A stretch of DNA of 64,000 nucleotides from Candidatus Acidiferrum sp. Lineage in GTDB: Bacteria; Verrucomicrobiota; Verrucomicrobiia; Limisphaerales; UBA8199. The notes under the pieces are model-generated. The model worked only from the letters and a program-made list of their open reading frames with translations, made no database searches and was not told where the DNA came from. A program made the translations under genes and the position numbers. Positions within the stretch are counted from its first letter, which is position 1; each line of letters opens with the position of its first letter. The DNA is taken from NCBI GenBank assembly GCA_035566435.1, contig DATMRF010000011.1, positions 26,878 through 90,877 on the forward strand, in the 5' to 3' direction. This document shows positions 1-64,000 of the stretch, one piece after another.

Positions 1-146
1 CGAGGCGGGAGCCGCAACCAGGATTAAGAAAACAGCGGCGCCCAACCACACTGCCACGTTGAGCAAACCCATGAATCGCAACAACCCAATCACGGGGGCA
101 CGGTAGGAAAAGCGGGGACGGATGCCAAGCCCGGACTCGGGAGAGC

Positions 147-241
147 GTGATGCGTGAAACGTGAACCGTGCCGCGCGAAAGCGCCTGGCGGCGCCGCCAC
201 TTATTCCGCATCACGCTTCACGCACCGCGCCGTGTCACCTC
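147..241. repeat. Degenerate heptad array pair forming an imperfect hairpin (GTGNNNC family)
   Basis: 147-174 is GTGATGC GTGAAAC GTGAACC GTGCCGC. 207-241 is CGCATCA CGCTTCA CGCACCG CGCCGTG TCACCTC. Positions 151-164 pair with 211-224 (13 of 14, one bulge). Located just downstream of the phoH2 stop. Confidence 0.7.
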
Positions 242-252
242 GAATGACTCCG

Positions 253-1575
253 TTACAAAATGTTCGCCGCCAGCTCCGCCAGCTCCGACCGTTCTCCCTT
301 TTGGAGTTCGATGTGCGCGGCGACCGGCTCGGTGCGGAAGCGGCTGACTACGTAATTGAAGCCGTTCGAGGAGGAATCCACGTAGGGATTATCGATTTGG
401 TAGGGGTCGCCGGTGAGAATGATTTTGGTGCCGTGACCGACGCGGGTGATGATGGTTTTGGCCTCCAGCGGGGTAAGGTTTTGCGCCTCGTCAATAATCA
501 TGAACTGGCCGGCAATGCTGCGGCCCCGGATGTAGCTCAACGCCTCTACGACAATGCTGCCCGAACGCATCAGGTCGCCGCTGCGGCGATGCTCGTGGCC
601 CATGTTCAGGTCGCTGAGCATTTCCAGCGCGTCGTGGATCGGTTGCATCCACGGCGCCAGCTTCTCTTCGAGCGAGCCAGGGAGAAAACCCAGCTCTTTC
701 CCCATGGAAATGGTCGGCCGGGCCACCACCAGGCGCCGGAATTCCCGGTCCAGCACCGTCCGTTTCAGGCCGGCGGCCATCGCCAGCAGCGTCTTGCCCG
801 TCCCCGCCTTGCCCATCAACGTGACGAGCTTGACCTGGTCGTCGAGCAGCGCGTCGAAAGCAAAATGCTGTTCGCGGTTGCGCGGGCGGATGCCCCAAAC
901 ACCTTCGCGGCAGTCAATGATCGGCACCAGCCGCTTGCCCGTCGCGTCCACTTTGGCCAGCGCCGTGCGTTTCGGGTTGGTTTCGTCCACGAGCGTGCAA
1001 AACTCGTTGGGAAAATATTGTTGGCCGCCATTAAGCTCCAGTTCGCCGTTCGCGCGGAACGCGGCGATTCGCTCGGGACTGGCGCTCATCTCGATCATGC
1101 CCGTGTAAAGGTCCTTGAGCAGCACCCGGTCGTTCTCGTAATCCTCGGCCATCAGCCCGAGCGCGTCGGCCTTGATTCGGAGATTGATGTCTTTGCTGAC
1201 CAGGATCGTGTGAGCCTTCGGCTGCGTTTTTTTGATGCTGAAGGCCAGCGACAGGATGCGGTTATCCACCGAGTCGGTGCCGAACACCGCATGCCCATTC
1301 CGAGCCGGACCCGCTTTCTGAAAGGCGATGCGCAAGTGGCCGCCATTGGGCAGCGGCACCCCCTCGCTCAACTGGCCCGCGCCGCGGAAGCCGTCCAGCA
1401 TGCGCGAGACCATGCGGGCGTTTTGGCCGAGTTCGGTGGATTCGCGTTTAAAGCGATCAATCTCCTCGATGACCTCGATCGGCAGGAGGACATTGTTGTC
1501 CTCGAACTTGAGCAGGGAATTGGGGTCATGGAGCAGGACATTGGTATCAAGGATGTAATTCTTTTTCACGAGCAA
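253..1575 (-). CDS. PIN domain + PhoH-like ATPase (PhoH2/YlaK type)
   Basis: N-terminal PIN-like segment (ILDTNVLLHDP, IEVIEEID), Walker A GKAGTGKT, PhoH-type motifs IIDEAQNLT and GDPYQID. Listed first codon is TTG; GTG at 1569 is an alternative start. The 5' end overlaps the upstream GST-like gene. Confidence 0.85.
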   Translation of the reverse strand: MLVKKNYILDTNVLLHDPNSLLKFEDNNVLLPIEVIEEIDRFKRESTELGQNARMVSRMLDGFRGAGQLSEGVPLPNGGHLRIAFQKAGPARNGHAVFGTDSVDNRILSLAFSIKKTQPKAHTILVSKDINLRIKADALGLMAEDYENDRVLLKDLYTGMIEMSASPERIAAFRANGELELNGGQQYFPNEFCTLVDETNPKRTALAKVDATGKRLVPIIDCREGVWGIRPRNREQHFAFDALLDDQVKLVTLMGKAGTGKTLLAMAAGLKRTVLDREFRRLVVARPTISMGKELGFLPGSLEEKLAPWMQPIHDALEMLSDLNMGHEHRRSGDLMRSGSIVVEALSYIRGRSIAGQFMIIDEAQNLTPLEAKTIITRVGHGTKIILTGDPYQIDNPYVDSSSNGFNYVVSRFRTEPVAAHIELQKGERSELAELAANIL

Positions 1576-2233
1576 ACAGCTTCAATTGAACCTGCGCCAT
1601 GCGGCGATGCCAATCTTTCAGCCGGGTATGTTTGGTCGGCAGCCGGTAACGCCCCGAATACAGGAAGTTGCCCAGCATGCCGTACAAATCGAAATCGACA
1701 AACCGCGGCCGGTCGTCCATCAGGAAGGGCCGGAACATCAGCATCTCCTCGAAAGGAATCAACCGCTGCTCCAGTTGCGCCAGCAGTTCTTTTTGCTTCC
1801 CCTTCCACTCATCGATGCAGCACCGTCCGAACTTCCGCTCCTTATGACGCAGGAAACGCAGCCGGTCCGAAGCGGGCACCATGTCGCGCCAGTGGACGTC
1901 ATTGAGCCTGAAGCAAGGGCTCTCGATCTCGTTTTCGATATAGCGCCACAAAACAGATTGAACGCCTTCGAGTTCCCAGGGAAACAGGCCCAGTTTCAGT
2001 TTAGTGTCGAGATACTTCGCGATCACCTGCGAATCGTCACTGACCTCGAAGATCACCGTCTTGCCGTGCCGGATAATCGGCACGCCGTAATAACGTTGCC
2101 GGGTCACGCGCCAGACCAGGGAGCGGTCCCCATTGGGAATGTTGGTGATTTTGAAGTGGCTGCCTGAGAATTCCAGGATGCGGCGTTGGACAATGCAGAA
2201 AGGACTCCAGGGAAACTGAATCAGTTCAATCAT
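1547..2233 (-). CDS. GST / glutaredoxin-2-like thioredoxin-fold protein
   Basis: Thioredoxin-fold N-terminus (FPWSPFC ... YYGVPII) followed by a helical GST-C-like half. The ATG at 2233 overlaps the batE-like stop (2226) by 8 nt. Confidence 0.5.
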   Translation of the reverse strand: MIELIQFPWSPFCIVQRRILEFSGSHFKITNIPNGDRSLVWRVTRQRYYGVPIIRHGKTVIFEVSDDSQVIAKYLDTKLKLGLFPWELEGVQSVLWRYIENEIESPCFRLNDVHWRDMVPASDRLRFLRHKERKFGRCCIDEWKGKQKELLAQLEQRLIPFEEMLMFRPFLMDDRPRFVDFDLYGMLGNFLYSGRYRLPTKHTRLKDWHRRMAQVQLKLFAREKELHP

Positions 2234-3026
2234 GTCGCGAGTTGACTTTAGGATCGCCGGAGCGGACTGACAAGGGAAAATGCGAAATCAGGCCCAACTC
2301 GGCGCGCTCGACCCAGCCGCTTGCCCGGCTGGTGCGGATCAGCAAATAGTTGCCGCGGGTGCGCTCAAGACGCGCTGGCTCGCCGCCGGCAAGGCGAGTT
2401 ACGTTTTGCGCTTCCTGCGTGGGCGTGAGGCGCAGAGGCGTATCCTTCCTCAACACAAAACCGATGCGGGATCGAGTGTCCACACCGATATGGGCCGGAA
2501 CGCTCAGCAGGAAAACGGCGAAGCCAACGGCCGCGACCGCCTGGTGCCAGGCCCGTTTGCGCGCGCGAAAGATGCCGGGAAGCAGAACCAGGCCGACTGC
2601 CAGCCACAGGCTCGAGCCCGCCAGCCAGGCCCACCAGTTGACCGGCAGCCAGGTCGAGACCACTTCGTACCACGCCAGCTCCGGTGATTCAAGCTGAGCG
2701 GTTTTTCGCGCGTAGCGCAGATTCTCGCGGGCGTACGCGTTAAAGGGATCGAGCCACAGCGCCTGTTCCCAGGCGACCACCGCCGGCCCCGGGCGGCCAA
2801 GCTGCCATTCGGCGCTGCCCAGATTCTGCAATGTGCCGGAAGCCGGCCGGAGCTCCGCGGCCTGGCGAAACGCAGTGGCCGCTACTGGAAACTCGCCGGC
2901 GCGGTACGCCGCGGCGCCCGTTTGGAACAAGGCGCGGGCTGGTGAACCCTCTCCAGCACTTGCGAAGTGCAAAAAGAAGGTGAGCCAGAAAATCCGAAAT
3001 CCGAAACCCGAATCTCCGCGGTTCAC
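2226..3026 (-). CDS. BatE-like TPR/SH3 membrane protein
   Basis: TPR-like helices (AAAYRAGEF, LGSAEWQLGRPG, LWLDPFNAYAREN), two TM helices and a beta-rich C-terminal domain. Last position in the Bat-type operon. GTG start lies in a GTGA overlap with the upstream stop. Confidence 0.55.
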   Translation of the reverse strand: MNRGDSGFGFRIFWLTFFLHFASAGEGSPARALFQTGAAAYRAGEFPVAATAFRQAAELRPASGTLQNLGSAEWQLGRPGPAVVAWEQALWLDPFNAYARENLRYARKTAQLESPELAWYEVVSTWLPVNWWAWLAGSSLWLAVGLVLLPGIFRARKRAWHQAVAAVGFAVFLLSVPAHIGVDTRSRIGFVLRKDTPLRLTPTQEAQNVTRLAGGEPARLERTRGNYLLIRTSRASGWVERAELGLISHFPLSVRSGDPKVNSRHD

Positions 3027-4960
3027 AAGCGGTCCTCCAAGTCCTGCAACACCGCCTCAAGGTCGGGTTGAAGTGCGAGCAGTTCGCCGGGGGCGAGTGG
3101 TTCGACAGAAAAACGCTCCGCATCGGTGACCGAAAAGAACCGGCGCACGACTTCGCCCGCGCGCCCGGCACGTTCGGATTCGGAGAGCAGCCCCAGCACG
3201 TCAGCGCCCACCAGCGCGCGCGGCTCGGCGGGATAATGTGGGGCGCACGCGATGCGCAGAGCGGACACGCCCAGGCCGGCAAAGCGGCCGGTGTCACCAG
3301 CGAGCGCGGCTGTTTCGAGAGCGCGCCGGGCGCGGTGCAAAGCGCGCCGGGCGCGCCTTCGCCGGACAACTTCAGGGTGCTGCTCGAGGAAGCGGCGGCG
3401 CCGGTCCCAGGACCACAAGCCGAGGAACGCGCCGGCCGGGGCGAGCTGGACCGCCGGGTACCAGGGTCGTAGCTGGAAGGGGGTCAGGCTGGCGGCGGCC
3501 GCACCGGGCCCCGCGGCGAGTCCGCTGAGCATCGGCTCCCGTTCGGGGGGAGGACTTACCGCGTTGGCCTGCGCCAGGGCCTTCAAGTCGCCCGGGGCGG
3601 CACCCGGCAATATCTGGATGGGGACCGGCTGGATCGTCAAATCATTGTAGGCGAGCGCGCTCGGATCAAAAAAGCTAAAGGGAATCGGCGGCGTGGCGAG
3701 GGTGGCTGGCGTAAGCGGAATCAAGGTGAACTCAAAGGTCGCGTAGCCCTGTGCTTGAACAATCTGAGGCGGCGTGCTGTCCGCGGGGGAATCAAAGACC
3801 TGCCAGTCACGGTTCCTCGGGGGGGGCGGGGCGACCAGGCGAGCGAGGTTGCCGTCGCCATGCACTTTCACCCTCAGCCTGACGGGGTCACCCACGCGAA
3901 CCATGTTGGTGGCGAGCTCGGGAGTGTCTATGCTGAACGTGCCGATCGCCCCGGTAAACCCGGGTAACCGTCCGTCGCGAGGCAAGGGACGCACCTGGAG
4001 TTCGACGGGGTCGGAATCCAGCAGTGTGTAGGGGCTCCAGCTCCCATTGACCGCCCCGGCGCCATTGATGAAGAGTGAGGCTGACCCGCGCGTAATGAAA
4101 AATCCCTGGGCGAAGGCCGACAGTCGCCCCGCCCGGATCGGGGTAAGGATGGTTTCGTAACTTGGTACAGGAAGGTTGATGGCACTGGGATTCTGTAGTC
4201 TTGGTTCGAACCGCTGCCGAAACGCGCTCGGGTCAACAATAAAGCCGTCGCCGGCGATCTGCAGAGGTATCGTCCCTTGCGACACCAGGCCGGCCCCGGG
4301 GGGACACTCGATACGCACGCGGAGTGCCTGACCAACAAAGAGGTTGGTGGTCGCGGCTTGCAGGATCAACCGCGGCGCCGGCTGAACTGACGCCGACGAG
4401 GCGTCCACCACTTCGAGCAGCGCGGTGGGGACGGTAACGGACTTGCCGTAAACGGTGACGGCGAATTCGGGAATCGTGAACCGGCCCGGCTCGGAAGAAC
4501 GAATGTGATAGTTGAAAGTGGTTCGAGGCTGGAGAGTGGCCCCGCCAAAGACGAGAATCTGCCCGTGCGCCCCTGCCCGGGTCTGGAGTTGAGGCGGCTC
4601 GGCGAATTTGCCCGGCCAATTAACCGATTCTTCGAGCGCGTTGAACGTCACGCGATACGTGGCGTCTTCGCCTGGCCTCACCACCGGAGGGTCGACGGAC
4701 GCGGCGGCGAAAACCGTTGAGGAGACATCAATGGAAGGCTGAGACAGCATGAGAGACATCAACGGGTCGGGCATGGCCGGGGCGGGAGCCGGCTGGGGCT
4801 GGGCCAGCAGCGGCGAATCAACCGATAGAAGGAGGAGAACGAGGACGAGGAACACCCTGCCGGAGTTCGGTTGCGACTCTGCGGCGCATTGGCCGCAGCG
4901 TCGCCTGGCGGCCAGTCGTGCGTTTGCCTCTCGGGTTTCGTATATCGACTCTGAAAACAT
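3023..4960 (-). CDS. BatD-like (oxygen tolerance family) membrane protein
   Basis: Signal anchor, long beta-rich ectodomain, C-terminal TM followed by an R-rich tail. The position between batC-like and batE-like genes matches the Bat operon layout. Confidence 0.6.
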   Translation of the reverse strand: MFSESIYETREANARLAARRRCGQCAAESQPNSGRVFLVLVLLLLSVDSPLLAQPQPAPAPAMPDPLMSLMLSQPSIDVSSTVFAAASVDPPVVRPGEDATYRVTFNALEESVNWPGKFAEPPQLQTRAGAHGQILVFGGATLQPRTTFNYHIRSSEPGRFTIPEFAVTVYGKSVTVPTALLEVVDASSASVQPAPRLILQAATTNLFVGQALRVRIECPPGAGLVSQGTIPLQIAGDGFIVDPSAFRQRFEPRLQNPSAINLPVPSYETILTPIRAGRLSAFAQGFFITRGSASLFINGAGAVNGSWSPYTLLDSDPVELQVRPLPRDGRLPGFTGAIGTFSIDTPELATNMVRVGDPVRLRVKVHGDGNLARLVAPPPPRNRDWQVFDSPADSTPPQIVQAQGYATFEFTLIPLTPATLATPPIPFSFFDPSALAYNDLTIQPVPIQILPGAAPGDLKALAQANAVSPPPEREPMLSGLAAGPGAAAASLTPFQLRPWYPAVQLAPAGAFLGLWSWDRRRRFLEQHPEVVRRRRARRALHRARRALETAALAGDTGRFAGLGVSALRIACAPHYPAEPRALVGADVLGLLSESERAGRAGEVVRRFFSVTDAERFSVEPLAPGELLALQPDLEAVLQDLEDRL

Positions 4961-4982
4961 CTGTTCGCAGGATTGGACCTAA

Positions 4983-5939
4983 TCACCAAGTCCGCCCCGA
5001 ACGCTCTTTGGGCTCCGCTGAATCCTTCTGTCCCATGGGTAGCCGGCGCTCGCTGTCGAGTTTAAGACCTTCCAACAGCCACGCCGCTTGCTCCGGGGTG
5101 AGCGTATAGATTTCGTCGCCTTCTTTGGTGGGGCCTTCTTTCTGTCCTGGTTGCGGGCCGTTCGGCTGGTCCTCGTCGTCCTCATCGTCTCCCGCCCCGC
5201 CGGGCGGCATGTCGGTGGCGGGGATGCGGCCTTTGAGCTGTTTTAGCTTTTCACCCAGTTGATTGTTCTTTTCGCCCATCGACATCGCGGTTTGCTGGAG
5301 CTCGCGCAGGGTGTCGATGAGTCTCGCGATACAGCGATCGACTGTCTCGGCATTCTGTCGAGCGTCGGCGTCCGGCCGGTTCAGCTCGAAATCACTTTTG
5401 AAGTCACCGGCAGAACGCTGCCATTTGTTCAGCGCCGTCCCATGCGTTTCCAAGGCTCGTTGAACCACTTTCGTGGCCGCCTTCATTTCTTTGCGCACGC
5501 CGCGTCCGCGCAGGTAAGCCGCGACCATTTTTTGAACATCGTCCCCCGCCAACGCCTCATCCGCGGCGCGGTTGGCTTCGTCGGCCCGTGCCGCGGCCGC
5601 TCGGCCGCGCGCGGCCGTAGGCGCGGCGGCCGGCCCCTTTTTCAACTCCTCGATGCCCTGGCCGAACCGGACGTGGCCCAGGTTATAAAGCAAAGGCGGT
5701 TGCAGGCGCTCGCTTTGGCTGGCCAGGGCGCTCTCGAAAAATGCCTCCGCCTCCCGGAGCTTGCCCTCGCGCAGTTTCTGCGTGCCGGCGTTGAAAAAGT
5801 CGCGGGGCGTGGACGGCGCAGCGGGTTCCGGGGAAGACGGAGGAGAACTAGCCGCCACCACCAGCCCAGCGAGCACGAGACTACCGAGAGTGCGCCAGAG
5901 GCCACGGCCGGCTAAAAATTGGCAAATCGCCTTGATCAT
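4983..5939 (-). CDS. BatC-like TPR protein
   Basis: N-terminal TM, TPR-like pair (EAEAFFESALAS ... LLYNLGHVRFGQG) and an acidic DDEDDED tract. The ATG lies in an ATGA overlap with the batB-like stop. Confidence 0.5.
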   Translation of the reverse strand: MIKAICQFLAGRGLWRTLGSLVLAGLVVAASSPPSSPEPAAPSTPRDFFNAGTQKLREGKLREAEAFFESALASQSERLQPPLLYNLGHVRFGQGIEELKKGPAAAPTAARGRAAAARADEANRAADEALAGDDVQKMVAAYLRGRGVRKEMKAATKVVQRALETHGTALNKWQRSAGDFKSDFELNRPDADARQNAETVDRCIARLIDTLRELQQTAMSMGEKNNQLGEKLKQLKGRIPATDMPPGGAGDDEDDEDQPNGPQPGQKEGPTKEGDEIYTLTPEQAAWLLEGLKLDSERRLPMGQKDSAEPKERSGRTW

Positions 5940-6964
5940 GGGGGAATTTCGCGCAAGTGACGGCGTGTGCCAACGAAAGATTCGACCACCAGCAGGAACA
6001 GCGCTGCTGCCACCGGCCAGTGGAAGCGGTCCACGCCCAATTTTCGCGCCGGGGCAGCTCCGGAGGTGTTGCTCAGGTCTTCGAGCGCCAGCCGGACTTT
6101 GGCCAGCCCTTCGCCGACTGGACCCAGGGGATAGTAGGCGCCATGCGTGGCCTGGGCAATGGCGCGCAAGGTAACCTCGTCCAGCCGACTGTGCACGACC
6201 TCGCCCTTGCTGTCGCGCAGCAATTCGGGCCGGCCATGCTCGTTGAGCATCTGGATCTCCGCCCCGGCGGGTGTGCCGACGCCAATGGTGAACACCACCA
6301 CGCCCTGTTTAGCGAGAGGTTCAGCCACTCGGACCCCCCCTTTTTCCAAATCTTCGCCGTCCGTGAGCAGCACCAGGAGTTTCTGCCGTTCGTTCTTGTC
6401 AAGCGCGTGGGAGCCTTCGTTGAGCGCGCGGCCAACATCGGTCCCGAGGACCGGGATGGTTCGGTCATCGACCATCATGAGCGCGTCCTGAAAGGCGCCA
6501 TAGTCAAACGTGAGCGGGCACTGGAGAAACGCCTGGCCGGCGAACGCAACGAGGCCGACCCGGCCATGGCCCTGGCGCTGGACAAAGTCAAGGATGGCAA
6601 GCTTGGCGCGTTGAAGCCGGTTAGGGCTGACATCACTTGCGAGCATGCTGCGCGAACAATCCAGCAGGAAAACGACATCCTGCCCGAACAGATGACTGGC
6701 TTCGGCTTGCTCCCCCCATTGCGGCCTGGCCAGAGCGAGGCCCATGCCCGCCAGGGTTGATACCAACAGCGCGTGCTTGAGCGCGCGGCGTGCGCGGCTG
6801 TGGGAGCGGGTCAACTGGGAAAGGAATTCCGGCGCGGCAAGTTGGGCGAGTTGCTGTCTTCGCTGCAAGGCCGAGTACTGCTGCAAAAGGAGCAGCACGA
6901 CCGGCCCGAGGGCCGCCAGCCATAACCACTCAGGCTCGGCGAAGTGAGGATGAGATAAATTCAC
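5936..6964 (-). CDS. VWA domain membrane protein, BatB-like
   Basis: MIDAS motif DVVFLLDCSRSM, N- and C-terminal TM helices. Start placed at GTG 6964, which forms a GTGA overlap with the batA-like stop. The ORF stays open up to 7039. Confidence 0.75.
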   Translation of the reverse strand: MNLSHPHFAEPEWLWLAALGPVVLLLLQQYSALQRRQQLAQLAAPEFLSQLTRSHSRARRALKHALLVSTLAGMGLALARPQWGEQAEASHLFGQDVVFLLDCSRSMLASDVSPNRLQRAKLAILDFVQRQGHGRVGLVAFAGQAFLQCPLTFDYGAFQDALMMVDDRTIPVLGTDVGRALNEGSHALDKNERQKLLVLLTDGEDLEKGGVRVAEPLAKQGVVVFTIGVGTPAGAEIQMLNEHGRPELLRDSKGEVVHSRLDEVTLRAIAQATHGAYYPLGPVGEGLAKVRLALEDLSNTSGAAPARKLGVDRFHWPVAAALFLLVVESFVGTRRHLREIPP

Positions 6965-8001
6965 GGCACCCTCCTGAGCCGCGTGTTGGCAAGAACGGCC
7001 TCCAGCGCAAACAGCCCCACCGCCGCAAGCAGCGGCCATTGGAACAATGTCCGGTAGGTGGTAAAGCGCCGGAGTTTCACTTCGGTTTTCTCAAGCCGAT
7101 CAATTTCGTTGTAAATTCTCTCCAATTCATTGCGGTTGGTGGCCCGATAGAATTTTCCCTTCGACAGGGCCGACATTCTGCCCAGCACATCGTAATTGGC
7201 GGGCTGGAGCATCATCCCAGGCCTGAGATTGCCCTGTTCATCAAGCTCGAGCTTGCCCGTGCCGGGGTCAAAGGCGTAGAGCGGGCAGGGCTGCTCGATA
7301 CCAATACCGATGGTATAGACCTTTACCCCAAGCGCCGCGGCCAGTTGGGCGGCGGGCACAGGATCGATTTCTCCCTTATTGTTATCGCCGTCGGTCAACA
7401 GGATGATGATCCGGCTCTTGCTGTCTTTGAGGTCCTTGAGCCGTTTGGCGCCCGCTGCCGTGGCGTCGCCGATGGCGGTACCGAGGTCGCGAATCAGGCC
7501 AACGTGCAAGCGGTGCAGGTTATCGACGAGCCAGTCGTGGTTGAGCGTCAGCGGGCTGGCGAGGTACGGCACGGCGGAAAAGACAATCAGCCCGAGCCGG
7601 TCGCTGGGCCGTTTGCGAATGAAATCTTCGAGTACCTGGGACGCGATGTCGAAGCGGGAAACGCGTTCGCGAGGCGCTCCCATATCGAGGGCCATCATCG
7701 ACCACGACAAGTCCAGCACGAGCATGATATCCACGCCGCTGGCCTGGGTTTCGGTGTGGTCATTGGCGAAGCGCGGTCCGGCCAGCGCGATGATGCACAG
7801 CGCGACGGTCAGGATTCTTAAAAAGACCAACAACCGGCCCGCGGCTGCCCGGGCCGCCGCGCCGGCAGCGCGAGCGATGTCCGCGCTAGGGAACCGCAGT
7901 GCCGAAATCTTCCCAATGCGTCCGCGCAGGAAGGAATATACCGGCAAAAGCGCCAGGAGGGCCAGCAGCCACGGATACTGAAATTGGAAATCACCGGTCA
8001 T
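6961..8001 (-). CDS. VWA domain membrane protein, BatA-like
   Basis: MIDAS motif DIMLVLDLSWSM, two N-terminal TM helices and one C-terminal TM helix. The ATG at 8001 overlaps the upstream gene by 11 nt. Confidence 0.8.
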   Translation of the reverse strand: MTGDFQFQYPWLLALLALLPVYSFLRGRIGKISALRFPSADIARAAGAAARAAAGRLLVFLRILTVALCIIALAGPRFANDHTETQASGVDIMLVLDLSWSMMALDMGAPRERVSRFDIASQVLEDFIRKRPSDRLGLIVFSAVPYLASPLTLNHDWLVDNLHRLHVGLIRDLGTAIGDATAAGAKRLKDLKDSKSRIIILLTDGDNNKGEIDPVPAAQLAAALGVKVYTIGIGIEQPCPLYAFDPGTGKLELDEQGNLRPGMMLQPANYDVLGRMSALSKGKFYRATNRNELERIYNEIDRLEKTEVKLRRFTTYRTLFQWPLLAAVGLFALEAVLANTRLRRVP

Positions 8002-8593
8002 GGGCGCGAGGAGCGGGGGCGACGGGCGAGGGACCGGTTTGCGCGAGGGCTGTTAGGCTCTCTTCCGCTCGCTGAATCAGCTTTGCGGCAACCTCAACGG
8101 CGTCCAGCGGCGGCTGAGGAGGCACAGGCGCGAATTTCCGTTCATCGCATTCACGCAGAAAATCGCTGACCGTCGCTGAAAGTTCCGGGCTGACTTGTGG
8201 GAGGGCCACGAGGGTTGAGCAAAACTCGGAAGTGGTGCGCTCCGCGGGCGGGAGGCCAAGGCTGAGGCTGAAATAATGGCGGAGAATTCCGGAAACCCGG
8301 CTGAGCACAACGCCGCTTTCCGCCTGCCCGCGCAGGGATTGAAGCTCCTCCTGCGCCTGAATCGCTGGTGGTGTAATGACGGGAGGTCGCTTCGGACGCA
8401 GAAGTAACCAGACCGCCACCCCCGCCAGGACGAGGAGACCCAGCGCGCCAAAAACCACCCAGGAACCGTATTGCTCCCAGAACCCAGGCGCGATCTCACC
8501 CCGTGGAGGCACGAGCGGAGGGATTTCATCAACGGCGATCAAATTGGTAGCGGCATGGACAGGTGCGGCCAAGACATAGGACAAAACGGCCAT
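7991..8593 (-). CDS. DUF4381-like single-pass membrane protein
   Basis: Signal-like MAVLSYVLAAPVHA, then P-rich segment + TM (WVVFGALGLLVLAGVAVWLL). This is the usual slot between DUF58 and batA. ATG at 8593 is preferred; a TTG at 8701 would give a TTGA overlap with the DUF58 stop. Confidence 0.5.
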   Translation of the reverse strand: MAVLSYVLAAPVHAATNLIAVDEIPPLVPPRGEIAPGFWEQYGSWVVFGALGLLVLAGVAVWLLLRPKRPPVITPPAIQAQEELQSLRGQAESGVVLSRVSGILRHYFSLSLGLPPAERTTSEFCSTLVALPQVSPELSATVSDFLRECDERKFAPVPPQPPLDAVEVAAKLIQRAEESLTALAQTGPSPVAPAPRAHDR

Positions 8594-8657
8594 AAGAGAA
8601 CACAGAGACCATAGAGAGCCGGACCTTGAAGGATTTCTTTGTGGTCCCTGTGTTCTT
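8594..8657. repeat. Intercistronic stem-loop between DUF58 and DUF4381 genes
   Basis: AGAACACAGAGACCA (8597-8611) pairs with TGGTCCCTGTGTTCT (8642-8656), 14 of 15, with a 30-nt loop. Confidence 0.5.
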
Positions 8658-8697
8658 TTGTGGCAATTCCGGTTGTTCGCCGTTGGTCTTCGGATGT

Positions 8698-9615
8698 TCA
8701 ACCTCGTCTCCTCCCCCGGCGAGTCTCGAAAAACCGCTGCAGAGTTTGTGCGAAAGGTTCAGCTGTGCTGAAGCTCAACGTGTCCACCCCGGCCCGGCGA
8801 AAGGCGCGGTCCAGCTCGGCCAGACGTTCGGCGTTGGTGCGCGCAAAGCGGTCGCGGACCATGGCACGGCTGGAGTCGACTTCGAGCAATTCGCCGGTTT
8901 CGGCGTCTTCGAGCGTCAACAACCCGGCGGACGGCAACACGCTTTCGCGCGGGTCATGCAGGTGGACGCAGACCAGGTCGTGCCGCGCGTTAGTCAGGCC
9001 GATCTCCTGGAGGGTGTCGCGGCCTGAACGGGGCTGGGCGGCGGACGCTCCGAAGCTGTGAAGAAAATCCGTCAGCAGGAAGACGATCGAACGGCGGTGG
9101 AGCACATGATTGAGAAAGGCCAGGGCCGCCGGGATGTTCGTGCCGCGATGTTTCGGCTCGAAAAAAAGCATTTCGCGGATGAGGCGCAGGATGTGGCGGC
9201 GGCCTTTCCGCGGCGGCAGGAACAGCTCAACCTGGTCCGTAAACAGGAGCAGCGCCACTTTGTCGCTGCTCCGGGTGGCGGAAATGGCAAGCGTGCCCGC
9301 AATTTCCGCCGCGAAGTCGCGTTTCGACTGGCGCAGCGAACCAAACGCGCAGGATCCCGAGATATCCACCGCCAGCACCAGGGCAAGTTCGCGTTCCTCG
9401 CGGTAGCGTTTGATGAATGGCCGGCCCATCCGGAACGTGACATTCCAGTCGATGTCGCGAACCTCGTCCCCGGGGATGTACTCGCGCAGTTCTTCGAAGT
9501 CCATCCCTCGGCCTTTGAAATGGCTCAGGTAGGCCCCGACCATCATGTCATTGACCAGCCGATTGGTGCGGACCTCGATCCGGCGCACGGCCTCCAGTAA
9601 TTGCGTAATTGTCAT
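8698..9615 (-). CDS. DUF58 (VWA-like) protein
   Basis: DUF58 signature FKGRGMDFEELREYIPGDEVRDIDWNVT, located directly downstream of moxR. Confidence 0.8.
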   Translation of the reverse strand: MTITQLLEAVRRIEVRTNRLVNDMMVGAYLSHFKGRGMDFEELREYIPGDEVRDIDWNVTFRMGRPFIKRYREERELALVLAVDISGSCAFGSLRQSKRDFAAEIAGTLAISATRSSDKVALLLFTDQVELFLPPRKGRRHILRLIREMLFFEPKHRGTNIPAALAFLNHVLHRRSIVFLLTDFLHSFGASAAQPRSGRDTLQEIGLTNARHDLVCVHLHDPRESVLPSAGLLTLEDAETGELLEVDSSRAMVRDRFARTNAERLAELDRAFRRAGVDTLSFSTAEPFAQTLQRFFETRRGRRRG

Positions 9616-9624
9616 GGGGTGCTC

Positions 9625-9709
9625 GAGTCTCAGGTCTCAAGTCCCAAGTTCGAAGTCCCGACACACAGGACGCGGGACTTGAGACCTTGGGACTTGAGGC
9701 TTGAGACGG
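9625..9709. repeat. Long hairpin built from two 5-unit heptad arrays (AAGTCCC family) between moxR and DUF58
   Basis: Left arm GAGTCTC AGGTCTC AAGTCCC AAGTTCG AAGTCCC (9625-9659). Right arm GGGACTT GAGACCTT GGGACTT GAGGCTT GAGACGG (9674-9709). Paired blocks of about 8, 13 and 8 bp. Confidence 0.75.
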
Positions 9710-9712
9710 AGT

Positions 9713-10693
9713 TCACGGGACGGGGACGGTGTTGAAGATTTTTTTGATGATCGCGTCTGTTGTTACCGCCTGGGCTTCGGCCTCATACGTGAGAATAATG
9801 CGATGGCGCAGCACGTCCGGACCAATGCTCTTGACGTCCTCGGGCGTCACGTAAGTGCGGCTTTGCAGCAAGGCCCAGGCCTTCGCGGCGAGTGTAAGGT
9901 AGATCGTCGCTCGGGGCGAAGCGCCAAACTGGATGAAATGTTTCACATCGAGTTTGTATGGTTCCGGTTTACGTGTGGCGAAGACGAGGTGAACGATGTA
10001 TTCGCGCACTTTTTCATCGACGTGAATCTGATCTACCAGTTTGCGAGTGCGCAGGATCTCCTCCAATTCGATCACCGGTTGCGTCCGGGTTTCCGGGGCG
10101 GTAAACGCCATGCGGTCGAGGATTTTTCGTTCTTCCTCGAACGACGGATAATCCAACAGCACTTTGAACATGAAGCGGTCCACCTGCGCTTCGGGCAGAG
10201 GGTAAGTGCCTTCCTGGTCGATGGGGTTTTCGGTGGCCAGCACCAGGAATGGCGAGGGCAGCGGCATGGTTTCGCCGCCCAGAGTGACCTGCCGCTCCTG
10301 CATGGTCTCCAGCAAAGCCGATTGCACCTTGGCCGGCGCGCGGTTGATCTCGTCCGCGAGCACAAAATTGGCGAACACCGGACCTTTGGTGGCGTGATAC
10401 TTGCCGTCCTGGGGACTGTAGATGAGCGTGCCGACGATGTCGGCCGGGAGCAGGTCAGGCGTGAATTGAATGCGGTGGAACGAGGCCTGGATCGCGGCGG
10501 CCAGGGTGCGGACGGAGAGGGTTTTGGCGAGCCCGGGCACACCTTCGAGCAGGACGTGGCCGTTGGCGAGCAATCCCACGAGCAACCGGTCCACCAATTG
10601 CTCTTGCCCGACGATCACCCTGCCAATTTCGCCCCGCAGCCTGGAAATCCAGGTTGCCGCCGCCTTCACTTGCTCGTCCAACGGTGTGCTCAT
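9713..10693 (-). CDS. MoxR-family AAA+ ATPase
   Basis: VIVGQEQLVDRLLVGLLANGHVLLEGVPGLAKT (Walker A), FLVLATENP and a typical MoxR length of 326 aa. Confidence 0.9.
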   Translation of the reverse strand: MSTPLDEQVKAAATWISRLRGEIGRVIVGQEQLVDRLLVGLLANGHVLLEGVPGLAKTLSVRTLAAAIQASFHRIQFTPDLLPADIVGTLIYSPQDGKYHATKGPVFANFVLADEINRAPAKVQSALLETMQERQVTLGGETMPLPSPFLVLATENPIDQEGTYPLPEAQVDRFMFKVLLDYPSFEEERKILDRMAFTAPETRTQPVIELEEILRTRKLVDQIHVDEKVREYIVHLVFATRKPEPYKLDVKHFIQFGASPRATIYLTLAAKAWALLQSRTYVTPEDVKSIGPDVLRHRIILTYEAEAQAVTTDAIIKKIFNTVPVP

Positions 10694-10976
10694 TTTCCGA
10701 CGAATCTAGGCAACGAATGTCTGAGGCACAAGCGCAGGGAACGGCTTTTGGCCGCGGATAGCGCGGATGGCGCGGAAAGAAGAAAAGAACGAACAAGGAA
10801 TTATTTAATCTCGCGGTGACGAGGCACGGCTTGCGTGATGAGTGTCCGCAAGTGCTGGTACCAATCGTGGGGAAGCTAGCCCCGGCGCCATGACCGGGCA
10901 CCGACATTGTTTCGCCGCGAGCCTGGAACTGAAGCATCGGTCTTCGGAACGGACTCACTCCGGAGACCCTCAAGCG

Positions 10977-11297
10977 GGGAGCCGGAAGCCTCGGCAGCAG
11001 GCCGGCGAGCTTTTGGGTAGCGTCAGGCGTTTGCAGCATGCTGGCTAACTGCATCGCGGCCACCTGAGCCGGACCGGGCGGCCTGGCGATCACGCGCACT
11101 GTCAGGCCCAGTCGGTCTTTGCCTGAGGCTAGAATTAACCCCCGGTATGCGGCAACCCGGACCGCATCGACTCGTTCCGTGTCGAACAGCCGCCTATAGG
11201 CAGTGCGCGCCTTAGCGTTGACGCCCGCGGCGAGCCACTCGTCGGCGCACCGCAACTGGGCATCCACTACCGCCGAATGTACTGTGCCGCAACGCAA
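10977..11297 (-). pseudogene. Remnant of a HEAT-repeat protein gene
   Basis: About 107 codons (LRCADEWLAAGVNAKARTAYRRLFD..VRVAAYRGLILASG..AQVAAMQLAS..LAGLLPRLP) resemble the HEAT region of large PVC HEAT/cytochrome proteins. A stop lies 2 codons upstream, and downstream the frame decays into the moxR promoter with no own stop. Confidence 0.35.
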
Positions 11298-11371
11298 TGT
11301 TTAGGCTTCGATTCGACCCAGGCGACCTCCAGGCTTGCCTTTGAGGTGCCGTTGTTTTACACCTTGCGTTG

Positions 11372-12277
11372 ATGAGCGGTCAGATGGAACCGAGAATATC
11401 GAAGTGGCCCTTCTTATTGGGTGATGGGCTCCTGCTCGGCCTCGCCGGGTTCATCTATTACCAAAGCACTCTTCCTATGGGTCCCTGGCAGATCGGTTTC
11501 GTCGTCCTTTGCATTGCCGGTGGCGCCTGGCTTGCCATCATGCCATTCCTGCTGGAATACCGCGTGGTTGCCAAACTCGCCGAGGCCGACGCGCTCGCCA
11601 CCGTGGTCGCCCAGCTTCAAAAACTCGAGACGGTCGCCGCGGAAATCGGCAATGCCACTGGCCAGTGGCAGACCATGCACGAAGAGGCCGCCAAAACCGC
11701 CGCTGCTGCCAAAGCAATCGCCGAGCGCATGGGCAAAGAAGTCCAGGGTTTCACGGAGTTCATGCAGCAGGCAAACGATGGCGAAAAGGCGACCTTGCGG
11801 CTGGAGGTGGAGAAGTTACGCCGGGCTGAGGCCGACTGGCTCCAGGTGCTGGTCCGGATGCTCGACCACGTGTACGCGCTCCACAATGGCGCCCTGCGCT
11901 CGGGCCAGCCGAACCTGATTGAAAACCTCAACAATTTCCAAAATGCCTGCCGTGATGCAGCTCGCCGCGTCGGGCTGATGCCCTTCCAGCCCACCCCGGC
12001 TGAGCGGTTTGATGCCCAGCGTCACCAGGTGGCGAATGGCGACGGACAGCCGTCTCCGGACGCGGTTGTCCGCGAAACGGTCGCCAGCGGCTATACCTTT
12101 CAGGGTCGCCTGCTGCGCCCCGCGATGGTCCGGCTGAGTGACCACGCGGCCGAGACGGTGCCGGAGCCTGCTCCTGCTCCCGGCCTAACCTCCGACGGGC
12201 GCGAAGGAAAAGCCGCAAGTCGCGGCGACGGCCAAAGCCAATTGCCGCTGGACCAAACAGGGGAGACTCTGGCTTAG
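11372..12277 (+). CDS. Membrane-anchored coiled-coil protein with GrpE-like C-terminal domain
   Basis: Two N-terminal TM helices and a long coiled coil. The C-terminus RVGLMPFQPTPAERFDAQRHQV...VVRETVASGYTFQGRLLRPAMVRL lines up with the GrpE beta-domain pattern G.E.I...G..FDP..H.A.....V..KGY.L.GR.IR.A.V.V. Confidence 0.6.
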   Translation: MSGQMEPRISKWPFLLGDGLLLGLAGFIYYQSTLPMGPWQIGFVVLCIAGGAWLAIMPFLLEYRVVAKLAEADALATVVAQLQKLETVAAEIGNATGQWQTMHEEAAKTAAAAKAIAERMGKEVQGFTEFMQQANDGEKATLRLEVEKLRRAEADWLQVLVRMLDHVYALHNGALRSGQPNLIENLNNFQNACRDAARRVGLMPFQPTPAERFDAQRHQVANGDGQPSPDAVVRETVASGYTFQGRLLRPAMVRLSDHAAETVPEPAPAPGLTSDGREGKAASRGDGQSQLPLDQTGETLA

Positions 12278-12549
12278 CCCGGCGCTCCTGTGGTTTGGTT
12301 TAACCCAAGTTGGGCCTCGGCCAGGTCCGCTTCCAATCGCGCCATCTCCGCCGCCACCTGCGAGAGGGGCAGTTGATTGCTTTGAAGAGCGGAGAGGAGG
12401 CGTTTTTGCGCATCTTGAATCTTCGCAACTCGCTGCCTCAACACCTCCGAGCCCGCCATCTGAAGGGTATTTACAGGCGCCTGTTCGCTCGCCCCGACCG
12501 ATCCGGATTTCTGAGCGTCGCTGAACATAATTAGGGCCTGTGATAGCAA
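12274..12549 (-). CDS. Small hypothetical coiled-coil protein
   Basis: Open frame only, with helical heptad-like text (RQRVAKIQDAQKRLLSALQ...EMARLEADLAEAQ). Same strand as addA and just downstream of it. No recognisable family. Confidence 0.3.
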   Translation of the reverse strand: MLSQALIMFSDAQKSGSVGASEQAPVNTLQMAGSEVLRQRVAKIQDAQKRLLSALQSNQLPLSQVAAEMARLEADLAEAQLGLNQTTGAPG

Positions 12550-12707
12550 TAATCAGGCCAAATGCATGCGCCATTCAGCACCAGAGCCGCGGAGGAGTTG
12601 TTTTGGAACCCATTCGAGGAGGGGAAGAAAGATGGGCGGAAAGGCAAGTATTAATCATTCCGGCGGAAGACGTTACCTATATGCGGTTGTTCGCTAACGG
12701 CTATTGG

Positions 12708-15700
12708 CTATTCCGAGCAAGCACGACATAGGTGGCCCTCTCGCGCTGCAAGGAAATACAGCCAACCTTCAGCGACCCGCCGCTGATAGATCCTCTCCAG
12801 CGCCCCGGCATACAACCTGAGTTGTGGCTCATACAGCTTTACCTTGTCCAGCAATTCCTTGGGTGCCACCTCATCTGTCTTAAAATCCACCAGCCAAATC
12901 TTCTGTGGCAGGATCACCGCTAAGTCTGCGACTCCCTGAACCACCACGAACTCGCGCGCCAGGCTAGGGCTGGCGGGCTCGCCCGTGACCCGAGCCAGTT
13001 CTTCTGGCGAGAAGCGCGCTGTAAACGCCAATTCACGCCCGACGAACTGCGCCTGGGCACGAATCCTTGAGCCGAGATCTGAGCTCCAAAACGCACTCAG
13101 GCCGTCGAAATCGAGCAACATGGCCTCTTCGGCGCTCAAAACGCCTTGCTCCTCGAGGCGCCGTGCTTCTGATTTGAGCTGGGTGACGGTTTCCGTTTGT
13201 GTAATCGCAACTCGTTCCAAAAACACATGATGTGCGTTTCCCACGTCCACTGCCGACGCCTTCGCGGCCGGCTCGCCCACGCCGCCTTTGACCTGCGACC
13301 TGAGACGTTGGACGTTAGCCTTGAGGGTTGAAACCCGAGACCGTGGTCCGAGGGCTACAGACAACTCCTCCCTATCGTCGGCCACCGCCCTTCGCCGGAG
13401 GGCCGAGACCGAGGTCTTCGCGGGATGCCGCGTGGCAGCCCCAAACGCGTATTGCCAGGTCAGGCGTTCCTCCAATTCCTGCCACACTCGCGGTGTCGCT
13501 ATGGGCTCGAGACCACCGGAACTTTCGTCGTTGATTGCGTTAAGCTCGAGCGTTGCCAACCTTGTTTCGTCGTGGATTGTCCACTTGAGCCCGGCGCTTT
13601 CCCCCTGTCTGGCACTCTCGGCCGCGGCGCCGGCCCGTTGTGAAAACCAGAGGCCCAGCCAGTCTGCGTAACTGCCGGCGGCCAAGAGTGCGTCGTTGGT
13701 CAGCTCGCCGTGCGGCTGCCACAGTTTTTCGAATTTGGACTCCGAAACCGCCCCGCTGAGCAACAGTAGGTCGCGCGCGCGGGTCATCGCCACGTACAAA
13801 AGCCGCAACTCTTCTCCCAGCAATTCCCGTTTCTGCCGCCTGCGCGCGAGCCAATATGGCAGGCTAGGGTAACGTTTGCCGGTATGCGGCGGCTTAATCT
13901 GCGGGCACAAGCCGTATTCCTCATCCAGAATAATCTCGGCGCGGAGGTCTGACAGGTTGAACGGTTTGCCTAAGTCCGCCACGACCACAACGGGGAATTC
14001 GAGCCCTTTGCTCTGATGAATGCTCATGAGGCGGACCGCGTTCTCCTCACCCGCCGCCGCCACTTCCGGCTCGCTCTCCGCCAGTTGCTGCGCGTCGATG
14101 AACCGCAGAAAGCGGAATAAGCCCTGGCGCTGGAATTGATCGAATTGCTCGGCCAGCCCAAGCAGGCGCCGGACGTTGGTCTGGCGCTGTTGGCCACGTG
14201 GCTGTGTCAACAACCAGTCCGTGTAGTGCGTATCCGTCAGCACGGCCTCTAAACAGCCAGAAAGCGACACTTGCCGCGCCAGCTGCCGCCACCGCGCGAA
14301 CCGGTCCAAAAACGTGCCCACCTTGCTGAAGGCGGACTCTGGACTATCCGCTTTGGGCTTTGGACTATTGGCCTCGTGCCATCGGACCAGCGCTATCCAA
14401 AAGCGCGTCTTGAGCGCTGTGCGACGGATGGCGGCCAGTTCGTTGAGAGTTAGGCCGACCAGAGGCGAGTGGAGCACTGCCAGCGCCGGCAGGTCCTGCA
14501 GCGGGTTGTCCAGCAACTGCAGGAGACTCAGCAAATCAGAGATTTCCAGATTCCGGTAAAAGCCGCCGCGTGCCACCTGCAAAGGGACGTCGAGCCGGGA
14601 AAACTCCTTTGCATAGCTCTCGGCCTTGTGGGCCGGCGCACGCAGCAGGATGGCCATATCGCGCCACTCCACTGGCCGGAATTGGCCGGTGCCCTCATCC
14701 CAAACCGGGTGGAGGTCCGACTTCAACTCGCACAAGCGCATCGCCACCAGCCGCGCTTCCTTTGCCGCTTCTTCCAAATCCCTCGCCTCAGCCAACGCCT
14801 CAGCCATCTCCGGGTCGCCGCCCTCCGACTCCCCGGCGCTCTTGACCCGCAAATGCAGTTCGACGCAAGGCGTGGCATTGGCAGCGGCGCTAAAGGCCTG
14901 GCGGTCCTGAGCGGCGCCAAACCTCAAGCGGGCCGTTTCGTCGTAAGACACTCCCCCGAGCTCCCGGCGCATCGTACAGGCGAACACCGAATTGATGAAA
15001 TCAAGAATTCCCTCACGGCTGCGGAAATTATCCGTCAGGGGAATGGCCCGGCCCCGGCCACCGCCCCACTTTTCCACATAGCCCTGGAAAATGCCCGGAT
15101 TAGCCAGCCGGAATCGGTAAATGCTTTGCTTCACATCCCCAACCAGGAAGCGGTTTGCGTGCGCTCCCTCGCGGCTGAGTGCCTCGATGATCTTGTCCTG
15201 CGCCGCGTTAATGTCCTGGTACTCATCGACGAAGACAAAGCGCAGTTTTTCGCGCCATTGCTGCGCGATTTTCGTCGGCCGATTGTTGCCGACGTCCCAC
15301 AACAGCCGGAGCGCTTGTTGCTCGAGGTCGTGGAAATCGACCACTCCCAGTTCGCGTTTCGCTTCGTTGAACGCCCCAGTGAATTCCTTGGCTAGTTCCA
15401 GCAGCGTGGCCATCTGCCCGCGCACCCAGGACCAGTCTTCCATCAAGGGGTCTGTGTCACCGGTCGCCGTATTCAGTGACTCGAGAAAACCGGCCTCGTC
15501 GAGAAACGCCTGGAGCGGTTTGAGTGATCCTGTTTTCGCTCCGCGAGGGCGATCCCTCGCCGCCGCCGAAATGGTTTCCAGGCAGGCGGCGGACTCTGGG
15601 CGGTTAGGTTGAAGCGAGAGGGCTTTCAGCGCGGCGGCGCATTTGACGGCCAGGTCATTTCTGGCCGCCTCTCGTTCCAACACCTGCAGCCAGCGGGCTC

Positions 15701-16352
15701 GCCAATCCGCCAGCGCCTGTAGCAGCCAGGGCTCCCACGCAGTGGGTTGGTTCGCTGCAAAGACGGCGGCCTGGCCGCGCAGCCAGCCTGCAGGGTCCGG
15801 CAGGGTCTGAGTGTAATGGTGAATCTTGAGCGCCAGGGTCCGAATCGCTTTGTCCCTTCCCCGTCCTTGCGTTTGGATGAGCTGCTGCACCGCCTCGGCG
15901 GCGCGGCCCCGGCCGGCATAATGCTTTTCCAATAGCCCGTCGAGTGTCTCCTCGGCCAGCAGTCGCCCCTCGTCCTCGGCCAGCACCGTGAATTGTGGGT
16001 CGAGGTCCAGCGCGTAAAAGTGCTGGCGCACGAGTTGGAGGCAAAAGCTGTGCAAGGTCCCGATGTGAGCGGTCTCGAACAATGCCAGTTGCTCCTGCCA
16101 GTGCGGTTCATGCGGCCGCCGCGCCAGCTCCTGTTCCAGGCGCGAGCGGATGCGCTGCCGCATTTCTGCGGCAGCCGCTTCGGTGAAGGTGACCATCAGG
16201 ATCTGCTCCAGCGAGGCGCGCGGCTGCTCGTGCAGCAGGCAGCGCAGGCAACGTTCCACCAGCGTTCGGGTTTTGCCGGTGCCGGCGCCCGCCACTACCA
16301 GCACGTTGCCCCGTTCGTTAATCGCCTGCTGTTGGGCCGCGGTTAGATTCAT
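12708..16352 (-). CDS. addA: AddA-type UvrD-family helicase-nuclease
   Basis: Motif I VVAGAGTGKT, motif II FVFVDEYQDIN, 1214 aa, C-terminal PD-(D/E)xK-like segment (VVVQGVADLAV...WLVDFKTDEV). Confidence 0.85.
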   Translation of the reverse strand: MNLTAAQQQAINERGNVLVVAGAGTGKTRTLVERCLRCLLHEQPRASLEQILMVTFTEAAAAEMRQRIRSRLEQELARRPHEPHWQEQLALFETAHIGTLHSFCLQLVRQHFYALDLDPQFTVLAEDEGRLLAEETLDGLLEKHYAGRGRAAEAVQQLIQTQGRGRDKAIRTLALKIHHYTQTLPDPAGWLRGQAAVFAANQPTAWEPWLLQALADWRARWLQVLEREAARNDLAVKCAAALKALSLQPNRPESAACLETISAAARDRPRGAKTGSLKPLQAFLDEAGFLESLNTATGDTDPLMEDWSWVRGQMATLLELAKEFTGAFNEAKRELGVVDFHDLEQQALRLLWDVGNNRPTKIAQQWREKLRFVFVDEYQDINAAQDKIIEALSREGAHANRFLVGDVKQSIYRFRLANPGIFQGYVEKWGGGRGRAIPLTDNFRSREGILDFINSVFACTMRRELGGVSYDETARLRFGAAQDRQAFSAAANATPCVELHLRVKSAGESEGGDPEMAEALAEARDLEEAAKEARLVAMRLCELKSDLHPVWDEGTGQFRPVEWRDMAILLRAPAHKAESYAKEFSRLDVPLQVARGGFYRNLEISDLLSLLQLLDNPLQDLPALAVLHSPLVGLTLNELAAIRRTALKTRFWIALVRWHEANSPKPKADSPESAFSKVGTFLDRFARWRQLARQVSLSGCLEAVLTDTHYTDWLLTQPRGQQRQTNVRRLLGLAEQFDQFQRQGLFRFLRFIDAQQLAESEPEVAAAGEENAVRLMSIHQSKGLEFPVVVVADLGKPFNLSDLRAEIILDEEYGLCPQIKPPHTGKRYPSLPYWLARRRQKRELLGEELRLLYVAMTRARDLLLLSGAVSESKFEKLWQPHGELTNDALLAAGSYADWLGLWFSQRAGAAAESARQGESAGLKWTIHDETRLATLELNAINDESSGGLEPIATPRVWQELEERLTWQYAFGAATRHPAKTSVSALRRRAVADDREELSVALGPRSRVSTLKANVQRLRSQVKGGVGEPAAKASAVDVGNAHHVFLERVAITQTETVTQLKSEARRLEEQGVLSAEEAMLLDFDGLSAFWSSDLGSRIRAQAQFVGRELAFTARFSPEELARVTGEPASPSLAREFVVVQGVADLAVILPQKIWLVDFKTDEVAPKELLDKVKLYEPQLRLYAGALERIYQRRVAEGWLYFLAAREGHLCRACSE

Positions 16353-16356
16353 CGGG

Positions 16357-16395
16357 AATTTGCGATTGCGATTTGCAATTTAGCATTTACAATTG
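16357..16395. repeat. Degenerate heptad array ATTTGCG family directly upstream of addA
   Basis: AATTTGCG ATTGCG ATTTGCA ATTTAGC ATTTACA ATTG, starting 5 nt from the addA ATG. Confidence 0.65.
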
Positions 16396-16479
16396 AGTCG
16401 CGTGAACCGAGTTGATCGCCCGTCGCAGGTTGTGGCAGCGCGTACTTGGGCGCAACGATGAAATGGATGCTCGGGTCTG

Positions 16480-17343
16480 ATGAAAATAAACTCGCTCATT
16501 CAAAAAATCGGTGCTCACGCCCCTTTCCTGGGAGGCAAAAGGCGGCATGCCATCGTGCCGCCCGCGTTGGGCGACCCGCTCCGGTTTCCCTATGGCCCCT
16601 TCCGCTTCCGCACGCGACTGGCAAAAGGCACTGAATACACCGTACTGGCCTCCCCGGACCTGCGCACCTGGAGTCCGACGTCGATGTCCGTCGCCAAAGA
16701 GGAAGTGGTCGAATATGTCGATTCCGAGGCCTTCAAGTTTACGTGCCGCTTTTACCGCATGCAGGTCCGGCAAGTGTTCTCGGCGAATGTCATCGGCTAT
16801 GCTTCCGTGTCCCTGCCGCCCGGTTTTTCCATGATCGCCAATCCTTTCGATACACCCCAAACTGTGGGTGAAACCTTCAAGGGCTGGCCCCAGGGCACGA
16901 CATTGAACCGATTCGACACGATGCTCTTTAAGCTCGTTGAGAACGATTTCAAAGACGGCAAATGGTCTAATCCTCACGAGAAACTCGTGCCGGGTGAAGG
17001 CGCGATTTTTTTTAATCCCACTTCTGATTACAAGTCGGCGAGCTTTGTCGGCGACGTCATTCAGGGAAGCCTCTCTGTCCCGATTCCGGCGGGCTTTTCG
17101 ATCCGCAGCGCGCTGGTGCCACAGCCGGGCAACCTGGCCGACGACCTACGCTTCCCAATCAGCAACGGGGATGTCATCCACCTTTTCGACCGCGAGCGGC
17201 AGAAGTACGTCCTGCACCCCTACCAGGACGGCCGCTGGACGGCCGGTCCACCCATCATCGGTGTGGGCGAAGCCTTTTGGGTCGCGAAAACCGATCCCGG
17301 GAACTGGAGCTACAATCTGGAAATCGGCGAAGCAGCGAGTTGA
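16480..17343 (+). CDS. Hypothetical protein with FYR-ending beta module + internally duplicated ~85-aa domain
   Basis: The N-terminal module YTVLASPDLRTWSP...CRFYRMQV resembles the C-terminus of the 29018 protein. It is followed by two copies of the pattern S(V)xxPxGFSxI...GxW...PGEG/A-FF/W. No signal peptide is visible. Confidence 0.6.
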   Translation: MKINSLIQKIGAHAPFLGGKRRHAIVPPALGDPLRFPYGPFRFRTRLAKGTEYTVLASPDLRTWSPTSMSVAKEEVVEYVDSEAFKFTCRFYRMQVRQVFSANVIGYASVSLPPGFSMIANPFDTPQTVGETFKGWPQGTTLNRFDTMLFKLVENDFKDGKWSNPHEKLVPGEGAIFFNPTSDYKSASFVGDVIQGSLSVPIPAGFSIRSALVPQPGNLADDLRFPISNGDVIHLFDRERQKYVLHPYQDGRWTAGPPIIGVGEAFWVAKTDPGNWSYNLEIGEAAS

Positions 17344-17371
17344 AAACCCTGAGGGTTCGTCGCTCCATCAC

Positions 17372-20300
17372 TCACTGAGTGGCGTGATTTACGCACTCGC
17401 CGGCCTTCTTCAGCGTTCGGTACTGATGCGTCCACGGCTCGATGCGGCAGATTGCCTGGTAAGCGCATTGGTCGCAGGCGACGGTCGTGCCTTTGCGGAA
17501 GGGCGCCACCTCGGCGGCGCCTTCGTAAATCCGCCGCCCCATCTGCTTCAAGTGCGCTTCGACGGAATCGAGCAACGCTTCGAATTCGGGCGTCGTCACG
17601 GCCTCGTGCGAGCTTTTGTTGATTCGCCCGTCCTTCGTGAGGCGATAATTAAACTGGTCGCCCTGCCGCGCCTCGGCCCGGCTGTCCAGTTGGCGCAATA
17701 ACCGTGCATCGAACCGCCCAGTGTGGCGATAGGCCAATTGTCGGGCTTCGTCGGCATTTTCCAGCGCGTCGCGCCGGTTCGCTTCGCGTTCGTACTTGCC
17801 GCGCAGGTTGACATAGAACACGCCTGCCGGCGCGAGCCGCGCGACGCCGAATTGCTCGTGGGGATTCGGCCACCGGCGCAGCACATTCAAATAGGCCAGC
17901 AACTGCAACTGCAAGCCATGCTGCAGGAACACTGCATCCAGTTGCTTTTGACTCGATTTGTAATCCACCACCACGCAGGACGCCGCCTCCCCTTCTCGGC
18001 ACAAATCGACCCGGTCGATCCGGCCGTGGAGGTGCAGTCGATGCACGCTGTCGAGCTCAAGACTCCAGGCAGGTGACGTGCCCGGATGCCCAAACGGCAG
18101 CTCCGCCGCCGTGGGGTCGAACCGGTACTGATGCCGCATCCAGCCGACCAGCGTTTCCACAAACTCCTCCAGCGACTCCGTCAGGATGCGGGCCATAAAC
18201 CTTGTTTCCTCACTCGCTTCGAGCAAGCCGTCGCGGTAACTCGCCCTCAGGCCCCGCGAGAGTGCCGCGATACGTTCGCGCGCCTCCGCCGGCGTGATGT
18301 CGCGCCAGCGCTTCCCTTCTTTCCGCAACTGCTCATGGAACAGCGCCAGCACGTCGTGCTGAAATGTCCCTTGTTCCTTGAGGTCCAGCTCGAAGCGCCT
18401 TCGCTCCTCCGCTCGCAAACCCGAGTGGACAAAAAACTTGAATGGGCAGGCGGCAAACTGCTCCATTCGGCTGACCGAAGTCCCAAGGACGGGTCCATAC
18501 AGGCTTTCCGCCATTTCGGGCGACAGCGACTCTTGCGGTCCCGGATTCTGAAAATGCCGCAATTGTTCGAGCACCGACGCCAGCGGCGGAATCGCGGCCA
18601 ATCGCTCCCAGCTCGTGATGCGTGATGTGTGATGGGTGATGCCAGCATCCGCTGTCGTCACTGACTCTCCACTGCAAACCTCAACCTGCGGTCCGTGGTC
18701 CTTGGTCCGTGGTCTTGAGGCTTGGAACTTGATACCTGAGGCTTTAAGCGCCGGCCCGATCAGTTCCGTCACATGCTCGCTTTCCCGCCAGTCCAGCGCT
18801 TTGGACTCGGTGTCGAACTCGAGTGATGGGAAGAGCCGCCGGACGTGTGCCAGGAAGGGCGATGGGTTGAGCGGCGTGCCGTGCGCGTCGCGATGAGCGC
18901 ACGTCAACACTAACCGGGCCCGCGCCCGGGTGCAGGCAATATACGCATAAAACCGTTCGCGGCCGAGTTGGTGGCGGGAGCTGGCCACGGCGGTGACGTT
19001 GTGTTTTTCCAATTCGATAAGGTCGGATTCCGTCAGGAGCACGCCAGGTTCGGGAGGCGCCGGAAAAACGGTCTCATTGAGGCCAAGCACCAGCGCCAAC
19101 TTGATGTCCGGGTTGCGCGAGCGATCGATGGCGCCGACGAGCACCTGGTCCAACGCCGGCGGAATGACTCCGACGGTGAGACTGGCCAGCCCGGCCTCGA
19201 GAATCGGCAGCCAGTCGCGGACGGTCAGCGCCTCGGCGGGGAAAGCCAATTCCACATTCTCCAGCCAGGTATTCATCTGTTCCCAAACAGCGGTGTGCAC
19301 CGAGTTGTCGATGGGCGATTCGGTGCTGGAGACGTCCGTGGCGGCCCACGCCTGGAGTTGCTGCTCGACTTCAAGGGCTTCCCAGAGCGCGCGCACCGCC
19401 GTTGCCAGTTGCGCGCCGGTCGGCTTATTTCGGCATTCGGCCATGGCCAGCGCGAGCCGCTGAAACGGCGGCATGATGCGCTCTTGCAGGCGGGCAACCC
19501 AATCGGTCAACTCGGGCTCGCCACTAATCACAATGGGTCTTTGCCACACCGCGCCCCGCCAGCCGCGGGCCAGCGCTTCGTTCTCCAGCCGGTCAATTTC
19601 GGCCTCCGCCACCCCGACCAGGCCGGTCTTCAGTACTGCGAACCAGTCATCCTGCTGCCATTGAAACGCGATGGTGCGCAGCGCGCTGCGCGCCAGTTCT
19701 GCCAACGGGTGGTGTGAAACCGACTTGCGCCGGTCCAGGAAAAACGGAATTCCATACCGTGAAAACACGCGTTGCAGGACCGAGTGGTACCCCTCCAGCT
19801 TCCGCACCATTACCGAAATCTCGCGATACCTTCCACCGGCGCGCACGTGTCGCAGGATTTCCCGCGCTGTCAATTTCGCTTCCTCCTCCGGCTCCACGCA
19901 CACCGCGACGCGCAGGCTCTGCCCCGGCCCGGCCATCTCCCCGGGCGGCGTCTCCGCACCCTGGTAAGGCTGCGGCTCGCCCCAATGCCGCTCCAAGTGC
20001 TGCAACGCGCCTTTCTCGGGAAACCGGCTCTGGCTGGGAATTCGCGACAGGGTTTCGGTGACCACCTCCACGCCTGCCAAACCGCCAAGCCGCTTCCGGC
20101 ATTGCTCCAGCGTTTTGCGGACCATCGACCAATGAGAAAGCCATGAGCTGTGTTTTCCCTCTACCCCCTCGACACAGAGTGCAACGGTCGCCCCATCGCA
20201 ATACGGCATCAGCGTCGCCAGCAACCCCAGCTCCAGCTGCGAGAATTCAGCAAACCCATCGACCCAAAGATGCTCAATCCGAACTTCCGACTTTGGACTT

Positions 20301-20995
20301 CGGACACGGGCTTTGAGACCTGGGACTGTGGACCGCGGACGGTGGACCGCGGACGGTGGACCATGCTCCTGGGCCGCTAATCCCGCATTTCCAAGCGCCT
20401 CCGCCGCCGTGGCCAACAAACAATCCACATCCTGCAAATCATGGGTTGCCAGCCAGTCCAGATACTCCTGGAGTAAGGTCGCGAGGTCCTGAAGCTTATA
20501 AGAAAGGCCTTCGACGTCTCGCACCCGCTCGGCGAGCTGGTTCAGCACTGCCGGTGTAAGTTGGCTGAGTTGCAACTCCCGCAGCACGAGGCTGAGCTGC
20601 CGTGCAAAGCCGTTCAGCCGCGCGCTGGCGCGGAACAACTTCAATTCGTTGCCCTTGCGGGTCAGCAAGGAGCGAAGCACCATCAGCCGGCCCTCCTCGT
20701 GGAGCATCGCCGGCGGCGCTTGGTGCAGGCGCTCGAAAATGAAATGAGCCAGGCGTTCGAACGACAAGATGTGCAGCCGAGTATAACCAGGGATTTCGGG
20801 GTCTGCCAGGAATTGCCGCTCCAACTGGTAGGTCGCCTGTTTCGGCGCTACCAGCACCAGTGGCGGCCCTTCCGCCGACGTTCTCAGCGCAGCGCGAATT
20901 CCCGCCAGACAATGGTAAGTCTTGCCGCTGCCCGCCGGGCCCAATAACAAACTCACTTCCACGCGCCATTTTTGCGAAAGGCCGCTCCAGCGCAA
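17372..20995 (-). CDS. addB: AddB-type helicase-nuclease subunit
   Basis: Walker A LLLGPAGSGKT, C-terminal nuclease motif VVVDYKSS and Cys cluster CDQCAYQAIC typical of the AddB Fe-S nuclease domain. First codon is TTG; GTG at 20962 is an alternative. Confidence 0.75.
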   Translation of the reverse strand: MRWSGLSQKWRVEVSLLLGPAGSGKTYHCLAGIRAALRTSAEGPPLVLVAPKQATYQLERQFLADPEIPGYTRLHILSFERLAHFIFERLHQAPPAMLHEEGRLMVLRSLLTRKGNELKLFRASARLNGFARQLSLVLRELQLSQLTPAVLNQLAERVRDVEGLSYKLQDLATLLQEYLDWLATHDLQDVDCLLATAAEALGNAGLAAQEHGPPSAVHRPRSTVPGLKARVRSPKSEVRIEHLWVDGFAEFSQLELGLLATLMPYCDGATVALCVEGVEGKHSSWLSHWSMVRKTLEQCRKRLGGLAGVEVVTETLSRIPSQSRFPEKGALQHLERHWGEPQPYQGAETPPGEMAGPGQSLRVAVCVEPEEEAKLTAREILRHVRAGGRYREISVMVRKLEGYHSVLQRVFSRYGIPFFLDRRKSVSHHPLAELARSALRTIAFQWQQDDWFAVLKTGLVGVAEAEIDRLENEALARGWRGAVWQRPIVISGEPELTDWVARLQERIMPPFQRLALAMAECRNKPTGAQLATAVRALWEALEVEQQLQAWAATDVSSTESPIDNSVHTAVWEQMNTWLENVELAFPAEALTVRDWLPILEAGLASLTVGVIPPALDQVLVGAIDRSRNPDIKLALVLGLNETVFPAPPEPGVLLTESDLIELEKHNVTAVASSRHQLGRERFYAYIACTRARARLVLTCAHRDAHGTPLNPSPFLAHVRRLFPSLEFDTESKALDWRESEHVTELIGPALKASGIKFQASRPRTKDHGPQVEVCSGESVTTADAGITHHTSRITSWERLAAIPPLASVLEQLRHFQNPGPQESLSPEMAESLYGPVLGTSVSRMEQFAACPFKFFVHSGLRAEERRRFELDLKEQGTFQHDVLALFHEQLRKEGKRWRDITPAEARERIAALSRGLRASYRDGLLEASEETRFMARILTESLEEFVETLVGWMRHQYRFDPTAAELPFGHPGTSPAWSLELDSVHRLHLHGRIDRVDLCREGEAASCVVVDYKSSQKQLDAVFLQHGLQLQLLAYLNVLRRWPNPHEQFGVARLAPAGVFYVNLRGKYEREANRRDALENADEARQLAYRHTGRFDARLLRQLDSRAEARQGDQFNYRLTKDGRINKSSHEAVTTPEFEALLDSVEAHLKQMGRRIYEGAAEVAPFRKGTTVACDQCAYQAICRIEPWTHQYRTLKKAGECVNHATQ

Positions 20996-21038
20996 AGCCT
21001 ATTATTTCAGAGATGTGACACGTGAGACTTTAGGCGAG

Positions 21039-22415
21039 TCACACGTCCACCGTCTCTCCCGGCTTGGGTTGGAACACCTTTATGCGTGGGTGCCGGGCGT
21101 GAATCTGCCGCTCGAACCAGTTGCGGGAGTCCTCCTCGCCGTGGCCCAGCAGCACCGCACGCGGTTCGACCCGGCTGACAAAATCCAGCAGTTCCTCGCG
21201 GTTCGCATGGGCTGTCAGGTCGAATTCCTCCACCTGGCACCGTCGGGTCACTTCGCCGCCGCTCGCGCTGAACAGGAAGGTCTCGCCGTGCTTCGCGGCC
21301 CGGAGGCGGCCGCCCGGAGTGTCCGGGTCCGAGTAGCCGACAAAGAAGATGGACTGGCGTTCATCGCCGATCATGCGCAAGGCCAGGTTATGCGCGGCGG
21401 TATTCTCGCTCATCATTCCGGCGGTGATGACAAAAATGCGCCCGCCGGTCAGTTTCATTTTTTCAGCCTGTCCTTTTTCGAGCACGACGAGGTTCAAGGC
21501 CTCATGCAATTGCAGCGTGGGATGCTGTCGATGGGCGCGGTGCGATTCCAAATCGTAAATCTCAGTGAAGACCCGCCCCAGCCCGCCGATGTAAATCGGT
21601 TGTTGGCGGATTTTGCCTTCCGCCGTGAGCAACGCGAGCAGCGCGAGGATTTCCTGAGTCCGCCCGAGCGCAAAAGTGGGGATCAGGATCGACGCTTTGC
21701 GGTCCAGCGCGCGCTGGATCGCGTCCGTCAGCCGTTCGAGCTCCCCGGCGCGCGTGAACCCGGGCGGCACCTGCCGGTTGCCCCGCGTCGTCTCCATCAC
21801 CAGCACCTCGGCCTTGACACCCTCAAACCGCGCCGACTTCAAAATCGTTTGGTCGTGGAAGCACACGTCGCCAGTGTAAAAGAGCGTCTCACGTCGCCCT
21901 CGGACCATCAGCCCGGCGGAGCCGAGCGCGTGGCCGGCATCGTAGAACTCGAGCGTCGGCGAGTGGAAACCCGCCCGGCTCTTTTTGAAAGCGGCCCAAT
22001 CGATCTCGCGGGTGTATTTGAACCCCTGGAACCGCGGCTCGATGTCATCGACTTCGTCATGCGTAAAAAGCGGGTACTCCTTGATGCCCAGTTCGTCCCG
22101 TTGTCGCGTCATGACGTTGACGGAATTGTGCAGCACGCGTTCCACCAGGAAATAACTCAGCTCGCTCATAAGCACATGCGCCTGGGGAAAATAGCGCAAC
22201 GCCACCGGCAGTGAGCCGACATGGTCGTGGTGGCAATGCGAGATCGCGATCGCGTCTAGTTCCTTGTTCTTGACCAGGTCGAAGAGCGGAAGGCCCTCGC
22301 GGCCTTCGCGTTTGGGATGAACACCGGCATCCATCAGCAGCCGGTGCCCGTCCAGTTCCACAAACCACCCGGACGCTCCGATGGCCGTGTCCGGGTTCAG
22401 ATTGGTGATCCGCAT
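21039..22415 (-). CDS. MBL-fold beta-CASP family RNA-metabolising hydrolase
   Basis: HxHxDH motif ISHCHHDHVG, beta-CASP-like middle region and a C-terminal RNA-specificity-like domain. ATG at 22415 (MRITNLNP) is preferred over TTG at 22445. Confidence 0.75.
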   Translation of the reverse strand: MRITNLNPDTAIGASGWFVELDGHRLLMDAGVHPKREGREGLPLFDLVKNKELDAIAISHCHHDHVGSLPVALRYFPQAHVLMSELSYFLVERVLHNSVNVMTRQRDELGIKEYPLFTHDEVDDIEPRFQGFKYTREIDWAAFKKSRAGFHSPTLEFYDAGHALGSAGLMVRGRRETLFYTGDVCFHDQTILKSARFEGVKAEVLVMETTRGNRQVPPGFTRAGELERLTDAIQRALDRKASILIPTFALGRTQEILALLALLTAEGKIRQQPIYIGGLGRVFTEIYDLESHRAHRQHPTLQLHEALNLVVLEKGQAEKMKLTGGRIFVITAGMMSENTAAHNLALRMIGDERQSIFFVGYSDPDTPGGRLRAAKHGETFLFSASGGEVTRRCQVEEFDLTAHANREELLDFVSRVEPRAVLLGHGEEDSRNWFERQIHARHPRIKVFQPKPGETVDV

Positions 22416-22451
22416 AGCTGAAAATTGCCCGCGGGCAATTCTCAATCCGGG

Positions 22452-23216
22452 TTACTTTTTCTCCGCGCCTTCCGTCATCTTTTTCATTACCGCCTTCTGA
22501 AGCTCTATCTGGTTGGTGTATTGTGTAAAGTCGGCCGGCGGGTCGAACAGCTTCTCATCCGGCTTCGCTAACTTCACTTGCTTGAACCGCAGGAACGACG
22601 TATTCTCGTTGTCCTTGGTCTGGATCTGCACCGGAAAGTCTTTCAGATCGGTCGCGTTCCAGGTGGTGGCCTCAATCTTTTTGCCCTCCTGGTCCGTAAA
22701 CACGTTCATGTGTTTAACACAAGGGTGACCGTCCACAGTTTCTTTGCCCAGCTCGGTCGTTTCGAGTTTTGGCGGCTTGTCCGCCGCCTCGGCATCCGCC
22801 TTGGGCAGGGGTTGGCTGAGCACGACCTTCATGTTTGGGTACATCGCATAAACCAGTTTTTTATCCGGGCGGATGATATTGACGAATTGCTCCATCCCCA
22901 TTTGCTTGAGGCTGTCGGCCATGCCGGGCGGCATCTGCTTGTTCTTCATCTGCGTCAGGTCCATTTCCATGCGGGTTTTATTGTCCAGGAACGCGAACTC
23001 CACCGGGACACTGGCCAGTTCCTGCTGTGAGCTGTCCAGCACCTGCACATCGACCTTGGCGGTGAACGCTTTGGTCTCGCCGAACAAGCGGGTAAGAGCG
23101 GCGCCCATGCCGCCTGGGGCGCCGGCACCCGGCATCTGCCCGGAAACCGTCAAGCCGGCCAGCATTAATCCCGCGACTGCAGTGTTAAGCGTAGGCCTGA
23201 TCAGGTTCGTTTTCAT
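22452..23216 (-). CDS. Secreted LolA-like / DUF4412-like protein
   Basis: Signal peptide, beta-rich 254-aa protein with a pattern resembling open-barrel LolA/DUF4412 proteins. Call is by overall pattern only. Confidence 0.4.
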   Translation of the reverse strand: MKTNLIRPTLNTAVAGLMLAGLTVSGQMPGAGAPGGMGAALTRLFGETKAFTAKVDVQVLDSSQQELASVPVEFAFLDNKTRMEMDLTQMKNKQMPPGMADSLKQMGMEQFVNIIRPDKKLVYAMYPNMKVVLSQPLPKADAEAADKPPKLETTELGKETVDGHPCVKHMNVFTDQEGKKIEATTWNATDLKDFPVQIQTKDNENTSFLRFKQVKLAKPDEKLFDPPADFTQYTNQIELQKAVMKKMTEGAEKK

Positions 23217-23359
23217 AAGTAACGATATTTACACGAAGATACCCGATTACCCCCCAAAAACCAAAGGAATTTCCAGGCGCCGGAAGAGGGCAGGGACAGG
23301 TCACGCTGGCCACGCGAACATTTTTAATCCAATACTTCCTACCCTGCCCTACGTTTAAG

Positions 23360-23409
23360 GTGGGGCGGCTCGGTGAACGCTGAGCCGCCCCACACGCGAC
23401 CCGTTTTTT
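23360..23409. terminator. GC-rich 12-bp perfect stem-loop with displaced T-run
   Basis: GTGGGGCGGCTC (23360-23371) and GAGCCGCCCCAC (23382-23393) with a 10-nt loop. TTTTTT at 23404-23409 on the plus strand. About 160 nt downstream of the outer-membrane barrel gene stop. Confidence 0.4.
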
Positions 23410-23551
23410 CGGCCAGCATGAAGGCCAGGTGGAAAGACGCGCCACTTCGGGCCTGGACCAGCCCCAAGCCCTACTTTCGTTCTATTCGTGGCCGCGCCGC
23501 GGGCTCATACAATTGTTGGACGAACGAGAATGTCCTTGGTTCCCACCGAGC

Positions 23552-24559
23552 CTAATTCTCTTTCTTTCCGCCGAATGGGATATCGATATAGGCCCCAAGC
23601 CACAGTTTCGAATCGGTATTCCGGCCATCAAACGTTTTGCGCGCGTGAAAGCCGTAGCGGACCTGGCGTTTCACAGTCCTGTAGCTGAACCCGGCTTCGA
23701 TCGCATCGCTGACCTCCTTCACATCGGATTTGTACGATATTCCGTCATAGGGGACCTGGCTGCCCACCAGTATGATGTCTTCGCCGGAAGTGGCCTGCTG
23801 GTGCCGGTAGCCGGCATCCAATTCCCAGTGCCCGATCTCCTGGAAAAGGCCGATGGACGCCATGTACTGGTCGGTGCTGATGGTGTGATTCCACCGGTAC
23901 CACGCGTCGCCCCAAACCCCTAAACCGCTCCAGCCAAAATGCTTCCGCAAAAGCAGCGAGGGCTCGATCGTCGCCGAATGGTTGCCAGGGGCAAATGGGA
24001 TCGAGCGAGAGTAACTGCCCGGGAGGATCGCCCCGGCGCGAAACGTCAAGGTTGGGAGCCACGGCGACGGCTGTTGTTTCTCATTGAAAATCTGATAACG
24101 CACTCCGAAAGCCGTGTCCATGAGCCCAGTCGTTTTCTGGATGCCTCCGTTCGGGTCAAACGAGCGCCAGCCAACGGTCGTGGCGCCGAAGTTGATATCG
24201 GCCGCCCACTTTTCAGTCAGGCCATAGTCGAGCGTGAAATAGCCTTGGCGGATGTCGATGCCGTAGCTTTCCCCATCGGGCGTTTTGAGAGTTATATTGT
24301 GCCGCGTGTTGCCTGCCCAAATATAATAGGCTTCTGATTGTTCGTAGAAAGCGCCGGCAACCAGTTGGCCGGGCGGCGGCACGTCCGCCCACTGTGCGAA
24401 CGGCCGGCGAGGCGCGTTTTCCGAGGCCAGCAATGCCGATGCTGCGGCCAGCAAGCATAGCAGGGCGGCAAGCGTGGTTCGGCCGCCGGTCCGGCCGGGA
24501 ATTTCGGCCTCAACTTTTTTCAGCCCGAAAGGCAACTGCTTCATCTGACTCATAGCCAT
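23552..24559 (-). CDS. Putative outer-membrane beta-barrel protein
   Basis: Signal peptide (TLAALLCLLAAASALLASE) and alternating aromatic/hydrophilic strands along the whole length (GYFTLDYGL, AFGVRYQIF, AGFSYRT). Start placed at ATG 24559. Confidence 0.5.
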   Translation of the reverse strand: MAMSQMKQLPFGLKKVEAEIPGRTGGRTTLAALLCLLAAASALLASENAPRRPFAQWADVPPPGQLVAGAFYEQSEAYYIWAGNTRHNITLKTPDGESYGIDIRQGYFTLDYGLTEKWAADINFGATTVGWRSFDPNGGIQKTTGLMDTAFGVRYQIFNEKQQPSPWLPTLTFRAGAILPGSYSRSIPFAPGNHSATIEPSLLLRKHFGWSGLGVWGDAWYRWNHTISTDQYMASIGLFQEIGHWELDAGYRHQQATSGEDIILVGSQVPYDGISYKSDVKEVSDAIEAGFSYRTVKRQVRYGFHARKTFDGRNTDSKLWLGAYIDIPFGGKKEN

Positions 24560-24996
24560 TTTCCCCTGCCCGCGGCTGCTGTTCCGCTGGATTCCGTCCG
24601 GCGAAAGCGCCAATACGAAATCGGCCAGCGGAAGACACCGTCCGGCGCGCAACCGCGAATGCACAGTGGCCGGTCGAACGGCAGCGACGGTTCAAGCCGC
24701 TGCGAGTCCAAGCTGCGCGCGCTCCACCTTTGCCAAAACCCCTGGAGAATGCAAGTCCCTGAAACAACGGCCCGGCATTCGCTGCGCTTCGCCGTTGCTG
24801 TCTTCTTTTTCTGACTGCTACTGCCCGTGTCCATCGGCTGCCCCAAGATCCTTCACCTGTGCGCTCTCGCTTTATTAGGGAAACGAGGGTTCCCGTGGGA
24901 GGGCGCTTTTTCCCGCACCCTGGAATTTCTTGCCAAGGCATTGACGCCGCACAATGATGGCCTCCAGTTGCCCGTTCGCCTTTGTTGAAACTGAAA

Positions 24997-26358
24997 ATGA
25001 ATCAGAGCATGAACACCCCCACCTCTCCTGAATCTGGCCGCACCACTCGTCGTGAATTTCTCAAAACCTCAGGCGCAGTGGTGGCTGGAGCTGCCTTGGC
25101 CGGCCCACTTGCCCGTCCCGGCTATGCCGCCGAGAATAACACGCTCAAGATTGCCCTGGTCGGCTGCGGCGGCCGCGGCAGCGGCGCGGCCGCCCAGGCG
25201 CTTTCGACTCAGGGACCGACAAAGCTGTGGGCAATGGCGGATGTGTTCGAGCATCGCCTTCAAGGCAGCCTTGCCAATATAAAGCAAGGCCATGAAAAAC
25301 AGATGGAGATTCCGGCTGAGCGCCAGTTCATCGGCCTGGACTCGTTCAAGAAAGCGATCGATTCACTCGGGCAGGGCGACGTCGTGCTTCTGGCGACGCC
25401 GCCGGCGTTTCGACCCATTCATTTCGAATATGCAGTGCAGAAGGGCATTAATGTGTTCATGGAAAAATCTTTCGCCGTCGATGCGCCCGGCATCCGGCGC
25501 GTCCTGCGAGCCGGCGAAGAAGCGGCGAAGAGGAATCTGAAAGTGGCCGGCGGCCTCATGAGCCGCCACTACCTGCCGCTCGAACAGGCCATCCAGCAAA
25601 TCCATGACGGCGTGATCGGCGAAGTGATTACCGAGTGGGCCTATCGCATGCATGGGCCGGTCGGCCTCACGCCGAAGCAGCCCGACATGAAGGAACTCGC
25701 CTACCAGATCACGAATTACAGCAATTTCACCTGGCTCAACGGCAGTTTCATCGTGGATTGGCTGATCCACAACATCGACGTTTGCTGCTGGGCCAAGAAT
25801 GGCTGGCCGGTTTCGGTCCAGGGCATGGGCGGCCGCCAGGTCCGGCAGGACGCCGACCAGCTCTTCGACCATTACGGCGCGGAATATACGTTTGCCGATG
25901 GTACCCGGATGATGGCCCAGGCCCGGCATATTGCCGATTACTGGGACTTTTTCGGCGATGTCATCCAGGGCACCAAGGGCTCGGCCGTCCTGGGTGAAGG
26001 CCAGCCCAAGCCCCGGCTTTTCAAAGGCCACCAGCGAGGTTCGGGGGACGTGCTTTGGAGCTACAAAGGGCCGGAGTGCGACCACTACCAGCGCGAGCAC
26101 GACCTCCTGTTCGATGCGATTCGCAACAACAAGCCTTACAATGAAACGGAGCGTTGCGCCAAATCCTGTCTCACCGCGATCATGGGTCGCATGGCGTGCG
26201 AATCGGGCAAGCTTATCACTTGGGAGGAAGCCATTAACTCGAAGCTCGAACTGGCGCCGGGCCTGGACAGCTACAGGTGGGATTCAAACCCGTCAGCGAT
26301 ACCCGACGCGAGCGGCAAATACCCCATCGCCATGCCCGGACAGACGCAGGTCTTCTAA
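24997..26358 (+). CDS. Tat-signal Gfo/Idh/MocA family oxidoreductase
   Basis: Twin-arginine motif TRREFLKTSG, Rossmann IALVGCGGRGSG, family-typical length and C-terminal domain. Confidence 0.8.
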   Translation: MNQSMNTPTSPESGRTTRREFLKTSGAVVAGAALAGPLARPGYAAENNTLKIALVGCGGRGSGAAAQALSTQGPTKLWAMADVFEHRLQGSLANIKQGHEKQMEIPAERQFIGLDSFKKAIDSLGQGDVVLLATPPAFRPIHFEYAVQKGINVFMEKSFAVDAPGIRRVLRAGEEAAKRNLKVAGGLMSRHYLPLEQAIQQIHDGVIGEVITEWAYRMHGPVGLTPKQPDMKELAYQITNYSNFTWLNGSFIVDWLIHNIDVCCWAKNGWPVSVQGMGGRQVRQDADQLFDHYGAEYTFADGTRMMAQARHIADYWDFFGDVIQGTKGSAVLGEGQPKPRLFKGHQRGSGDVLWSYKGPECDHYQREHDLLFDAIRNNKPYNETERCAKSCLTAIMGRMACESGKLITWEEAINSKLELAPGLDSYRWDSNPSAIPDASGKYPIAMPGQTQVF

Positions 26359-26448
26359 AAATTCGAAACCCGAAATTCGAAATCTCCGAAAACGCGTGCT
26401 CCAACGGGCCGATGCGAGGAGGTTTCGGACCTTCGAGCTTCGGATTTT
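26357..26448. repeat. Heptad arrays (AAATTCG / CTTCGGA family) forming an imperfect hairpin between convergent genes
   Basis: AAAATTCG AAACCCG AAATTCG AAATCTCCG AAAACGCG (26357-26398) is partly complementary to GGTTTCGGA CCTTCGAG CTTCGGATTTT (26421-26448). Confidence 0.6.
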
Positions 26449-26471
26449 GGCGCCTGCCGGTCGCTCCGGCT

Positions 26472-27635
26472 TCAATGCCCCGGCGCGGAAACCCCTTCTG
26501 CCTCTGAACCCGTCTTGGCCTCTTTAGCCAGGACCCTGAGAGCTTCGTGTCGTTCCTTTTTCGGTTTTTTTGAAATGGCTTTGGCGGCGGCGTAATACTT
26601 TTCCAGGTCGCCTCCGTTTTGAGCGAGCAACCGGTCAAACCCTGGAACAAAGTCGTAATAAGCGGCGACTGAATTCAGGCCCGCATTATTCACCTGGTGG
26701 GCAAACCAGCCGTCGTATTCCGGGTCGCCGCCCCAGGCTGCTTTCAGCCGGGCGTATTCGTTTTTCATATCCTCAAGAACCGCTTGTTTTTGGCGCAGCA
26801 ATTGAGCCGCAGACACATCGTGGTTCTTTGAGGTTGCTTTAACTCTGACGCCTTGCGAGACCGCGTCGCCGTAGACAGCTTCGAGCCGCACGCGCGTTGC
26901 GATAACCAGGTGCACGAACTGGTCATTGCGGCGGAGGTGCGCCGCGTACTGATCCAGTTCGGCCGCAGTTCCATTAGTCTTAAGCCAGCGGCGCGCTCCC
27001 TCTTCTCCGACACTGGTCGCGAAGGCCTCGTTGAAATCCGTGTCGCCGTGCGCGAAGAGGCGTTGGTGCGCCAGTTCGTGGAAAACCGTCTCCGCGAGCT
27101 CAGCCTCAGAGTCGAAGAGAAAGGTACTAAGGGCCGGGTCTTTGAACCAGCCCAGCGTGGAGTAGGCCGACACGCCTCCCACCGAAACGTCATAGCCCTT
27201 CCTTCTGAGGTAACCGGCGTAATTGGTCGCACCCCGAAGGGAGAAATAGCCGCGGTATTCGAGGCTGCCGACCAACGGGTACCACCACGTCCGCGCTTGC
27301 AGCGAGAATTGCGGGGCCGCCTCGACGTTCCATACCACGAACGGCCGGTGGACATCGACGTATTTGCGGTAATGATCATCGACCGGGAGTTTTAACTCCT
27401 GTGCAGCAAATGCCCGCAGTCGTTCGAGCAAGTCTAACCGTTGCTTGAGCCGCGGGGGTGTGTGAGGGTCGTTCGTGAGTTTCAGGATGGACTGCTCGTG
27501 AGCAACCAGTTGGTATTGGCCTTTAATAGCCTGGCCGTAAAACTGGAGCGTATGGCAGCCTGACAGGGCGCCCACCGCCGCGACCAGCACTGCGCCAATC
27601 AACACCTTCTTCAGGCGCCTGCTTTTGAGTGACAT
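26472..27635 (-). CDS. Putative zinc aminopeptidase lipoprotein (PF10023-like)
   Basis: Lipobox ALSGC, HExxH motif VFHELAHQ, start at ATG 27635. Confidence 0.6.
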   Translation of the reverse strand: MSLKSRRLKKVLIGAVLVAAVGALSGCHTLQFYGQAIKGQYQLVAHEQSILKLTNDPHTPPRLKQRLDLLERLRAFAAQELKLPVDDHYRKYVDVHRPFVVWNVEAAPQFSLQARTWWYPLVGSLEYRGYFSLRGATNYAGYLRRKGYDVSVGGVSAYSTLGWFKDPALSTFLFDSEAELAETVFHELAHQRLFAHGDTDFNEAFATSVGEEGARRWLKTNGTAAELDQYAAHLRRNDQFVHLVIATRVRLEAVYGDAVSQGVRVKATSKNHDVSAAQLLRQKQAVLEDMKNEYARLKAAWGGDPEYDGWFAHQVNNAGLNSVAAYYDFVPGFDRLLAQNGGDLEKYYAAAKAISKKPKKERHEALRVLAKEAKTGSEAEGVSAPGH

Positions 27636-27790
27636 TTTCAGGTTAGCTCTGAAAAATACACGGAGCGCCAAAAAGGGCGAGCCAATTGACCCCTATCTGA
27701 GAACTGGTGCGAGGCGGGAGCGCGGAGGAATGGGACAGCGGGCAGCAGGCGGGAAGCGCTCCACGGGAGCGAGTTAGGCACCATGACGGG

Positions 27791-28840
27791 TTACTTTTTG
27801 CCGGCGGTTGCTGGTTCCTGTTTTCTGCGCGCGAGCTGGCTTCGCAAAAACGTATCGGGCGCCGCCTGCTGCCAGGCCGAATACCAGATGTCGCCCAACA
27901 ACTGGCCGGATTTGACGAGTTGCCCTTCAAGGAACGACCGGCCGCGCAAGCCCTCTTCGCCCTCGCCCGAAAGCCAGCCGTCCTTCTCCATCTGGTAGAG
28001 CGGTTCCACGAGTTTATTCTGGTCGAGGATGAATAACATCGCGGCCTGGAACATTTCTTCCGGTTTGGCGGGATGTCCATTGAGGGCGACGGGTTGCGCC
28101 GGGCGAAGTCTGCTCTCCAGGTACTGGCGGTTTGCCCCACCGATCTTGAGGAAGTAGCCGCCGTCGATCCAACTATGGATGCGACTGCTGGTCGAGTATT
28201 GGTGGGGATTGTCTCCCACCCAGCCATGGTGGTGAATGGTGGTGTGAAGCGGCTGCGAAGCGTCGCCGACATAGTGGCCCATGACGCCCATTACATAAAT
28301 GATGTTCTCCTGCGCGTCGGTGATTTCTTCGGGCGTGCCGCCGGCCGTTTCATACGCTTTGAGATAAGAGAACCCGGATTTGAGTTTAGAATAATTTTCG
28401 GCGATGGCCCACGGCAGCAGCCCCACGAGCTCTCGAGTATGGTCTTCGTTCCGGGCGGCTTCAGGCGCGGGAAACCTGTCGGGGTGGGCCTGGCGGGCAA
28501 GCGCGAGTTGGGCGACGAAGTCGTAACGGAAGACCGGCAGCATCTCGGGTTGCATGCCATAGTCGGCCAATTGTTCTAAATCGATGTAATGGTCCGGGCC
28601 GTTGCCATGCCGCAGCGGCAGGTCCTGCACGTTGCGCCAGCGATCCGGTTCGCCCGACAAAAAAGCGATGCGCTCGGCGGGCACCTGCGCCCGCACGAAG
28701 GCCGGAAAATTCGAAGGCATCGACGCCAGGGCAAGCTGGTTGACCAGCCGGTGGCCGTCATAGTCCCAGGCCAGCCCCGGCTGGCCGGCCATCTGAACCA
28801 TGACCAGAATTCCCAGGGCGCCAAGCGTGATCCTTTTCAT
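27791..28840 (-). CDS. Secreted S1/P1 nuclease-like zinc hydrolase
   Basis: Signal peptide then W-DYDGH at the predicted mature N-terminus. HYVGDASQPLH matches the S1/P1 H..GD..QPLH zinc motif. Confidence 0.55.
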   Translation of the reverse strand: MKRITLGALGILVMVQMAGQPGLAWDYDGHRLVNQLALASMPSNFPAFVRAQVPAERIAFLSGEPDRWRNVQDLPLRHGNGPDHYIDLEQLADYGMQPEMLPVFRYDFVAQLALARQAHPDRFPAPEAARNEDHTRELVGLLPWAIAENYSKLKSGFSYLKAYETAGGTPEEITDAQENIIYVMGVMGHYVGDASQPLHTTIHHHGWVGDNPHQYSTSSRIHSWIDGGYFLKIGGANRQYLESRLRPAQPVALNGHPAKPEEMFQAAMLFILDQNKLVEPLYQMEKDGWLSGEGEEGLRGRSFLEGQLVKSGQLLGDIWYSAWQQAAPDTFLRSQLARRKQEPATAGKK

Positions 28841-29017
28841 TTCGCAGTGTCAAATTGTGCGGCAAGTCTAGCCTCGTGATGCAAAAGTCAAAGCCAAATC
28901 CTGATACTCAAATCTTGACGAATTGGCTTGATTCCCGCGCAGGGTGGTTCTTAAGTAGGGCCAGTACGGAGATGGCCCAGAGGTTCCTCTCCAGGCACGT
29001 TCGGAAAGATCATCATT

Positions 29018-32000
29018 ATGTTTACGCTTCAAAGGTGTTCAACGGGCTCGCTCCGGGCGATTTCTAAACGATTAGCGAACATCGGCGCGGTTGCCGCGTT
29101 CGTCGCGGGCTGTTTTGGCTTGGCCGGTCCAGCCGCGGCGGCCGACGAGGGTTTGGTCTCCGCTGAGCGCGCGGTGACCGTTCAGGGCAAGCCGCACGCG
29201 ATCGGAACGAAGTCCTTCGCCAACCAGCTTGTGGCCGATGCGGGGGCCAATGCTGTTACGAGTCCCGTTTCCGAGTCAATCTCGAGCTGGCCAAAGAACG
29301 CAGCTCCATTCTGGCGCGCAGTGGAGCCCGCGGATTTCGTGAACGGCAACCTGGCCGGCGCCAACCAAATGAAGGGCAGCCAGGTGGGCGTCGCGGTATT
29401 TCTTTGTGATGTTGTCGTCAGCAACACCGACACGGCGCTCAGGATCACCGACAGGTTCGGCGACGAAGAGCCGAGCATCGCAGTGAACCCTTCTAATCCC
29501 AATGAAATCATCATTCTTTCGTTCTCGGGGTTTTGGGGCAACAGTGCGCCCTGGTGGCACTCAACCAACGGAGGACTCACATGGACGAAGCGATTCACCA
29601 TTCCCGTGCCCACGGGGCAGATGGTCGCCGGTCCTGAAGACCAGGCGCCGGATTACGGGCGGAGTAACCAGGTCGCCGCCGTCTTCCTAACTTCCGACAC
29701 TAATGGCAATAGCGCAGCCTTCGCGGGAACAAGCAGTGATCCCACGGCGAGCACGGCCTTCAATTGGCCACTCGTAAACGGCATCGCGGTGTCCGCAAAC
29801 TCCGCCAGCTTTACGAATGTTGACCAGCCGTGGCTGCTGGTGAATCGGGACCCGGTGAATCCGGGTCAGGATGATATCTATGTTGCATACGATGATTTTA
29901 GCGGCTTCCGGGGGGCCATTATGCGGGTGGCGGTGTCTTATGGACTCAACCCGCCTTCCTTTAACAAAGACGTGCTGGTGGGCTTCTCGGCCGGGGGGGT
30001 AAATCCAGGCCACCGGCTGGCGAAAGATCCACGCTCCGGTTTTATTTATAGTCTTTTTCAGCAGAACAACGCCCCCGGTACCGGCGGTTCGAAGAATATT
30101 GACTATATGCTCAACCGCTCTATTGACGGTGGCCTGACGTGGGGCCTTAATGGCAAATCGACCGGAATTATGGTTGCCAATGGTGACAGCACCCAACCGA
30201 CGCCGAAGTTTGGAACGGTCAATGCCCTGCTCGGAGGCGTGGACCATGCGGCAGTCGATCCGAGCAACGGCGATGTGTATTATGTGTACGGAAGCCGCGA
30301 TCCCTCCACTGGGAATAATCGGCTTGCCTGCCGCCGTCTTACAGATAACGGTTCGGGCGGATTAACCATTGGTCCGGAAGTGTTTGTCACCGGGCAGGTG
30401 CAAGCCGCGCTCCCCTCAGTCGCAGTTACCACGAGCGGTGTGATAGGGGTGCTCTACGACACCTATGACGGGTTTACGGGCGGTTATCCGACTTTCACGG
30501 CCCATTTGGCCTGGAGCACGGACTCCGGCGCGACGTTCAACGACACTCCGCTTTACACTTTTCTGTCGGCCCAGACCGATAACGGCGATACGCGTCAGCG
30601 TGTGCTAGGCGATTATCAGCAGATGAAAGCAGTGGGCCCGACCCTTTATGGCGTTTTCACGGCGAATGGCGCGCAATTGGGCCGGCCGGTTGCGAACCAT
30701 GACCCGATATTCTTCATGGCCTCGATCGGCGGCCCGGCGATTTCGGTGCAACCAGTGGGGCAGACGATCCTGCAGGGGTTAAGCGCCAACTTCACCGTCG
30801 GGGCCGGGGGATTTACGCCCTTATTTTATCAATGGCAGTTCAATGGCACCCCTATTTCCGGCGCAACCAACTCGAGCTTAACGCTCAACAACGTCGCCCC
30901 CTCCCAGGCCGGCGCCTACTCCGTCGTCGTTAGCAACGCTCTGGGCAGCGTAACGAGTTCCGATGCGGTGCTCGTAGTGGTGCCGACCGTGCCGCTGCCT
31001 TTTGCGCTCAACAACGCAAGTCTTGCGTGGTCCACGGATCTCGGGACTCCATGGTACGGGCAGACCAATGTCTCGCATGACGGGGTGGCTTCCGCCCGCA
31101 GCTATAGCATCGGCGACGGACAACAGACTACATTGCAAACCGTGACGACCGGCCCGGGGGTGCTCACGTTTTGGTGGAAGGTATCTTCGCAAACCAACGC
31201 CGACATCCTAACTTTCAGCGACCTTTCTGCGAGCCTGACCAATATCCTGCAAATCTCGGGCGAGGTCGATTGGAACCAGCAAACCGTTTATCTGCCTGCG
31301 GGCGCGCAAACGCTGCAATGGACCTACGCCAAAGACGCCTCGCTCAGTTCGGGGAGCGACATTGGATGGGTTGACCAGGTCAACTACCTGCCGGGGATCA
31401 TCCAACCTCAAATCGTGACGCAGCCGGTGGGGAAGGGCACACTGGCCGCCCAGCCCGTGACGTTCTCCGTAACGGCCCTCGGCACGCCAGTTTTGGCCTA
31501 TCAATGGCGGCTCAACGGGGTGGACCTGCCCGGGGCAACTTCCCCGTCTTTGACCCTTTCCAACCCGAGCGCGATTGACAGCGGGGCCTACTCAGTTCGG
31601 GTGAGCAACTCCTACGGCTCGGTAACCAGCACTGACGCGATCCTCCGCGTGGTGCCGTTGGTGGTCAGCGGCGATAATTCGCTGGGCCAAATCGACGTCT
31701 CGCTGCTGGCGACGAATGCGGTGGCGATCTCGGCCGGGGCGTGGCACAGCGTCGCGTTGCGCGATAACGGCTCCGTCCTAGCCTGGGGTGAGAATTACGA
31801 CGGCCAGTGCGATGTGCCGCCCGCGCTGGCGAACGCCATCGGCGTTGCTGCCGGCGGTTATCACACCCTTGCGCTCAAGGGTGATGGGACGGTGACCGGG
31901 TGGGGCGCCAATTACAGCGGGCAGGCTACGCCGCCGGCCGGACTTTCGAACGTTGTCGCCCTCGCCGCCGGCACCTGGCATAGTCTGGCGCTATTGGCCA

Positions 32001-32713
32001 ACGGCACGGTCGTCGCCTGGGGCGACAACAGCGCGGGCCAGTCCAGCATTCCGGCCGGGTTGGCCAGCGTCATCGCGATTGCTGCGGGCGGCAACCACAG
32101 CCTGGCGCTGCGTTCTGACGGCACCGTCGTGGCCTGGGGGGAAAATACCGACGCCAGCGGCAGCTTTGCCGGACAGTCCACGGTGCCTTTCGGCCTGGCG
32201 AACGTAGTTGCGATTGGCGCGGGAGATTATCACAGCGCCGCGGTAAAGAGCGATGGCACGGTCGTGGCCTGGGGTGACAACTCGCAAGGCCAGACTCAGC
32301 CACCGGCGGGCCTGACTAACGCCGTCGCCATCGCCGGCGGCGGCGGACACACCGTCGCCCTCAAGTCCGACAGCGTCGCGGTTGCCTGGGGCAATGATTG
32401 GAATGGCCAGTGCGATTTACCGCCCGGGCTCACCAACGTCATCGCCATCGCCGCCGGCAATTCGCACACCCTGCTGCTCGAAGGCAACCGCTACGTGGCA
32501 CCACGCCTCCTCGGGGCCCAACGGCTTGGGAAACAATTCAGCCTGGTGCTTCAAACGTTTGTCGGGAAAAATTACACGCTCGAGTACAAGACCTCCTTGT
32601 CCGCCACCACCTGGACCCCGCTCTCCACGGTCCCGGGAACCGGCGCGCTCCAAATGCTCGTCGATTCCAACGCCTCTAGCCCGCAGCGGTTCTATCGGGT
32701 GAGACAGTGGTAG
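29018..32713 (+). CDS. Large secreted mosaic protein: BNR/sialidase-like propeller + Ig-like + jelly-roll-like + Ig-like + 7-blade RCC1 + FYR-ending C-terminal module
   Basis: Signal peptide and three Asp-box motifs (STNGGLTW, SIDGGLTW, STDSGATF). Two Ig-like domains (YQWQFNG..GAYSVVVSN; YQWRLNG..GAYSVRVSN). Seven AGxxHSLAL..DGTVVAWG repeats. Tail is YTLEYKTSLSATTWTPL...RFYRVRQW. Confidence 0.8.
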   Translation: MFTLQRCSTGSLRAISKRLANIGAVAAFVAGCFGLAGPAAAADEGLVSAERAVTVQGKPHAIGTKSFANQLVADAGANAVTSPVSESISSWPKNAAPFWRAVEPADFVNGNLAGANQMKGSQVGVAVFLCDVVVSNTDTALRITDRFGDEEPSIAVNPSNPNEIIILSFSGFWGNSAPWWHSTNGGLTWTKRFTIPVPTGQMVAGPEDQAPDYGRSNQVAAVFLTSDTNGNSAAFAGTSSDPTASTAFNWPLVNGIAVSANSASFTNVDQPWLLVNRDPVNPGQDDIYVAYDDFSGFRGAIMRVAVSYGLNPPSFNKDVLVGFSAGGVNPGHRLAKDPRSGFIYSLFQQNNAPGTGGSKNIDYMLNRSIDGGLTWGLNGKSTGIMVANGDSTQPTPKFGTVNALLGGVDHAAVDPSNGDVYYVYGSRDPSTGNNRLACRRLTDNGSGGLTIGPEVFVTGQVQAALPSVAVTTSGVIGVLYDTYDGFTGGYPTFTAHLAWSTDSGATFNDTPLYTFLSAQTDNGDTRQRVLGDYQQMKAVGPTLYGVFTANGAQLGRPVANHDPIFFMASIGGPAISVQPVGQTILQGLSANFTVGAGGFTPLFYQWQFNGTPISGATNSSLTLNNVAPSQAGAYSVVVSNALGSVTSSDAVLVVVPTVPLPFALNNASLAWSTDLGTPWYGQTNVSHDGVASARSYSIGDGQQTTLQTVTTGPGVLTFWWKVSSQTNADILTFSDLSASLTNILQISGEVDWNQQTVYLPAGAQTLQWTYAKDASLSSGSDIGWVDQVNYLPGIIQPQIVTQPVGKGTLAAQPVTFSVTALGTPVLAYQWRLNGVDLPGATSPSLTLSNPSAIDSGAYSVRVSNSYGSVTSTDAILRVVPLVVSGDNSLGQIDVSLLATNAVAISAGAWHSVALRDNGSVLAWGENYDGQCDVPPALANAIGVAAGGYHTLALKGDGTVTGWGANYSGQATPPAGLSNVVALAAGTWHSLALLANGTVVAWGDNSAGQSSIPAGLASVIAIAAGGNHSLALRSDGTVVAWGENTDASGSFAGQSTVPFGLANVVAIGAGDYHSAAVKSDGTVVAWGDNSQGQTQPPAGLTNAVAIAGGGGHTVALKSDSVAVAWGNDWNGQCDLPPGLTNVIAIAAGNSHTLLLEGNRYVAPRLLGAQRLGKQFSLVLQTFVGKNYTLEYKTSLSATTWTPLSTVPGTGALQMLVDSNASSPQRFYRVRQW

Positions 32714-32786
32714 CGCAACAAGTCGGCTGAGTGGCATGAATGGATGGTTGGGCAGCGTTCAGACCGCGTGCGACCATTGACAGCCA

Positions 32787-33650
32787 ATGACTGTCATCAC
32801 CGACGAGCGTTGCACAGGTTTCTCACATCCGGGCCATCCCGAGCGGCCGGAGCGCATCAGCCTGTCGCTTCGGAAACTGAGGAGCCAAACCGAACTGCCA
32901 CTGGTGTGGGAACCCCCGGCGCCGGTAGAGGACGCCACGATCCTGCGCGCCCACTTGCCGGAGCACCTCGCCCGCTTGGATGAGCCCAGGGACTTCGACG
33001 CCGACACCCCATGCTTTCCGCAGATTGGCCAATACGCGCGCGCCTCGGCCGGCGCCGGGCTAGCGGCTTTGAACGCGGCGCGCGCCGGTCAGTCCGTGTT
33101 CAGCCTGATGCGCCCGCCCGGTCATCATGCGACTCGCGCTCGCGCGATGGGTTTTTGTTACCTGAGCAACATAGCGATCGTCGCCCTTGAGGCACTGGCC
33201 ACGGGCACCAAACGCATCGCTGTTTATGATTTCGACGTCCACCACGGCAACGGGACCGAGGCCATCCTGCTGAACCAGCCTGGCGCCGCGTTCTTCTCGA
33301 TCCATCAATTCCCTTGCTACCCCGGCACGGGCACGCGGAACCTGGGCAATAACTGTTTCAATTACCCCGTACCGCCGCAGACCCCGCGCACTGAATACCG
33401 CCACGTTCTCTCGAGTGCCCTGGAGAATCTTCAAAGCTTCAAACCCGACATGGTAGCTGTTTCCGCAGGGTTCGATTGCTATGCGCATGACCCGCTGGCG
33501 CAGGAAACGCTGGAGGTGGAGGATTTCTATTGGCTCGGCCAAGCTCTTCGTGGCCTGGGCCTGCCCGTATTCAGTTTGCTGGAAGGCGGCTATAGCAATG
33601 AGTTGCCGGAACTGATTTTCGCGTATTTGAAAGGGATCGAGGGCAAATAA
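32787..33650 (+). CDS. Histone deacetylase / acetoin utilisation family deacetylase
   Basis: Motifs RPPGHHA and YDFDVHHGNGTE, then SAGFDCYAHDPL. Confidence 0.8.
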   Translation: MTVITDERCTGFSHPGHPERPERISLSLRKLRSQTELPLVWEPPAPVEDATILRAHLPEHLARLDEPRDFDADTPCFPQIGQYARASAGAGLAALNAARAGQSVFSLMRPPGHHATRARAMGFCYLSNIAIVALEALATGTKRIAVYDFDVHHGNGTEAILLNQPGAAFFSIHQFPCYPGTGTRNLGNNCFNYPVPPQTPRTEYRHVLSSALENLQSFKPDMVAVSAGFDCYAHDPLAQETLEVEDFYWLGQALRGLGLPVFSLLEGGYSNELPELIFAYLKGIEGK

Positions 33651-33657
33651 GTCGGGA

Positions 33658-34776
33658 CTAAATGTTCTCCCCGACGACTGGCGGCGGCTGATAGGTCAAC
33701 TCGGACTCGGGCGGCAGGGCGGCCTGCTCGCGCGCCAACACGCGGTATTGGCGAATCTGGAAGGAAACCTCGCGGCCATCTTCGAGCGCTTGATGCGCAT
33801 AATCCTCCTTGCTCATTCGGGCGCGGATGACGAGTCCGCTGGGCAACTCCAGTTCGACCCGCAGCATCACGCCCAGGAAGAAGGTGTGCCGGAGCACGGC
33901 GTGATAGCGGTATTGAGTGAGGTCCGAGGAAATCTGGACGGCATAAGGGCGGAAGCCGATGCGGATTTTTTGACCTGCGGCCAGCCCGTGCGCGGGGAAT
34001 TCGAGTTCGCCGATGCGGGCTGCGCCGTCGCGCACCTCCGGTTCGAGGACGTTCATGACGCCGATGAAGCGGGCGACAAATTCGTTGGCGGGTTGCTCGT
34101 ACACTTCGCGCGGGGCGCCAACCTGTTCGAGCAGGCCGCGCGAGAAGATAACGATGCGGTTGGCGACCTCCATGGCCTCCTCCTGGTCGTGCGTGACGAA
34201 GATCGTCGTCACGTTGAGATCGTGGTGCAAGGTCACGAGCCATTCGCGCAGCTCCTGCCGGATCTTGGCATCGACGGCGCCGAACGGCTCGTCCAGCAGC
34301 AGCACGCTGGGCTTGGGCGCCAGCGCCCGAGCGATGGCGACGCGCTGCCGCTGGCCGCCCGAAAGCTGGTGAGGGTAACGCTTCTCCAGGTTCTCGAGGC
34401 CGAACAGCTTGAGCAGTTCGTCGATGCGCGCTTTGATGTCGGTTCGCTTCCATTTTTTGATCTTGAGGCCGAAGGCGATGTTCCGGAACACGTTCATGTT
34501 CTTGAACAGCGCGTAATTCTGGAACACAAAGCCGATGTTCCGCTGCTGCACCGACACGTCGTTGACGCGTTTGCCCCGGATGAAGACGTCGCCGGACGTT
34601 GGGATTTCGAGCCCGGCGATCATGCGCAGGACGGTGGTTTTGCCGCCACCGCTCGGACCCAACAAAGCCATGAGCTCGCCCTCCTTCACCGAGAAGGAGA
34701 CGTTCTTGACGGCGGTGACGTCGCCGAACTGCTTGGTGACTTTTTGGAGTTCGATACTCAAGTGGTGAACTATCAA
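33658..34776 (-). CDS. cysA: Sulfate/thiosulfate ABC transporter ATP-binding protein
   Basis: GPSGGGKTT, LSGGQRQRVAIARAL, LLLDEPFGAVD and a C-terminal TOBE-like domain. Both candidate starts are TTG (34776 or 34761). Confidence 0.85.
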   Translation of the reverse strand: MIVHHLSIELQKVTKQFGDVTAVKNVSFSVKEGELMALLGPSGGGKTTVLRMIAGLEIPTSGDVFIRGKRVNDVSVQQRNIGFVFQNYALFKNMNVFRNIAFGLKIKKWKRTDIKARIDELLKLFGLENLEKRYPHQLSGGQRQRVAIARALAPKPSVLLLDEPFGAVDAKIRQELREWLVTLHHDLNVTTIFVTHDQEEAMEVANRIVIFSRGLLEQVGAPREVYEQPANEFVARFIGVMNVLEPEVRDGAARIGELEFPAHGLAAGQKIRIGFRPYAVQISSDLTQYRYHAVLRHTFFLGVMLRVELELPSGLVIRARMSKEDYAHQALEDGREVSFQIRQYRVLAREQAALPPESELTYQPPPVVGENI

Positions 34777-35687
34777 CTATCAACTTTCCCACTATCAACT
34801 CCCTGGCCCCTCTGCGCTCTGACGTATTCGCGCGCCTGCTTCCATTCGAGGAAGGTCTTGAGGGCGAGGGTCAGCAGCGCCAGGAGGGCCAGCAAACTGG
34901 CAACCGCGAAGGCGGCCGGGGCGTTGTATTCGTTGTAAAGCTTTTCCACGCGGAGAGGCATCGTGTCGGTCAGGCCGGTGATGTGGCCGGAGACGACCGA
35001 GACGGCGCCAAATTCGCCCATCGCGCGCGCGTTGCAGAGGATGATCCCGTAAACGAGGCCCCATTTGACGGACGGGAGGGTGACGTGCCAGAAGGTTTGC
35101 CAGCCGTTGGCGCCAAGGGTGAGCGCTGCCTGTTCCTGCTCGGAGCCGGTGGCCTGCATGACAGGGATCAATTCGCGGGCAACGAACGGGAAGGTTATAA
35201 AGACGGTCGCCAGAATGATGCCCGGCACTGCGAAAATGATTTTGATATTGTGCCCGTCGAGCCACTGGCCGAAGAAGCCCTGCAGGCCGAAGAGCACGAC
35301 AAACATCAAGCCCGCCACGACGGGCGAGACTGAGAATGGCAGGTCGATGAGGGTGATGAGGAGGGACTTTCCGCGGAACTCAAATTTGGCGATGGCCCAG
35401 GCGGCGGCGAGGCCGAACACGACGTTCATCGGCACGCTGATGGCGGCGACCAGCACGGTGAGGCGGATGGCGGCCCAGGAGTCGGGGTGGGTCAGGGACG
35501 CGACGTAGTAGGACCAGCCCCTGGCGAGGGCCTGGGCGAAGACGTTTGCGAGCGGCAAGAGCAGGAAGAGGAACGCGAAAGCCAGCGCCAGCAGGATGAG
35601 CAGCCACTTGATTACGGGGGACTCCTCGGTGCCGCGCCTGGAAGCGCTACGGGCGGCCAGCAATCGTCGTTTGGTCGTTCCGGGCAT
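34773..35687 (-). CDS. cysW: Sulfate ABC transporter permease
   Basis: Six TM helices and permease loop ARAMGEFGAVSVVSG. ATG at 35687 lies 2 nt after the cysT stop; ATG at 35714 is an alternative. Confidence 0.8.
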   Translation of the reverse strand: MPGTTKRRLLAARSASRRGTEESPVIKWLLILLALAFAFLFLLLPLANVFAQALARGWSYYVASLTHPDSWAAIRLTVLVAAISVPMNVVFGLAAAWAIAKFEFRGKSLLITLIDLPFSVSPVVAGLMFVVLFGLQGFFGQWLDGHNIKIIFAVPGIILATVFITFPFVARELIPVMQATGSEQEQAALTLGANGWQTFWHVTLPSVKWGLVYGIILCNARAMGEFGAVSVVSGHITGLTDTMPLRVEKLYNEYNAPAAFAVASLLALLALLTLALKTFLEWKQAREYVRAQRGQGVDSGKVDS

Positions 35688-35689
35688 GG

Positions 35690-36514
35690 TCAACGCTGGA
35701 ATTTGCCGGCCCATTGTTCGAGAACATTGATGGCGGCGAGCAGGACGAAGGAAAAGACCAGCAGCACGACCGCGAGAGCGATGGCGCCGGTGTAATCGTA
35801 TTCTTCGAGGCGCATCACGATGAGGTAGGGGGCGATTTCAGTTTTGAACGGGAGATTGCCGGAAATGAAAACGATGGAGCCGTATTCGCCAATGGCGCGA
35901 GCGAACGCGAGAGCGAACCCGGTCAGGGCCGCTGGGAACAACGAAGGCGCGATGACAGTAACGAAGGTGCGGAAGCGTCCCGCGCCCAGCGTGGCGGCGG
36001 CTTCTTCGACCTCGCGTTCGAGGTTTTGGAGGACGGGTTGGAGGGTGCGCACGGCAAAAGGCAGGCCGACGAACGTGAGGGCAATGATGACGCCCAGCGG
36101 GGTAAAGGCGCCTTTGATTCCCAGGGGAACGAGGTATTGCCCGAGCCAGCCTTTGGGAGCGAAGAGGCTGGCGAGGGTCAGGCCGGCGACGGCAGTGGGG
36201 AGCGCGAACGGGAAATCGACCATCGCGTCAATCACGCGGCGCCCGGGGAATTCGTATCGGACGAGGACCCAGGCGAGCAGGGCGCCGAAGACGGCGTTGG
36301 CGAGAGCGGCGATGAGAGAGGCGCCGAAGGTGAGGCGATAGGCGGCCAGCGCGCGCTCAGTTGTCGCCAGGTGCCAGAAGTCGGCCCATGAAATTTCGCA
36401 GGCGCGGATAACCAGGCCTGCGAACGGGATGAGCACGAGGGCGCTTAAGTAGCACAGGGTGAAACCCATTGTGAGGCCGAACCCGGGCAGGGCGTTAAAC
36501 TTTTTTGGTGCCAT
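35690..36514 (-). CDS. cysT: Sulfate ABC transporter permease
   Basis: Permease loop ARAIGEYGSIVFISGN with the CysT/CysU pattern and length. Confidence 0.8.
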   Translation of the reverse strand: MAPKKFNALPGFGLTMGFTLCYLSALVLIPFAGLVIRACEISWADFWHLATTERALAAYRLTFGASLIAALANAVFGALLAWVLVRYEFPGRRVIDAMVDFPFALPTAVAGLTLASLFAPKGWLGQYLVPLGIKGAFTPLGVIIALTFVGLPFAVRTLQPVLQNLEREVEEAAATLGAGRFRTFVTVIAPSLFPAALTGFALAFARAIGEYGSIVFISGNLPFKTEIAPYLIVMRLEEYDYTGAIALAVVLLVFSFVLLAAINVLEQWAGKFQR

Positions 36515-36540
36515 TCAGAGGGCGAGAGGGGCGTGGGGCC

Positions 36541-36580
36541 AGGTTGTCAGGTTTTCAAGTTTTCAGGTCATCAGGTAGCC
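36541..36580. repeat. Octamer array CAGGTTTT family upstream of cysT
   Basis: AGGTTGT CAGGTTTT CAAGTTTT CAGGTCAT CAGGTAGC. Contains the reverse complement of the 15-mer CCTGAAAACTTGAAA that is also found at 40502-40516. Confidence 0.65.
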
Positions 36581-36722
36581 GGTGGCATAGTTGAGCAAAC
36601 ATTGCGAAAGTCGGTGCGAGCGCAAAAGGTTTCAATGTTCAATGTCTCCAATCGCAGGCGCGGCACCGTTTTCCGAGCGCAAGCGTTGGCGGCTGTGCCT
36701 GATCTTTGCCAGTAGATGCAGG

Positions 36723-36862
36723 GGAGGGCAAGAAAAGTTGATAGTGCTTAGTTGATAGTTGATAGCAGTCGAGGGTGGAGAGTTGAGGGTCGTTCGTTGA
36801 AGCTTTGGAGGGCAAGAAAAGTTGATGGTGAGGAAGTTGATGGTTGGATAGTTGATAGTTAA
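36723..36862. repeat. 84-nt-period direct repeat plus GTTGATAG word arrays in the sbp-cysT spacer
   Basis: GGAGGGCAAGAAAAGTTGATAGTG (36723-36746) versus GGAGGGCAAGAAAAGTTGATGGTG (36807-36830), 23 of 24. Each is followed by GTTGATAG/GTTGATGG words. The same word recurs reverse-complemented at 34771-34798. Confidence 0.75.
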
Positions 36863-36866
36863 ATGG

Positions 36867-37889
36867 TCAGCGGTTCGCCTGTTGAAGCTGGTCGAAAATG
36901 CCGCCCTCGCTGAAATGAGTTTTCTGGGCTTTTTGCCAGCCGCCAAAGAGTTCGTCGATGGTGAAGAGGTTGATTTTTGGAAAGGTGGCGGCGTGTTTGA
37001 GGGCGACGGAATCGAGGCGTGGGCGGTAAAAATGTTTGGCGGCGAGCTCCTGGCCTTCGGGGGTATAGAGGAAGCGGAGGTAGGCTTCGGCGACCTCGCT
37101 AGTGCCGCGGCGGTTGACGACTTTGTCCACCCAGGCGACAGGCGGCTCGGCGAGGATGCTCGACGAGGGGGCGATCAGTTCGAAATCGCCTTTGGCGAAT
37201 TCCTGAAGGGAGAGGAGGGCCTCGTTTTCCCACGCGATGAGGACATCGCCGATGCCGCGTTGGACGAACGTGGTGGTGGCGCCGCGGGCGCCGGAGTCGA
37301 GAATGGGCACGTTTTTGAAAAGGCTGGCGACGAACGCAAGGGCTTTGGCTTCGCTGCGGTCGAATTTTTTGAGCCCATAGCCCCAGGCGGCGAGGTAGTT
37401 CCAGCGGGCGCCACCAGAGGTCTTGGGGTTGGGGGTGATGACAGAGACGCCGGGCTTGACGAGGTCATCCCAGTCCTTGATTCCCTTGGGATTACCTTTG
37501 CGGACGAGGAAAACGATGGTGGAGGTATAGGGCGAGCTGTTATCGGGGAGGCGCTTTTGCCAGTCGGGAGGCAGGAGATGGGACTTTTCGGCGATGGCAT
37601 CGATATCATAAGCGAGGGCGAGGGTGACGACGTCCGCGCCGAGGCCATCGATGACGGACCGGGCCTGTTTGCCGGAGCCGCCATGGGATTGCTGGATGTT
37701 GAGCTGGTCGCCGGTTTTGGCCTGCCAGAATTTGGCGAATGCGGCGTTGACGTCTTGGTAGAGCTCGCGGGTGGGGTCGTAGGAGACGTTGAGGAGGGTA
37801 ATTTCTTTGGCGTTGGTCCAAACGGACGACAAGGCCAGCACGGTTAAAGCGGTTAGAAAGCTTTTCATAACATTATTCCATCGGTTCAT
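36867..37889 (-). CDS. sbp: Periplasmic sulfate-binding protein
   Basis: [13 protein letters not shown] and [16 protein letters not shown] closely follow the E. coli Sbp/CysP pattern. Alternative ATG at 37868. Confidence 0.85.
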
Positions 37890-37909
37890 TACCGGATTAC
37901 TCGACTACT

Positions 37910-39433
37910 TCAAAACGCGAGTTGGACGCGGGTGAACAGGGCATTTTCGGCCTCGCGTGTGACCAGAGCCGGGGCCGATGAGCCACTGCCGCCGCCGCCC
38001 TGGAAGGTGGTGTGAGAAAAGCTGGTCATGACTTTGACGTTGCGGTTGAGGTACCAGTTCAGACCGACCGACCATTCCTGAGCGGAGCGGGCGGACGTGG
38101 CGGGATCGGCGAAGAACGGGAAGACGGAATGGTCGATGTCCAACCGGGAGAAGCGAGCGACGAGCTGAAGGGCGCCCCAGGCGTGCTGACGTGGGTCAAA
38201 GTTCCGGCGGGGGATGACGGAGCCATAGGTGGCATCTTCGCCGGTGAGGACCCAGGAGCCAGTGACTTCCCAGCCGGTGTTTTGAAGGCGTCGGGAGTCG
38301 AACGGGGCGGTGCCAATGCGGCTGACACGCTGGTTGGAAATGACGTATTCACCGAGGAGACCGAAGGGGCCGAAATAGTAATAGCCTTGAGGTGAGACGC
38401 GCCAGTGCTCGCCACTAGCAACCACGGCGGCGTTGGTGGGATTGTAGGCAAAGAATTGCTGCTGGCCGACGGTGGCGTAACCGGGAAGGGACCCGCCGGT
38501 GGTGCTGGGCAAGGCGGCGGTGTTGGTACCCTGGATATCTTCGAAGCTGCCGGCGACACCGAAGCCAAAGCCTTGAAGGGCCGGCGCGGCGGATTTTTTG
38601 AACGGCTGGAACATGAGGCGTCCCATGAAGGCCTTATCGTCTTCAAAATCGGCATTGTTGGAAAGGCGGGCGTCGCCGACGCCATTGAAGATGCCGGCGG
38701 CGTAGGTGGCGACGCCGCCGAGGAGGTCGCCGTGCAATTCGAAACCGATGTCGCGGTTGGGCACGAGGCCGGTGGGCAAGGCGCGTTCGTTAAAGAGGAG
38801 GTCGCGGTCGGCCTGCAACTGTTCGAGCCCGACGGGCCCCTTGAATTTGCCGGCCTGGAGCTGCAAGGCGTCGTTGTAGCGGTAGTTGAGGTAGGCGTCA
38901 AAGATTTGGGCGCCGCCGGTGCCGCCAAAGTCGGGGACGAACAGGAAATCGAAATCGCGGAAAACGGTTCCCTGGAGGACGGGCCGGGCCCGGCGGAGCA
39001 GGAAGGAATCATTGCCGGTGATGCCGGCGTCGTCGAAGAAGGTGCGGGAGTCGATCTGGAGGACCCCTTTGAACTGGACGCCGAAGTTGCCGTTGGCTGA
39101 GGCAAAGGAAAAGCCCTGGTCGCCGACAGAGATTTTTGGCGCTACGCTGGCGCGGGCCTGGGCTGCCTCATCATCGAGCTCGCGCTGATGCTGAAGGATT
39201 TTGACCTGCTGGTCGAGTTGCTCGAGGCGTTGTTTTTCGGCAGCGTCGTTGGTGGCCGGCGGTGGCGGTGGTTTGGCGCCTTCGAGCGTTTTCACCTTCT
39301 GTTCCAGCTCATCAATGCGGTGTTGGAGCTGCTTGATAAGCTCGAGTGTGTTGGTGTCCTGGGCCATGGCGCAGGACGCGCCGAGCCGCAAGGCGAGGAG
39401 GGCCCCCGCCAGGATGATTCCGTATCGTTTCAT
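37910..39433 (-). CDS. OprO/OprP-family anion-selective porin
   Basis: Signal peptide and N-terminal coiled coil, then FLLRRARPVLQGTVF...FDAYLNYRY...LQAGKFKGPVGLEQL matching the Porin_O_P signature. Confidence 0.75.
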   Translation of the reverse strand: MKRYGIILAGALLALRLGASCAMAQDTNTLELIKQLQHRIDELEQKVKTLEGAKPPPPPATNDAAEKQRLEQLDQQVKILQHQRELDDEAAQARASVAPKISVGDQGFSFASANGNFGVQFKGVLQIDSRTFFDDAGITGNDSFLLRRARPVLQGTVFRDFDFLFVPDFGGTGGAQIFDAYLNYRYNDALQLQAGKFKGPVGLEQLQADRDLLFNERALPTGLVPNRDIGFELHGDLLGGVATYAAGIFNGVGDARLSNNADFEDDKAFMGRLMFQPFKKSAAPALQGFGFGVAGSFEDIQGTNTAALPSTTGGSLPGYATVGQQQFFAYNPTNAAVVASGEHWRVSPQGYYYFGPFGLLGEYVISNQRVSRIGTAPFDSRRLQNTGWEVTGSWVLTGEDATYGSVIPRRNFDPRQHAWGALQLVARFSRLDIDHSVFPFFADPATSARSAQEWSVGLNWYLNRNVKVMTSFSHTTFQGGGGSGSSAPALVTREAENALFTRVQLAF

Positions 39434-39491
39434 TTGCGTGTTTCCTATGTTGGCTGCCTCGGGTTTTCAGGTCGGCGCACTGGTTCAGGGG

Positions 39492-39692
39492 TTAGGCCCC
39501 CAGGTTTCTGGCGGGCAATTGAGTGTTCGGTTGGAATCTTGGTTTTTCGGTCTTTTCGATATGAACAACCCTGGATTCGTGGACGGTAATTTCGACGAGA
39601 CCGAAGCGCAATGAGGAAACCTGGTCGCTGACCAGTGCTAGCCAGCCGGGTCGGTCTTCGTCTGAGTCGAGCTGTTGATCGTGGTTTTTCAT
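39492..39692 (-). CDS. YezD (DUF2292)-like small protein
   Basis: LRFGLVEITVHESRVVHIEKTEKPRF matches the YezD core (fG.v.i.vhdg.vv.ie..ek.r). First gene of the sulfate operon. ATG at 39722 is a longer alternative. Confidence 0.55.
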   Translation of the reverse strand: MKNHDQQLDSDEDRPGWLALVSDQVSSLRFGLVEITVHESRVVHIEKTEKPRFQPNTQLPARNLGA

Positions 39693-39717
39693 CGGTTTTA
39701 TGCCAAATCTGGACGCA

Positions 39718-39745
39718 ACCATAACGAAATACTACAGTATGTCAA
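39718..39745 (-). promoter_or_regulatory. Putative sigma70-type promoter of the yezD-porin-sbp-cysTWA operon
   Basis: On the minus strand: TTGACA (39745-39740), 16-nt spacer, TATGGT (39723-39718). Sits in the only AT-rich island of the window. Confidence 0.35.
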
Positions 39746-39805
39746 TAGAGATCATAATATATATGTACAAATGGCTATCCGTAAACAAGTAACATGCTGT
39801 TTTTG

Positions 39806-39815
39806 AATGTACATT
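39806..39815. promoter_or_regulatory. Perfect 10-bp palindrome AATGTACATT, candidate Rrf2 operator
   Basis: Perfect palindrome. A second TGTACA core lies at 39764-39769, 44 bp away centre to centre. Both lie between the divergent rrf2 and sulfate operon starts. Confidence 0.3.
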
Positions 39816-39894
39816 GCTACGTTTTTGGATCAGATCGCCTAGTGACTTTGGGCAACCCGGACGTTGCGGCGGATCGAAGACCTGGCTGCCATTC

Positions 39895-39922
39895 TTGACT
39901 GTATTTGTCGAGATTCTATAGT
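39895..39922 (+). promoter_or_regulatory. Putative sigma70-type promoter of the rrf2 gene
   Basis: TTGACT (39895-39900), 16-nt spacer, TATAGT (39917-39922). The ATG is at 39932, so the transcript would be nearly leaderless. Confidence 0.3.
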
Positions 39923-39931
39923 TGGGAGGTT

Positions 39932-40393
39932 ATGAAACTTTCGTTGCGTGGGGAGTATGCTTTGAGGGCATTGCTGGTTCTGGGTTTGAAGTATGGGGAG
40001 CCAGTCGTTCGGATCCAGGCGATATCGGAGCATCAGAACATTCCGAAACGTTTCCTGGAGCAAATCTTATACGACCTGAAATCCGCAGGCGTGGTCCAAA
40101 GCCGACGGGGGGTTTCCGGAGGTTATCGTCTGGCGCGGCGGCCGGAGGAGATCACGCTGGCGGAGGTGGTGCGGCATATCGAGGGGGCGCTGGCGCCAGT
40201 GAGCTGCGTGAGTGAGCGTTTTTATGAGAAGTGCTCGTGTCCGGACGAGGAGCGCTGTGCGATTCGGAGCGTGATGAAGGAGATTCGGGAAGCGATCGTG
40301 AAGATTGCAGAGCGGGTGACGATTGCCGAGCTGTGCGAACGGTGGCGGAAGTTGCAGCAGACGCCGGCGGACGTGGCGGATTTTGTAATCTGA
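39932..40393 (+). CDS. Rrf2-family transcriptional regulator
   Basis: MKLSLRGEYALRALLVLG, wHTH segment IPKRFLEQILYDLKSAGVV..RG..GGYRLAR, and cysteines C..C..C in the C-terminal half. Confidence 0.85.
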   Translation: MKLSLRGEYALRALLVLGLKYGEPVVRIQAISEHQNIPKRFLEQILYDLKSAGVVQSRRGVSGGYRLARRPEEITLAEVVRHIEGALAPVSCVSERFYEKCSCPDEERCAIRSVMKEIREAIVKIAERVTIAELCERWRKLQQTPADVADFVI

Positions 40394-40421
40394 AGGCTGA
40401 AGGCGGAGTGGGACGGGGGGC

Positions 40422-40520
40422 GGGGGGTGGATTGATGGATTAGTGGATGGGTGGATTGTTGGAGTGATGGAGTGGTGGAGTGAGGCGTGGAACGTGAAAA
40501 ACCTGAAAACTTGAAACCTG
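40422..40520. repeat. C-free octamer array (TGGANNNN) followed by NNTGAAAA words between rrf2 and polX 3' ends
   Basis: GTGGATTGA TGGATTAG TGGATGGG TGGATTGT TGGAGTGA TGGAGTGG TGGAGTGAGG, then CGTGGAA CGTGAAAAA CCTGAAAA CTTGAAA CCTG. There is no C on the plus strand from 40422 to 40485. Confidence 0.7.
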
Positions 40521-40533
40521 CACGGTTCAACCG

Positions 40534-42288
40534 TCAGCGCGCGCGTTTGCGGCGGAGTTCTTTCATGAGGTTGTCGAGGGGGAGGGTGTTGATGACGTCG
40601 TCTTTGGTGAGCCAGCCTTTGCGGGCGATGCCGGCGCCGAGGCGGAGGAAGCCGGCGTGTTCGAGGCGATGGGCGTCGCAGTTGATAACGCATTTGACGC
40701 CTTTGGATTTGGCATAGGGCCAGAGGCGCCAGTCCAGGTCGAAGCGGAGGGGGCTGGCGTTGAGCTCAATCCAGGTGCCAGTCTCGGCGCAGGCATCGAT
40801 GACGGCGCGCTGGTTGACTTTGTAGGGCTCGCGTTCGAGGAGCAATCGACCGGTGAGGTGGCCGAGCATGTGGACGTAAGGGTTTTGGGCGACGCCGATC
40901 AGGCGTCTGGTGGTCTCGGCTTCGGATTGGCTGAAACTCTGGTGGATGCTGGCGACGACGACGTCGAGTTCGGCGAGGAGGTCGTCGGGGAAATCGAGTT
41001 TGCCGTCTTTGAGGATATCGACCTCGGTGCCGGTGAGCAGGCGGAAGGGGGTGCCTTCGGCGGCCAAGAAGTCGTTGAGCTGTTTGATTTCTTTGAGCTG
41101 CTTTCGGACGCGGGTGGGGTCGAGGCCGTCGGCCTGGAAGGAAGCTTTGGAGTGGTCGGTGATTCCCCAATAAGCGAGGCCGAGGTTGCGCATGGAAGCG
41201 GCGATGTCGGCGGGGGTCTGGTGGCCATCGCTCCAGGTGGAGTGGTTGTGGAGTGAGCCCTTGAGGTCGGTCCATTCGAGCAGGCGGGGGAGGGGGCCTT
41301 TTTCGGCGAGGGGGATTTCGCCCATGTCTTCGCGCATCTCGGGCGGGATGGGGTGGAGGCCGAGTTCCTGGAAGATATCGTCCTCGGTTTTGCACCGGAC
41401 GAGGAGTTTGGGGTCGCGGGTCTCGGTGTGGGAGCGGAACAGGCCGTATTCGTTGAGGCGGAGGCCGCGGTCGATGGCGCGCTGGCGCATGACGATGTTG
41501 TGTTCCTTGCTGCCGGTGAAGTACATCAGGGCGAAGGGGAATTCGGCGTCGGAGACGACGCGGAGGTCGGACTGGATGCCGCCCTGGAGGAGGATGCTGG
41601 CCTTGGTTTCGCCTTTGGCGATGACGTTCAGGATTCCCGGCTGGCCGGCGAAAAAGTCGAGCACCGCGGCGGGTTTTTTCGAGGAGGCGAGCAAGTCGAT
41701 ATCGCCGATGATTTCGCGATGGCGGCGGAGGCTGCCGGCGGCGCTGCAGCGGATGACGTCGGGGTGGGAACGGAGGGCGTCGAGAAGGGTCTCGGCGATG
41801 GGGATGGCCTCGCTGACGAGGTGTTTGGCGGCGTAAGAGCGGCGGCGGTTGATGCCGTCGAGGATGTTGGTCTGGGTTTTTTCGCCGAAGCCTTTCAGTT
41901 TGGCGACTTTATCGGCGTGGCAGGCGGCTTCGAGCTGCTCAATGGTTTCGATGCCCAGTTCGTCGTGGAGCGCTTTGATTTTCTTGGGGCCAAGCCCGGG
42001 GATTTCGAGCATGAGGACCAGGCCGGGCGGGGTGGCGGCTTTGAGCTCTTCGTAATAGACGAGTTTCCCGCAGGAGAGGAGTTCGAGGATTTTTTTCTGG
42101 ATGGATTCGCCGATGCCTTTGACTTCGCCGAGGCGCTGTTCGGTGATGAGTTTGTCGAGCGGTTCGCTGAGGGTTTCGAGGGCGTGGGCGGCGTTGAGGT
42201 AGGCGCGCGATTTGAAAGGGTTCTCCCCCTTCAACTCGAGCAGCGTGGCGATGTTGTTAAAAACCTGAACGATCTGGTCCTTGTCCAT
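40534..42288 (-). CDS. polX: Family X DNA polymerase with PHP domain
   Basis: HhH motifs (IPGLGPKKI, GFGEKT), nucleotidyltransferase motif GSLRRHREIIGDIDLL and PHP domain LHNHSTWSDG. ATG at 42288; the upstream 31 codons of the ORF run through a repeat array. Confidence 0.85.
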   Translation of the reverse strand: MDKDQIVQVFNNIATLLELKGENPFKSRAYLNAAHALETLSEPLDKLITEQRLGEVKGIGESIQKKILELLSCGKLVYYEELKAATPPGLVLMLEIPGLGPKKIKALHDELGIETIEQLEAACHADKVAKLKGFGEKTQTNILDGINRRRSYAAKHLVSEAIPIAETLLDALRSHPDVIRCSAAGSLRRHREIIGDIDLLASSKKPAAVLDFFAGQPGILNVIAKGETKASILLQGGIQSDLRVVSDAEFPFALMYFTGSKEHNIVMRQRAIDRGLRLNEYGLFRSHTETRDPKLLVRCKTEDDIFQELGLHPIPPEMREDMGEIPLAEKGPLPRLLEWTDLKGSLHNHSTWSDGHQTPADIAASMRNLGLAYWGITDHSKASFQADGLDPTRVRKQLKEIKQLNDFLAAEGTPFRLLTGTEVDILKDGKLDFPDDLLAELDVVVASIHQSFSQSEAETTRRLIGVAQNPYVHMLGHLTGRLLLEREPYKVNQRAVIDACAETGTWIELNASPLRFDLDWRLWPYAKSKGVKCVINCDAHRLEHAGFLRLGAGIARKGWLTKDDVINTLPLDNLMKELRRKRAR

Positions 42289-42302
42289 ACGGACGGAAGA
42301 TA

Positions 42303-42400
42303 AAGTCCCAAGTCTCAAGTCCCAAGTCCAAAGTCGAACGTTCAAAGTCCACAGGCAACCGGCCGAAGTTTCAAGTTTCAAGTCTCAGGTCTCAGTTCCG
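42303..42400. repeat. 98-nt block in strict 7-nt register (AAGTCCC family), polX/thiD divergent spacer
   Basis: AAGTCCC AAGTCTC AAGTCCC AAGTCCA AAGTCGA ACGTTCA AAGTCCA, then a 14-nt linker, then AAGTTTC AAGTTTC AAGTCTC AGGTCTC AGTTCCG. Confidence 0.8.
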
Positions 42401-42452
42401 AGGCCGGGAGCGGGTTTTGCCATTGGGGCAACAGATGATTAGACTGGGGGCG

Positions 42453-43241
42453 ATGAAACGCTTCGAGCGGATCCCTTGTGTTTTGACGATTGCCGGTTCG
42501 GATAGCGGCGGGGGCGCGGGCATTCAGGCGGACCTGAAAGTGTTCGCCGCGCTAGGGGTCCACGGAACCAGCGCCATCACGTGCATCACGGCACAGAACC
42601 CGAGGCGGGTGCTGAGCATCGAGGCGTGCAGTGTCCCGATGGTGACAAGCCAACTCGAGGCGGCGTTCAGCGAGTTGAGGCCCGCCGCAGTCAAGACCGG
42701 CATGCTGTATTCGGGGGCGATCATCGAGGCGGTGGCGGAGTTTCTCAAAGAGCGCCGCGTGCCGGTAGTGGTGGACCCGGTTATGGTATCGACGAGCGGC
42801 GCGAGGCTGTTGAAGCCCGCGGCGATAAACACTCTTTGCGAGGAGTTGATGCCGCGGGCGCTGCTGGTCACACCTAACCTGCACGAGGCTGAGATTTTGA
42901 CCGGCAAAAAGCCGAGATCGGTCGAGGGACTGCGGCGGGCGGCGCGCGAGTTGCATCGGCGGTTTGGTTGCGCGGCGCTGGTCAAGGGCGGGCACCTGCG
43001 GGGGTTGAGGGAAGCGGTGGATATTTTTTACGATGGCCGTCAGGAGCTGTTGCTGAGCGCGCCGTTCGTCAGGGGCGTCAGCACGCACGGGACGGGCTGC
43101 ACGTATTCGGCGGCAATTGCGGGATACCTGGCGCGGGGATTGTCGCTACCGTTGGCGGTGCAGCGCGCCAAGGAATACATCACACGGGCTATCGCACGGA
43201 GCCGGATGGTCGCCCGGCATGGCGTGCTGGGCCAGGGGTGA
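42453..43241 (+). CDS. thiD: Hydroxymethylpyrimidine/phosphomethylpyrimidine kinase
   Basis: VLTIAGSDSGGGAGIQADLK, VVVDPVM and GTGCTYSAAIA. Confidence 0.85.
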   Translation: MKRFERIPCVLTIAGSDSGGGAGIQADLKVFAALGVHGTSAITCITAQNPRRVLSIEACSVPMVTSQLEAAFSELRPAAVKTGMLYSGAIIEAVAEFLKERRVPVVVDPVMVSTSGARLLKPAAINTLCEELMPRALLVTPNLHEAEILTGKKPRSVEGLRRAARELHRRFGCAALVKGGHLRGLREAVDIFYDGRQELLLSAPFVRGVSTHGTGCTYSAAIAGYLARGLSLPLAVQRAKEYITRAIARSRMVARHGVLGQG

Positions 43242-43261
43242 TTTGAGCACAAACGCACAAT

Positions 43262-43379
43262 GGGGCGGGGACGGCCACGTCCCCGCGGGTCACTGCCCGC
43301 ATTGAGAATCTCACAGGGACGTGGCCGTCCCCGCCCCAAGCGGGCACGGGATTCACGGGGACGTGGCTGTCCGCGCCCC
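43262..43379. repeat. REP-like GC-rich palindromic element (two inverted copies + a third degenerate copy)
   Basis: GGGGCGGGGACGGCCACGTCCC (43262-43283) is the perfect reverse complement of 43316-43337. A third copy GGGGACGTGGCTGTCCGCGCCCC lies at 43357-43379. Located between thiD and aroK. Confidence 0.7.
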
Positions 43380-43433
43380 GATGCTAAACGGTGTCCGGAG
43401 AATCTGCGTGCCAAGTGATGCTGGATGCGTTAA

Positions 43434-43982
43434 TTGGGAGTAGTGAGCGGTACACGTCCAATTCATAACCTTGCGTTGATTGGTTTCATGGGGACAGGCA
43501 AATCGTCCGTTGGCCGGATGGTAGCCAGCGCGCTGCATTTTGATTATCTGGATACCGACCAGGTGATTGAATTTCGAGCGCATAAAACGGTCAGTGAAAT
43601 TTTCGACAAGGACGGTGAGCCGGCTTTCCGCGACTGGGAACATCTCGTGGTCGAAGAGTTGACGCATCGGAAGAAGACCGTGATTTCGACCGGAGGCGGG
43701 TTGCCGGCGAACGAGGCGAACCTCGCCAGCCTTAAGAGCCATGGACTGGTGGTCTGCTTGTGGGCGTCGCCGGAAACAATTTTCGAACGCGTGCGCGGCC
43801 ATGAGCATCGGCCGCTGCTCAACGATCCTGATCCGCTTGCAAAAATCCGCCAACTCCTCGCTGCGCGTGAGGCATATTACCGGCAGGCCGATGTGCTTGT
43901 GAACACGGAGATGCGGTCCGTGCGGGAAGTCGCGACGCAGGTGATCCACCAGTTTCACATGGCGCAAGCAGCCCATCGATGA
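43434..43982 (+). CDS. aroK: Shikimate kinase
   Basis: LIGFMGTGKSSVGR and STGGG; 182 aa. TTG start (GTG at 43443 is an alternative). The stop overlaps the queG ATG (ATGA). Confidence 0.85.
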   Translation: MGVVSGTRPIHNLALIGFMGTGKSSVGRMVASALHFDYLDTDQVIEFRAHKTVSEIFDKDGEPAFRDWEHLVVEELTHRKKTVISTGGGLPANEANLASLKSHGLVVCLWASPETIFERVRGHEHRPLLNDPDPLAKIRQLLAAREAYYRQADVLVNTEMRSVREVATQVIHQFHMAQAAHR

Positions 43983-45109
43983 AAGAGGCGATTCGGCGCC
44001 GAGCGCGGGAATTGGGGTTTGATGATTGCCGGGTCACCACAGCGGAGCGGCCAGGTTCTGCCCAGCAATTCGAGCGCTGGCTGGCCGAAGGCCAACATGG
44101 GGAGATGGGCTATCTGGAACGCAACGCGGTCAAACGCGTGGCCCCGGGTCAAGTGCTCGCCGGCGCGAAAAGTATCATTACGCTGGCGGTGAGCTACGCG
44201 GGGACGGAGCCTCAAGTTGCAAGCTTCAAGTTCCAAGTTCCAAGTCCCAAGTCCCCGGAACACGCGACACGCAACACGCATTACGGTCCTTTGGGGCGCG
44301 GAGTGGTGGCGCGGTATGCGCGGTATCGGGATTACCATGAGGTGATGGGTGAGCGATTGAGGGAACTAAGGCGGTTTGTCGACCAAGTTGGCGGGGAAGG
44401 GACCCGGTCACTGTGGTATGTGGATACCGGGCCGCTGTTGGAACGCGATTTGGCGCAACGGGCGGGGTTGGGGTTTGTTGGCAAACACACGAACCTGATC
44501 AGCCGTCAGCTTGGCAACTGGATTTTTCTGGCAGAGATTCTGACGACGCTGGAACTGGAGCCAGACCTGCCGGAGAAGAACCGGTGCGGTTCATGCACCC
44601 GGTGCCTGGAGGCGTGCCCGACCGGAGCGCTCCCCGCTCCCTTCCAGCTCGATGCCCGGCGCTGCATCTCCTATCTGACCATCGAGCTAAAAGGTCCAAT
44701 TCCAATCGAGCTTCGGCCGGCGATTGGAAACCGGATTTACGGCTGCGACGATTGCCTGGCGGCGTGTCCGTGGAACCGGTTCGCGCGCGAGGGTCGGATG
44801 ATGAAAGCCCACGCGCGAACGGATTTGGCCGGGCCGGACCTGTTGGAATTACTTTCGATAGACGAAGCTGAGTTCAAACGGCGATTCGCTGGAACGCCGA
44901 TGGTTCGGGCCAAACGCCGCGGGTTGGTGCGGAACGTTTGCGTGGCTCTGGGCAATATCGGCGATGAGACGGCGCTGCCGGGCCTGGAACGAGCGGCGGG
45001 AGACCCCGAACCGTTGATTGCGGAGCACGCGCGGTGGGCGATGGAACGGATACGGGACCGGAAGGGGGCGGAGCGTGAAGCGTTGGAGCGTGACGGGGGA
45101 AGCCGTTAG
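43979..45109 (+). CDS. queG: Epoxyqueuosine reductase
   Basis: Two 4Fe-4S motifs CGSCTRCLEACPTGA and CDDCLAACPWN, plus C-terminal HEAT-like ALGN repeats. Carries an in-frame heptad-array insert at 44214-44283. Confidence 0.85.
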   Translation: MKEAIRRRARELGFDDCRVTTAERPGSAQQFERWLAEGQHGEMGYLERNAVKRVAPGQVLAGAKSIITLAVSYAGTEPQVASFKFQVPSPKSPEHATRNTHYGPLGRGVVARYARYRDYHEVMGERLRELRRFVDQVGGEGTRSLWYVDTGPLLERDLAQRAGLGFVGKHTNLISRQLGNWIFLAEILTTLELEPDLPEKNRCGSCTRCLEACPTGALPAPFQLDARRCISYLTIELKGPIPIELRPAIGNRIYGCDDCLAACPWNRFAREGRMMKAHARTDLAGPDLLELLSIDEAEFKRRFAGTPMVRAKRRGLVRNVCVALGNIGDETALPGLERAAGDPEPLIAEHARWAMERIRDRKGAEREALERDGGSR

Positions 45110-45137
45110 AGACGTTAAAAAGTGACGCTTCAAGACG

Positions 45138-46052
45138 CTAAGTTCTGCTGCGGTGGCGGCCAAAGAGTTGAGCGCGGGCGGCGGAGGTGATGGCAAGGAC
45201 TGCGGGGTGACGGAGTTTGCGTTCGGCGGTGATGGCGTAGAACTGCTCGCGGCAATCGGAGGTTCGACCCACGACCTGGAATCCGTAGCGGTTGACGGCT
45301 TCGTGGAGCGCGCAGGTGGGGAGCGCGAAGAAACCGAGGGCATCCGCGGCGGCGGTTTTCAGCAGCGCCGCGTCGTCGTATTCGGCGACGAGGCGGGGGC
45401 GAATCTGGCGGGTCTGGAACCAGTTTTCGAGGGACCGGCGCAGCGGGCTGGCTCCGGGAAGCAGGACGGGGGCCTGGTCGAGCGATTGGGGGAAACGACG
45501 GGCGAGTTTCGCGGCGAGCGAAGGTGCGGCGCAAAAGGTGACCCCGCATTCGCCGAGCAGATGGTTGAAGACCTTGACGTGGAGCGAGCTTGGAGCAGGC
45601 TCGTTCGCGAGGACGATATCGAGTCGGTAAACGCCGAGCTGTGCCAGCAAGTCGGCGGTTTTGCCCTCGACGCAGGCGGCCTGCACGGGCTGTTCGAGGC
45701 TGAAGATCGGCTTGATCAGTTCATGGGTGACCAGCTTGGGCAGCGAGTCGGCGATGCCGATGTGGACGCGCAAGGGCCGGCGGGTGGGCCGCTGTTTGAG
45801 TGCGAGCAGCAGTTCCTGGCCCAGCGCGAAAATGTCCTTCGCATAGCTGAAGGCCTGCTGGCCGGTTTCCGTCAGGCTGAGTCCGCGCGGGCTGCGGCGG
45901 AACAGTTTTTCACCGAGGGCATTTTCGAGAGCGGCGATCTGGGCCGAGATGGTCGGCTGCGAGACGCGCATTTTCTCCGCGGCCTTGCGCAAGCTGCCTT
46001 CCTGGGCGACGGTCCAGAAGTACCGCAGGTGGTGGTAGTTCAAAAAATCCAC
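45138..46052 (-). CDS. LysR-family transcriptional regulator
   Basis: HTH LRYFWTVAQEGSLRKAAEKMRVSQPTISAQIAALE with a LysR substrate-binding-type C-terminal domain. GTG start. Confidence 0.85.
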   Translation of the reverse strand: MDFLNYHHLRYFWTVAQEGSLRKAAEKMRVSQPTISAQIAALENALGEKLFRRSPRGLSLTETGQQAFSYAKDIFALGQELLLALKQRPTRRPLRVHIGIADSLPKLVTHELIKPIFSLEQPVQAACVEGKTADLLAQLGVYRLDIVLANEPAPSSLHVKVFNHLLGECGVTFCAAPSLAAKLARRFPQSLDQAPVLLPGASPLRRSLENWFQTRQIRPRLVAEYDDAALLKTAAADALGFFALPTCALHEAVNRYGFQVVGRTSDCREQFYAITAERKLRHPAVLAITSAARAQLFGRHRSRT

Positions 46053-46071
46053 GATGCCAGGGTATTTGGTT

Positions 46072-46106
46072 AAACCTAACAGCTCAATTTAAAAATCGTA
46101 TTAGGT
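46072..46106. promoter_or_regulatory. Inverted repeat AACCTAA-N21-TTAGGTT in the LysR/pckG divergent region
   Basis: Perfect 7-bp arms at 46072-46078 and 46100-46106 flanking an A/T-rich centre. Candidate LysR-type site. Confidence 0.25.
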
Positions 46107-46159
46107 TAAGTGACAGCCCGGCCCTAGAATGAAAGACTAAACGTGCAAGCAAGATTTTT

Positions 46160-47980
46160 ATGACGACCGCAGCTACGACTCATCAACAACTCCTCGCCTG
46201 GGTCGAGGAAATGACCAAACTCTGCCAGCCGGCGCGCATTCACTGGTGCGACGGGTCCCAGCAGGAAAACGAAGCGCTTTGCGAACAGATGGTACACACG
46301 GGGACGCTGACCCGGCTGGACCCGGTAAAACGCCCAGGCTCCTACCTGGCGCGTTCGCACCCCAGCGACGTCGCGCGGGTCGAGGACCGGACGTTCATTT
46401 GTTCGCGGACCAACGAGGACGCCGGTCCGACCAACAACTGGGCCGACCCGAGCGAAACGAAGGAGCAGTTGAGAACGGTCTTCAAGGGGTGCATGGCCGG
46501 ACGCACGATGTATGTGATTCCATTCGCAATGGGGCCGCTGCACTCACCGATCTGCAAGGTCGGGATTGAGATCAGCGATTCCCCTTACGTGGTGGTAAAC
46601 ATGCGGATTATGACGCGCATGGGCCAGGCGGTGCTCGATAAGCTCGGCACGGACGGCGAATTCATCCCCTGCCTGCACTCGGTAGGAGCGCCGCTCAAGC
46701 CCGGTCAGGCCGACCTGCCGTGGCCCTGCGAGCCGGACCCGCAAAAGAAATACATCGTCCACTTTCCGGATGACCCGTCGATCTGGTCCTACGGTTCGGG
46801 GTACGGGGGCAACGCTCTGTTGGGCAAGAAATGCCTGGCGCTGCGCATCGCATCGGCGGTGGCACGCCGCGAGGGGTGGCTGGCGGAACACATGTTGATC
46901 CTGGCGCTGACTTCGCCTCAGGGAAAAACCCACTACGTCGCCGCAGCGTTTCCCAGCGCTTGCGGCAAGACGAACCTGGCGATGATGCGGCCCAGCCTGA
47001 CCGGTTGGACGGTGCGTTGTGTGGGCGACGATATCGCCTGGATCCGCGTCGGCGCAGATGGGCAGCTTTATGCCATGAACCCCGAGGCGGGCTTTTTCGG
47101 CGTCGCGCCGGGTACTTCGGCAAAGACCAACCCGAATGCCATGGAGACGATCAATCGCAACACGATTTTCACCAACGTGGTGCTCACGCCTGACAACGAC
47201 GTGTGGTGGGAGGACATGGGAGTGCCCGCGCCGGCACGCGGCATCGATTGGCAGGGGAACGAATGGACGCCGGACAGCGGCCGGAAAGGGGCGCATCCGA
47301 ACGCGCGGTTCACCACCCCGGCGTCGCAGTGCCCTGTGATTGATCCGAGTTGGGAAAGCGCCGCCGGCGTGCCGCTCTCGGCGGTGCTGTTTGGCGGCCG
47401 GCGCGCGAGCACGGTGCCGTTGGTGGCCGAGGCCTTCGACTGGGAGCACGGCGTGTTCATGGGCGCGAGCGCCGGGTCGGAAACGACTGCGGCGGCACTG
47501 GGCCAGGCGGGAGTCTTGCGGCGCGATCCGTTCGCCATGCTGCCGTTTTGCGGCTATAACATGGGCGATTACCTCGGATACTGGCTCTCCTTTGTTGGGC
47601 GCACCGATCGTGCCCGGCTGCCGAAGGTCTTCTTTGTGAACTGGTTTCGGAAGAGTCCTGAGGGGAAATGGCTCTGGCCGGGTTACGGCGAGAACAGCCG
47701 GGTGCTCAAGTGGATTTGCGAGCGCGTCGAGGGCAAAGGGAAGGCCGTGGAATCGCCCATCGGCTGGCTGCCAGCGGACGGGGCGTTGGACCTCCGCGGT
47801 TTGAGCCTCAGCCCGGATGACTTGAAATTGTTGCTCAGCGTTGAGCCCGAGGCGTGGAAGAAGGAAATCGAAGACGCCACGAGTTACTTCAACAAATTTG
47901 GAGACAAACTGCCCGCCAAATTGCGATTGCAACTGGCCGACCTGGACCAACGGTTGTCGGCGATGCAAATGGCAGCGTAG
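46160..47980 (+). CDS. pckG: Phosphoenolpyruvate carboxykinase (GTP)
   Basis: Kinase-1a [18 protein letters not shown] and WFRK motifs; 606 aa. Confidence 0.95.
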
Positions 47981-48004
47981 GCGAGCCTGCCCGGATGCGA
48001 GGGC

Positions 48005-48053
48005 GTGGATAGTGATGAGTGACCAGTAATCAGTAAGCAGTGGTCAGTCGCTG
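48005..48053. repeat. Seven-unit heptad array GTNNNNA downstream of pckG
   Basis: GTGGATA GTGATGA GTGACCA GTAATCA GTAAGCA GTGGTCA GTCGCTG in perfect 7-nt register. Confidence 0.75.
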
Positions 48054-48132
48054 GAGCACCGGTCATTAGTCACGCGTCCCGCACTATCGATCCTATTTGC
48101 CTTTGAGACTGTTTCGGTGAATGATTTGAGTC

Positions 48133-49230
48133 ATGAACCTCGAGACTGTTTTGGCGCGGATTGTGTCGGCGGAAATTGTGGGCTTTTGCGTAGGCTCGTT
48201 GAAAACCGGGCTGGCTCTCTGCCTGTTAGGAATGCTTGCAACCGGCGCGCAACCCAATCTGCGTGCAGCCGAAGCAAGCGGCGGCGGGAGCAAAGGCCTA
48301 TTGCTGGTGGCCAACAAGGGGGACCAGACGCTCGGCATTATTGATCCTGAAACCGGCCGGCAGGTTGCCACGGTGCCGGAGGATGGTGTGACCGGCCACG
48401 AAGTCGCCGCGTCCCCCGATGGGAAACGAGCTTTTGTTCCGATCTACGGCAATTCGGGGGTCGGTCACGCCGGGACGGATGGCAGCCTGCTGCGGGTGAT
48501 CGACCTGGCCAAGCGGACGGTGATCGGGACGGTTGATTTCGGAAAAGGCGTTCGACCTCATTGCGCGGTCTTCGGTCCGAAGAACGGTTTGCTTTACGTA
48601 ACAACAGAGCTGGAAGACGCCCTGACAGTGATTGATCCAGACACATTAAAGATTGTCACCACCATCCCTACTGGACAATCCGAGTCTCACATGCTGGCGA
48701 TCACGAGCGATGGCCGGCGCGGCTACACGGCGAATGTCGGGCCCGGCACGGTGTCGGTGCTGGACCTGGAAACGAAGAAAGTGCTGGAAGTCATACCGAT
48801 CTCGCGCACCACCCAGCGCATTGCGCTTTCGCCCGATGACCGCTGGGCCTTCACGGCGGACCAAACCAAACCGCAGCTCGCCGTAATCGATACCGCGAGC
48901 AACAAAGTGAAGCACTGGGTGACCCTGCCCGGAGTCGGCTACGGCACGGCCGCGACGCCGGATGGCCGTTGGTTGCTCGTCGCGCTAATCGGCATCAACA
49001 AAGTAGGCGCGGTGAACCTGGACACTATGAAGGTCCAGCACACGGTGGATGTGCCCCGTGCCCCGCAGGAAGTGGTCGTCCGTCCTGATGGCGCCGTGGC
49101 TTATGTTTCCTGCGATGCGAGCCGACAGGTCGCCGTGTTGGACCTGAAGGATTGGAAAGTGGAAAAGCTAATCGATGCGGGACGTGGTGCAGACGGGCTG
49201 GCGTGGGCGGGGGGTGAAGGGAAGCGTTGA
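48133..49230 (+). CDS. Secreted YVTN/YncE-like beta-propeller repeat protein
   Basis: Repeated ~40-aa units (SPDGKRAFV, TSDGRRGYTAN, SPDDRWAFTAD, TPDGRWLLVA, RPDGAVAYVS) with V.D..T.K motifs. Confidence 0.65.
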   Translation: MNLETVLARIVSAEIVGFCVGSLKTGLALCLLGMLATGAQPNLRAAEASGGGSKGLLLVANKGDQTLGIIDPETGRQVATVPEDGVTGHEVAASPDGKRAFVPIYGNSGVGHAGTDGSLLRVIDLAKRTVIGTVDFGKGVRPHCAVFGPKNGLLYVTTELEDALTVIDPDTLKIVTTIPTGQSESHMLAITSDGRRGYTANVGPGTVSVLDLETKKVLEVIPISRTTQRIALSPDDRWAFTADQTKPQLAVIDTASNKVKHWVTLPGVGYGTAATPDGRWLLVALIGINKVGAVNLDTMKVQHTVDVPRAPQEVVVRPDGAVAYVSCDASRQVAVLDLKDWKVEKLIDAGRGADGLAWAGGEGKR

Positions 49231-49233
49231 GGC

Positions 49234-49261
49234 GTGAAACGTGATGCGTGAAACGATTAGC
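49234..49261. repeat. Heptad array GTGAAAC GTGATGC GTGAAAC GATTAGC after the beta-propeller gene stop
   Basis: Contains the 15-mer GTGATGCGTGAAACG (49241-49255), which is shared with 147-161 and 51128-51142. Confidence 0.7.
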
Positions 49262-49279
49262 TTTAACGTTTCAACCGCA

Positions 49280-49621
49280 ATGATTGTCACCATTTTTCGC
49301 TCGCGGCTGCGGCCGGAGCACCGGGAGGAATACGAGCGGATGGCGGCGCGGATGGATGACCTGGCGCAGAACATGCCCGGTTTCGTTTCCATCAAGACTT
49401 TCACCGCACCGGACGGCGAACGGGTATCGTTGGTGGAGTTCGATTCGGAGGCGGCGCATCAAGCATGGCGGCAGCATCCCGAGCACCGGGAAGCGCAGCG
49501 ATTGGGGCGGGAGAAGTTCTATTCGGAGTATCGGATTCAGGTGTGCCGGCTGGAACGCGACTATGGGATGAAAGCGGCGGCCGGCGAGGCGGAGCCCGGG
49601 ACTCAGCCGCAGACGCATTGA
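49280..49621 (+). CDS. Antibiotic-biosynthesis-monooxygenase (ABM) domain protein
   Basis: MIVTIFRSRLRPE...GFVSIKTF...SLVEFDSEAAHQAWRQHPEHREAQ is a typical ferredoxin-like ABM pattern. Confidence 0.6.
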   Translation: MIVTIFRSRLRPEHREEYERMAARMDDLAQNMPGFVSIKTFTAPDGERVSLVEFDSEAAHQAWRQHPEHREAQRLGREKFYSEYRIQVCRLERDYGMKAAAGEAEPGTQPQTH

Positions 49622-49716
49622 ACCACGAACCGCACCAGGGGCATGGAAAAGAGCCGCCGTCTTATCCGACGGGGCGGATTCTGTCCCGGCTGTCAGAACT
49701 CTCCGCAGCACCGGCG

Positions 49717-51111
49717 ATGAGAATTTTTGGTGGGTGGTTTTTGATCGGCCTGGTGTGCCTCAGCCCAAGCGACCTTCGAGCGCAGACCGAGGCCAAGGAG
49801 AACCGTGAAGCTCGGCCGAAACGTCTGGTGATTGTCGCGCCAAGGGCTTTTTATCCCGCCCTGAAGGAATTTGTACGTTATAAAAGCATTCTGCTGCCGA
49901 CCGAATTGGTCTCGCTGGAGACGATTCTTCAGCGCGGCATCGGGGCGGATGATCCGGAGAAGCTCAAGCGTTTCCTGTACGAGCGGTGGCGTCATCGCGA
50001 CCTCGGATACGCCTTGTTGGTTGGGGATGTGGACGTGCTACCAGTGCGATTCATGGTTCTCGATCGGGTCACTCCGGCGGCCTACGATTATGCGTTCTAC
50101 CCGAGCGACCTTTATTACAGCGATTTGGCCAAAGCCGATGGTTCGTTCGAGGACTGGAACGCGCGCAAGGAGTCGTTTCACGCCGCATACTTTGGAGAAG
50201 TTAGAGGCGAGAAGAACAAGCACGACCCGATCAACTACGACGCGGTGGATTACCTGCCCGACATTGCCGTCGGGCGCTGGCCGGTCAGCACATCGGAAGA
50301 GGTTCAACGAGTGGCTGCCAAAACGATCGCGCGCGAGCGCCTGGTGTCAGCTGGGGACGACCCGCAATTGCAGCGGGCGGCACTATTGGCGGTGGGCGGC
50401 TGGGTGGACAGCCGGCATCTGCTGGACGACCTCGCCGCCAGACTCACGAATTCCTGGCGAGTGGAAAAGCGGTATTACTCCGACAGGGGCCACCCGGCAA
50501 GCATGTTGCCGCCGAACCATGAGCAGGTGCGGGCGCTGTTGGAGAACGGGGTCGGCCTTGTGGTGCATACCGGTCACGGCGCTGCGGATGCATGGGAGCA
50601 ATGTTTTTCAGTCCGTGACCTCGACGGCCTCACCAACGGCCCCGCGCTGCCGGTTGTCATTTCGGCCGGGTGCAGCACGGCCTATTTTGCGCCGCTTCCA
50701 CCCTACGATGGCTATGTCGACGTGGATGGCAAGGAGCACGCCGGCACCGACCATGGGGAGAGGTTCGACGCGCCCCCGCCGCCGCCGTCGCCGTATCAAC
50801 GCGGCCGGTTCAACCCGACCGGCCTGGGCGAGCAATTGCTCAAGCGCGGGCCCAACGGGGCGGTCGCCTATATTGGCTGCGATACCGGCAGCCAACCTTG
50901 TGCCCTGACGTTAGTCGAAGGATTCGTCACCGCGTTGAGCGAAACGAAAACGCCACGCCTGGGCGATTGTTGGGCCGAGGCAATTCGCCATTACTTCGAT
51001 AAGGAGCACCTCGCCGATCTAAAACCGAATGACGATTGGTATCCGCCGAGCATCTTTTTTCAAGGGATGAAGTTTATGGTATTCGGTGATCCGAGCTTGA
51101 GAGTCCGTTGA
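49717..51111 (+). CDS. Peptidase C25 (gingipain-like) family protein
   Basis: Signal peptide MRIFGGWFLIGLVCL, YALLVGDVDVLP, His VVHTGHG and Cys ISAGCSTAYF dyad context. The ORF upstream of 49717 overlaps the ABM gene and was trimmed. Confidence 0.7.
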   Translation: MRIFGGWFLIGLVCLSPSDLRAQTEAKENREARPKRLVIVAPRAFYPALKEFVRYKSILLPTELVSLETILQRGIGADDPEKLKRFLYERWRHRDLGYALLVGDVDVLPVRFMVLDRVTPAAYDYAFYPSDLYYSDLAKADGSFEDWNARKESFHAAYFGEVRGEKNKHDPINYDAVDYLPDIAVGRWPVSTSEEVQRVAAKTIARERLVSAGDDPQLQRAALLAVGGWVDSRHLLDDLAARLTNSWRVEKRYYSDRGHPASMLPPNHEQVRALLENGVGLVVHTGHGAADAWEQCFSVRDLDGLTNGPALPVVISAGCSTAYFAPLPPYDGYVDVDGKEHAGTDHGERFDAPPPPPSPYQRGRFNPTGLGEQLLKRGPNGAVAYIGCDTGSQPCALTLVEGFVTALSETKTPRLGDCWAEAIRHYFDKEHLADLKPNDDWYPPSIFFQGMKFMVFGDPSLRVR

Positions 51112-51120
51112 GGCGAAAGA

Positions 51121-51226
51121 GGGATGCGTGATGCGTGAAACGTACGAGGTTGAAACGTTAAAAGGTTAAAACGGAGAAAACGTTAAACGCAATTCTTTCA
51201 CGTTTCACGCATCACTCTCACGCTTC
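51121..51226. repeat. Heptad/octamer arrays forming a 16-bp perfect stem between convergent genes (possible bidirectional terminator)
   Basis: GTGATGCGTGAAACGT (51128-51143) pairs perfectly with ACGTTTCACGCATCAC (51200-51215). The 56-nt loop is itself made of GTTAAAAC-type words. Confidence 0.7.
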
Positions 51227-51246
51227 GACGATTTCTGGCCTCCGCC

Positions 51247-52134
51247 TCAGACCTCACAGAGGCGCATCATCTTATCCAGCGTTTCCAGCGGCTCTTTGGT
51301 AGGTGAGTATTCATGGGCTATGTACCCCTGGTGGCCGAGGTCGCCGATGGCTTTGCAGATGCCGGTGTAATTCATCTCCTGCGTATCATCGAACTCATGC
51401 CGACCGGGATTGCCGGCAGTATGGAAGTGCCCAATGTAGGCGAAATTGTTGCGGATGGTGCGGATGATGTCGCCCTCCATGATCTGCATGTGGTAGATGT
51501 CATAGAGCAGCTTTACGCGCGGCGAGTTGACGCGCTTGCAGGCTTCCACCCCCCAGGAGGTGTGGTCGCACATGTATCCCGGGTGATTGACCTTGCTGTT
51601 CAGCAGCTCCATGCAGAGCGTGACGTTCTGTTCCTCCGCCAGCGCTTTGAGGTTTTTAAGAAACGCGACCGTGTTGTCGAGGCCCTCCTCGTCGGAAATT
51701 CCTTTGCGGTCGCCCGCCAGCACGATGACGTTCGGCGCGCCTGCCGCAGCTGTAGCTTTGATCGCCTCACGCATTTTGGCATCCATGTCCGCATGGTTTT
51801 TCTTGTCGTTGATACCGCTCTTGATGCCGCTGCCTCCGGGCACCATCGTCGGGATCAGTCCGTGCTTCTTAAGCACCGGGAAGTCATTGGGACCGACCAG
51901 GTCGATGCCGACGGCGCCAAGGCGAGCGGCTTCGCGGCATTGGCCGTCCAGGTCAAGCTTGAGGCCGCTGAAAACGCCACGGCAGAGGCTCTGTTTCAAG
52001 CGCCCTTTGCGCGGGGCGGCCTGGGCCGGAGGAGTCGCGGCGGCCAGGATGGAAAAGGCGGTGAACCCACCAAGAGTGGCGAGGAAGTTCCTACGCGGGA
52101 GCGCAGACGAAGGGTGGGTGTTCATGTGTTTCAT
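51247..52134 (-). CDS. Tat-signal xylose-isomerase-like TIM-barrel protein (sugar phosphate isomerase/epimerase family)
   Basis: Twin-arginine motif PRRNFLATLGG and TIM-barrel family pattern (ELLNSKV.HPGY, HFHTAGNPGRHE). ATG at 52134 forms an ATGA overlap with the upstream stop; ATG at 52143 is also possible. Confidence 0.75.
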   Translation of the reverse strand: MKHMNTHPSSALPRRNFLATLGGFTAFSILAAATPPAQAAPRKGRLKQSLCRGVFSGLKLDLDGQCREAARLGAVGIDLVGPNDFPVLKKHGLIPTMVPGGSGIKSGINDKKNHADMDAKMREAIKATAAAGAPNVIVLAGDRKGISDEEGLDNTVAFLKNLKALAEEQNVTLCMELLNSKVNHPGYMCDHTSWGVEACKRVNSPRVKLLYDIYHMQIMEGDIIRTIRNNFAYIGHFHTAGNPGRHEFDDTQEMNYTGICKAIGDLGHQGYIAHEYSPTKEPLETLDKMMRLCEV

Positions 52135-53666
52135 ATCTCCCATCCTGGACGATTCTTGCGGAATTTCAACTCGTTCGCCTCAGGCGAATTGGCGAACTCG
52201 AACCTGGCGGAATCCCACGCGAGTTTTTTGTTTACGCGCAGAGCGATGGTGCCCAACAGGATCGTTTCGGCGAAAGGATACGCGTTCTCAAAGCACGCGT
52301 CGGAAGGCTGACCGCCGCGGCAGGCGCGGATGAACTGGTCCAATTCGTCGATGGGGCGCGGCAGAGTCTTAGGCGGTTCCTTGAAGTCCTGCATTCGCGC
52401 CTTGGGAATCAGCCGAGGGTCCTCGCCGCTGAAGCCAGCCAGAAGTTTTCCATTATCGCCGACAAATAACAACCCTTCATCGGGCATTGGTTCGCCATCT
52501 TCGGCGAGCTCTTTCAACAGCGGTGGCTGCAGCCCGCCGTCGTACCAGTGAAGTGTTACCGGAGGCAAATCCCCCCGGGCGGGGAATTGCCAGTGGATCA
52601 GCGAGGCGCGAGGATATGCCAGGCGGTTGGTCTGTTTGTGCCACGTGTAGTCCTCAATTTTCCAGTATTGACTGCGCGTTGCTTCGACGCTGAGCGGCGA
52701 ACCCAATTTCAGGATCTCGAAGATTTGGTGAAAGCTGTAGTGACCCATGTCACCCAGCGCCCCGGTGCCGAAGTCGCACCAACCGCGGAAAACCGCATTC
52801 GTGTACGCCGGGTGGTATGGCCGCTCGCTCGCCGGCCCTAGCCAGAGGTCCCAAAGAAACCCATCGGGAACCGGCGGCGTATCCGAGGGGCGTTCGGTCA
52901 TTCCCTGCGGCCAGAATGGGCGCGAGGACCAATTGTGTACTTCGCGGACGGGCCCAATGCAGCCGCTGGTGAGCCATTCGGCGATCGTGGGGGTGCTCGC
53001 CATGCCGGCGGAGCAGAAGAGTTGTGTAGCGACGCCGGTCTCGCGAGCAGTATCGCGGGCGATGCGCACTTCGTTCAGAACGTTCGACATCGGCTTGTGT
53101 GTGATGATGTGTTTGCCCTTGCGCATGGCCCGGACCGCGACCACGCCATGCAAATGCTCCGGCGTCATGTTATAGACCGCATCCAGGTCCTTCTCCTTTT
53201 CCAGCAGTTCGCGGAAATCCGTGTAAGCCCGGCAGGAGGTACCCTGCCCCGAGCGTTTCTGTTTCGCGTAATAGCGATTAACCACCTCCAGCCCGACCTC
53301 GCGTCCGCATAAACCGCCACGCGCACCCTGGGCCCAGGCGGGGTCGTCCAGGAACTTGCTGATTTTGTTGTTCACCTCGTGCTTGGCCCACTCGGGGTAA
53401 TCGTCGCTCTTGCGATTCGGATCGCACACCGCGACGATATTGAGCTGTGGTTTAGGCAACGCCGCCAGCATTTGCCGCATACCCTGCGTGCCGCAGCCAA
53501 TATATGCGAGGTTGATCTTTTCGCTGGGAGGGACATGCCGTGGCCCGCCAAGGACCTCGCGCGGCACGACACTGACGGCCGCAGCCACTGCGCCGGCGCT
53601 GACCAGGAAGCGCCGTCGGGAAACTGCAGGAAGGGAGGTGTTGCCTGTTGGTTTGAATGTTTTCAT
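52131..53666 (-). CDS. Tat-signal Gfo/Idh/MocA family oxidoreductase
   Basis: VSRRRFLVSAG, Rossmann LAYIGCGTQG. C-terminal half is similar to the 57992 paralog (WDLWLGP..RPYHPAY, LGDMG.H). ATG at 53666. Confidence 0.8.
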   Translation of the reverse strand: MKTFKPTGNTSLPAVSRRRFLVSAGAVAAAVSVVPREVLGGPRHVPPSEKINLAYIGCGTQGMRQMLAALPKPQLNIVAVCDPNRKSDDYPEWAKHEVNNKISKFLDDPAWAQGARGGLCGREVGLEVVNRYYAKQKRSGQGTSCRAYTDFRELLEKEKDLDAVYNMTPEHLHGVVAVRAMRKGKHIITHKPMSNVLNEVRIARDTARETGVATQLFCSAGMASTPTIAEWLTSGCIGPVREVHNWSSRPFWPQGMTERPSDTPPVPDGFLWDLWLGPASERPYHPAYTNAVFRGWCDFGTGALGDMGHYSFHQIFEILKLGSPLSVEATRSQYWKIEDYTWHKQTNRLAYPRASLIHWQFPARGDLPPVTLHWYDGGLQPPLLKELAEDGEPMPDEGLLFVGDNGKLLAGFSGEDPRLIPKARMQDFKEPPKTLPRPIDELDQFIRACRGGQPSDACFENAYPFAETILLGTIALRVNKKLAWDSARFEFANSPEANELKFRKNRPGWEI

Positions 53667-53781
53667 AAGGCGTTTCGAGTTAACCACACCCCGCCAAGGA
53701 CGGCAAGCTGCGGCAAGCTTGGCTGATGAAAAAACTTTAACAAGGATTCCATCTGTGTTCATCTGAAGCGAAACAGCAGCC

Positions 53782-54813
53782 ATGAAAGCCCTGGTGCTCA
53801 AAGAATACAAACGCTTCGCCTACGAAGAGGTCCCGGCGCCGGAGCCCGGCCCGGACGAGGTGCTCATCGCCGTCAAAGCATGCGGGATTTGCGGCAGCGA
53901 TGTTCATGGCATGGACGGCAGTACGGGGAGGCGGCGTCCGCCCATTATAATGGGCCACGAAGCGGCCGGCGTGATTGCCGGAACCGGCAAAGAGGCCACC
54001 ACCTGGCATTCCGGCGAAACGGTTACGTTTGACTCCACGATCTACTGCGGGCATTGCGACTACTGCCGCCGCGGCCAGGTCAATCTATGTGACAATCGCC
54101 GCGTGTTGGGGGTGTCCTGCGAAGATTATCGGCAGCACGGCGCATTTGCGGAATTCGTCGTGGTGCCGCAACGCATCCTGTACCGTGTGCCGGAGGGTCT
54201 GCCGTCGGAGCACGCGGCGCTGGTGGAACCTTTTGCCATCGCGCTGCACGCCATCCGGCGCTCGCCGCCGACTTTGAACGACGCGGTCGTCGTGGTGGGT
54301 GCGGGAATGATCGGCCTGGCACTCGTTCAAGGGCTCAGCCAAACCGGCTGCGGGCGACTCATCGTCGTTGATGTCGCCGCCGACCGGCTCGCGCTGGCCG
54401 CCAAGCTCGGAGCGACGCACACGGTCAACTCCGCCGACGAGAACGCGGCTGAGGCGATTCTGCGGCTCACGCAGGGCCGGGGCGCAGACCTCGCGTTCGA
54501 AGCGGTGGGCCTGACGCCGACCGTGGACCTGGCGTTGCTCTGCCTGCGGAAAAGCGGCGCGGTGACGCTCGTCGGCAACGTCGCGCCGAAAATCGAATTC
54601 CCGCTGCAAGCGGCGGTGACTCGGGAACTGAGGGTTTTCGGCTCCTGTGCCTCGCGAGGGGAGTATCCGGCCTGTCTGCAGATGCTATCGCGAGGGGCGC
54701 TAAAAGCTGCACCGCTGATCAGCGCCGTCGCGCCGCTGACGGAGGGCGCCGAGTGGTTCGAGCGGCTTCGTCGGAAAGAAGCGGGCTTGTTGAAAGTGAT
54801 CCTCAGGCCTTGA
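53782..54813 (+). CDS. Zinc-binding medium-chain alcohol/polyol dehydrogenase
   Basis: GICGSDVHG, GHE, structural zinc CGHCDYCRRGQVNLC and Rossmann VVGAGMIG. Confidence 0.85.
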   Translation: MKALVLKEYKRFAYEEVPAPEPGPDEVLIAVKACGICGSDVHGMDGSTGRRRPPIIMGHEAAGVIAGTGKEATTWHSGETVTFDSTIYCGHCDYCRRGQVNLCDNRRVLGVSCEDYRQHGAFAEFVVVPQRILYRVPEGLPSEHAALVEPFAIALHAIRRSPPTLNDAVVVVGAGMIGLALVQGLSQTGCGRLIVVDVAADRLALAAKLGATHTVNSADENAAEAILRLTQGRGADLAFEAVGLTPTVDLALLCLRKSGAVTLVGNVAPKIEFPLQAAVTRELRVFGSCASRGEYPACLQMLSRGALKAAPLISAVAPLTEGAEWFERLRRKEAGLLKVILRP

Positions 54814-54846
54814 TGGCCGCCGGCCACTACACCGGATTGTTGTTGT

Positions 54847-55644
54847 ATGAATGTGAACCCTTTTGACCTCACGGGAAAGGTGGCCGTCGTTACTGGCACA
54901 AGCCGGGGACTGGGCCAATATTTCGGTCGGGCGCTCGCAAAGGCCGGTGCCGACTTGGTGATAACGAGTCGCGACCCGAACGCGCTAAAACCCTTCCAGG
55001 CCGAGATCGAATCGCTTGGCCGCCAGGTGCTGTCTCTGCCGCTGGATGTGCGCCAGCTTGCGAGCATCCAGACCATGGTGGCCGCGGCGGTCGCGCACTA
55101 CGGCAAGATCGACATCCTTGTGAACAACGCCGGGTGCAATGTCCGCAAGCCGGCGCTGGAGGTCACCTGGGACGACTGGAACCTGGTGCTCGATACAAAT
55201 CTGCGGGGAACGTTCTTTGTGTCGCAAGCGATAGCGCGGCACATGATCGCCAGGAAGTACGGGCGCATTGTCAACATCGGTTCGGTCACCTGTGTTGCCG
55301 GTTACGCCGGCCTGGGACCGTACGGCGCCAGTCGTGGCGGAGTGAAGCAATTGACGATGAGCCTGGCCGACGATTGGGGCATCCATGGGATTACCGTCAA
55401 CTGCCTGGCGCCCGGCTGGTTCAAGACCGCGCAGAACGCGGTGATGTATGACAACAAAGAGTGGGTCGATTACCTTTGCGACCGGATCCCGCTCAAACGG
55501 CCCGGTCAACCGCATGATTTGGAAGGCGCGGTGGTGTTCCTCGCCTCGGATGCCAGCGCTTATGTGACCGGCCAGACGTTGCTCGTGGATGGCGGGATCT
55601 CAACCGGGGCGACCCGGGCCATGCCCGCCAAAAAGGCAGTTTAG
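54847..55644 (+). CDS. SDR-family oxidoreductase
   Basis: VVTGTSRGLG, NNAG and catalytic YGASRGGVK. Confidence 0.85.
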   Translation: MNVNPFDLTGKVAVVTGTSRGLGQYFGRALAKAGADLVITSRDPNALKPFQAEIESLGRQVLSLPLDVRQLASIQTMVAAAVAHYGKIDILVNNAGCNVRKPALEVTWDDWNLVLDTNLRGTFFVSQAIARHMIARKYGRIVNIGSVTCVAGYAGLGPYGASRGGVKQLTMSLADDWGIHGITVNCLAPGWFKTAQNAVMYDNKEWVDYLCDRIPLKRPGQPHDLEGAVVFLASDASAYVTGQTLLVDGGISTGATRAMPAKKAV

Positions 55645-55664
55645 CGGGCTCGTCTCATCGCGCT

Positions 55665-57056
55665 TCAAGGTCGTGCTGACCTTGACGCTTCTGGCGCCCA
55701 AGGCGACCAAACAACATAAAAGACTATACCTGCACCCAGCGCCGCCAACGCGTAGAGGATCGTTTTCTGGCCGGTGGTCGCGAACAGGAAAATCCACCCG
55801 AGGAGTCCAATTAGGGCCGGCAGCGGATATAGCCACATCCGGAAGGGCCGTTCCAGGTTCGGGCGGCGGCGGCGCAACCAAACCAAAGCCCCGATTTGAC
55901 CAATAAACTGCACCAGGATCCGGGTGGTCAGCAGCGCGTCGATGACCGTCATCAGGGGCAGCCAACTGCACAGGATGGCCAGTGCGCCAACGAATAAGAG
56001 AGAGAAATGTGGGAAATTCCTCTTTGGGTGAACACGGCCAAACAGCCTGAAGAAGTTACCATCGCGTGCGGCGGCATACGGAATCCGCGAGTAGCCCAGA
56101 ACGAGGCAAAAGCAACTGGCAAAGGCGGTCCATAGCACCATCACGGTGAACATCCGCGCAACGCGGATGCCGTAGAGTCTTTCGATAAACCAGGAAACGA
56201 CCGGCGGCGGGGGATCGGGCGCAGGCGTTCCCGGGGCCGGCACGAACTCGCGCCAGGGGACGACCCCGACAATGACGAGGTTCATCGTCATGTAAATCAC
56301 CGCCACCGTCACCAGGCTGATAAGAATCGAGCGCGGGATGACTCGCCCAGGCTCACGCACCTCGTCTCCGATGTAGCAAATGTCATAGTAACCAAGGTAA
56401 TCATAGATTCCCACCCGTACCGCGGCCCCAAGACCCATAAAGAAGCCCAGCGAAAAACCGAAAGCATGGGGCGGAAAATCAAACGCCAGCTTCGGGTTGA
56501 AATGGAACAGTCCGGACACCACGACCGCCCCGACTGTCAACAACGTGCCAACCCACAGTGCCACGGTAATTCGTCCGATAGCGGTGATCTGCCGGTACAG
56601 CAGCGCCAGGATCAGCGCGCCGGCGCCAGCCATAACCACGCGCGCCTCAAATTCAGTCATCGACGGCCACAGGTAGCGGGCGTACTGGGCAAAGCCGATG
56701 TAACCCGAAGCAATCTCCAGCGGTCCGCTTAGCAGAAACTGCCAGATGAACAGAAAGGCCATCGCTCGCCCAAACGTCTCGCGCAAATAGACGTAACTCC
56801 CACCCGAGCCGGGCATCGCGGCCCCGAGTTCGCTCCAGACCAGGCCGTCCGCGCAAGCGATCACCAATCCGACCACCCAACCGAGCATCGCCTGCGGCCC
56901 CCCCATCGCGGCCATCAGCACCGGGATCGTGATGAACGGTCCGATTCCGATCATGGTGGACATGTTCAGCGCTGTCGCCTGCAGCAACCCGAAACGCCGC
57001 TTCAGGTGGGCGGACGCCGTGGGCGCCGCTGACTCGTCCTGGGTTTGGGATGGCAT
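55665..57056 (-). CDS. APC-superfamily amino acid/polyamine permease
   Basis: About 12 TM helices with APC-type N-terminal motif (MSTMIGIGPF, SELGAAMPGSGGSYVY). Confidence 0.8.
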   Translation of the reverse strand: MPSQTQDESAAPTASAHLKRRFGLLQATALNMSTMIGIGPFITIPVLMAAMGGPQAMLGWVVGLVIACADGLVWSELGAAMPGSGGSYVYLRETFGRAMAFLFIWQFLLSGPLEIASGYIGFAQYARYLWPSMTEFEARVVMAGAGALILALLYRQITAIGRITVALWVGTLLTVGAVVVSGLFHFNPKLAFDFPPHAFGFSLGFFMGLGAAVRVGIYDYLGYYDICYIGDEVREPGRVIPRSILISLVTVAVIYMTMNLVIVGVVPWREFVPAPGTPAPDPPPPVVSWFIERLYGIRVARMFTVMVLWTAFASCFCLVLGYSRIPYAAARDGNFFRLFGRVHPKRNFPHFSLLFVGALAILCSWLPLMTVIDALLTTRILVQFIGQIGALVWLRRRRPNLERPFRMWLYPLPALIGLLGWIFLFATTGQKTILYALAALGAGIVFYVVWSPWAPEASRSARP

Positions 57057-57162
57057 GCCGTTGTATTACGGGAAATCCTGCAAGAACGCAGTCCGAAAGA
57101 TTTTCAGATGCCGGTTGGAATTGCTTTGCCCGACTCTGGCGAGTGTGCATCATACGAGCGAT

Positions 57163-57921
57163 ATGGATTATTCGGGTGCCACCTCAGCGCTCAAGGTCCA
57201 GGTCTTTGAGAATTACGAAGCCATGAGCCGGGAGGCGGCGGCGCGTATTCTCAGTGCAATAAGGGAGCAGCAGCAATTCCTGCTCTGCGCTTCTGCCGGG
57301 AGCACTCCCACTCGAACCTATCAGGTCTTCGCGTCACACAAGGCGCGCCACCCTCGGTTGTTCTCCAGGCTTCGCGTCCTCCAGATCGACGAATGGGCCG
57401 GGCTGCCTCGCGGCAATCCGGCCAGTTGCGCGGCGGACCTGCAGGAAAAGCTGGCGGCCCCGCTTCAACTGAGCCACGAGCGGTTTATGGCTTTCAGGAG
57501 CGATGCTCCGAAACCGAGGCGCGAGTGCGAACGCATCGGGCGCTGGCTGGCGGACCATGGGCCAATCGACCTTTGCATCCTGGGACTGGGCGGCAACGGT
57601 CACGTGGCCATGAACGAGCCTGCGCGCGCACTGGTTCCTCACGCCCACGTTGTCCGGCTGTCCGGCAGCTCGCGCAACCACGCGATGCTCCGGGGACTGG
57701 CGCGGAAGCCTCGCTACGGACTGACGCTCGGGATCGGCGACATCCTGCGCTCCCGTTGCATCCTGTTGCTGGTAAGCGGTCGAAAGAAACGAGCGGTGTT
57801 GAAACGACTCTTCCGGCCCGGCGTCACGCCGCGTTTTCCCGCGTCTTTTCTTTGGTTGCACCCGGACGTGACAGTGTTGTGTGATCGCGAGGCTGCGGGG
57901 AACCACCAGCCACGGGCATGA
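57163..57921 (+). CDS. Glucosamine-6-phosphate deaminase / 6-phosphogluconolactonase family protein
   Basis: SAGSTP, DEW and LGLGGNGHVAMNEP motifs of the NagB/Pgl fold. Confidence 0.7.
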   Translation: MDYSGATSALKVQVFENYEAMSREAAARILSAIREQQQFLLCASAGSTPTRTYQVFASHKARHPRLFSRLRVLQIDEWAGLPRGNPASCAADLQEKLAAPLQLSHERFMAFRSDAPKPRRECERIGRWLADHGPIDLCILGLGGNGHVAMNEPARALVPHAHVVRLSGSSRNHAMLRGLARKPRYGLTLGIGDILRSRCILLLVSGRKKRAVLKRLFRPGVTPRFPASFLWLHPDVTVLCDREAAGNHQPRA

Positions 57922-57991
57922 GACCCCACGTGTGTGATTTTAACGGCGCGGCTAGAAAGTCATCCATCCCGCTGGTTCAGCAACCTGCGGG

Positions 57992-59398
57992 ATGGAAATG
58001 AGGCAGAAAGGCATGAGAACTATGAACGACCAAAATCAAGAACGTGGACGACCGAACGGTCCCATCACCCGGCGGAGTTTTCTCGCCTCGACCGGCGCCA
58101 TCGCCAGCGTGTTGGTGCTGCCGAGCGAGGTGCTGGGGCGGGCGGGAGCCGTCTCCCCGAACAGCAAGCTCAACATTGCTGGAATCGGTATTGGGGGCCA
58201 GGGCGGCAACGACATTGATGAAATGAGCAGCGAGAACATCGTTGCGCTGTGCGACGTAGATGAAGAGCACGCCGCACATACGTTTAAGAAGTATCCGAAT
58301 GCCAAACGCCATAAAGACTTCCGCGAAATGCTCGAAAAGGAGAAAGGAATCGACGCGGTCGTCGTGGGCACACCGGACCATAATCATGCCGTGGTTTCGG
58401 CCGCTGCCATGAAACATGGGAAGCATGTCTATTGCGAAAAACCGCTCACTCGCACCGTGCATGAAGCGCGAGTGGTCGCCAAGGTGGCCCGCGAGGCCAA
58501 AGTGGCTACGCAGATGGGCAATCAAGGCATGGCCTTCGAAGGCAACCGGCTCATCAACGAATGGCTCTGGGACGGTGCGATCGGGCCAGTGAGGGAAGTG
58601 CATGTTTGGTCCGACCGACCGACGCATCGAGGCAAGATGCCGCTCTGGTGGGCGCAGGGCATTGAGCGACCGACGGAAACGCCGCCCACCCCTGCGACAC
58701 TCGATTGGGACCTGTGGCTAGGCCCGACTCCGTTCCGGCCGTACCATCCGGCTTACGTCCCTTTCCGCTGGCGAGGGTGGTGGGATTTTGGTTCAGGTGG
58801 ACTCGGCGACATGGGGATCCACAATCTCGCGCCCGTTTTCTCGGCCCTGAAGCTTGGCGCGCCGGAAAGCGTTCAGGCCAGCTCGACCCCTGTGTTCCCG
58901 GAATCGGTCCCGCTCGCCGCTATGGTTCATTACCAATTCCCCGCTCGGGCCGACATGCCGCCCGTCAAGCTGCACTGGTACGATGGCGGGCTGCTCCCCG
59001 AACGCCCGGTGGAATTGGAGGCAAACCGGGAATTAGACCCGGAAGATGGCATCGTTTTCGTGGGCGATAAGGGCAAGATGCTGGTGACCGGTTGGGGCGG
59101 TGAGCATCCCCGCCTGCTGCCGGAAAGCCTCGATAAAGGATACCAGCGGCCAGCCAAGACCTTGCCCCGCTCGATCGGGCACTACAAAGAGTGGGTGGCA
59201 GCCTGCAAGACCGGCTCGGCGACAAGGTCGGATTTCAATTTCGCTGGTCCGCTCACCGAAGCGGTCCTGTTGGGCAGCGTCTGTATCCGCAACGGCGGCG
59301 AGAAACTGCTGTGGGACAGCGAGAATATGAAGATCACGAACGACCCTGACGCAAACAAGTTCCTGCATTATGAGTATCGGAAAGGATGGAGCCTGTGA
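57992..59398 (+). CDS. Tat-signal Gfo/Idh/MocA family oxidoreductase
   Basis: ITRRSFLASTG, Rossmann IAGIGIGGQG. Paralogous to the 52131 gene in its C-terminal half. Several in-frame ATGs (57992, 57998, 58013, 58022). Confidence 0.8.
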   Translation: MEMRQKGMRTMNDQNQERGRPNGPITRRSFLASTGAIASVLVLPSEVLGRAGAVSPNSKLNIAGIGIGGQGGNDIDEMSSENIVALCDVDEEHAAHTFKKYPNAKRHKDFREMLEKEKGIDAVVVGTPDHNHAVVSAAAMKHGKHVYCEKPLTRTVHEARVVAKVAREAKVATQMGNQGMAFEGNRLINEWLWDGAIGPVREVHVWSDRPTHRGKMPLWWAQGIERPTETPPTPATLDWDLWLGPTPFRPYHPAYVPFRWRGWWDFGSGGLGDMGIHNLAPVFSALKLGAPESVQASSTPVFPESVPLAAMVHYQFPARADMPPVKLHWYDGGLLPERPVELEANRELDPEDGIVFVGDKGKMLVTGWGGEHPRLLPESLDKGYQRPAKTLPRSIGHYKEWVAACKTGSATRSDFNFAGPLTEAVLLGSVCIRNGGEKLLWDSENMKITNDPDANKFLHYEYRKGWSL

Positions 59399-59417
59399 GG
59401 CGCCAACGCAGGAGGGC

Positions 59418-60500
59418 ATGAGTAAGAAAGTCAGAGTTGGGTTGATTGGTTCGGGTTTCATCTCGGCGATTCATGCCGAGTCGCTCGGAAGGTGCGCGGA
59501 TGCTGAATTGTTCGCGGTGGCTTCGCCCTCCGCTGGGAAAGCCCGAGCTTTCGCGAAAAAGCATGGCGTTCCGCATCATTTTAGAGACTACCGCCAGTTG
59601 CTGGAAGTGGACGAAATCGACCTGGTGGTGCTGGGGATTCCCAACGACCTTCATTGCAAGGCGGCGCTCGATGCCGCCGCAGCGGGCAAACACATCGTCC
59701 TGGAAAAGCCCATGTGTTTGAACCTGGCGGAGGCCGACCGCATGCTTGAGGCCGGCCGCCGCGCAAGGATCAAGTTGATGTACGCTGAAGAGCTGTGCTT
59801 CGCGCCGAAATACGTTCGTTTAAAACAGTTGCTGGATTCCGGAGCGCTCGGCAAGCCCGTGCTGCTCAAGCAATCCGAAAAGCACGATGGACCGCACGCG
59901 GCCCATTTCTGGGACGTGAACCGCTCCGGCGGGGGCGTCACCATGGACATGGGCTGTCACGCCATCGAGTTCTTTCGTTGGATACTGGGCCGGCCGCCGG
60001 TCAGCTCTGTCTATGCGCAAATGGGCACGCATGTTCACCGGCGGAAGACTCGTGGCGAAGACAATGCAGTCCTGGTGCTGGAATTCGCCAGTGGCGCGGT
60101 TGCCATCGCGGAGGAGAGTTGGACCAAGTTGGGCGGCATGGACGACCGGGCAGAGGTGCACGGCTCAAAGGGTGTCGCTTATGCCGACTTGCTGCACGGC
60201 AACGCCATCGAGACTTACAGCGCCTCGGGTTATGACTATGCCGTTGAAAAGGCCGGCTCGACCGTCGGTTGGTCGTTCACCATTTACGAGGAGATCTGGA
60301 ATTACGGCTTCGTACACGAGATGGCCCACTTCGTGGATTGCGTGAAAAACGACAAGCAGCCGCACGTGACCGGCGAGGACGCCCGCGCAGTGTTGGAAGT
60401 GCTGTTCGCAGCTTACGAATCCGCTGGCACCGGGAGAAAAGTGACGCTCCCCTTTGAAACGAAGGCGGCTAAGCCTTTCGATCTGTGGCGCCGGCCGTGA
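59418..60500 (+). CDS. Cytoplasmic Gfo/Idh/MocA family oxidoreductase
   Basis: VGLIGSGFIS Rossmann motif, EKP motif LEKPM, no signal peptide. Confidence 0.8.
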   Translation: MSKKVRVGLIGSGFISAIHAESLGRCADAELFAVASPSAGKARAFAKKHGVPHHFRDYRQLLEVDEIDLVVLGIPNDLHCKAALDAAAAGKHIVLEKPMCLNLAEADRMLEAGRRARIKLMYAEELCFAPKYVRLKQLLDSGALGKPVLLKQSEKHDGPHAAHFWDVNRSGGGVTMDMGCHAIEFFRWILGRPPVSSVYAQMGTHVHRRKTRGEDNAVLVLEFASGAVAIAEESWTKLGGMDDRAEVHGSKGVAYADLLHGNAIETYSASGYDYAVEKAGSTVGWSFTIYEEIWNYGFVHEMAHFVDCVKNDKQPHVTGEDARAVLEVLFAAYESAGTGRKVTLPFETKAAKPFDLWRRP

Positions 60501-61437
60501 AGGAAAAGGGTTGCATTGCCTGGGTAGGCTCGACTGCGACGGCCCCGTCCTTGCATAGATAGTAAGCATGCCGCCACAGCCCCTCTTTGAGGACGCGCAG
60601 CAGGCGATATGCCTCAGGTACGAAGGCCCGCTTTTGCGCAAGTAGGAAGCACAGCGTTGTCTGATTGATTTGGCCCCGCCGTTGGATTTCGCGCGCCGTG
60701 ATTCCCAGCAAGCTGTCGCGGCGGGGTTTCCCGGAATAAATCGAGATGTAATAATGATATACCCACGCGCCGGCTGCGAAATCGGGGTCCACATCAACGG
60801 CCGCATTGAAAGCGCGGGGCATGACGGTTAAGCACTCGGGCTGTTCCCACATCACCCGGTTGAAGGAGGGCTGATCCAGGCAGGTCCCGAGCCGCTCCGT
60901 CTGCTCCTTCCATCGCTGGTGCCACGTCGCAAACAGACAGTGAGCCTGGGGGCTGTCGCGGCAAAACAGAACGCCCGTATTTACGTACGGCAGGAACGGA
61001 TGTTCCCATCCCATCGGTTCATAAATCGCGCGCCCTATTTCCTGGGGAAATTCCGGATTGAGCCTGAGATGGTCCAGGTTTGGAGCCGCCCCGGCACAGG
61101 GACAATCCAGGTGCTGAAGCAGTTCACGGCTCGCCAAAACAGCATCGAGATCCAGAAACAGGAAGTCCCCCTGCACATGCTTGCGCAACGTCGTCTTCAA
61201 ATAGCGGCTGTTGAGCTGGGGCGCTGCTTCGGGTGCCTCGACCACTGTGACCGTCTTGACCCAGTCCCGAAAGCGGAAACCGGAAGCCGAAGCGAACTCA
61301 AAGGTTTTGCGATCCACCACGCAAGTCAGCTCCAGTTCCGGCGCGGCAACTTTCGTCAGCGTGGCATTGGCGGCCAGCAGGTACAGGTAATCGAGCTCCT
61401 GAGTGCACAAAACGTAAACGATCTTCAGCTTTGGCAT
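60469..61437 (-). CDS. Putative GT-A fold (GT8-like) glycosyltransferase
   Basis: DxD-like FLFLDLDAV, YVNTGVLF and HYY..IYSGKP loosely follow the GT8 pattern. The 3' end overlaps the convergent gene by 32 nt. Weak call. Confidence 0.4.
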   Translation of the reverse strand: MPKLKIVYVLCTQELDYLYLLAANATLTKVAAPELELTCVVDRKTFEFASASGFRFRDWVKTVTVVEAPEAAPQLNSRYLKTTLRKHVQGDFLFLDLDAVLASRELLQHLDCPCAGAAPNLDHLRLNPEFPQEIGRAIYEPMGWEHPFLPYVNTGVLFCRDSPQAHCLFATWHQRWKEQTERLGTCLDQPSFNRVMWEQPECLTVMPRAFNAAVDVDPDFAAGAWVYHYYISIYSGKPRRDSLLGITAREIQRRGQINQTTLCFLLAQKRAFVPEAYRLLRVLKEGLWRHAYYLCKDGAVAVEPTQAMQPFSFTAGATDRKA

Positions 61438-62240
61438 TTGGGTTTGGCCTCCAGGCTCAACCAGCAAAAGCTGGTTACGCGGCGTTCGTCCATGGCCTCG
61501 ATTTTCAGCTTCTGATCCAATTCGACGCCGAGTTCGCTCGAGGGGAAATCACCGGGTCTGCGGGCCTCAAATTCAATCGTGATGCATTTATGCGTCGAGG
61601 CAAAGCGCGACCAAATCTCGTCCAGGACCGCCCTTCGACCCGGAGGACCATGCAACTCGACGATGAAGTCCGTTCGGTCGAGCACCGGGAAATATGAGGG
61701 CGCCATGATATGCGTTTCGGCCCCGTCCACGTCACAGATGACAAGCATCCTTCCCGCTGGGGAACTGGCGAGCGCGGCTTCGAGCTCCTTCACAAAACGC
61801 ACCTGCAACCCGTTCCAATCCGCGATACGCCTCGCTTCGGTTAGCGCTTCATTGTTCAGATCAACTCCGGTCACGTCCGTGGTCCGACCTCTTGGCTCGG
61901 CCTTGAGCAGATAGGCGATGCCATTGGCATAGTAGCCCTCCGCGCAACCAATGTTGACGAACCGCTCATAGCGGGAAAGGTTGGCGGCGCTGAAACACCC
62001 TGACAATTCCCGCTCATAGGTCCCCAGCAGCTTCGGCAGGTGCATGCTCCCGAAACTGCGCCCGCCATAGATGAGACCCTGGAACGGTCCGCCGAGAATC
62101 CGGCGCGGCGACCGCAGGCGAATCAGGTCTGTAAGCTCCTGTACGGTCCGGATCCGCCGCTTGGGCGGCACCCGCAACCTATAGTGGGCCAGCAAGGTGC
62201 GAACGGACCTTGGCCAGGTCCGCAAGCTTTGTATCGGCAT
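61425..62240 (-). CDS. Class I SAM-dependent methyltransferase-like protein
   Basis: Motif I-like FVNIGCAEGYYA and an acidic post-I segment VTGVDLN. Overlaps the downstream gene by 13 nt. Confidence 0.45.
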   Translation of the reverse strand: MPIQSLRTWPRSVRTLLAHYRLRVPPKRRIRTVQELTDLIRLRSPRRILGGPFQGLIYGGRSFGSMHLPKLLGTYERELSGCFSAANLSRYERFVNIGCAEGYYANGIAYLLKAEPRGRTTDVTGVDLNNEALTEARRIADWNGLQVRFVKELEAALASSPAGRMLVICDVDGAETHIMAPSYFPVLDRTDFIVELHGPPGRRAVLDEIWSRFASTHKCITIEFEARRPGDFPSSELGVELDQKLKIEAMDERRVTSFCWLSLEAKPKCQS

Positions 62241-62415
62241 GATTTATTCAAACGCAGCCCCCGCCGCGAGTCAACTGTAGCCTTCTTTGGCTTGATCAGT
62301 CTCTCTGGGAAATGACCCGTTGGTGAGCGGCCCAATCCTGAGAAGGCGCTCGTAACCCGGCGCCCGTCCAAATGTCGCGAAGCGCATGGAGCGCCGCCAC
62401 ACCACTCCCGCTGGC

Positions 62416-63015
62416 TCACTGAAGATTGTCCAGCTCGGCCGCCGTCCAAGGCTGGGTGCGGTTGCCGACTTCGGTCCGGATGGCTTTGACCTGATCAGGA
62501 GTGATCTCTGAAGCCTTGTTGCCCCAGCTCTGCCGAATGTAGGTTAGCACGGCTGCAAGCTGTTCATCAGTCATGGCCGCGCCCATCGCCGGCATCGACA
62601 GGTTCCATTCCTGGCCCTTGACCTGCACCGGGCCGCTCAAGCCGGCAAGGGGAATGCGAATCATTCGGCCGGGGCTGCCGAGGACCATATCGGAACCAAC
62701 GAAGGGTGGTGCTTGGTTAGGTTTGCCAGTACCATCCGGGTTATGGCACAAGGCGCACACGTTATCATAGAATTGCTTGCCCAGCGCGTTGCCGCCCGCC
62801 GAGGCTGGCTGATATAAAGCCAGCTCCGCGGCCGAATGGTAGGGGATATACACTTGCGGGTCCGCCCAGGCGCTGCGCTGGTCGAAATAAATCATCCCCC
62901 AGTAAAGCAGCAAGAAAAACAGCACGAACAGCCACACGGGAACCGATGCGCGGGCGGCTTTTGGTTCGGCGGCTTCCGAGCCAGGTGATCCGGGTTCGTT
63001 CGGGTCGGGGTTCAT
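62416..63015 (-). CDS. Membrane-anchored monohaem cytochrome c (copy A)
   Basis: N-terminal TM VPVWLFVLFFLLLYWGMIYF, CxxCH = CALCH, distal Met context SMPAMG. Confidence 0.75.
   Translation of the reverse strand: MNPDPNEPGSPGSEAAEPKAARASVPVWLFVLFFLLLYWGMIYFDQRSAWADPQVYIPYHSAAELALYQPASAGGNALGKQFYDNVCALCHNPDGTGKPNQAPPFVGSDMVLGSPGRMIRIPLAGLSGPVQVKGQEWNLSMPAMGAAMTDEQLAAVLTYIRQSWGNKASEITPDQVKAIRTEVGNRTQPWTAAELDNLQ
62820..63015. repeat. 196-nt near-identical direct repeat, copy 1 (5' end of cytochrome c copy A)
   Basis: 192 of 196 nt are identical to 63551-63746, with a constant offset of 731 nt and no indels. Confidence 0.9.
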
Positions 63016-63116
63016 TGCACGGGGATGGCGCTATTGGTGGTGGTCGCCGACGCGGGAGGTGGGTTGGTTTCAGGAGAAAGGGCAGTCACGGTGAGCAGGG
63101 CGCGCGAGGCGGCAGA

Positions 63117-63746
63117 TTACATATTTTCCGGCAGACCCTTGAGTTCCTCGGCGGTCAACTGCGTTGAACGATTACCGATTCGATCCCTAATGATCTTGAC
63201 CTGCTCCGGCGTGACAGGGGAAGCCTTGTTCCCCCACGCCTGGCGAACAAAGCTCAGCACATTCGCCAGGTCCTCGTCTGACATGAGTTCGCGGGTGGCT
63301 GCGATGGGCGTCATCCCAGTCGGGAAGTCGTACTGCTGACCGTTAACCTGAATTGGGCCGGTGAAGCCAAGGATTGGAATCCGCACCAATCGGTTCACTC
63401 CCGCAGCACTAGCCCAATCAGAGCCAGCGAGGGGCGGCGCCTGGCCTGGCTTGCCTCTCCCATCCGGACCATGGCAGAGGGCACAGGTGCGGTCGAACAC
63501 AAGCTGCCCGCGACTGATATCTGGTCCCTCAAGACGCGATTGGTATACGGCCAACTCCGCGGCCGAATGGTAGGGGATATACACTTGCGGGTCCGCCCAG
63601 GCGCTGCGCTGGTCGAAATAAATCATCCCCCAGTAAAGCAGCAAGAAAAACAGGACGAACAACCACACGGGAACCGATGCGCGGGCGGCTTTTGGTTCGG
63701 CGGCTTCCGAGCCAGGCGATCCGGGTTCGTTCGGGTCGGGGTTCAT
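63117..63746 (-). CDS. Membrane-anchored monohaem cytochrome c (copy B)
   Basis: The first 66 aa are identical to copy A. CALCH haem motif. The ATG lies in an ATGA overlap with the upstream stop. Confidence 0.75.
   Translation of the reverse strand: MNPDPNEPGSPGSEAAEPKAARASVPVWLFVLFFLLLYWGMIYFDQRSAWADPQVYIPYHSAAELAVYQSRLEGPDISRGQLVFDRTCALCHGPDGRGKPGQAPPLAGSDWASAAGVNRLVRIPILGFTGPIQVNGQQYDFPTGMTPIAATRELMSDEDLANVLSFVRQAWGNKASPVTPEQVKIIRDRIGNRSTQLTAEELKGLPENM
63551..63746. repeat. 196-nt near-identical direct repeat, copy 2 (5' end of cytochrome c copy B)
   Basis: See copy 1. All four differences are synonymous in the shared reading frame. Confidence 0.9.
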
Positions 63747-64000
63747 TTCGCGGGGACGGCGTTGGTCTCCGGCGGCGGAGCCGCAACCGTCAACGGGGCG
63801 ACAAATAGCGGCGCGTCGGCGCGCAAGCTCATCACGTAGGCGACCAGCGCCTTGGCCTTTGGCGTCGGCACGATCTCGTAGCCGGCTTCAGGCGCTAACC
63901 GGGCGGGCAGCGGCAGCGCGTCGGGCGAGCGAGCGCGTTCAATTCGGCGCTTTTCGAACAAAAACCGGTAAGGAGGCATCGTTGAATCTTTGACTTCGAG
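63743..64000 (-). CDS. 3' part of a CcoO-like (cbb3-type oxidase subunit II-like) gene, partial
   Basis: The frame is open to the window edge (LEVKDSTMPPYRFLFEKRRIE...). STMPPYRFLF resembles the CcoO Met-ligand region. Context is with the cytochromes c downstream. Confidence 0.4.
   Translation of the reverse strand, partial: LEVKDSTMPPYRFLFEKRRIERARSPDALPLPARLAPEAGYEIVPTPKAKALVAYVMSLRADAPLFVAPLTVAAPPPETNAVPAK

Follow-up and report, generated by a model that had tools for sequence, protein, structure and literature searches.

Tandem heptanucleotides of the STRR type (short tandemly repeated repetitive sequences) in heterocystous cyanobacteria are reportedly owed to Mazel and colleagues (1990). 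The Rickettsia palindromic elements are mobile palindromes of 100-150 bp with a conserved sequence, which lie in frame in conserved protein genes and add loop segments to their products. Three tandem heptanucleotides are mentioned for Calothrix PCC 7601 (PMC4692102), and the 2007 survey of Mrazek, Guo and Shah, as related in PMC4679880 and PMC4692102, found a heptanucleotide excess in many prokaryotes. For Geobacter metallireducens, the parts of PMC2700814 that deal with repeats list GGGACCG x4 at 49 inter- and intragenic sites, sometimes several per gene, as well as octanucleotide GTTGCTYN x4 and MTYCTGA x5 sets, mostly paired, and contain no comparative or strain-polymorphism analysis; the authors interpret the repeats as regulatory RNA elements or as sites bound by regulators. 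Other examples are the GGGAATC repeats of Xanthomonas and the GGGGA(C/T)T repeats of Nostoc (PMC4692102), and the TAACTGA repeats of Beggiatoaceae (PMC4679880). The class to which these repeats belong, with representatives in cyanobacteria, Xanthomonas and Geobacter, is poorly understood and has apparently not yet been described in Verrucomicrobiota; full-text literature searches on Verrucomicrobia, Pedosphaerales and Limisphaerales turned up no account of repeats like these.

The window analysed here, a stretch of 64,000 nucleotides from a Limisphaerales-like member of the Verrucomicrobiota, contains about 20 short runs of degenerate 7-nt (sometimes 8-nt) tandem repeats, both intergenic and in frame inside repair genes. 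With a threshold of at least 19 matches in 28, a lag scan of the window detected 15 regions at lag 7 and six at lag 14, versus 0-3 at lags 4, 5, 8-11 and 13, and first-order Markov simulations predicted 0.2 regions at lag 7; the lag-7 self-similarity greatly exceeds chance. Arrays occupy about one in three spacers between genes: at 15/21 matches, 9 of 30 pass at lag 7 and 3 of 30 at lag 8, whereas dinucleotide-shuffled spacers averaged 0.03-0.07 passing (0.03 against the nine), with a maximum of 1. Tandem Repeats Finder reported period 7 at 2990, 9622, 9676, 16357, 18614, 18690, 20283, 20330, 26359, 34768, 36736, 36835, 42303, 42366, 44213, 44259, 49221 and 51123, and period 8 at 36540, 40428, 40498 and 51147. 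The dispersed family with a common vocabulary that had been put forward in the original prediction was confirmed. Its list of loci overlooked a coding array in addA (13284-13325), and a weaker locus that it placed at 10754-10780 has a period of 9 nt and lies outside the family. The most recent duplications are often blocks of 14 or 21 nt, as at 20323-20362, which matches 96% at period 14 versus 73% at period 7; higher-order periods were also found at 42302, 44208, 40424 and 49228. Mismatches are not distributed evenly among the seven columns: their summed variance is 19.18 versus 11.23 +/- 2.01 (reached in 6 of 5000 simulations), a figure that is inflated by such block duplications. Stop codons on both strands occur in just 3 of 92 consensus units, about 12 being expected from the shuffle means, and classical terminator-like sites were not enriched.

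The signal extends to related genomes. In 80 related metagenome contigs (721 kb; labelled L), lag 7 gave 69 regions and lag 14 gave 42, versus 1-14 at lags 4, 5, 8, 10, 11 and 13; the period-7 excess is strong and lineage-wide, and patchy, with arrays in 31 of the 80 contigs, which come from many samples, and none in the other 49. Chance periodicity or an assembly artefact, for which nothing speaks beyond the metagenome-assembly origin of the sequence, has a vanishingly small probability and is refuted by the lag controls, the shuffled spacers and the arrays of these relatives, and the coding arrays leave reading frames intact. It is also contradicted by a contig from a separate ENA metagenome assembly, whose underlying reads may overlap with those of the window, which is identical base for base over 36160-57980 (21.8 kb), arrays included.

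Table 1. Arrays and array hairpins of the window (TRF, Tandem Repeats Finder; z, folding score relative to shuffles).
Position	Strand	Feature	Context	Details
145-230		Hairpin of inverted arrays, GTGATGC / GTGAAAC / GTGAACC	Between PhoH/PIN gene stop (253) and next minus-strand gene start (~72)	Arms 145-164 and 211-230; RNA fold of 140-252, -59.2 kcal/mol, z = -4.1
2988-3018		AAATCCG / AAACCCG array	Directly past BatD-like gene stop (3023), before TPR gene (Pfam)	Period 7, 3.3 copies, 93% matches (TRF); terminator-like match at 3016-2996, minus strand
9620-9709		Hairpin of inverted arrays, (A/G)AGTC(C/T)C and complement	MoxR-type ATPase stop (9713) to DUF58 gene start (9615)	Arms 9627-9651 and 9683-9707, 88% complementary; z = -6.2
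13284-13325	-	In-frame array in addA	~aa 1010-1030	Lag-7 scan, translation, Pfam UvrD-helicase
16357-16395		ATTTGCG / ATTTGCA / ATTTAGC array	Divergent spacer, adjoins addA start (16352)	Period 7, 5.6 copies (TRF); promoter-like match TTGCGA-16-TACAAT at 16366-16393
18604-18745	-	Two in-frame arrays in addB	~aa 750-793	TRF; plus-strand units GTGATGN x4, then GGTCCGT ... CTTGAGG
20281-20364	-	In-frame array in addB, anchor GGAC	~aa 210-238	12 units (84 nt, 28 codons)
26357-26448		Hairpin of inverted arrays, CGAAATT / CGAAACC and complement	Between convergent genes	Fold -46.4 kcal/mol, z = -2.6; U-runs on both flanks
34768-34800		AACTATC array	Junction of permease stop and ABC-ATPase start (Pfam)	Period 7, 4.6 copies; plus strand is complement of AGTTGAT units at 36736
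36528-36582		8-nt array CAGGTTTT	15-70 nt upstream of permease gene start (36514)	Period 8, 4.6 copies (TRF); lag-8 scan agrees
36736-36860		AGTTGAT arrays	Just downstream of substrate-binding protein gene stop (36867)	84-nt higher-order duplication (direct repeat D13); TRF rows 36736, 36819, 36835
40424-40520		8-nt arrays TGGATTGA and AAAACCTG	Between convergent Rrf2 and PolX genes	Periods 8, 16, 24 (TRF); z = +2.35
42297-42407		Two direct arrays, AAGTCCC type and AAGTTTC type	Fill divergent PolX-pfkB spacer	Periods 7, 14, 21 (TRF)
44207-44285	+	In-frame arrays in queG, CAAGTTC / CAAGTCC then AACACGC	~aa 79-102, DUF1730 domain loop
48005-48053		Weak GTNNNNA array	Past PEPCK gene stop (47980)	Lag-7 scan; part of a hairpin, z = -0.8
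49221-49261		GTGAAAC / GTGATGC array	Spans predicted ATG (49244) of called ABM-domain gene	Period 14, 92% matches (TRF)
51106-51230		Hairpin, GTGATGC / GTGAAAC arms, 8-nt-array loop AGGTTAAA	Between convergent genes	Arms 51106-51140 and 51196-51230, 16-nt perfect core; z = -3.1; period-8 loop array at 51147-51187 (TRF)

Most arrays are intergenic or at gene boundaries, as originally described, but those at 18615-18745, 20281-20364 and 44214-44283 lie within coding sequences, in frame. Likewise, several arrays do pair into hairpins, but only four of them, given at first as 147-241, 9625-9709, 26357-26448 and 51121-51226, fold clearly better than shuffles (z from -2.6 to -6.2). The hairpin that includes 48005-48053 folds no better than shuffles and the arrays at 40424-40520 fold worse; the plus strand of the latter is G-rich, so that RNA transcribed past the end of the PolX gene would be rich in C. 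The minus-strand RNA of 36736-36860 is predicted to be unstructured and G-poor (-1.5 kcal/mol), and many window arrays are unpaired direct arrays. Three long k-mers said to recur far apart are all exact: a 16-mer common to 9634-9649, in the hairpin of 9620-9709, and 42312-42327; the 15-mer GTGATGCGTGAAACG at 147-161, 49241-49255 and 51128-51142, of which a fourth copy lies at 51201-51215 on the minus strand; and a 15-mer at 40502 that is reverse-complemented at 36553-36567.

The vocabulary is shared between genomes as well. Array pairs with identical consensus units number 50, versus 3-6 expected, at least five genomes have arrays of GTGATGC and GTGAAAC units, at sites that are not orthologous, and young arrays, in the form of perfect four-fold repeats of CGCACTC, GGACTTC, GGATTTC, CCGAAAC and CGAACAT, were found in the relatives. 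L015 and L071 are 99.87% identical over 9,380 nt, and the only indel between them is a single TCTGACC unit within an array; judged by this one unit-indel polymorphism, copy number changes by whole units between near-identical strains. L071 and L025, the flanks of which are ~89-95% identical overall, carry wholly different blocks of 75-100 nt with sharp edges in the same two spacers.

Such block replacement favours a reading in which the arrays are, or travel with, small mobile hairpin elements (REP/REPIN or MITE type). A transposase or templated repair would copy these elements from locus to locus; their arms would be heptad-periodic by happenstance, and slippage would modify them only later. 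The same reading is favoured by a composite element present in three copies in L071 (a purine-rich array, the core GGCGCGCACGGAGTGACACGCCCTACC and a pyrimidine-rich array), the core of which occurs without arrays in a fourth L071 copy and in L040, L082 and L084; by the 23-nt match (96%) of 143-165 to 51197-51219 in the window (pair I9); and by the sharing of strings of at least 11 nt, which is about five-fold higher within genomes than between them (13.8% of within-contig versus 2.9% of between-contig array pairs). However, the REP-like core is absent from the window, where matches between loci end where the periodicity ends, the hairpin loops are unrelated and many arrays do not pair; no transposase, RAYT or reverse transcriptase was found among the genes with a Pfam scan or precomputed calls, which cover most of the window. 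The positions of the PolX-proximal array and of the addB arrays, described below, also argue against it, and we regard mobile elements as a rather unlikely explanation.

In AddB, AddA and QueG, as well as in Mfd of a relative, the in-frame arrays lie in variable loops and the coding strand is free of stops. The in-frame nature of the listed addB and queG loci had initially been overlooked. The addB open reading frame is intact, with its ADDB_N and PDDEXK_1 domains, and both of its array sites are insertions relative to B. subtilis AddB: aa 750-793 includes ~15 extra residues with respect to 3U44, and ~aa 210-238 is unaligned to 3U44_B. Several orthologues carry arrays at these same sites: L004 and L003 at or near the former, and L004 (NNGTCCA units) and L009 (CCGAAAC units) at the latter, whereas the sites are empty in L005 and L008. 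In QueG, 98 aa are matched to the DUF1730 profile of 77 positions, and the alignment to the B. subtilis enzyme (5D08) has gaps at the array. The L029 Mfd orthologue has eight arrays, and its peptides SPKSKVQ and WTLDF are (AAGTCCA)n translated from its two strands.

In the PolX-pfkB spacer, an upstream alignment of 80 relatives placed the proximal array at the position of a conserved PolX promoter motif. Of 77 relatives, 60 have a -10-like box that ends 6-7 nt short of the PolX ATG, and 51 of those 60 have a TTG 15-18 nt upstream of it. The conserved motif, TTTGGnC-TTTGAAC, is already a two-unit heptamer, and it extends to 4-7 units in the window, L070, L072, L074 and L080.

Arrays that adjoin start and stop codons and occur inside operons could also be selected cis-elements, either regulatory hairpins or platforms for a nucleic-acid-binding protein with a 7-nt footprint on single or double strands, such as a cold-shock-type OB fold (a one-protein-per-heptamer binding mode of CspB is discussed in PMC4679880), in which case selection would keep the anchors and the vocabulary. 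The anchor columns are indeed more conserved than random placement of mismatches predicts, the hairpins fold better than shuffles, and unit types are shared among genomes whose PolX proteins have ~71-84% identity to that of the window. This explanation nevertheless appears improbable in view of the broad vocabulary of dozens of unit types, the use of the same units on either strand, inside and outside genes, and the fact that no single rule of position or orientation emerged for the window arrays; moreover, close relatives lose or swap arrays in orthologous spacers, and 49 of the 80 related contigs do without them.

We consider it somewhat likelier than an even chance that the arrays are heptanucleotide, occasionally octanucleotide, simple sequence of the STRR or long-SSR kind, which grows by slippage, decays by mutation and persists where it is tolerated. 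During replication or repair, arrays would lengthen or shorten in place through slipped-strand mispairing or unequal alignment, point mutation would degrade them before re-amplification, and they would persist wherever they are harmless. One tolerated place may be a promoter whose -35 motif is itself a repeat unit, so that a gain of units should keep the -35/-10 spacing. Inverted pairs may be kept complementary, for example by template switching, and in transcripts they would serve as 3'-end or intercistronic hairpins. Slippage by itself leaves the clade-wide shared vocabulary, the cassette-like replacement and the multi-copy array-core-array elements unexplained. Existing arrays, or hairpin elements that bear arrays, were probably copied to seed new loci, which would account for the shared vocabulary. 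The uneven conservation of columns is likewise not predicted by slippage alone.

The STRR of cyanobacteria, named from the outset as the closest analogue, are a fair comparison in kind: both consist of tandem heptanucleotides at many, mostly intergenic loci and reuse a few unit types across loci and related genera. Membership fails, since dimers of the STRR units CCCCAGT, TTGGTCA and CAACAGT are absent from the window and the host is not a cyanobacterium; the window arrays are, in addition, short (3-12 units) and degenerate, many form inverted pairs, some are 8-nt and several are in-frame coding. The initial view that no equivalent was described for this kind of genome apparently holds. Heptanucleotide arrays are known well beyond cyanobacteria. 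The 2007 survey, as far as it is summarised in the citing papers, likewise found period 7 above neighbouring periods, an intergenic bias and length variation between related strains, and proposed polymerase slippage; it counted near-perfect repeats, and the genomes that ranked highest in it belonged to Burkholderia, cyanobacteria, Actinobacteria and Xanthomonas, whereas the window is verrucomicrobial and most of its arrays are degenerate. The Geobacter sets share the ~four tandem 7-nt units, the intergenic and intragenic sites and the 8-nt sets, but their units are unlike those of the window. The Rickettsia palindromic elements resemble the coding arrays in lying in frame inside conserved protein genes, but the window inserts, as tandem 7-nt arrays, have no non-periodic sequence in common. 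The Xanthomonas, Nostoc and Beggiatoaceae repeats are also intergenic heptamer arrays, some as inverted pairs, near start codons, and close species differ in length and sequence at the same spacers. Those of Xanthomonas and Nostoc are G-quadruplex-prone, whereas only the array at 40424-40488 is G-rich among those of the window, and all three families have one dominant unit each, whereas dozens coexist in the window.

Period-7 arrays were found by Tandem Repeats Finder (TRF) at 18 places in the window and period-8 arrays at 4, with match levels of 72-100%, which bears out the original prediction of a dispersed family of 7-nt (some 8-nt) arrays. When the sequence was matched against itself at successive shifts (lag scan, threshold of at least 19 matches in 28), 15 regions were detected at lag 7, compared to 0.2 in first-order Markov simulations, 6 at lag 14 and 0 to 3 at lags 4, 5, 8-11 and 13. 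Similarly, with a threshold of 15/21, 9 of the 30 intergenic spacers of at least 30 nt (5,035 nt in total) qualified at lag 7, 3 at lag 8 and 0 or 1 at every other lag; dinucleotide-preserving shuffles gave a mean of 0.03-0.07 and a maximum of 1, and the expected enrichment over shuffled intergenic sequence was thus found. The roughly 18 array loci in 64 kb include one inside addA (13284-13325) that had not been listed previously, and no array was found beyond 51.2 kb of the window. The three recurrences of long k-mers between distant arrays are exact, with none expected by chance, and the 15-mer GTGATGCGTGAAACG has a fourth, inverted copy at 51201-51215. A weaker family member proposed at 10754-10780 is to be withdrawn, as the period there is 9: a 9-nt tandem repeat (CGCGGATAG, 2.7 copies) lies at 10753-10776 in a 675-nt divergent spacer, outside the 7-nt family.

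Chance periodicity or an assembly artefact confined to the window can hardly be credited at all. Positions 36160-57980 are matched at 100% identity by L001, a 48.6-kb contig from an ENA metagenome, and the arrays in that part are therefore not the artefact of one assembly; 31 of 80 related contigs also carry arrays. L001 was the sole contig with DNA from the identical-protein lookup, and at 100% identity it gives no strain polymorphism. CRISPR, iterons, telomere-like synthesis and nickase-driven repeat synthesis were set aside, given the many unit types, the lack of spacers and the lack of a single template. The description of anchor positions kept from unit to unit also finds statistical backing: mismatches are unevenly distributed over the seven columns (variance 19.18 vs 11.23 +/- 2.01, reached by 6 of 5000 simulations), although this figure is inflated where blocks of two or three units were duplicated after they had diverged. 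Perfectly conserved anchor columns are weakly above random (34 vs 30.0 +/- 2.2), the variance statistic being clearer. That the arrays are selected heptad-binding platforms seems improbable to us.

The window, with a GC content of ~61%, contains ordinary chromosomal genes: a PhoH/PIN gene, a Bat/MoxR-DUF58-VWA aerotolerance-type operon, addA and addB, genes for an RCC1/Ig protein, PolX, PfkB, shikimate kinase, QueG, PEPCK and a C25 peptidase, an ABC-transporter/porin cluster and several GFO/IDH/MocA oxidoreductase genes. A plus-strand ORF without Pfam match (16480-17343) lies between addB and addA. There were no Rfam matches at gathering score and no tRNA genes in the window, and neither transposase, RAYT nor reverse transcriptase was present among the genes with a Pfam scan or precomputed Pfam calls, which make up most of it. 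The GC skew between 36000 and 46000 is strongly positive (+0.15 to +0.31), far above the rest of the window, and is partly owed to minus-strand genes and G-rich arrays. A 221-nt direct repeat of 95% identity (62810-63030 and 63541-63761) covers the 5' parts of two adjacent minus-strand genes and represents either a recent tandem paralogue pair or gene conversion. The pfkB-aroK spacer (43261-43379) contains a perfect 23-nt inverted repeat (43261-43283, 43316-43338) and a third copy (43356-43379); this GC-rich, non-heptameric sequence has the appearance of a REPIN-type doublet and was not found in the 91 other loci.

Two structural classes of arrays were distinguished (see table). The pairing into long hairpins that had been described is confirmed for four inverted pairs, whose arms were confirmed and whose loops are mutually unrelated; arrays of the second class are unpaired, strand-asymmetric and without structure. 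Array-bearing spacers are convergent, divergent or tandem, and some lie within operons (MoxR-DUF58, BatD-TPR). Arrays overlap a start or stop codon at 34768-34800 and 49241; the called ATG of an ABM-domain gene (49244) is inside the GTGATGCGTGAAACG array at 49241-49261, and an alternative ATG is located 12 codons downstream. Scans of the window showed no enrichment of sigma-70 promoter-like or intrinsic terminator-like sites, with two incidental overlaps with arrays. Intrinsic terminators combine a GC-rich hairpin with a following U-tract 3' of the stop codon, and most array hairpins have no U-tract; among them, only 26357-26448 is flanked by U-runs, and a weak terminator-like match was seen at 3016-2996.

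Positions of array structures and the add genes in the window, and of REP-like core sites in related metagenome contigs
Feature	Sequence	Position	Strand	Remarks
Hairpin of inverted arrays	window	140-252		fold z = -4.1
Hairpin of inverted arrays	window	9616-9712		fold z = -6.2
Hairpin of inverted arrays	window	26352-26471		fold z = -2.6
Hairpin of inverted arrays	window	51112-51246		fold z = -3.1
Unpaired array	window	36720-36866	minus	fold of only -1.5 kcal/mol
Unpaired array	window	40394-40533		folds worse than shuffles
Unpaired array	window	42289-42434		no gain in folding over shuffles (z = -0.4)
addA	window	12708-16352	minus	
addB	window	17372-20995	minus	
REP-like core	L071	1796-1860		
REP-like core	L071	4570-4625		
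REP-like core	L071	11794-11881		
REP-like core	L071	12034-12062		
REP-like core	L040	2864-2952		
REP-like core	L082	7919-7946		
REP-like core	L084	1870-1894		

The location of the arrays at gene boundaries holds for about two thirds of them, which are intergenic or at a boundary, compared to ~12% non-coding sequence according to a crude gene caller, but not for the addB, addA and queG arrays, which are in coding sequence. As this caller extends ORFs to the first start codon, it over-calls coding arrays near 5' ends, and arrays were counted as coding only if deep within an ORF. The addB ORF is intact, with ADDB_N and PDDEXK_1 domains, and contains arrays at 20281-20364 and 18604-18745. The former, of 12 units (84 nt, 28 codons), corresponds to an unaligned insert of ~32 residues relative to B. 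subtilis AddB (3U44), and the latter region to ~15 extra residues. Among the AddB relatives, both sites are occupied in L004, with NNGTCCA units at the first site as in the window, and array sites are also occupied in L009 and L003, whereas L005 and L008 have short linkers in their place. The queG array (44207-44285) falls within the DUF1730 domain, in a loop that is gapped relative to QueG 5D08. In the PolX-bearing metagenome contig L029, the orthologue of the transcription-repair coupling factor Mfd (1029-4901) contains eight in-frame heptamer arrays, located in linkers, whose peptides include SPKSKVQS, KSIVHNPKSIVQS, LWTLDFRLWTH and IQHPASSIQHPASS. Arrays were also found deep in ORFs for a GyrA/ParC-like protein (L061) and a pseudouridine synthase-methyltransferase fusion (L054). 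The recurrent peptides SPKSKVQ and WTLDF are translations of (AAGTCCA)n from its two strands. A 7-nt array runs through all three frames and thus can persist inside a gene only where the strand being read has no stop in any of them; the GTGATGC arrays in addB read as GCATCAC. Consensus units with stops on both strands are 3 of 92, compared to ~12 expected from shuffle means. Stop-codon avoidance was rejected as the source of the unit vocabulary, its effect being mild (57 of 92 units stop-free on both strands vs 48.7 +/- 3.7).

Upstream of PolX (42289-42351 in the window; L013-L092 among the metagenome contigs), 60 of 77 relatives have a -10-like box ([ACT]ATA[ACT]T, mostly CATATT) whose end lies 6-7 nt from the ATG, and 51 of these 60 have a TTG 15-18 nt upstream of the box. 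From this short distance, transcription of PolX would seem to give a leaderless mRNA. In the window, the -10 region has drifted from this pattern and reads TATCTT, 10 nt ahead of the ATG. Two heptamer units are already present in the conserved -35 region, TTTGGnC-TTTGAAC, and their number reaches 4-7 in the window (42303-42351), L070, L072, L074 and L080. The gain of units in a periodic array would leave a TTG-containing unit at an unchanged distance from the -10 box; this would explain why expansion is tolerated at this promoter, and would point to a local origin of this array rather than an insertion.

The metagenome scan with the PolX protein yielded 80 contigs (721 kb) with PolX at 71-84% identity to that of the window. 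Lag 7 stands out again, with 69 regions and a further 42 at lag 14, compared to 1-14 at lags 4, 5, 8, 10, 11 and 13; lags that are multiples of 3 were raised, as coding repeats would give. The distribution of the arrays is patchy, with 10 in the 21.7 kb of L071, 7 in L029 and none in L042, L065, L069 and L021 (16-22 kb each), and array-rich lineages reach ~5 arrays per 10 kb. In the species-representative genome collection, the MAGs with AddB relatives bear the titles Verrucomicrobiota, Verrucomicrobiia or Limisphaerales, except for L004 (DATMQA010000136.1). This closest AddB relative (62% identity), which has array sites in common with the window, is binned as 'Candidatus Binatia', an assignment that may be wrong, as the other relatives are all Verrucomicrobiota. 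AATTACC / CCAGTTA heptamer arrays were also seen at 2466-2512 and 16441-16497 of L010, a Pirellulales (Planctomycetota) MAG contig of 45% GC, and the phenomenon may thus be spread across the PVC group.

Whole-unit copy-number change between strains was observed in one case: an alignment of L015 and L071 over 9,380 nt, at 99.87% identity, contains a sole indel, one unit (TCTGACC) inside an array. For several window arrays, TRF scores improve when the period is taken as 14, 16, 21 and 24 instead of 7 or 8, which shows recent growth via duplication of multi-unit blocks, and the perfect four-fold repeats held by relatives are presumably young arrays. The best explanation, in which we place slightly more confidence than doubt, is that of slippage-driven heptanucleotide arrays that are filtered by selection, sometimes co-opted and to some extent copied between loci.

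Such copying is suggested by the sharing of units. Comparison of 92 arrays in any rotation or strand gave 50 pairs with the same consensus unit (3-6 expected) and 173 pairs that differ at one position (~78 expected). Strings of at least 11 nt are in common in 13.8% of non-adjacent array pairs on the same contig, compared to 2.9% between contigs, and arrays of GTGAAAC and GTGATGC units recur at sites that are not orthologous; at least five genomes are involved (the window, L013, L022, L029 and L033). The comparison of spacers between strains, a point raised by the original prediction, showed cassette swaps between L071 and L025, whose flanks align closely (~89-95% identity overall) and whose same two spacers contain unrelated, sharp-edged blocks of 75-100 nt; in L071 these blocks consist of hairpin arrays. 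A composite element is also present in L071, in three copies that differ in number of units: a purine-rich array, a 27-nt core (GGCGCGCACGGAGTGACACGCCCTACC) and a pyrimidine-rich array. Shared vocabulary and strings, cassette swaps and composite elements together make some dispersal of array-bearing sequence between loci likely.

That the arrays are mobile REP/MITE-like hairpins is nevertheless unlikely. A REP-like palindromic core, GGCGCGCACGGAGTG(A/G)CGCGCCCTACC, does occur in L071, where arrays flank three of its four copies, and it stands without arrays in the fourth copy and in L040, L082 and L084, but it is absent from the window, where between-locus similarity never runs past the periodic part of the arrays. 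Less probable than mobile hairpins is a sequence-aware process, specific to the clade, by which heptad units are written or copied into new locations, also within essential repair genes, the hairpins and linkers then being co-opted for gene expression and protein architecture. The arrays would in that case be its visible product, and not simply passive microsatellites. Its agent might be an enzyme dedicated to mobilising or templating, or repair templated ectopically from one array to another. Such a process is compatible with unit types common to non-orthologous sites across genomes, sharp cassette swaps between strains with closely aligning flanks, multi-copy array-core-array elements and a patchy, burst-like lineage distribution, which slippage alone leaves unexplained.

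Why bacterial genomes favour 7-nt repeats and what role STRR-type arrays play have been questions since their first description. Array-rich and array-free close relatives offer a natural comparison that could make these questions testable: orthologous spacers and protein loops can be compared across both kinds of lineage, and array density could be matched to replication or repair genes across the clade. The old question of why the repeats are of seven could also be informed by this contrast and by the arrays that have entered conserved repair genes in frame, at sites where orthologues carry them too. Whether hairpin arrays mark RNA 3' ends can likewise be asked, classical terminator-like sites not being enriched in the window. 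The arrays produce spurious extensions at the 5' ends of ORFs and, in conserved proteins, unusual low-complexity inserts (e.g. SPKSKVQ), and both should be allowed for in annotation and in alignment pipelines.

Full-text searches for Verrucomicrobia, Pedosphaerales and Limisphaerales returned no report of such arrays, in agreement with the original prediction, whose interpretation was essentially right. PMC4679880 and PMC4692102 credit a 2007 survey by Mrazek and colleagues with the finding that heptanucleotide SSRs are the commonest long-SSR class in most prokaryotic genomes, and with the proposal that they originate by polymerase slippage over a contact of roughly 7 nt. The window and its relatives resemble these long SSRs in the excess of period 7 over neighbouring periods and in whole-unit copy change between strains (here the one case). 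Heptamer families described elsewhere are cyanobacterial STRR, Xanthomonas GGGAATC and Nostoc GGGGAYT (PMC4692102), TAACTGA of Beggiatoaceae (PMC4679880), and, in Geobacter metallireducens, GGGACCG in four tandem units at 49 sites within and between genes, together with octanucleotide and other heptanucleotide sets, mostly paired (PMC2700814). Tandem dimers of TAACTGA, GGGAATC, GGGGAYT and GGGACCG were not found here, nor were those of STRR1-3 (CCCCAGT, TTGGTCA, CAACAGT) in the window and 896 kb of related loci. REP, REPIN and MITE elements have a non-periodic conserved sequence with defined ends, whereas matches in the window are periodic only; in L071, an element with a shared core was seen in three array-core-array copies. 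STRR, the analogue first proposed, likewise consist of tandemly repeated heptanucleotide units, but their units differ and their host is a heterocystous cyanobacterium, whereas most related contigs here carry a verrucomicrobial title (Verrucomicrobiota, Verrucomicrobiia or Limisphaerales). Such arrays do not form a new category of repeat: the window arrays are not STRR by membership, but they are of the same class as STRR by kind and by probable mechanism.

Follow-up and report, generated by a model that had tools for sequence, protein, structure and literature searches.

In-frame heptanucleotide arrays in predicted disordered loops of the repair enzyme AddB in Limisphaerales

How can a tandem repeat whose unit is not a multiple of three persist inside the reading frame of a housekeeping enzyme? 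The question is raised by the window analyzed here, a stretch of 64,000 nt in which three blocks of 7-nt units (heptads) lie within a long gene on the minus strand. A first-pass annotation, made from the letters alone, named the gene addB and proposed that repeat DNA of an intergenic type had been inserted or expanded in it and was tolerated as surface loops. Our analysis supports this interpretation and sets it in a wider frame: arrays of this kind recur in addB of related genomes at four sites, here called hot spots A to D, and the window carries them at A and D.

The gene is addB and its enzyme remains intact

17372..20995, minus strand: addB (AddAB helicase-nuclease subunit B), from the ORF and its translation, Pfam, PDB and Foldseek
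12708..16352, minus strand: addA (partner subunit), Pfam UvrD-helicase and UvrD_C, downstream of addB

The longest open reading frame has 1207 codons from a TTG at 20995, and the three blocks lie within it without breaking it, as had been claimed. The real start is probably the GTG at 20962 (codon 12), which matches the M or V starts of homologues in the alignment and gives a protein of 1196 aa. By sequence and predicted fold the gene is addB: its product carries the Pfam domains ADDB_N (8e-52) and PDDEXK_1 (6.5e-37), matches Bacillus subtilis AddB in sequence (3U44_B, E 5e-99), and its predicted structure has AddB chains as top Foldseek matches (4CEJ_B, E 3.5e-47, and 3U44_B). This similarity to solved structures is joined by the adjacency of addA on the same strand. 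The N-terminal helicase-like domain, recognized by ADDB_N, holds the Walker A motif GPAGSGKT, whose residues are conserved in at least 90% of homologues, and the C-terminal PD-(D/E)XK nuclease holds the four Fe-S cysteines (one upstream plus CxxCx5C). These motifs, with the nuclease DYK, are conserved across homologues, and C850, C1174, C1177, C1183 and D1011-Y-K are invariant in a 32-sequence alignment. The AddB enzyme itself remains intact.

Three blocks of heptads lie in frame at two sites

20281..20364, minus strand: hot spot A array, 12 heptads, aa ~211-239
18690..18745, minus strand: hot spot D, array 1, 8 heptads, aa ~751-769
18643..18689, minus strand: site D spacer, 47 nt, non-repetitive, between the two arrays, encoding ..VEVCSGESVTTADAG..
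18615..18642, minus strand: hot spot D, array 2, 4 heptads, aa ~785-794

All three blocks were confirmed from the sequence where they had been reported. On the coding strand, site A reads ATGGTCC ACCGTCC GCGGTCC ACCGTCC GCGGTCC ACAGTCC CAGGTCT CAAAGCC CGTGTCC GAAGTCC AAAGTCG GAAGTTC; array 1 of site D reads AAAGCCT CAGGTAT CAAGTTC CAAGCCT CAAGACC ACGGACC AAGGACC ACGGACC, and array 2 reads GCATCAC CCATCAC ACATCAC GCATCAC, the unit family of the intergenic GTGATGN arrays. Identity at a lag of 7 nt is 47/77 at site A (window-wide expectation 20.2, sd 4.7), 32/49 in array 1 (12.9, sd 3.7) and 18/21 in array 2 (5.5, sd 2.2), or 61-86% overall against a background of 26%; only 0.05-0.17% of window positions attain such values. 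Identity at lags 3 and 6 stays at background in these arrays, and the site D spacer is without period-7 signal in Tandem Repeats Finder and in a period scan. The arrays have head-to-tail 7-nt units in at least three copies and above chance, as expected of heptanucleotide simple sequence repeats.

The window arrays are degenerate, yet retained. Tandem Repeats Finder reports only their cleaner cores, at 18614-18642 (x4.1), 18690-18714 (x3.6), 20283-20305 (x3.3) and 20330-20362 (x4.7), together with a higher-order 14-nt repeat within the site A array at 20323-20362 (x2.9, 96% matches). The counts of 12 and 8 heptads given by the first-pass annotation thus describe a real periodicity but include degenerate middle units, and its figure of 84 nt, or 28 codons, for the site A block depends on where the boundaries are drawn. 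The translation agrees with both peptides it quoted, HGPPSAVHRPRSTVPGLKARVRSPKSEVRIEH at site A (aa ~212-243) and KFQASRPRTKDHGPQVEV...ITHHTSRITS at site D (aa ~757-795). In a strain ~96% identical to the window, the substitutions 18628 T>C and 18635 G>C make array 2 of site D a perfect fourfold repeat.

Contigs from two runs on different samples from different studies show 0 differences and 0 gaps across sites A and D, and two strains ~96% identical keep the arrays with substitutions only and no indels. No array indel was seen in contigs of eight runs covering two organisms, these being assembler contigs in which minority variants are hidden. Because two independent metagenome assemblies give the same letters, the arrays are not assembly errors; they are real, in frame and reproducible.

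The arrays fall in variable, predicted disordered loops

When AddB homologues are aligned, no other stretches vary as much in length as sites A and D. Across 73 aligned sequences, the commonest form of site A has 22 aa against 48 aa in the window, and site D mostly 20 aa (median 24) against 54 aa. The short Pedosphaera-type AddBs align without an insert at either site, and B. subtilis AddB has ~10 residues at site A where the window has ~42. In line with the earlier reading, the extra residues are specific to a lineage, being absent from the short Limisphaerales AddBs and from the Bacillus enzyme.

An AlphaFold2 model of moderate quality (mean pLDDT 66, pTM 0.51) places coil with pLDDT <50 at residues 200-224 and 722-785 (GTG-start numbering), flanked by confident helices and strands. 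The proposal of surface loops is supported at both sites to the extent that such a model can indicate. Low-confidence coil is also predicted at site B (337-343, GTG-start numbering) and site C (546-552), so that all four hot spots coincide with coil of pLDDT <50. From alignment and model together, the arrays are best described as lineage-specific expansions in predicted disordered loops.

Heptads recur at four hot spots across the order and turn over fast

19907..19978, minus strand: hot spot B loop, aa ~340-363, array absent here
19292..19342, minus strand: hot spot C loop, aa ~552-568, array absent here

In-frame heptad arrays occur in addB at 47 of 81 related loci; mapped onto the window AddB numbering, they lie at site A in 40 loci, B in 24, C in 27 and D in 9. 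Those at site C often consist of four perfect units. Seven is the dominant tandem period in 1.39 Mb of related loci, with 151 arrays against 6-43 at the other periods tested. Array positions persist across AddBs that are 48-60% identical, while the units stay perfect. On this comparison, arrays in addB are an order-wide feature with four recurrent hot spots, a habit of the lineage. The first-pass annotation was right that the window addB contains them, but they are not peculiar to one genome. Its wording of repeat DNA "inserted or expanded" likewise holds in part: the peculiarity of the window clade is an extra expansion at two of the four sites, A and D, whereas in most relatives the array itself makes up the basal loop.

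Close relatives point to rapid change. In L001, the closest homologue (75% identity), the site A array is cleaner and longer by 7 aa, or three heptads, and at site C two relatives (L023 and L031) differ by exactly SAIRHPP; both are steps of 7 aa, the length of three units. L013 and L015, two AddBs of 95% identity, differ in their site A units but not in the length of that site, and their site D measures 55 aa in one and 20 aa in the other. Among the length differences, multiples of 7 aa are in excess at C (13 against 6 expected) and D (19 against 9.9), with no excess at A and B. No frameshift at an array was found in the addB consensus sequences of 82 related loci. Array units turn over very fast, and some of the length steps are of 7 aa.

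The same repeat class lies between genes and in other genes

9621..9707, no strand assigned: intergenic inverted pair of AAGTCC-type arrays, vocabulary as at addB site A
13289-13318 and 14328-14366, minus strand: weaker in-frame heptads in addA (AGTCC-NN pattern matches, period-7 region)
16357-16394: heptad array directly upstream of the addA start codon
42300..42402, plus strand: AAGTCCC / AAAGTCC / AAGTTTC arrays between, or at the 5' end of, divergent genes
44212..44287, plus strand: CAAGTTC / CAAGTCC, then AACACGC arrays (Tandem Repeats Finder, period scan, pattern matches)

At a threshold of at least 16 of 21 lag matches, the window has 10 regions of period 7 against 0.1 in shuffles, with smaller excesses at period 6 (4 against 0.1) and period 8 (2 against 0.3). 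The AGTCC-NN heptad pattern clusters at 9626-9686, 42304-42356, 44229-44260, in addB and in addA. That addB and the intergenic arrays have a vocabulary in common, as previously suggested, is upheld by 29 matches to AGTCC-NN against 3.4 expected and 13 to GTGATGN against 0.39. The inverted pair at 9621..9707 folds into a hairpin of ~40 bp (-61 kcal/mol, z = -7.6). In metagenome contigs, 57 of 136 occurrences of (AATCCGC)x4 lie deep inside long ORFs, among which diverse Pfam families are represented.

Translated microsatellites are the favored explanation

We consider it probable that the arrays are slippage-prone heptanucleotide microsatellites translated as disordered linkers in the loops of AddB. 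They would belong to a repeat class that pervades Limisphaerales (Pedosphaera-like) genomes and, in addB, would occupy flexible inter-domain loops. Seven nucleotides do not make a whole number of codons, so that three heptads (21 nt) would be read in all three frames and give a peptide with a period of 7 residues. Slipped-strand mispairing or local duplication may make arrays grow, shrink and homogenize, while selection would purge outcomes that break the frame or are hydrophobic; to survive in a gene, an array would need a net length that keeps the frame, a unit free of stops in every frame and a soluble peptide. AddB would offer four permissive loops, and in the window clade A and D may have been enlarged by further arrays beside older, decaying ones.

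The polarity of the arrays fits such a translation filter, with no stop in any frame and a hydrophilic product. Reversing their orientation would introduce stops in 43 of 104 arrays. Where arrays are stop-free either way, 44/60 are more hydrophilic as found, with a mean Kyte-Doolittle value of -1.07 against -0.14 reversed; the predicted peptides are rich in S, P, Q, N, K and R. Most likely, they act only as disordered linkers. We infer that they are present in the AddB protein and are selectively near-neutral.

Slippage, too, is inferred as the generating mechanism. Heptanucleotides are reported to be the most abundant long simple sequence repeat (SSR) class in most bacterial genomes, and polymerase slippage has been proposed for them (as summarized in PMC4679880 and PMC4692102). 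Several observations are nevertheless hard to explain by simple slippage. Many arrays are made of four perfect units, and the unit changes from one close relative to another. The distribution of copy numbers is not geometric: perfect period-7 runs number 205 at two copies, 27 at three, 29 at four and 6 at five, and the lengths of (AATCCGC)n arrays show a sharp peak at 31-33 nt, while their flanks are not conserved. A unit found at one addB site in one genome may reappear at another site in a different genome, and 7-aa multiples are not enriched at A and B. Since a step of a single unit frameshifts addB, homogenization would have to proceed by three units at a time, by paired steps that compensate each other, or by conversion from arrays elsewhere.

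Alternative explanations

The arrays could instead have a function as nucleic acid, with a fixed size of about four units, serving as protein sites at 7-nt steps or as structure-forming DNA or RNA, kept for that role and found in the addB loops because nowhere else in the gene tolerates them. Such elements would fit the bump at four units among perfect heptad runs, the sharp (AATCCGC)n peak between random flanks, the four-unit preference also seen in Xanthomonas and Nostoc heptads (PMC4692102), and the persistence of perfect units at the same addB positions across distant AddBs. The 161 arrays draw on a limited, recurring set of 87 units (AATCCGC 10 times), intergenic arrays are often inverted pairs with very stable hairpins, and the array upstream of addA recalls the TAACTGA repeats of Beggiatoaceae (PMC4679880). 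However, units vary from site to site within a gene and from one close relative to the next, which makes a sequence-specific reader unlikely, and AAAATTC, AATCGTC and many other units lack a G-run, so that G-quadruplex formation cannot be general. The window arrays are retained although degenerate, and the translation filter accounts for in-gene polarity. On balance, a functional element is unlikely.

A fixed-size family (about four units, 31-33 nt) might also be actively installed or homogenized by conversion or an enzyme, repeatedly overwriting the same four AddB loops as well as loops in numerous other proteins; installation, or slippage by one unit, could then make addB switchable at several sites. 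We think this quite unlikely.

Very unlikely, in our judgment, is that the arrays are copies of dispersed repeat families, spread or overwritten by gene conversion or insertion and not arising in place. Their size is fixed, one unit may appear at different addB sites in different genomes, and a unit may be common to addB and other genes of one genome (AACTCCG in one locus, CCATCTT in another). Array unitigs are 4-25 times as deep as the sequence flanking them and continue in many different ways, and between AddBs of 95% identity one unit is exchanged for another at constant length. Yet conserved flanks, target-site duplications and associated genes were looked for at the arrays and none was seen. 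Unit sharing, allowing at most one mismatch and based on small numbers, is just slightly higher within a locus (24%) than between loci (13%), and a filter for stop-free, hydrophilic units could yield recurrent units by convergence.

Could addB be a phase-variable contingency gene, in which a change of 7 or 14 nt shifts the frame and reversibly turns AddAB off? Recombination or the degradation of foreign DNA would then be altered in part of the population. A non-triplet repeat in an ORF is the classic design, as in the heptanucleotide tracts of Haemophilus (PMC2651432); for four-unit arrays to evolve in concert, units must be lost and gained time and again, each step a frameshift; and site A holds a near-perfect 14-nt repeat. 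Up to four arrays lie in one addB. Their density there is 0.33 per kb, whereas long ORFs in the flanks have 0.034 per kb and addA has roughly 0.055 per kb (3 strict arrays, 15 addA copies seen). This enrichment is confounded, however: the gene was chosen for its arrays and the 82 copies are orthologous. The tracts have 4-5 units against 13-38 in known heptanucleotide switches, the degenerate window arrays would lower slippage, and the addB consensus of the related loci shows no frameshift at arrays; the absence of array indels in contigs, which hide minority variants, is a weak test in both directions. There is little chance that addB is switched in this way.

Assembly or chimera error, or chance low complexity, has a negligible probability: tandem repeats are known to cause assembly errors and Logan unitigs break at perfect arrays, but two independent runs are identical, two more hold an intact variant, dozens of independent MAGs carry homologous arrays at the same sites and the statistics are far above chance.

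Comparison with known systems

Heptanucleotide repeats in bacteria are already known; that they should lie in frame at conserved positions in a housekeeping enzyme, as in Limisphaerales, has not, as far as we could find, been described. According to summaries of their study (PMC4679880, PMC4692102), Mrazek, Guo and Shah (2007) found 7-nt units to be an over-represented long SSR class, mostly intergenic and with a proposed slippage origin, while repeats in coding regions tended to unit lengths in multiples of three. The addB arrays resemble those SSRs, as summarized, in their tandem 7-nt units and differ in that a housekeeping enzyme carries them in frame and that their positions are conserved throughout an order.

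Tandem repeats in the ORFs of Borgs evolve fast, never break the frame, create disordered low-complexity segments and lie at like positions in homologous proteins (Schoelmerich et al., 2023; PMC9879509). All of them have unit lengths divisible by three (PMC9879509), whereas here the unit is 7 nt, the peptide period comes from three-frame reading and a single-unit change is a frameshift; Borgs are archaeal extrachromosomal elements, while the host here is a bacterial chromosome. The triplet-compatible Borg aaTR class was rejected for the window arrays, with their 7-nt unit (14 nt at the higher order) and background identity at lags 3 and 6.

In Haemophilus influenzae contingency loci, slippage in heptanucleotide tracts shifts the frame; known switches of this type lie in surface or restriction-modification genes, with off alleles among strains (PMC2651432). 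The likeness is a non-triplet repeat inside an ORF, but here the tracts are short, the gene encodes a repair enzyme and the 82 consensus loci hold no off allele.

The TAACTGA direct repeats of marine Beggiatoaceae and cyanobacteria have 2-6 copies, often just upstream of starts, and their translation as a peptide with a 7-aa period has also been weighed (MacGregor, 2015; PMC4679880). The heptamers at 16357-16394 are similarly placed. TAACTGA repeats differ in being a single unit with stops in the forward orientation, a proposed role in translational regulation and no conserved placement within an enzyme.

The GGGAATC / GGGGA(T/C)T repeats of Xanthomonas and Nostoc have tracts of three to four G and form G-quadruplexes in vitro (Rehm et al., 2015; PMC4692102); each genome has one unit family, under-represented in coding regions (PMC4692102). 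Here, in contrast, the unit types run to dozens, many of them lack G-runs and the arrays are often placed inside ORFs. The G-quadruplex heptamer class, with four tracts of at least three G, one per unit, was rejected: the window arrays hold GG and no GGG on either strand, and many units of the related loci hold a single G.

Heptad arrays in the window addB

The arrays lie in the following context:
17372-20995, minus strand, addB ORF, 1207 codons
20281-20364, heptad array inside addB, site A
18690-18745 and 18615-18642, heptad arrays inside addB, site D
12708-16352, addA, following addB in one operon

Judging from the names carried by homologues, the source organism is a Pedosphaera-like member of Verrucomicrobiota, order Limisphaerales. 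The addB product matches Pfam ADDB_N (8e-52) and PDDEXK_1 (6.5e-37) as well as B. subtilis AddB (PDB 3U44_B, E 5e-99), and AddB chains are the best fold matches of its AlphaFold2 model (4CEJ_B, E 3.5e-47). Homologues share its Walker A motif, its nuclease DYK motif and its four Fe-S cysteines, and several of these residues are invariant. Because codon 12 is a GTG aligned with the start of homologues, the protein probably begins there and is 1196 aa long.

All three heptad blocks reported by the first-pass annotation are in place, and the peptides it quoted agree with the addB translation. Its counts of 12 and 8 units need qualification: the blocks are real but their middle units are degenerate, and Tandem Repeats Finder calls cleaner cores. 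Lag-7 self-identity is 47/77 at 20281-20364, 32/49 at 18690-18745 and 18/21 at 18615-18642, against a window-wide background of 26% (z of about 5-6, equaled by less than 0.2% of window positions), while lag-3 and lag-6 identity stay at background. At site A, 9 of the 12 units end in GTCC on the coding strand, and Tandem Repeats Finder reports a 14-nt higher-order repeat at 20323-20362 (2.9 copies, 96% matches). Seven is by far the most enriched tandem period of the window: when at least 16 matches in 21 are required at the given lag, a stringent cut-off, it yields 10 regions versus 0.1 in shuffles, with smaller excesses for period 6 (4 versus 0.1) and period 8 (2 versus 0.3). The addB arrays do share a vocabulary with the intergenic ones, as had been proposed: the three-unit AGTCC-NN pattern has 29 matches in the window versus 3.4 expected, shared out between addB, addA and the intergenic arrays near 9.6, 42.3 and 44.2 kb, and the GTGATGN pattern has 13 versus 0.39 expected.

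Period 8 ranks second in a sliding-window scan, and two intergenic arrays have this period, at 36535-36577 (CAGGTTTT-type) and at 40426-40486 (TGGATTGA-type, with 16- and 24-nt higher order).

The array sites are length-variable, predicted loops

The suggestion that these sites are insertions is borne out by an alignment of 32 sequences, in which they form the main length-variable stretches; among these 32 best homologues, the short Pedosphaera-type AddBs (1118-1134 aa) have nothing at either site. In a 73-sequence alignment of genome loci, 32 sequences have a site A of 22 aa, against 48 aa for the window; the commonest length of site D is 20 aa, against 54 aa for the window. Where the window has about 42 residues at site A, B. 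subtilis AddB has about 10; its segment at site D is similarly long, not repetitive and only weakly alignable. Both sites had also been taken for loops, and in a moderate AlphaFold2 model (mean pLDDT 66, pTM 0.51, numbered from the GTG start) they are predicted as coil with pLDDT below 50. Such segments include 200-224, 337-343, 546-552 and 722-785; the first and last correspond to the two sites, each flanked by confident secondary structure.

Recurrence at four hot spots in related loci

We collected 80 further addB loci from species-representative genomes, all from Verrucomicrobia subdivision 3 or Limisphaerales-type MAGs. Related loci contain 151 period-7 arrays, versus 6-43 for each other period within 4-12, and at least one addB array is present in 47 of 81 loci. 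Mapped to window numbering, arrays inside addB fall into four recurrent hot spots.

Array hot spots in AddB (window numbering)
Site A: aa ~198-243, 40 loci
Site B: aa ~340-363, 24 loci
Site C: aa ~552-568, 27 loci
Site D: aa ~749-797, 9 loci

The window thus carries expanded and partly decayed arrays at A and D, with none left at B and C. Its nearest homologue (L001, 75% identity) has a much cleaner array at site A, AGTCTCA x3 followed by AGTCCAA x4, which is 7 aa longer than that of the window. Units are highly diverse (AATCCGC, AACTCCG, AAAATTC, TCAACCT, CGTCAAT, AAAGTCC and others) and yield peptides of 7-residue period such as SAIRNPQ, SELRTPN and KIQNSKF. An identical unit can be found at different addB sites in different genomes.

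Arrays turn over far faster than the rest of AddB. Two related loci that are 95% identical outside the sites (L013 and L015) carry TCGACGC and TCAACCT, respectively, in a site A of 22 aa in both, and differ at site D by 55 versus 20 aa. Between two others (L023 and L031), site C differs by exactly SAIRHPP, the product of three heptads. In pairs with 75% identity or more, which are not independent, length differences in multiples of 7 aa number 13 versus 6 expected at C and 19 versus 9.9 at D, with no enrichment at A or B.

The surviving arrays appear filtered by translation, which would explain why their coding strand is G-poor (15%) and rich in A and C. Inversion would introduce stops in 43 of 104 arrays; 44 of the remaining 60 are more hydrophilic in the orientation found, and S, P, Q, N, K and R are abundant in the peptides.

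Arrays are reproducible and in frame

The possibility that the arrays are assembly errors, raised at the outset, is scarcely conceivable, as they are reproduced in separate runs from different samples and studies. The window sequence occurs in soil metagenomes; no RNA run containing addB sequence was found. A 23.9-kb contig from one run (X1) has no differences and no gaps at either site, and separate contigs from another sample of another study (X2) likewise match both. In a strain about 96% identical (runs X3 and X4) the arrays are intact and without indels, and the GTGATGC array has become a perfect x4 through two substitutions. Across contigs of eight runs (X1-X4, X29, X30, X40 and X44), which are assembler contigs and not raw reads, we found no strain-level array indel. 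All arrays are in frame in the related loci examined, with no addB frameshift at any of them; the sole frame change (L004, aa 66-75) is distant from any array.

In X3 and X4, high-depth unitigs over window positions 20346-20362 show a single inserted C after 20346 and, at 20362, a loose end that runs on as CGCGGACG; both probably come from another locus with a similar array. In X40, one contig joins positions 10564 and 10644 of L015 at depth 6 versus about 20, skipping the site A array within a stretch of 79 nt, a length not divisible by three.

Arrays in addB and in other genes

Array density per kb is 0.33 in addB, 0.034 in other long ORFs of the same loci and 0.157 in the remaining DNA, a comparison biased by the choice of the gene for its arrays and by the orthology of its 82 copies. 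For periods 6 and 9, addB has no comparable excess. Density in addA is about 0.055 per kb (3 strict arrays in the 15 addA copies seen), and unit sharing between addB arrays and neighboring arrays of the same locus is weakly above background.

An exact search of metagenome contigs for (AATCCGC)x4 returned at least 120 loci, none of them addB among the matches listed. Of the 136 arrays among these matches, 57 sit well within ORFs that are 250 aa or longer, 44 of the 57 in the AATCCGC-sense orientation. The Pfam families found in the 56 host ORFs are diverse and include PSD1 and PSCyt domains, radical SAM, sulfatase, arginyl-tRNA synthetase, GcpE and the DNA polymerase III alpha subunit. Given these varied hosts, in-frame heptads are a general habit of these bacteria, AddB being one host rich in arrays. 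We therefore rejected unique targeting of addB: the density excess, tenfold over flanking ORFs and twofold over non-ORF DNA, is confounded by ascertainment and orthology, and arrays occur across many further gene families. The (AATCCGC)n host genes include families typical of planctomycetes and Verrucomicrobia.

Origin of the arrays

We favor, as the likely reading, that the arrays are heptanucleotide microsatellites whose translation gives disordered linkers in permissive loops between domains, and that the clade of the window has expanded two of the four ancestral hot spots. Reading frame, stop codons and solubility would filter the arrays that survive.

Plain slippage does not account well for their copy number, sharp size, unit recurrence, depth and inverted pairs. 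Counts of perfect period-7 runs fall from 205 with two copies to 27 with three, then stand at 29 with four and 6 with five, and among the matches listed (AATCCGC)n size peaks sharply at 31-33 nt, as (C)AAT(CCGCAAT)x4(C). In a gene where the gain or loss of one unit shifts the frame, simple slippage does not readily explain perfect four-unit arrays that change sequence at constant length. Array unitigs are 4-25 times as deep as their flanks and continue in many different ways. No conserved flanks or larger mobile element were found around the arrays, and (AATCCGC)n flanks are random. One alternative is a fixed-size nucleic-acid element with its own function, which we consider unlikely. Spread or overwriting of arrays by conversion or another mechanism strikes us as very unlikely. 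We give even less weight to phase variation of addB, against which stand the lack of any addB allele frameshifted at an array and of strain-level indels, a weak test on assembler contigs without raw reads.

Two further candidates were rejected. Heptads clustered in the gene of the Chi-reading subunit could be read as the Chi sequence of the lineage, but units vary from site to site within a gene and from one close relative to another. G-quadruplexes cannot be a general explanation here because many units lack G-runs.

Relation to known repeats

Among long SSRs, heptanucleotide repeats form the most abundant class in many bacteria, and slippage linked to a 7-nt polymerase contact is their proposed origin, as summarized in two papers (PMC4679880, PMC4692102). 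Specific heptad systems have been described in Xanthomonas, Nostoc, Beggiatoaceae and Haemophilus: those of Xanthomonas and Nostoc show a four-unit preference, tied there to G-quadruplexes (PMC4692102), and those of Haemophilus are phase-variable with 13-38 units (PMC2651432). Borg tandem repeats also make disordered protein regions, but their units are always divisible by three, unlike the 7 nt of addB (PMC9879509). In literature pairing heptanucleotide repeats with Planctomycetes or Verrucomicrobia, we found no account of a housekeeping enzyme with in-frame heptads at its conserved loops; it is this occurrence that appears new, the repeats themselves being known.

A non-triplet 7-nt microsatellite read in all three frames would be an unusual route to protein disorder for bacteria, building linkers of 7-residue period in conserved enzymes and, in AddB, at four loops common to the whole verrucomicrobial order. 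In annotation and alignment, such segments are best treated as fast-evolving, DNA-driven inserts without assuming protein homology. Repeat-mediated switching could act on the machinery of repair and recombination itself; if the arrays are only tolerated junk, they offer a natural experiment on which AddB loops are dispensable.

The addA region and hairpin-forming arrays

The 1-kb gap between addB and addA (16353-17371) holds an opposite-strand 287-aa ORF (16480-17343) without a Pfam match; L001, the closest relative, has only about 130 nt between the two genes. AATTGCA/AATCGCA heptads at 16357-16394 lie directly upstream of the addA start codon (16352), resembling the start-proximal TAACTGA repeats of Beggiatoaceae. 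Window addA has in-frame heptad runs on the minus strand at 14328-14366 (AGTCCAA-type, aa ~663-676) and, weakly, at 13289-13318 (2+2 units, near aa 1012); addA of related loci has far fewer arrays than addB.

Inverted pairing is frequent among intergenic arrays. At 9621-9707, AAGTCC-type arrays form an inverted pair between divergent genes; the pair folds to -61 kcal/mol (z = -7.6) as a hairpin about 40 bp long. GTGATGC-type inverted pairs span 147-228 and 51121-51215, with plus-strand copies at 147 and 51121 and minus-strand copies at 204-228 and 51198. Several (AATCCGC)n loci have inverted pairs 50-150 nt apart. Hairpin-capable pairs also occur in coding sequence, since site A of one related addB (L051:10598-10674) holds GAAGTGC x3 and CACTTCN x4 as an inverted pair within the reading frame.
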